This document shows, one piece after another, positions 1 to 16,793 of a stretch of 16,793 nt of DNA. Position 1 is the first letter of the stretch. Every line of letters starts with the position of its first letter. The DNA is taken from NCBI GenBank assembly GCA_046497485.1, contig JAWOFP010000032.1, positions 1-16,793 of the forward strand. The letters are read 5' to 3'. Source of the DNA: Candidatus Nanohaloarchaea archaeon. GTDB lineage: Archaea > Nanohalarchaeota > Nanosalinia > Nanosalinales > Nanosalinaceae. The translations under genes and the position numbers were made by a program. A model generated the notes under the pieces. That model was not told the origin of the DNA and did no database searches. It saw nothing but the letters and a program-made list of their open reading frames with translations.

Positions 1-920
1 TTAACACTGTATCCAAGGATATCTAATGCCATTTCCATGCTTGCTGGCCCACTGAAACCGTCTTTATCTGTTACAAAGTACTGAATTATTTCTTCCAGTG
101 TGTCGAGATCGCTCTTGCTTTTCTTGAACTTGAAATGCGATGACATAATCTCTCGGTTCTGAGCCATTAAGGAATAACCATCCTGAGTATCGATCTCGGT
201 TGAGAAAGTTGATACATTCTGAAGCTCGCCTGTCTCTTCACCGAACTTGACCTGTTCTCCAGGCCTAACTGCCCGGCTATTCTTCAGGTAGAGGCCTGCT
301 GCCAGATTCTGGAAAAGATCTTTGAACCCGTAGAATAGTAGGCCTGCAAGTAGTAAGGCTAAAGCCCATGATGCTGCTGTGACAAATTCCTGAATGGTGC
401 TTTCAGCAAGATTTGCCTGTGTTAGTATGAACTGTAGGATTAGTAGGTAGAGTATTCCTTTTAGGATCATTTCGCTGACTTGAAGAATTTCCTGGCTTAC
501 CCCAGCGTTTCTAATGTAGCTTCTAAACCCTACTGTTTTGAAGAAGTCTGTAGCAAGCTTTGTAACTATGTTTACTCCTATTACTCCGAGTATTAAAATT
601 AGAACTATTGATAGTATGTTTGGAAGTGCATCGATAAAGCCTGCGTATATTTCACGGCTGACATCCGCGTTCAGGTAAAATAAGGTTGCTGCAATAACTG
701 AAGCGTTCAGTACATATACTGAGTACTGGATCTTGCCTCTGATTCTCTGCAAAGTTTTTCTATTAGCGTCTTCCTTCCTTTCAATCAGGAATGAAGTCGC
801 TCCTCTTCTATAGACTCTAACTGCTAGATGCCCTAGTACAAGTATGAGTAGAGCTACAGTTAGACGGATTGGTAATGCTTCTGCGGTTAGAAAACCTGCT
901 AATTGAGATAGAATTGCCAA
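1..920 (-). CDS. MscS-family mechanosensitive channel, 3'-truncated by the window edge; C-terminal part resembles the start of a C39-peptidase-like domain
   Basis: Not in the ORF track; translated by hand. Open frame from TTG (918-920), with a GGTG SD-like motif upstream, to the window edge. Several TM helices, then FKDLFQNLAAGLYLKNSRAVRPGEQVKFGEETGELQNVSTFSTEIDTQDGYSLMAQN, matching the MscS TM3b/beta-domain signature. Confidence 0.8.
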   Translation of the reverse strand, partial: MAILSQLAGFLTAEALPIRLTVALLILVLGHLAVRVYRRGATSFLIERKEDANRKTLQRIRGKIQYSVYVLNASVIAATLFYLNADVSREIYAGFIDALPNILSIVLILILGVIGVNIVTKLATDFFKTVGFRSYIRNAGVSQEILQVSEMILKGILYLLILQFILTQANLAESTIQEFVTAASWALALLLAGLLFYGFKDLFQNLAAGLYLKNSRAVRPGEQVKFGEETGELQNVSTFSTEIDTQDGYSLMAQNREIMSSHFKFKKSKSDLDTLEEIIQYFVTDKDGFSGPASMEMALDILGYSV

Positions 921-963
921 GGCTTTATTGCACCTTTAGTAAGATAGAAAGGGTTTTCCGTTT

Positions 964-2148
964 TTATAAACCTTTAATTTTTCCGTGACCTATCAAACGC
1001 CAGCGCGAGTCGATTTGCCGGCTAATAGCCACTCTATCCCCGACTTCCGCACAGACAGGCATCTTCAGATTCAACCTTACATCGTCTCCTGCCTGAGTCA
1101 CTACACCAGCAGACTTAGTAGTACCTACATTGACCATTAAGGCCTCATGCTCCTTAATGTTCTCAATCTCCATCTCCTCGCCTGAACCAATTAGCGTATC
1201 CATTAATTCGACATCAAGCTCGAGTTCCTCAGTTGTTTCAGGCAGTTCTCCTTTCCTACCTAAAACATTTCCTGCCAGTCCATCGGACTTAACCAGCGAA
1301 GGATCTAGCTCAGTTTCCAGGCCTAAAAGCCCTCCTGGAACTGCTTCATCTACTGGAGAATCTCCCTGAACTATCCCCGTGATTTCTGTTGTGACTTTCT
1401 CCCATTTCTTTCCATCTTTCCTGATTCCGGGCTTTAACTCGATTTCATCGCCTTTCTGAAGCTTTCCTTTGACCAAGCTTCCTCCAAGGACTCCTCCAAG
1501 GAGACCTTTAGGCTCTGTTCCCGGCTTATTAGTGTCGAAAGATCTGGCGACAAGCATCTTTGGACTTGATTCAGTATCTCTTTCTGGAGTCGGGATCTCA
1601 TCTTCTAAGGCCTGTAAAAGCACATCGACATTAATTTCGTGCTGCGCAGACATTGGAATTATTGGCGCGTCTTCCGCTATACTGCCTTCGATGAACTCTT
1701 TGATTTGCTTATAATTTTTCTGGGCTTGCTCTTCGTCTACGAGATCAATCTTGTTCTGTACAATTACAATGTTTTCAATTCCTGCGATCTCGAGTGCTGC
1801 AAGATGTTCATGTGTCTGAGGCTGCGGACATTCTTCGTTTGCGGATACCATTAAGATGGCTCCGTCCATAATGGCTGCGCCCGAAAGAACATTTGCCATC
1901 AAGGTTTCGTGTCCCGGAGCATCGACAAGCGAAACCGTTCTCTTTTCTTCTCCCTCTCTGTCAACATTTAGGCCTTCATCGCTCTCGTAATAAGTAACAT
2001 CTGCGTATCCTAATCGGATAGTAATTCCTTTCTTTAACTCCTCACTGTGTCTATCAGTCCACTGACCGGACAAGGCTTGAGTTAAAGTGGTTTTTCCGTG
2101 GTCTACATGACCTACAAGGCCTATATTGACTTCAGGGACTTTGCTCAT
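964..2148 (-). CDS. eif2g: Archaeal translation initiation factor 2 subunit gamma
   Basis: PEVNIGLVGHVDHGKTT, HSEELKKGITIRLGYAD, DAPGHE, CPQPQT, NKID, RSFDTNKPG and the C-terminal RWRLIGHG are diagnostic; directly downstream of rps6e. Confidence 0.97.
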   Translation of the reverse strand: MSKVPEVNIGLVGHVDHGKTTLTQALSGQWTDRHSEELKKGITIRLGYADVTYYESDEGLNVDREGEEKRTVSLVDAPGHETLMANVLSGAAIMDGAILMVSANEECPQPQTHEHLAALEIAGIENIVIVQNKIDLVDEEQAQKNYKQIKEFIEGSIAEDAPIIPMSAQHEINVDVLLQALEDEIPTPERDTESSPKMLVARSFDTNKPGTEPKGLLGGVLGGSLVKGKLQKGDEIELKPGIRKDGKKWEKVTTEITGIVQGDSPVDEAVPGGLLGLETELDPSLVKSDGLAGNVLGRKGELPETTEELELDVELMDTLIGSGEEMEIENIKEHEALMVNVGTTKSAGVVTQAGDDVRLNLKMPVCAEVGDRVAISRQIDSRWRLIGHGKIKGL

Positions 2149-2513
2149 TCTTCGTCCTCTGAAAGAATTTCTTCTACGCTTTTGGAGCCTTCTTCGACTA
2201 CCTTTGCGTTTAACTGTTCGATATCTTCTGAGACTGTGTTTCCTCTGACGGACTTTCTTTTTCTTACTCCGTCTTTCTGAGTTCTGATACCTGATCCGTC
2301 TTCGATCATTACTCTTTCTCTTTCGGATCCTTCAATACTCTCTCTCATTGGGAAGCCTGCTTTATCGCTTCCTCCGGTAATTTCTAGAGTGTAGCCGTTG
2401 AGGCCTAGAATTTCTCCGTTGAAAGTATCTCCGATCTGTTTTCCTGTAAAGTTTTCAGCTTCAGTTTCTACTTGGTGTACTTCGCCGTCTTGTGTTCCAA
2501 AGTTAATTTGCAT
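2145..2513 (-). CDS. rps6e: 30S ribosomal protein S6e
   Basis: GYTLEITGGSDKAGFPMR and GVRKRKSVRGNTVSEDIEQLN motifs; GTGAT SD-like motif upstream; ATGA overlap with eif2g. Confidence 0.95.
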   Translation of the reverse strand: MQINFGTQDGEVHQVETEAENFTGKQIGDTFNGEILGLNGYTLEITGGSDKAGFPMRESIEGSERERVMIEDGSGIRTQKDGVRKRKSVRGNTVSEDIEQLNAKVVEEGSKSVEEILSEDEE

Positions 2514-2615
2514 TGTTTAATCACGCTCAGTTCTAACCGAACAATTAATTAATGGAGAAAAATCTTTTTAACCCCTGCCAGCTTTTTATGCCATTGAAAC
2601 TCTTTCAATAATATT
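2514..2615. promoter_or_regulatory. Divergent promoter region rps6e / trkH
   Basis: AT-rich gap between divergent genes; TTTTTATG at 2583-2590 lies ~26 nt before the trkH ATG, as expected for an archaeal TATA box on a leaderless mRNA. Confidence 0.55.
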
Positions 2616-4034
2616 ATGAGAGGACAGGTAGTCGCAGCGATCCAGGGCCACTTTTTGAAGGCCTTCACAGGGATAATTGCGGCGCCTATACCTGTAGGCC
2701 TTTATTACGGTGAGTCGTGGACTGGGCTTCTAGGATTTGTTTATGCATCAGTTGGGTGTCTAGTCTTAGCTCTTTCACTGAATAAAATCGGTCACTACCG
2801 GGAGCCCTCAGTGGGAGAAGCGATGATAGCCACAGTCACAGGATGGATGATAGCAATTGTTCTCGGCGCGATACCGTTCATGGTCGAAGTATCGATAACA
2901 AACTCTGTCTTTGAATCGGCTGCAGGACTGACAACCACAGGAATATCGATTTTCTTGAGGCCTGAAAACCTTCCGAACTCGCTGCTGTTCTGGAGAGCAT
3001 TGATGCAGTGGGTAGGAGGATTAGGAGTACTAACATTCTTCATAGCAGTTATTAGAGAATCTGGAGGAATCTCAAGGAAACTCTTCTCCGCAGAGACACA
3101 TAAGACAGATCCAGGAAGCATCAGGCCTTCACTCAAAAAATCGATACTAGAACTCTGGAAAGTCTATATTTTCATTACAGGCCTGTTCATCGCACTCTAT
3201 GCAGCACTGGGAATGGGAATGTTTGATGCTGTAGCCCATTCGTTCTCAGGGATCTCTACAGGAGGGTTCTCGACAACAGGCGCTAGCATGATGGCGTTCA
3301 ACCAAGGGATTCAGGTAGTTACAGTAGGATTAATGTTCTTGGGCGGAATGAACTTCGTACTAATATACAAAGGCCTGAACCTCGATACCTCAATAATCAA
3401 TAACTCGGAGTTCAGACTTTACAGCAAAGTATTCCTAGCATTTGCCGGATTATTCATGTTGGATATCTGGAGGCAAGGCCTTGAGGCCACCTGGTTTGAT
3501 GCAGTCTTCCAGTCAATAGCAGTCCTCTCCTCAACAGGCTACGGGACTATGGGGCTTCTAGGCCTTTCAGTTTTCATGCAGTTCATGCTTGTCGCATTAA
3601 TGTTTATGGGAGGCTCACTCGGATCAACATCCGGAGGAGTCAAGACTTTCAGAGTCATGACATTAATAGAGCTCCTGAAGACCCGGTTAAGAGCTTATTC
3701 GCTCCCTGATACAGCTATTAATGAGGTAAAGATTGACGGCCAGATACTGGAAAATGAGGCCATCAGAACGGTCAGCGTACTATTCTTCACCTGGATTATG
3801 ATAATAGTCGCTGGAACAGGCCTAGTAATGGCGATCGAAGACATGACCTTTATGGCCGCACTCTCAGGTACGGTCTCAGCTGCAGGAAATATGGGGCCTG
3901 TATTTATGGAAGGAACTGATATGGTGGCGCTCTCCGACCCAGTGAAGCTTATCTGGACATTTATCATGCTTGCTGGAAGACTGGAGATGCTTCCAGTACT
4001 GGCAATCTTTAATAGGGAAGTTCTCTCATCCTAA
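2616..4034 (+). CDS. trkH: Trk-type K+ uptake membrane subunit
   Basis: FESAAGLTTTG, FWRALMQWVGGLG, STGGF, SSTGY, GSTSGGVK, GNMGP, MLAGRLE; all four pore-loop glycines present. Confidence 0.95.
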   Translation: MRGQVVAAIQGHFLKAFTGIIAAPIPVGLYYGESWTGLLGFVYASVGCLVLALSLNKIGHYREPSVGEAMIATVTGWMIAIVLGAIPFMVEVSITNSVFESAAGLTTTGISIFLRPENLPNSLLFWRALMQWVGGLGVLTFFIAVIRESGGISRKLFSAETHKTDPGSIRPSLKKSILELWKVYIFITGLFIALYAALGMGMFDAVAHSFSGISTGGFSTTGASMMAFNQGIQVVTVGLMFLGGMNFVLIYKGLNLDTSIINNSEFRLYSKVFLAFAGLFMLDIWRQGLEATWFDAVFQSIAVLSSTGYGTMGLLGLSVFMQFMLVALMFMGGSLGSTSGGVKTFRVMTLIELLKTRLRAYSLPDTAINEVKIDGQILENEAIRTVSVLFFTWIMIIVAGTGLVMAIEDMTFMAALSGTVSAAGNMGPVFMEGTDMVALSDPVKLIWTFIMLAGRLEMLPVLAIFNREVLSS

Positions 4035-4037
4035 AAT

Positions 4038-4697
4038 ATGTATGTAGTAATCACCGGGATCAATATATTGTCCCGAAGACTGGTGAAAAGACTCGAAGGA
4101 CGCCACGATGTAGTAGTCGTGGAAGAAGACGAAGACAAATGCAATAGGCTATACTCTTCATCAGGAGCGACAGTCATAAACAAGTCTCCATCAACACTTA
4201 CAGCGTTAGAAGATGCTGGAATCACAGAAGCAGATATTCTAATATCCACATTGAAGGAAGACAATGAGAACATGGTAGTCTGCTCCCTCGCTAAGAAATA
4301 CGGTGTTCCAAAAGTAATTTCCAGGATGGAAGACGATGAATACTTCGATGCTTTCCAGATAATTGATGCACAGACAATAGGTCATACAGACCTCTTGCTT
4401 TCAGAGTTCCTATCAGCAGTAGAACATCCTTATTTGGTCAAGCTTTCTAATCTTTCTGAGGACAGGGAGGTGCTTAAGGCCTCAGTTAGAGAAAACTCAA
4501 ATCTGATAGAATCGACTGTTGATCAGGTAAAAAATGACTCGAGTTTCCCTGAAAGCTTCATGATCTCGACTGTTCTCAAATCAGACGACACATTGGATGC
4601 ATCGGATGATCCAATCCTAGAAGAAGGAGATGAGCTTATCTTAGTAGGACCATCTGAAGACAAAGAAATTCTGGACAAATTCTTCCAGAACCAGTAG
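4038..4697 (+). CDS. trkA: TrkA/KtrA-like RCK regulatory subunit (RCK_N + RCK_C)
   Basis: HDVVVVEEDEDKC, LEDAGITEADILI, ENMVVCSLAKKYGVPKVISR and C-terminal ILEEGDELILVG; 3 nt after trkH. Confidence 0.88.
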   Translation: MYVVITGINILSRRLVKRLEGRHDVVVVEEDEDKCNRLYSSSGATVINKSPSTLTALEDAGITEADILISTLKEDNENMVVCSLAKKYGVPKVISRMEDDEYFDAFQIIDAQTIGHTDLLLSEFLSAVEHPYLVKLSNLSEDREVLKASVRENSNLIESTVDQVKNDSSFPESFMISTVLKSDDTLDASDDPILEEGDELILVGPSEDKEILDKFFQNQ

Positions 4698-4729
4698 AAC
4701 AATAAACATTCAGGCCTTCAAATATTTCA

Positions 4730-6142
4730 ATGACCGCGATAGTCTGGATCCGTAGATCAATGCGAGAGCATGATAACACTGCTTTAGTAGAGGCCTCCAA
4801 AGAACACAATGAAATTATCCCTTTCTATGTTGTAGACGATAATTACTTTGAGAATGCTGATCTAGGTTATCCAAGGGTCAAGTTCTGGAGAGAATCACTG
4901 ATTGAATTAAGGGAAGGTCTCCAGGACAAAGGTAAAGACTTGGTCGTTAGAAAAGGAGATCCAGTAGGCCAACTCAAGAAGATATTAGAGGAAACTAATG
5001 CAGATAAAATATACTTCAATAAGGATTATTCCAAGTATTCTAGAGAAAGAGATGAGAAAGTTAGAGGCCTAGATGTAGAGGTAGAAGACTTCAAAGACAT
5101 CACAATGTTCGAGAAAGAAGAAATTCTAACAAACGATGGCTCTCCTTACAAAACTTATACTTACTACGCGAAGAAATGGTTCAAGAAAGAGAAAAGAAGG
5201 CCTCAGGAACCAGAAAATTATGAGGTCCCAACAGTTGAAAGCGATGAAATTCCTTCGCTGGATAAGTTAGGATTTGAGGAGCCGGAAAACTTTGAATGGA
5301 TCTGGAATCCGGGGCGTGAAGGAGGCCTAAAAAGAATTGAAGAGTTCAAAGAAAAAATTCTGGATTACGACGAAAATCGGGATTATGCGTGGAAAGACTC
5401 GACTTCTAAACTTTCTCCGCATCTCAAATTTGGGACAGTTTCTATCAGAGAATGTTTCTGGGAAGCCGAGAGAATTAAAGCTCGGAACCCCAACAGCGAT
5501 ACCTCAGGAGTGAAGACTTGGCAGGAAGAACTGGCCTGGAGAGACTTCTACTTCCAGATGCTATGGAACTACCCAGAGTCTCAAGATAAGGCCTTGCTAG
5601 AGCAGTTCAGAAGCATCGACTGGAGATCCAAAGAAGACGCAAAAGATGACTGGGAGGCCTTCATAAATGGAAAGACAGGATTTCCTTTCGTCGATGCAGG
5701 AATGCGCCAGTTAAAGAAGACTGGCTGGATGCACAACCGGCTGAGAATGGTTGTCACAAGCTTTGCATGTAAAGACCTCTGGCTTGACTGGAAAGACCTG
5801 CACCAGTTCTTCAACGAGAACTTTGTGGACGCAGAAATCGCTTCAATGATTGGAGGAATACAATGGGCTTACTCTATCGGAACAGATGCACAGCCTTACT
5901 TCCGCGTCTTCAATCCATGGACACAGGGAGAGAAATACGATCCTGACGGAGAATACATTCGTAAATGGGTGCCGGAACTACAAGATGTGCCGGATGAATA
6001 CATCCACAGGCCTCAAAAAATGAACCAGATCGCCCAGAAAGAATCCAACTGCATAATTGGAGAAGACTATCCTGAACCGATTGTTGACCACGATGAAGAG
6101 AGGAAAAAAGCGGTGGAAAGGTTCGAGGATGCCCGGGAATAG
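4730..6142 (+). CDS. phr: Photolyase/cryptochrome family protein (class I CPD photolyase-like)
   Basis: HDNTAL, TSKLSPHLKFGTVSIR, ELAWRDFY, GKTGFPFVDAGMRQL, GWMHNRLRM, GTDAQPYFRVFNP, DPDGEYIRKWVPEL, YPEPIVDH. Confidence 0.93.
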   Translation: MTAIVWIRRSMREHDNTALVEASKEHNEIIPFYVVDDNYFENADLGYPRVKFWRESLIELREGLQDKGKDLVVRKGDPVGQLKKILEETNADKIYFNKDYSKYSRERDEKVRGLDVEVEDFKDITMFEKEEILTNDGSPYKTYTYYAKKWFKKEKRRPQEPENYEVPTVESDEIPSLDKLGFEEPENFEWIWNPGREGGLKRIEEFKEKILDYDENRDYAWKDSTSKLSPHLKFGTVSIRECFWEAERIKARNPNSDTSGVKTWQEELAWRDFYFQMLWNYPESQDKALLEQFRSIDWRSKEDAKDDWEAFINGKTGFPFVDAGMRQLKKTGWMHNRLRMVVTSFACKDLWLDWKDLHQFFNENFVDAEIASMIGGIQWAYSIGTDAQPYFRVFNPWTQGEKYDPDGEYIRKWVPELQDVPDEYIHRPQKMNQIAQKESNCIIGEDYPEPIVDHDEERKKAVERFEDARE

Positions 6143-6183
6143 AATTTAAATGTCCATCTATAAACCCTTAGTAGTGATTAACC

Positions 6184-8286
6184 ATCAAAGCTAGAGGCCT
6201 ATTACTACTCGGATTAACACTTCTACTAATCGGATCAACAACAGCACTTTCTTGGGATAATCCCGAAAATGGAAACTTAGATTATTTAGGGCCATCAGGC
6301 ATAGATGTTAATTTAGAAGTAAACGGCTCTGACTTAGGAAGCGGAGATAGCGTTGATATTTATTACAATGTAGAATCTGAAGGTTGGACGAGTTTAGACG
6401 TATCTGAAGATGGCGATATATGGTCTGCTAGCTTTGATAATACGGGGGAAACTAGTAATGGAGATAATGTAGAGTTTAAAGCCAACACAAGCAGTTCCGA
6501 GGTAGACGATAGTGAAATAAATTTTGAAGCAACTTCGGACATATCAGGCCCAGATCTAACACTAGAGCAACCTTCCAGCGCTACAAATGATGACGACACT
6601 TCAGTTGAAGTAAGTGCAGCAGATGATGTTTCAAGTGTGGAGAATATTTCTATGACTGTTTTAGATGATAGTGACGAGGAAATTGATTCTAATACATGTG
6701 ATTCTTCAAGTTGTGAAGTAGATAATTTGGGGTTAGATGATGGAGAATATACTGTTGAAGCCGCTTCTTATGACACTATCGGAAACAATGATAATGACGA
6801 TTGGAGTTTTACTGTTGATACTAGTTATGATGGTCCGGAGGATTTCAGTTTTGATCCTTCACCTGACGTAATTAATATTGAGGATTCCTCAGATCGTGAA
6901 ATTGATGTAGAGACTGAAGAAGATAACGATGATACTGATCTTGATGTTGAGTGCAGGATTAATGACGATGATGTTGATAGCTTTACCATAGATAGTAATG
7001 ATGATGCTGGAGATGAAACCTATACTTGCGATATTTCAGATGACTATGAAGATGAAACATTTAATTTAGAACTATATATCGAAGATCAAGCAACTAATGA
7101 ATTCACTTTTGAGTCTGATGAGTTTGGATTTGACGCTAGCGCACCAAGTATCTCAGAGCTGGAATCTATTACTGGAGTCTCAGTTTTCAATGAAGACTTT
7201 GAAATGAGTTATGAGGCCTTTGACAGTGTTTCCGGCGTTGATTATATTGATTACAGCGTAGGAGACGGAGATGAGAGTCAGCTGGAAGATTCTTCCGGGA
7301 ACTTTACTGTTGATACTTCAGATCTTGAGCAGGGAAGTTATGAGGTTCAGGCTCAGGCAGTTGACAATGTTGGAAAAGTAAGTGATGAGAGAACTTTTGA
7401 GTTCGATTTCTATCCTGATGAAGTCCCTGAACTTACTCTTGAAGGCGAAACCGAGTTGAATGTGACTTCCGGTTCTGATACCACTTTGGAACTTGATTTA
7501 GAGAATACTGGGCGGCTTTTGGTGCCTGAAGGAAAAGTTTCAGGATCAGAGGACTTCGTGGAATCCGCAAGCTATGGAAATGTGGCTCCCGGAGAATCCG
7601 AGACATTAGATATAGTTTTCAGCCCAGAAAACGGGCTCGGTGAGTACACGGTTGATCTTCAGGCCTCGACTGTTGATGCTTCTCACTCTGTAGATGTATT
7701 GGTTAGAGCTGACAGCAGTGAGCAGGACGAAATCGATGAAGAAGTTCAGAACTATAGGAGTAATTTAGATGATCTGAATTCTAGAGTCGAACAGTTAAGG
7801 CCTAGCCTGGCACAGGAGAGAAAAGATAGGATTGACTCTGACTATGAAGAGTTCCAGTCACAGGTTACTGAAGCAGAGCAGGCAGTAGAAGAAGGAAGAT
7901 ACTATGAAGCGGATGAAATCCTCAGCAACTTGAACACTAGCCGGCAGTCAGCCGAATCAACTTTTGAGACGGTAAAGAGTGAACACGAGACCGCAATGAG
8001 AAACCGTTACATCTTAGCCGGCCTATTCTTAGTACTGCTGTTGATAGGCGGTGGAGCAGGATTTGTCCTTTACAGCGATGAGTATGAAATCGACATTGAG
8101 TCTCTCTCCGATCTAAGCATTGGGGGAGAAGGAGATAGTGAAGACGAGGAAGAAACTGACTCAGGTTACAGTGGACAAGGAGAGGATGAAGAGGGTTCAA
8201 AGTCTGCTATCGATAGAATCAAGGATAGAGTAGATGACTTGAGAAACGGTGAAGAAGAAAACGAGCCTGAGTATGAGTTCAAGTAA
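6184..8286 (+). CDS. Large acidic cell-surface protein (~700 aa): signal peptide, several Ig-like beta domains, CARDB-like domain, helical stalk, C-terminal TM helix, acidic tail
   Basis: The frame of track ORF 6637-8286 is open back to 6178 and encodes a clear signal peptide (IKARGLLLLGLTLLLIGSTTA-LSW). D-x-x-x-P-type domain linkers; LENTG...VAPGESETLDIVF; TM YILAGLFLVLLLIGGGAGFVLY. Exact start uncertain (ATC at 6184). Confidence 0.8.
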   Translation: MKARGLLLLGLTLLLIGSTTALSWDNPENGNLDYLGPSGIDVNLEVNGSDLGSGDSVDIYYNVESEGWTSLDVSEDGDIWSASFDNTGETSNGDNVEFKANTSSSEVDDSEINFEATSDISGPDLTLEQPSSATNDDDTSVEVSAADDVSSVENISMTVLDDSDEEIDSNTCDSSSCEVDNLGLDDGEYTVEAASYDTIGNNDNDDWSFTVDTSYDGPEDFSFDPSPDVINIEDSSDREIDVETEEDNDDTDLDVECRINDDDVDSFTIDSNDDAGDETYTCDISDDYEDETFNLELYIEDQATNEFTFESDEFGFDASAPSISELESITGVSVFNEDFEMSYEAFDSVSGVDYIDYSVGDGDESQLEDSSGNFTVDTSDLEQGSYEVQAQAVDNVGKVSDERTFEFDFYPDEVPELTLEGETELNVTSGSDTTLELDLENTGRLLVPEGKVSGSEDFVESASYGNVAPGESETLDIVFSPENGLGEYTVDLQASTVDASHSVDVLVRADSSEQDEIDEEVQNYRSNLDDLNSRVEQLRPSLAQERKDRIDSDYEEFQSQVTEAEQAVEEGRYYEADEILSNLNTSRQSAESTFETVKSEHETAMRNRYILAGLFLVLLLIGGGAGFVLYSDEYEIDIESLSDLSIGGEGDSEDEEETDSGYSGQGEDEEGSKSAIDRIKDRVDDLRNGEEENEPEYEFK

Positions 8287-8303
8287 ATTTTCTTAATTTT
8301 TCC
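8287..8303 (+). terminator. Oligo-T archaeal terminator-like tract
   Basis: ATTTTCTTAATTTTTCC directly after the stop codon, between convergent genes. Confidence 0.45.
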
Positions 8304-8645
8304 TTATATTTTCTCAGTGTTTCTGAACTGTGACTTCATTAGGCCTTTCGCTCTAACAGTCTCGAGTACTTGCCTGAATTCATGTAGATAAGTTTCATCT
8401 GCTGCAGCATTCGAAGCTGCCTCGTCTATCAGAAGCATGATCTGTGGATCGTCTCTAAACTTTCTGATTAGTTCCTTGTTTGCGCGTTTCTTGTTTAGGT
8501 ACTGGCTGACGGCTGGCTGTGTGATATCCATTTTTTCCCCAATCTCTTTCTGGTATAGGCCATAGTCGTCTGCTAACTTCTCCGCTAGAAGTGAACGCGC
8601 CGCGGGTAGAAAGTCTCTGGTAATGGTTTCTGCTTCAAAATCCAT
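8304..8645 (-). CDS. Archaeal HTH transcriptional regulator (COG2522-like)
   Basis: FLPAARSLLAEKL...GLYQKEIGEKMDITQPAVSQYLNKKR is the typical HTH of this family. Confidence 0.85.
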   Translation of the reverse strand: MDFEAETITRDFLPAARSLLAEKLADDYGLYQKEIGEKMDITQPAVSQYLNKKRANKELIRKFRDDPQIMLLIDEAASNAAADETYLHEFRQVLETVRAKGLMKSQFRNTEKI

Positions 8646-8651
8646 ACAAAA

Positions 8652-8668
8652 TTATAACGGGGTTATAA
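8652..8668. promoter_or_regulatory. Perfect inverted repeat TTATAAC-GGG-GTTATAA, candidate operator of the HTH gene
   Basis: Lies between a minus-strand TATA-like TATTTAAG (8671-8678) and the ATG at 8645. Confidence 0.65.
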
Positions 8669-8731
8669 CTCTTAAATACTGTTGTTAGATGGAACAAGAA
8701 AAAGAGAGGTAAAATATGTGTCAGACTTTAA

Positions 8732-9073
8732 CTAGAGATCGCTCTGCTGAACTTCTCTGGAGAGCTTCTCAATGTCTGCGCTTAAGGCCTCAAGCTTTCT
8801 GCTGACTCTTTCTTTCTCCTTTATGATGTTCTCTACTTTCTCATACTTTCGAGCTGCGTGATCAAGATGATGTTTTTCGACATAAGCTGCGTCGGTATCC
8901 ATCATGTTTTCGATTATTTCGTTTGCAATCTTACCTAGCAGGATATTAAGTCCAAAGTAGACATTTGACCGTACATACTGGCCTTCGCCTGCCTCGTCTC
9001 TAATCATTCTTTTTACTCTTGCATGAGTGAAAGGTAAGTCTTCTATTTCAGTATCTTCAGGTACTTCAACCAT
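8732..9073 (-). CDS. Histone-fold protein with C-terminal coiled-coil extension (113 aa)
   Basis: Start moved to ATG 9073 (GTGAT SD-like motif just upstream). LPFTHARVKRMIRD...VRSNVYFGLNILLGKIANEII...YVEKHHLDHA follows the alpha1-L1-alpha2-L2-alpha3 pattern of archaeal histones (LPxAxxxRIxK...RVSxxA...TIKxEDIxxA), then a heptad-rich tail. Confidence 0.7.
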   Translation of the reverse strand: MVEVPEDTEIEDLPFTHARVKRMIRDEAGEGQYVRSNVYFGLNILLGKIANEIIENMMDTDAAYVEKHHLDHAARKYEKVENIIKEKERVSRKLEALSADIEKLSREVQQSDL

Positions 9074-9160
9074 GTTATCACACAAAAAATTCGGGTTACA
9101 GGCTTTTAACTCTTGTCGAAAACCGCAAGTTATAAACACAGGCCTTTCGAGTGAATATTT

Positions 9161-9376
9161 ATGATAGAACTTGCAACGCTAAACGCCGTGCTCGATGCTA
9201 TACTGAAGATTATGGCGATCTTTATCGCAGGCTACTTCGTGTTCTTAATGAAGAATTTTCAGGATTTTATCCAGAAAGCGGAGAAGTCAGTTGAATCAGT
9301 TGAGCAGTCGGCAGAGGCCGTAGAGAAATCAGTTAGATGGGGTAAAATTCTTCCATTCATAGGTGGTAAGGAATGA
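9161..9376 (+). CDS. Small membrane protein (one TM helix + short coiled coil)
   Basis: Hydrophobic N-terminus; TTATAAAC TATA-like box ~25 nt upstream; ATGA overlap with the next gene. Confidence 0.7.
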   Translation: MIELATLNAVLDAILKIMAIFIAGYFVFLMKNFQDFIQKAEKSVESVEQSAEAVEKSVRWGKILPFIGGKE

Positions 9377-9627
9377 ATGACTTTCTAGAAGCAGCGAAAA
9401 ACTCTAAGAGCGGAGATAAAGACGATGATTCTGGCGAGAGATATGAAAAACTGAAGAAGGAAGAAGCTGGAACACAGGATGAAGATTTGGCGAAGAAAAG
9501 GTTTGAAGAGTTGAAGGAAGAAGCCAAGCAAGACTACATTGAGAAGCAGAAACGGAAGGAGAAGGAAAGAAAGGAAAAAGAGAAGGAAGAAGAGGAAGAA
9601 GACAGAGAAAGTTTCGTGACTCACTGA
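9373..9627 (+). CDS. Small highly charged (K/E/D) hypothetical protein
   Basis: GGTGGT SD-like motif upstream; coupled to genes on both sides; low-complexity charged helix. Confidence 0.7.
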   Translation: MNDFLEAAKNSKSGDKDDDSGERYEKLKKEEAGTQDEDLAKKRFEELKEEAKQDYIEKQKRKEKERKEKEKEEEEEDRESFVTH

Positions 9628-10803
9628 ATGGCCTTACAGGAAGTACCGCGAATCACCAAGTATCTCTCAGTAGTCATGTTGTTCGGCTGGCTCGGCAGGA
9701 ATACTGTCTGGCAGTTTCTACCAGTCTATTTCGAAATGCATATAGAATCAGTTTTCCTAATCGGCATTCTGACATCTATACCTGCAGCAGTAAGTATACT
9801 GATGGATATACCAGTGAGTAACTATGTCCAGAGAGTAGGAGAAAAATTCGTGTTCTTCACAGGCCTTGTGTTCGGTGCTTTCCCTGCAGTTGCCTATATA
9901 GCAGCGACCCCTTTAACTCTTGCTTTTGGCAAACTGTTTGAAGGAGTTACAAAGAGTCTAGTCTGGAACAGTGGCTGGAGTCTCTCAATGAAGAGTTCGA
10001 ATGAAGACTCTGAATCAAAATCTCTTTCAGTCTTTTTACTTGGCGTAAATCTCGCAGCAATCTTGGGCCCAATAATTGGAGGATACTTGATCCTCAGTAA
10101 CGGATTTAATCTAGTCTTAGGCCTATGGCTATTAACATCAATAATCTCAATCGGTATATTTTTGTCCTACATAGGGATCTCTTCAAAGGCGGACAAGGTA
10201 CTGATGTTCGAGGAGCTTTTCAAATCAAAGACTTACTCAAACGACTTCAACCATTTGAAAGAGCACTGGAGAAAGGTCACGCCAGCCTATGGAATGATTT
10301 TCCTTTATTCGATCATATTCTCATTTTTCTGGCTTGCAGTACCTCTAGCACTAGAAGAGGCTGGAGCAACTTATGTGGAAATGGGATTCATTTTCGGACT
10401 GGCTGCATTACCTAAGGCCTTCCAAATATTTTTCGGAGATCTCGCGGATAGAATAGGACGGTATAGGATGCTTATTTTGCTTTCAGCAGCATTAAATCCT
10501 GTACTGTTTGCGATGTACTTCCTTGAAGGTCCTTTGATGCTTGGAGCATTTTTCTTTGTAGCAGCTCTACTGACTAATGGAATTCCTCCTATAATTCATA
10601 CAGTATTTGATCAGCGGGCGCCGGAAGAAGTGGAGAGCGAACTCGTAGGATTTATGGAGACCTCAAAACATGTAGGACAGTTTATAGGGCCTGCGATGGC
10701 GGGAACAGTTGCTTCTGCATTCAGTCTTTCAGCCTCTTTCGCAGCCGCAGGAATAATCTCTCTAGTGATGTTAGGCTATTCGATGAAGCTTCAGAGATTG
10801 TGA
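9628..10803 (+). CDS. MFS transporter
   Basis: ~12 TM segments; motif A GDLADRIGRYR in the second half; AAILGPIIGGYL motif. Confidence 0.9.
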   Translation: MALQEVPRITKYLSVVMLFGWLGRNTVWQFLPVYFEMHIESVFLIGILTSIPAAVSILMDIPVSNYVQRVGEKFVFFTGLVFGAFPAVAYIAATPLTLAFGKLFEGVTKSLVWNSGWSLSMKSSNEDSESKSLSVFLLGVNLAAILGPIIGGYLILSNGFNLVLGLWLLTSIISIGIFLSYIGISSKADKVLMFEELFKSKTYSNDFNHLKEHWRKVTPAYGMIFLYSIIFSFFWLAVPLALEEAGATYVEMGFIFGLAALPKAFQIFFGDLADRIGRYRMLILLSAALNPVLFAMYFLEGPLMLGAFFFVAALLTNGIPPIIHTVFDQRAPEEVESELVGFMETSKHVGQFIGPAMAGTVASAFSLSASFAAAGIISLVMLGYSMKLQRL

Positions 10804-11498
10804 AGTTTTCCAAAGTCAAATACTCCGGCTTCACGGGAGATAGCATAGGCCTCAAAATCTCCTAAATTAAAATCCTTCAAAATCGGGGAAAGTAGTTCTG
10901 AAGAGCTCATCCTGTTGATCTCTGAACCATTTGAGATGGGGGAGTATGCAGGTAAAACAAATATCTCTTTCTCGGAATATAGATGAAGTAATGCATCGAC
11001 CTTTTCAGTCACTCCGATATCATCTTCGAGAGCAAGCGCCGGATGCTCGTGACCAATCACAATCGTGCTCCAATCCTGTTCAGGCCTTTCATCTCCATGC
11101 GTAAACAGCACGCCATCTTCTTCATACTGTTCAAGAGGCCTCAACCCGTGTTCTTCCAGTATGCTATCGATAAAAGTATCGTGATTACCCTTGATTATGA
11201 TCACATCCTGAAAATTATCGGTCAGGAAGCCTACTAAGTCATCAATCTCGGATTTCTCACTGTAACTGGTAGAGTACTGATTCTTCAAATCCCCATTAAT
11301 CAGAATCCTATCACAGCCGGTTAATTCTCTAATTTCCTCCAACTCTTCCTTAACTTGATCTAATTGGAACTCAGGAATATAATTCCCTCTGGAAGTCATA
11401 CTTGCTTCCAGGCCTAGATGCAGATCACTGATCGCAATCAAATCTAATTCTGGGAAATAGATTGCTGGGTAATTTCCAATTATTTTGAAATCTGTCAC
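10791..11498 (-). CDS. Calcineurin-like metallophosphoesterase (COG1407 / PdeM-like)
   Basis: SDLHLG, NGDLK, GNHD, HGD and GHEHP motifs intact; GTG start overlapping the DUF58 stop (GTGA). Confidence 0.9.
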   Translation of the reverse strand: MTDFKIIGNYPAIYFPELDLIAISDLHLGLEASMTSRGNYIPEFQLDQVKEELEEIRELTGCDRILINGDLKNQYSTSYSEKSEIDDLVGFLTDNFQDVIIIKGNHDTFIDSILEEHGLRPLEQYEEDGVLFTHGDERPEQDWSTIVIGHEHPALALEDDIGVTEKVDALLHLYSEKEIFVLPAYSPISNGSEINRMSSSELLSPILKDFNLGDFEAYAISREAGVFDFGKLHNL

Positions 11499-12352
11499 TG
11501 GTTAACTAGTTTCCAGATATCTATAAAAGAATCAAAGAAATCCTCGTCAGTCGAGACAAGCTGATAGTTAGCACCGTACTCATCGCATAAGGCCTCTATC
11601 CCTTCAGTATGCTCCTTCAACTTAGACTTGTAACTTGATTTCGTGCTTCTGGAAAGATAAGCTCTTACAGTAGAATCTGACTCAGGGTCCTCAAGGATTG
11701 TATCGCCGGAAAAAGAAGGATCAAGCTCCTCATCATCAAAGACATTCACCAAAATAACTTGGCTGCCTTTCAAGGCCTGAAGACTAGACTCTATCTGATC
11801 TAAATCAGTTAGGAAATCTGATATAATCACTACAACTGACTTATTCTTAATTCTGGAGCTGTACTGCGTTATACAGTGCTCAACCTTGCTTTCAGGCGTC
11901 TTACGCATACCGTTCAAAGTATCAACTAACTGAATCAAGTTACCGTTACGCCGGGCAGAAGTCAAGTCAGTTAAGGTCTCGGAGAAAACAGAAAACCTGA
12001 AACGGTCATTAGTTTTATTCGTCATATAAGCCAGGCCTAATCCTAACTGCCCTCCAAACTCATACTTGTTTTTATCTCCAAAATCCATTGAACTACTTCT
12101 ATCAAGTATTATATGGACCGTAACACTCCTTTCTTCATCAAATCTTTTCACAAAGAATTCTTTGGTTCGCGCGTAGGCCTTCCAGTCAATCTTTCTAATG
12201 TCGTCTCCCGGAACATACTCTTTGTGATCTTTGAAAATCATTCCTTGTCCGGAGAAGTCACTGTTCTGCTCTCCCTGCTTCATCTCGTTAGAGTTCTTCT
12301 CTAACGCTATCTGAAATCTTTCTAACTCGTTAAGGAACTCGGCTTCAATCAT
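11495..12352 (-). CDS. DUF58 family (vWA-like) MoxR partner
   Basis: FKDHKEYVPGDDIRKIDWKAYART, MIDAS-like DRSSS, VVIISDF. Confidence 0.92.
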   Translation of the reverse strand: MIEAEFLNELERFQIALEKNSNEMKQGEQNSDFSGQGMIFKDHKEYVPGDDIRKIDWKAYARTKEFFVKRFDEERSVTVHIILDRSSSMDFGDKNKYEFGGQLGLGLAYMTNKTNDRFRFSVFSETLTDLTSARRNGNLIQLVDTLNGMRKTPESKVEHCITQYSSRIKNKSVVVIISDFLTDLDQIESSLQALKGSQVILVNVFDDEELDPSFSGDTILEDPESDSTVRAYLSRSTKSSYKSKLKEHTEGIEALCDEYGANYQLVSTDEDFFDSFIDIWKLVNQ

Positions 12353-13311
12353 ACTCCTTCAACTATTTCCTCGATCACATCGTCTTCTTTCAGGCCTTTT
12401 TTCTCCGCCGCAAAGCTGAGACCGATTCTATGCCTTAGAACAGGTTTCGCCATCTTATCCACATCTTTCTGAGATACATGGTTTCTATTATTAATCAATG
12501 CATGGCCTTTAGCCGCTAAAACCAGGTTTATCGAAGCTCTCGGCGACGCACCGTAATCCAGCTCATTCTTCTTCCTAGTAGCTCTGACAATGTTTACCAC
12601 ATCATTCAGTATATCGTCTGCTATAGGTACCTGCCTGGTGAACTCCTGAAGTTTAATTAAAGAGGCCTTGGAAATAACTTTTTTCAGCTCCGGACTGTAA
12701 TCGAGCTCAGTTGTAAACCGTTTAACAATCTTCTCTTCCTCATCATGCTCCGGGAAATCAAGTGTGATCTTCATCATGAAACGATCTCTCTGCGCTTCCG
12801 GGAGCGGATAGGTTCCTTCCTGTTCAATCGGATTCTGAGTCGCTATAAGGAAGAAAGGAGCCTCAAGCTCATATGAACGGTTTCCGACCGTTACCTGTTT
12901 CTCCTGCATCGCTTCCAGTAAAGCAGACTGAGTCTTAGGTGTCGCACGGTTAATCTCATCTGCTAAAACCATGTTAGCAAAGATAGGACCTTCCTGGAAC
13001 TCGAACTCAGCTTCACCAGAAGACTCATCAATTATATGAGTTCCTGTAATATCTGAGGGCATCAGGTCCGGAGTAGATTGAATCCTTGAGAACTCTAGGC
13101 CTATAGTCTGAGAAATTGTCGAAGCCATCTTTGTCTTACCCATTCCAGGATTTGATTCCAGTAAGATGTTTCCATCGCAGAGCATACATGTCAAAACCTG
13201 GTCTATAACTTCTTCCTGCCCTACAATTACTTTCCCTACTTCATTTTTGATTTCGGCCAGTTTTTCATTCACTTTTTCATACTTTACTGAGCTCTTATCG
13301 GATAACTTCAT
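12349..13311 (-). CDS. moxR: MoxR-family AAA+ ATPase
   Basis: Walker A ESNPGMGKT, RIQSTPDLMPSDITG, Walker B LADEINRATPKTQSALLEAMQE, ATQNPIEQEGTYPLPEAQRDRF, GASPRA, VLRHR. Confidence 0.95.
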   Translation of the reverse strand: MKLSDKSSVKYEKVNEKLAEIKNEVGKVIVGQEEVIDQVLTCMLCDGNILLESNPGMGKTKMASTISQTIGLEFSRIQSTPDLMPSDITGTHIIDESSGEAEFEFQEGPIFANMVLADEINRATPKTQSALLEAMQEKQVTVGNRSYELEAPFFLIATQNPIEQEGTYPLPEAQRDRFMMKITLDFPEHDEEEKIVKRFTTELDYSPELKKVISKASLIKLQEFTRQVPIADDILNDVVNIVRATRKKNELDYGASPRASINLVLAAKGHALINNRNHVSQKDVDKMAKPVLRHRIGLSFAAEKKGLKEDDVIEEIVEGV

Positions 13312-13341
13312 ACAACATTAATTGACGGGCCTCATTAATAA

Positions 13342-14079
13342 TTATTCAATGTCCCTTATTGCAAGACTGTACTCTCTCATCAACCAAGAATCCTCCTCAA
13401 TTTCGGGAGATGCCTCATACATCAGCTCTCTATCTCCTTCAAAACCTCTTAAAACGCTTTCTTCAAAGCTTTCTCCCTCGCCAACAATCTCAATGTCTAC
13501 ATCTGAGCCAGTATCGTCTAAATCAGACTCTTCTCCTAAGACATCTGAAGCATTTCCACGGAAATCATCTCCATCATCCTGAGAACCAACTATATCAGAT
13601 ATACGATCGTAAGCGCCAGAAGCATCTACATCGATAACAGGCACTATTAGGCCTGAAACTGTCGTTAAAATCGCAAGGCCTCCAACCAGGAAAAGTTTTT
13701 GAACAATTCTCTCTGAAGGTATTATGCTTTCGGAACTTACTGTCCTGGCTCTTTCCATTACATCGCCGAACAATGCCTCGGAAACCGTATCTCGTTTATC
13801 AAGATTGTCTCTAGCAGTTCTCAAAAGTTCCTGAAGCTCATCGTTTTGATCCTCGTAAATCTCCACGCTGTAGCCACGAGTCCTGTAAATCAGGTTCCCT
13901 AAGAAAAATACTGCTGCTATCCCTCCAAGTATCCGAAAATCATACTCAAAACTTGCCAGAAAAGCTAGAAAATTCAGGCCTAAAACCAGTATAAGTGTAT
14001 CAAGACTGCTCTGTAAGGCCTTAATCTTCCAGTATTCTCTTTTCAGTCTTTTAAGCAGAGTCTCAATTCTCATAGTCAT
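13342..14079 (-). CDS. Hypothetical membrane protein (3 TM segments, acidic C-terminal region) upstream of moxR
   Basis: Hydrophobic segments, conserved-looking LQELLRTARDN motif, host-like composition; start may be 14073. Confidence 0.75.
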   Translation of the reverse strand: MTMRIETLLKRLKREYWKIKALQSSLDTLILVLGLNFLAFLASFEYDFRILGGIAAVFFLGNLIYRTRGYSVEIYEDQNDELQELLRTARDNLDKRDTVSEALFGDVMERARTVSSESIIPSERIVQKLFLVGGLAILTTVSGLIVPVIDVDASGAYDRISDIVGSQDDGDDFRGNASDVLGEESDLDDTGSDVDIEIVGEGESFEESVLRGFEGDRELMYEASPEIEEDSWLMREYSLAIRDIE

Positions 14080-14521
14080 CTATCCAAGTCTCGCAGACAA
14101 CTGTCGAATTATCGTTCAAGTCTTCTTCATTGCAGATGTCTTCGAGATCATTTCTTATTGTTCTGAAGTCTTCTCTAAATCTGTTTCTTTCACTTTCAAG
14201 CTCAGAAGTTTGGTTTCTAAGTCGCTCAAGTTCTCCTTCTAAGTCCGATTCTTCTGATTCGATGTCTCCTATCTGCTGCTCGAGCTCCGAAGTTCTATTC
14301 TGTAAATTCCGGTTCTGCTGTAATAGTTTAGTATTGTTTGCTTCTAAGGCTCTTTTTTCCGAGTTTAACTCATCTATCTCCGTCTCTAGTTCGGCCCGGT
14401 CTCCTGCAATGTCCTCAAACTGGGTCTGAAAAACAATGGATAATCCTACCAGTAGTGAGAGGCCTACAACCGTTGTAAGCAGCAGGAATGGGTTGAGCCG
14501 TCGCTTCAGTAAGAACTTCAT
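14063..14521 (-). CDS. Membrane-anchored coiled-coil protein (152 aa)
   Basis: Start moved to ATG 14521 (MKFLLKRRLNPFLLL...), removing the overlap with the divergent gene. N-terminal TM, ~100-aa heptad repeat, C-terminal Cys pair. Confidence 0.75.
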   Translation of the reverse strand: MKFLLKRRLNPFLLLTTVVGLSLLVGLSIVFQTQFEDIAGDRAELETEIDELNSEKRALEANNTKLLQQNRNLQNRTSELEQQIGDIESEESDLEGELERLRNQTSELESERNRFREDFRTIRNDLEDICNEEDLNDNSTVVCETWIDDYEN

Positions 14522-14597
14522 CTCTACAATAATTTGGTTTCTGAAAGGTTTAATACCTCGGCCTATTTTTAAGTAGAATCCAATCCAATTATCAATT

Positions 14598-16280
14598 ATG
14601 TCTTCAGGAGGAAACTCTGACAACTGCAGCTTCGGCCACACATTCATCCACTATGATGACCAAGGCGGAGTCTCAGGAGAAGCAAAAGAAGCAGTAAAGG
14701 ACATTAGAAAGGGCAAACTGAACAGTTATGAAGAACTTCAAGATAGAGGCCTAGGCCTTATGGATATAATGGGAGGCCCTATCAGAAAATTGAAGGCTAA
14801 AGGTAATGGACAGGGAACAGGTTACGGAGTTGTCTTGACCGCACCCGACAAATATGATGAAGACCTTGATTATACAGTCAAGCGAGTTACAGAATCAATT
14901 TTTGTTTCTCCTCAAAGCCAGTTGCATGATGAGTTTATGCAGAGAAAGCAGCAGGCGGAGCAGAGAGTGAATCAGACGCTTTCAAACTTTTCAGATATAC
15001 TTGAACAGAAACACCTGCTTGAGCACGATATCAGGAAGTTAAGGAGCCGTGCAGAGGCCTTCAATTCAAAGGATGAAGATATCTTGAAAGGAGATTTCGT
15101 TCAGTTAGTAGATGGAGCCGGAGCAGGAGGACAAGGAGCAGATGAACAGGCCTTAAGGTTCTTGAGAGATAACAATATCTATCCGACGATTGTCGCAGAC
15201 TTCATGGAGATGGACTCTGTCGATGACCTAAAGAAAGCAGATAATCACGACGATGTAGATGAAGACGGCCATCTTGCTGATCTTCCAAGAAATGAGAAGG
15301 CGATTCTCAGGAAAAAGTTCACGATGTATGAGAAATGGAAGGACATGTACGGAAGCGAAGTGAACCGCCGATTGAAAGAGTTAAAGTCCCAGCAGCAGAA
15401 TATCGAGCAAAGCATTCAGAAGACCAAAGACTGGCTTGAGCCCTATGTAAAGGATGTCGTAATGATCAACGAGATGGGCGACCAGCAGAATGATTTAACC
15501 AAATACTACGAATGGAAGGGCTACTCCTCAATGGAGAGAAACCTAGAATTTATTTGCTACAAAGGCTTCAAGAAGGAGAATGGCAGACTAGTGGAAGAAC
15601 CTGATGATCCGACACATTACAGAGTTATGCATGTCTTCGGAGTCCATGTCGTGACAGCGAAAGGCGAACAACCGAACCAGCCGGGCGGAAGCAGCACAGG
15701 AGTAGTATTCTGGAGGCCTGCAATCGTCTGCAAGCATGTCTTCGAGAACTTCTTCGAGCCTAAAATCAAGGAAGCTGATAACCTGGTAGAGGAAATGCAT
15801 GACAAGTATGTTGGGAACTTTGAAGGCTACCCCGAATCTGATGAAATCAAAGAAGCCAGGGAAGCAGAGGATATGTCCGTTAGAGAACTACGAGATAAAA
15901 TTCAAGAAGAGTACAAAAATATCTTAGAAAATGAAGGAGAGGACTTCGAAAATGCTTCAATCCCTATAGAGTTCTCCTCGAAAATCAGGCGTGTTGAAGA
16001 CGGCTTAGATCATCCTGAAAGCATAATTGAAGACTACTCAATTCACCATTATGAGGCCTTACAGAATGTTCTAGACTTAGACTTTGATGATGACGAAGAA
16101 GATGAGAATGAGATGCTAGAAGGCGTGAAAGAAGATATAGCAAAGTTCACGGGAAAGACTGATCAATTTTATTTAGATGGAGACGCTCAAGGCCAGGCGA
16201 TGATGGATATGGTAACAGAGTTTAGATTTGATTTTTATTTTGACTACAAAATTGGCTTCGGCATGAACACGATGAAATAA
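14598..16280 (+). CDS. Hypothetical 560-aa acidic protein with coiled coils and a possible interrupted XRE-type HTH
   Basis: Long ORF with host-like composition; TTTTTAAG TATA-like box ~25-30 nt upstream; no catalytic motif recognised. Confidence 0.8.
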   Translation: MSSGGNSDNCSFGHTFIHYDDQGGVSGEAKEAVKDIRKGKLNSYEELQDRGLGLMDIMGGPIRKLKAKGNGQGTGYGVVLTAPDKYDEDLDYTVKRVTESIFVSPQSQLHDEFMQRKQQAEQRVNQTLSNFSDILEQKHLLEHDIRKLRSRAEAFNSKDEDILKGDFVQLVDGAGAGGQGADEQALRFLRDNNIYPTIVADFMEMDSVDDLKKADNHDDVDEDGHLADLPRNEKAILRKKFTMYEKWKDMYGSEVNRRLKELKSQQQNIEQSIQKTKDWLEPYVKDVVMINEMGDQQNDLTKYYEWKGYSSMERNLEFICYKGFKKENGRLVEEPDDPTHYRVMHVFGVHVVTAKGEQPNQPGGSSTGVVFWRPAIVCKHVFENFFEPKIKEADNLVEEMHDKYVGNFEGYPESDEIKEAREAEDMSVRELRDKIQEEYKNILENEGEDFENASIPIEFSSKIRRVEDGLDHPESIIEDYSIHHYEALQNVLDLDFDDDEEDENEMLEGVKEDIAKFTGKTDQFYLDGDAQGQAMMDMVTEFRFDFYFDYKIGFGMNTMK

Positions 16281-16285
16281 GAGGG

Positions 16286-16604
16286 GATCCTTCAGGTCGA
16301 GCGACAGTGCGAAGCCGGTGCCACAGGTCTCCAACAGCTCTTTCAATGTCGGAATGTGGGCTGGTAGCTCGCTCCGATCGAGTGTGGAGATGGGGCGCTT
16401 GCGGAGCCCGTTGCGCACCACGCCATCGTGATCGAGGACCGCGGTACCGTCGGCGGTGAGCCACACGTCGCTCTCGAGGCCCGTCGCTCCCAGGCGCAGG
16501 GCCAGCTCGAAGGCTTCCAAGGTGTTGTCCGGCGCATGGGCCTTGGCGCCGCGATGGGCGAACGTGATCGGCGGATCGAGGAGGGAGGGAAGACGCTGTT
16601 GCAC
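16286..16604 (-). CDS. Glycerophosphodiester phosphodiesterase family protein, N-terminal part only (cut at the junction)
   Basis: FAHRGAKAHAPDNTLEAFELA, GLESDVWLTADGTAVLDHD, IPTLKELL, LSLDLKDP; after KDP the frame reads into the antisense strand of the archaeal gene. Confidence 0.88.
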
Positions 16605-16627
16605 TCCGACTCATGATGGCAGGCCCG

Positions 16628-16633
16628 TAGACT
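16628..16633 (+). promoter_or_regulatory. Bacterial -10 element (TAGACT) for a leaderless tatB transcript
   Basis: TANNNT hexamer 6 nt before GTG 16640 with no SD, a common actinobacterial arrangement. Confidence 0.55.
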
Positions 16634-16639
16634 GCCGCC

Positions 16640-16793
16640 GTGTTCAATCTGCAAGGCAGCGAGATCGTGGTGATCCTGCTGCTCGCGCTCGTGGTGCTGG
16701 GGCCCGAGAAGTTGCCGGATGCAGTGCGCAAGTTCACCCAGACCTACGCCGAACTCAAGAAGATGAGCAGCGGGTTCCAGTCGGAGCTGAAAT
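16640..16793 (+). CDS. tatB: Twin-arginine translocase TatA/TatB-family subunit (TatB-like), 3'-truncated by the window edge
   Basis: Hand translation MFNLQGSEIVVILLLALVVLGPEKLPDAVRKFTQTYAELKKMSSGFQSELK, with the conserved Glu8 and GPEKLP hinge. Confidence 0.88.
   Translation, partial: MFNLQGSEIVVILLLALVVLGPEKLPDAVRKFTQTYAELKKMSSGFQSELK

Follow-up and report, generated by a model that had tools for sequence, protein, structure and literature searches.

The purpose of HIP1, the cyanobacterial palindrome GCGATCGC, has been debated for thirty years, the competing ideas being a methylation ratchet, a nucleoid role and DNA uptake. Repair bias can also enrich a short palindrome, as in Dcm/Vsr and Mig-type very-short-patch repair, a process that requires a 5mC methyltransferase, depletes T:G precursors and acts site by site. 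Chi sites (RecBCD/AddAB) are non-palindromic and oriented. HIP1 and its alternates are described as perfect palindromes present in all frames and in spacers, with outer-base deviations round a 4-bp core, positions common to genomes and repeated losses (PMC5861425; PMC13756078; PMC4390886). Chi has been named among over-represented words (PMC4390886). The uptake sequences of Pasteurellaceae (USS) and Neisseriaceae (DUS) are reported to originate by point mutation, to consist of a core and weaker flanks, to be poorer in foreign genes and to double the tripeptides that they encode (PMC7811141; PMC2817400), and in Haemophilus a pair of uptake sequences less than 100 bp apart has the effect of a single copy (PMC7811141).

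Here we describe AGGCCT, a word of comparable behavior in an archaeon. It resembles HIP1 and its alternates in the traits listed above, however, it is archaeal and only 6 bp long, no cognate methyltransferase was detected in the carriers searched, and no long-range period rises above a refill null. The comparison with HIP1 made in the first-pass annotation is fair but needs correcting, as a near-twin exists among the cyanobacterial alternates, namely CAGGCCTG of Synechococcus sp. PCC 6312 (PMC5861425), which holds the AGGCCT hexamer. AGGCCT is about nine times denser (3.4 vs 0.37 per kb). A short-range exclusion also sets it apart, with no such effect described in the available text of Xu et al. 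on HIP1 (PMC5861425). The likeness to USS/DUS, drawn from genome sequence, extends to point-mutation origin, enriched encoded peptides, scarcity in foreign genes, graded flanks, an apparent redundancy of close pairs and paired copies in spacers (here in G005, a carrier of another genus), whereas AGGCCT is a palindromic 6-mer and about three times denser. Like Chi, it is an over-represented short word that can be proposed as a self mark in recombination, although it is palindromic, its near-matches are enriched in both orientations and no such enzyme was identified here. Unlike Dcm/Vsr and Mig-type repair, it was seen with neither a 5mC methyltransferase common to the carriers searched nor depletion of T:G precursors.

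AGGCCT in the window and across the genome

The window, meaning the whole 16,793-nt stretch analyzed, contains 59 exact copies (3.6 per kb; Table 1), against 3.81 +/- 2.07 (maximum 13) in 200 dinucleotide shuffles. The first-pass count of about 59 therefore stands, but the claimed excess of about 20-fold comes down to about 15-fold on this null. As had been noted, the word occurs in all three codon frames and on both strands (56/59 sites in called genes; frame 0: 9, frame 1: 20, frame 2: 27) and inside conserved genes; to the intergenic copies already listed at 4712 and 9140 we add an overlooked third at 6195. The tandem pair is real, 59/86 GGCC tetramers (69%, close to the 70% estimated by hand) in positions 1-16280 lie within AGGCCT, and 17/27 of the remainder are one flank off. 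The bacterial tail is indeed site-free, which is not significant alone because only about 1.7 sites are expected there; its read depth is 2.2 vs 15-330 (run X1) and it is probably mis-joined bacterial DNA outside the feature. Among named organisms, nanohaloarchaea have the eIF2-gamma closest to that of the window, and Rfam gave no match in the window. Within the window, 6/58 gaps are below 50 bp vs 8.7 expected, so that close gaps are not significantly rare, and among contigs aligned to it 0/40 listed differences (3,343 in total) fell within a site, a comparison with no power.

Table 1. Positions of AGGCCT copies and associated features in the window
Feature	Coordinates	Strand	Remark
Dispersed AGGCCT copies (59)	261..16059	.	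Sample of genome-wide word
eIF2-gamma gene, 5 sites	964..2148	-	Sites made by in-frame point changes
Ribosomal protein S6e gene, 1 site (2401)	2145..2513	-	
Intergenic AGGCCT, spacer between trkA-like and photolyase genes	4712..4717	.	
Intergenic AGGCCT, past photolyase gene	6195..6200	.	
Intergenic AGGCCT	9140..9145	.	
MoxR AAA ATPase gene, 3 sites	12349..13311	-	
Tandem pair AGGCCTAGGCCT, coding DNA	14747..14758	.	Sole 6-bp-spaced pair in the genome (G000)
Foreign tail, no AGGCCT	16281..16793	.	64% GC; GDPD fragment; tatB-like fragment by eye

The genome holding the window (G000; 967,558 bases, 66 contigs) carries 3,249 copies, on 66/66 contigs at 1.8-5.8 per kb, and the word is thus not confined to a single contig. 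It stands 14.8-fold over an order-1 Markov expectation, with the runner-up palindrome at 1.6-fold at order 2. The excess persists under codon-preserving shuffles, with 373-435 copies in 20 within-gene synonymous shuffles vs 2,905 in the real genes (7-fold), and 2,905/4,343 (67%) of the places that the proteins permit are filled, vs 3-5% for six control hexamers. Codons AGG, GCC and GGC are disfavored in ribosomal-protein genes, and fill is still 0.65-0.69 in the most codon-optimized sixth of genes, though these codons are disfavored there. Spacers hold 196 copies in 57 kb, whereas those of G024, a non-carrier genome, hold 4 in 62 kb. All 16 flank pairs are present. AGGCCT sites arose via point mutation, in all frames and in spacers. 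Density is 2.74 per kb in genes without homologs vs 3.65 in core genes, foreign-looking genes (restriction-modification) rank among the emptiest, and the sites of G000 showed no preference for promoters, terminators or particular positions within genes.

Amino acids have been altered to accommodate the word. Compared with the G024 orthologs, peptides encoded by the sites are 1.3-3.8 times commoner (RP 2.2-fold, EAS 2.5-fold, GL 1.45-fold; reversed controls 0.89-1.07), and AGGCCT-permitted places number 15.0 and 15.3 per 1000 amino acids vs 8.5 and 9.7.

Across the phylum Nanohalarchaeota the word is present in 12/70 genomes, with one more intermediate (G004). On a count of changes the carriers are not a single clade, and their near relatives show presence, decay or absence of AGGCCT. 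Sites of G005 lie at the same codons in G000 in 41-57% of cases vs 9-12% for control words; this sharing is partly refilling because third positions are saturated, and on sequence comparison the shared positions favor one origin with repeated losses. All 61 Halobacteria-class genomes (potential hosts) have 0.008-0.29 copies per kb (median 0.12), about 30-fold fewer. A viral scan of 80/121 loci revealed none with an acidic halophile-type proteome, and our literature search found no description of AGGCCT over-abundance in archaea.

Spacing, near-matches and flanks

A filled neighbor lowers the odds that a permitted place is filled. In G000 these odds run from 0.09 (6-14 bp) through 0.32, 0.53, 0.61, 0.54 (60-79 bp), 0.89 and 0.81 to 0.98 (at least 130 bp), and at 725 places permitted in the G024 ortholog too, fill rises from 0.05 to 0.91 with growing distance. 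The same test on control palindromes and frequent hexamers gives odds of about 1. The reach is up to ~130 bp in G000 and below 30 bp in G005, exclusion below 30 bp being common to both whole genomes; pairs spaced by 6 bp or similarly close are strongly depleted in G000. Where the full word is blocked, near-matches with an intact GGCC are enriched (up to 6.8-fold in G005, in both orientations), while those with a broken GGCC mostly are not. Avoidance of full sites within 25 bp is confined to the intact class (0.69, 0.77 vs 1.01, 1.03). Flank preference is graded, with C at +1 and A at +3/+4 in two genera, in spacers and genes alike, and T favored at +10 to +12. On both strands the word thus consists of a GGCC core flanked by bases of graded preference, and a nearby site saturates its effect. 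Near-matches, neighbor effect, peptides, codon shuffles and contig spread all support the genome-wide force, making or keeping AGGCCT, that was proposed at first pass.

At longer range, gaps above 1 kb are not scarcer than the null (82 vs 82 +/- 7 in G000; 91 vs 84 +/- 5 in G005), and no 10.5-bp or 30-bp phasing between sites was seen. In the one single-contig genome used (G005), and with a method simpler than that of Xu et al., no 10-90 kb periodicity of HIP1 type exceeded the refill null; a 52-kb peak was equaled by 111/300 refill nulls and by 4/300 uniform nulls. Divergence around sites is flat (0.445-0.463 over five distance bins), and the missing low-divergence halo is a weak result because third positions are near saturation.

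Candidate mechanisms

Taken as a whole, and by analogy with bacterial uptake sequences and HIP1, the pattern likely points to a DNA signal read by a protein. This reader would act on the neighborhood beyond the six bases, and with odds of 30-90 (about e^3.5-4.5) the force per site would be a few times drift. Protein binding and a self/recombination mark had both been raised in the first-pass annotation; each is a candidate that would fit the neighbor effect and the graded flanks. Our preferred explanation, to which we give a probability of roughly 40%, is that a symmetric DNA-binding protein biases recombination toward site-bearing DNA, as with uptake sequences. A symmetric sequence-specific protein would likely read AGGCCT on double-stranded DNA, probably without methylation, and would favor the site-bearing copy when homologous copies recombine. 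New sites may then spread through molecular drive, as in bacteria, and a nearby filled site would saturate the effect such that a close second site adds little. HIP1 is reported to raise transformation and to track competence genes (PMC13756078). Against recombination drive, ComEC had no match in 5/5 genomes searched and DprA was found in 1/50 genomes, one without the word, neither being detected in the carriers searched. Uptake sequences, non-palindromic and 9-10 bp long, hold more information than a 6-bp palindrome. The reach also varies by genus, a reach of 30 bp is compatible with simple steric exclusion, and neither a low-divergence halo (weakly informative) nor a co-occurring gene among those tested was found.

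The gene-content screen compared G000 and G005 with the whole of G024 and with 278 kb of the roughly 976 kb of G055, and gave 54-57 candidates, 32 of which were scanned with Pfam and seven tested in other genomes. None of nine genes (these seven, a C5 methyltransferase and NucS) co-occurs with AGGCCT. PolB2 was not detected in single-contig carriers G022 and G053 and is found in many non-carriers; a double-GNAT protein (13/50 genomes) was not detected in G010 and G045 and occurs in non-carriers; a DUF483-like protein, a coiled-coil protein and a second Cdc6 are all in non-carrier G057; a SWIM protein is missing from G022 and G053; and an HD protein occurs in 22/50 genomes, 13 of these without the word, plus intermediate G004. 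A 240-aa membrane protein among the screen candidates has 46 homologs, and a small-ORF screen gave nothing convincing among the matches listed. An allele-level screen of 111 four-way genes picked out a 159-aa protein and the histone. In the former, a Lys-to-Leu change marks 12/13 site-rich vs 1/18 site-poor loci. The change is itself an AGGCCT site and therefore a consequence of the word, and carrier G010 keeps Lys. The model of this nearly invariant protein is winged-helix-like (pLDDT 68; best Foldseek E 0.015, PadR/LmrR), and the change adjoins its predicted recognition helix.

The main rival, which we consider unlikely, is ordinary selection for abundant chromatin-protein sites, in which a dimer at AGGCCT would organize or protect DNA and a second site within its footprint would be useless. 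Exclusion below 30 bp in both whole genomes matches a protein footprint, and A at +3/+4 with T at +10 to +12 resembles a bending pattern, but the 10.5-bp and 30-bp phasing is missing, the 52-kb peak is matched by refill simulations and close relatives do without the word. Histones are not known to read six bases strictly. The main HMf-type histone shows 4-5/65 differences between carriers across genera vs 6-11 between carrier and non-carrier congeners, and its Thr63 is found in 15/18 site-rich and 2/23 site-poor loci; however, the accuracy of this column (0.88) is below the best of 921 neighboring-protein control columns (0.96, 0.92, 0.91, 0.90), and the loose-motif genus is without it. A rule based on four histone residues separates all examined loci, but is post hoc. 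For HIP1, Xu et al. make the case for a function in the nucleoid (PMC5861425).

A Chi-like self mark appears improbable. A nuclease or resection complex would be halted or disarmed at AGGCCT, so that the cell's DNA would be spared while that of hosts or viruses, poor in sites, would be degraded. The scarcity of sites in Halobacteria-class genomes fits this, as does the report that Haloquadratum shuns GGCC (PMC3119063), and neighbor redundancy is expected if the nearest site is what counts, but the largest gaps are not shortened and no common nuclease emerged. The Mrr-like gene is frameshifted in G000, and NucS, present in both carriers and non-carriers, has no column that separates them among 32 sequences, its His-to-Asp difference being private to G024. 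A nucleotide-scavenging symbiont may take in host or virus DNA.

Decidedly improbable is a methyl-directed repair ratchet (Elhai model) or Vsr/Mig-type repair, in which a modified GGCC base would bias mismatch repair toward AGGCCT with no benefit to the cell. Deviations lie mainly on the outer bases round the GGCC core, as in HIP1 (PMC4390886), cyanobacteria are known to methylate GGCC (PMC13756078), and a strand-marking version could conceivably also yield neighbor effects. The methyltransferase with biased repair suggested at first pass was, however, not borne out. A search with three Pfam families and a motif scan detected no DNA methyltransferase common to the carriers searched: PF00145 was not found in single-contig carriers G005, G010 and G022, which removes the C5 methyltransferase of G000 as driver, PF02086 was over cut-off in 0/5 carriers and PF01555 in 1/5 (under cut-off in G000), and G000 gave no match to the type I and IIG enzymes that G005 encodes. 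Nor is any one-step precursor specially depleted; at permitted places in G000 the transition precursors AGGTCT (0.86), AAGCCT (0.68) and AGGCTT (0.51-0.65) are no more depleted than transversion variants (most 0.08-0.50). A modifier might be host-supplied or of another kind. Lastly, a by-product of codon or amino-acid preference, or an inserted repeat, is refuted by the synonymous shuffles, the spacer copies, the disfavored codons, the 16 flank pairs and the negative Rfam result in the window.

Implications for DPANN archaea

A word comparable to HIP1 has evolved separately in a symbiotic archaeon whose genome measures 1 Mb and in which neither a cognate methyltransferase nor bacterial competence genes seem to occur. 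A fuller form of the recombination-drive reading, which we regard as doubtful, would make this the first uptake-sequence-like drive in archaea, a self signal independent of methylation and ComEC by which the symbiont would distinguish its own DNA from the host's in exchange or gene conversion, with roughly two thousand amino acids rewritten per proteome, a reach that evolved between genera and decay where the reader was lost. Congeners carry, are losing or are without AGGCCT, and the cause is therefore directly testable. The word is a DNA-level signal reshaping a proteome and a strong marker for binning and foreign DNA, and it may reveal a hitherto undescribed way in which DPANN archaea exchange DNA or recognize self.

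Extent of the AGGCCT excess

The over-representation of AGGCCT described in the first-pass annotation was borne out, with 59 copies in the window against 3.81 ± 2.07 in 200 dinucleotide shuffles. Its account of their spread also held, as 56 copies lie in called genes, in every frame and on both strands, and 3 are intergenic. The same is true of its estimates that about 70% of GGCC lies inside the word (59/86 in the archaeal part of the window) and that most of the remainder is off at one flank (17/27). The closest named relatives of the window eIF2-gamma are nanohaloarchaea; these loci may share genomes with some of our numbered ones and were not tallied as independent. The final 513 bases are probably a chimeric mis-join, given their 64% GC, GDPD match and little cover in the best run; this end looks bacterial and also holds a tatB-like fragment. 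A 113-aa window protein resembles, by eye, a histone fold with a C-terminal coiled coil. It has no real Pfam match and is 81-88% identical in relatives both with and without AGGCCT.

Restriction to one contig is ruled out, since the genome of the window (G000) holds 3,249 copies in 967,558 bases, on 66/66 contigs. This is 14.8-fold above an order-1 and 6.4-fold above an order-2 model (next palindrome 1.6-fold), with 16/16 flank pairs seen. The excess survives codon-preserving shuffles: the 1,090 genes called by our own simple caller contain 2,905 copies, compared with 373-435 in 20 synonymous shuffles. Among 4,343 permitted places, where the protein sequence allows the word, 67% are filled, against 3-5% for control hexamers. 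Spacers hold 196 copies in 57 kb, compared with 4 in 62 kb of the non-carrier G024, and convergent and divergent gaps of G000 showed no bias. The codons AGG, GCC and GGC are disfavoured in its ribosomal-protein genes, yet fill in the top sixth of genes by codon optimisation is still 0.69, and thus the force on AGGCCT overrides codon preference. The odds of 30-90 would correspond to a weak force per site. In both G000 and G005, a carrier of another genus, no permitted place is filled in EF-1alpha, nor any of 5 in an rpl10e-like gene. Separately, G000 and G024 strongly avoid ACGT genome-wide, at 0.38 and 0.28 times the codon-aware expectation respectively, and 20 kb of G047 has almost none; G005 and the non-carrier G055 do not avoid it.

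The proteome is also affected. Permitted places number 15.0 and 15.3 per 1000 aa in carriers versus 8.5 and 9.7 in non-carriers, and RP, EAS, GL and [EKQ]A[SFYL] occur 1.3-3.8 times as often in carriers as in G024 orthologues (reversed-control peptides, 0.9-1.3).

Features located in this analysis
Feature	Location	Strand	Remark
AGGCCT copies	window 261-16059		
113-aa protein	window 8735-9073	-	
Contig end	window 16281-16793		
rpl10e-like gene	G000:C8:13738-14256; G005 27510-28031		
AGGCCT pairs 12 bp apart	G005 15841, 113235, 298439, 330184 (examples)		spacers
159-aa protein	G000:C38:19427-19903; L168:3655-4131	- / -	adjoins main histone gene
Mrr-like nuclease gene	G000:C59:11255-11952		frameshifted; membrane-anchored product
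240-aa membrane protein	L135:3598-4317; G000:C25:9601-10323	+ (L135)	

Distribution and origin

The enrichment is real, genome-wide and patchy across the lineage. The 70 genomes examined from the phylum comprise 12 carriers (AGGCCT at 4.3-17 times the reversed control word), 57 non-carriers (at most 1.6 times) and one intermediate, G004 (762 copies in about 0.8 Mb). One family contains all carriers, and 2/6 members of genus g2 carry the word. A tree built from six proteins of 21 genomes requires carrier status to change 4 times, and strong branches impose at least 3 of these changes. Positional conservation between orthologues, raised in the first-pass annotation, was found: the G024 protein rules out AGGCCT at 928 sites of G005, and 209 of these are also sites in G000 at the same codons, against a background of 0.24%. 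Retention at matching positions is 4-12% in G055 and 0-3% in G024. From the tree changes, same-codon sites and partial retention in G055, we read these sequences as pointing to a word that arose once and was lost several times; the shared sites may also stem from convergence at tolerant positions.

Four non-halophile viral or proviral contigs (L323, L338, L286, L321) carry about 2 dispersed AGGCCT per kb with varied flanks, and their hosts may have a similar word. The first 20 kb of G055 contigs C1, C2, C4 and C6 (L114, L115, L117, L119) are almost without G005 protein matches; these are possibly viruses, plasmids or bin contamination.

Spacing and shape of the signal

Gaps under 30 bp are scarce, with 74 versus 167 ± 10 expected in G000 and 214 versus 274 ± 9 in G005. 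Both-filled pairs of permitted places run from 9 to 130 bp at 0.17, 0.35, 0.56, 0.67, 0.73, 0.77, 0.77, 0.87 and 0.93 of expectation and at 1 beyond (pooled control words, about 1). However, 'neither filled' pairs are in excess, which counts against a neighbour effect, and the model was therefore fitted with filled and empty neighbours jointly. Below 80 bp a filled neighbour still multiplies the odds of fill by 0.09-0.54 (z from -3.9 to -8.3). At places also permitted in G024, fill climbs from 0.05 to 0.91 with distance. The effect stops at 30 bp in G005 and resembles that of G000 in G001, on small numbers. Long gaps were not shortened relative to the null, and neither a helical period nor one of 10-90 kb rose above the refill null. 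In G005 spacers about a dozen pairs 12 bp apart resemble paired uptake sequences, several of them having extended arms that might fold into hairpins.

Where protein blocks the full word, near-matches that keep GGCC are enriched in both orientations, mainly by factors of 1.1-3.3 in G000 and by as much as 6.8 in G005, with two classes depleted in G000; those breaking GGCC mostly stay close to non-carrier values. Genus g19 (L094, L095) and locus L019 favour a looser word, AGGCC plus any base (2.5-4-fold, 20-kb samples). Genes and spacers of two genera favour C at +1 and A at +3. The preference thus appears graded, symmetric and double-stranded, resembling a binding protein more than an all-or-none enzyme site.

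Candidate causes and known systems

We rank a recombination-linked drive with a putative biased step first, at a probability of roughly 0.4, because of the saturating neighbour curve, the marks of uptake sequences, the tie between HIP1 and transformation, and the site poverty of the potential hosts. The force on AGGCCT would saturate once a stretch holds one site, yielding the neighbour curve, which is hard to derive from a bias of mutation or repair acting on each site separately. A pair of uptake sequences within 100 bp gives a single uptake peak (PMC7811141), their encoded peptides are doubled (PMC2817400) and HIP1 is tied to transformation (PMC13756078). Uptake sequences bear the same set of marks as AGGCCT, including close-pair redundancy and enriched peptides. 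AGGCCT works similarly to both systems, yet lies outside both on the membership features tested. The nearest published word found is CAGGCCTG, at 0.37 per kb and O/E 14.7 (PMC5861425). As far as searched, with poor coverage of subscription literature, no published description of AGGCCT enrichment in archaea was found. Against the drive, the bacterial competence genes were not found in carriers (ComEC in none of 5 genomes searched, DprA in 1 of 50, a non-carrier).

Selection for AGGCCT by chromatin comes second and is rather unlikely. In an allele screen of 111 genes the top gene was a paralogue artefact, a 159-aa protein ranked second and an HMf-type histone third. The 159-aa protein is 65-94% conserved, has no Pfam family and has a winged-helix-like predicted structure; almost all the named members among its 59 homologues are nanohaloarchaeal. 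It may itself be a chromatin protein. Leu replaces Lys before the predicted recognition helix in 12/13 site-rich loci. As a cause this change was rejected: the codons read AGGCCT in three groups of carriers and a one-step or decayed variant in other groups, and carrier G010 keeps Lys, so the word itself rewrote the protein. The histone follows AGGCCT better than it follows the phylogeny, but no better than control columns of neighbouring proteins, and is a weak lead as cause; its word-tracking positions presumably face the dimer-dimer interface.

A Chi-like mark is less probable again. A methyl ratchet ranks fourth and is improbable; the methyltransferase with biased repair proposed at first pass fared poorly, as no DNA methyltransferase was common to the carriers searched and transition precursors were not depleted. 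Two nanohaloarchaeal methylome papers (PMC11001535, PMC10266531) report GDGCHC, with no mention of AGGCCT or GGCC in their main text; their supplementary motif tables could bear on methylation.

Seven gene-content candidates (PolB2, double-GNAT, DUF483-like, coiled-coil, second Cdc6, SWIM, HD) failed across genomes, as did NucS. In the NucS tree G004 groups with carrier G003, and the G024 copy (L247), alone among 32 sequences, has Asp in place of His within the conserved GHE motif. Site-poor islands of G000 hold an Mrr-like nuclease gene and a 240-aa membrane protein that is 74% identical across genera (norm 60%) and probably mobile.

Returning to the recombination-linked drive, AGGCCT could mark self versus host DNA, since genomes of the class Halobacteria have about 30 times fewer copies.
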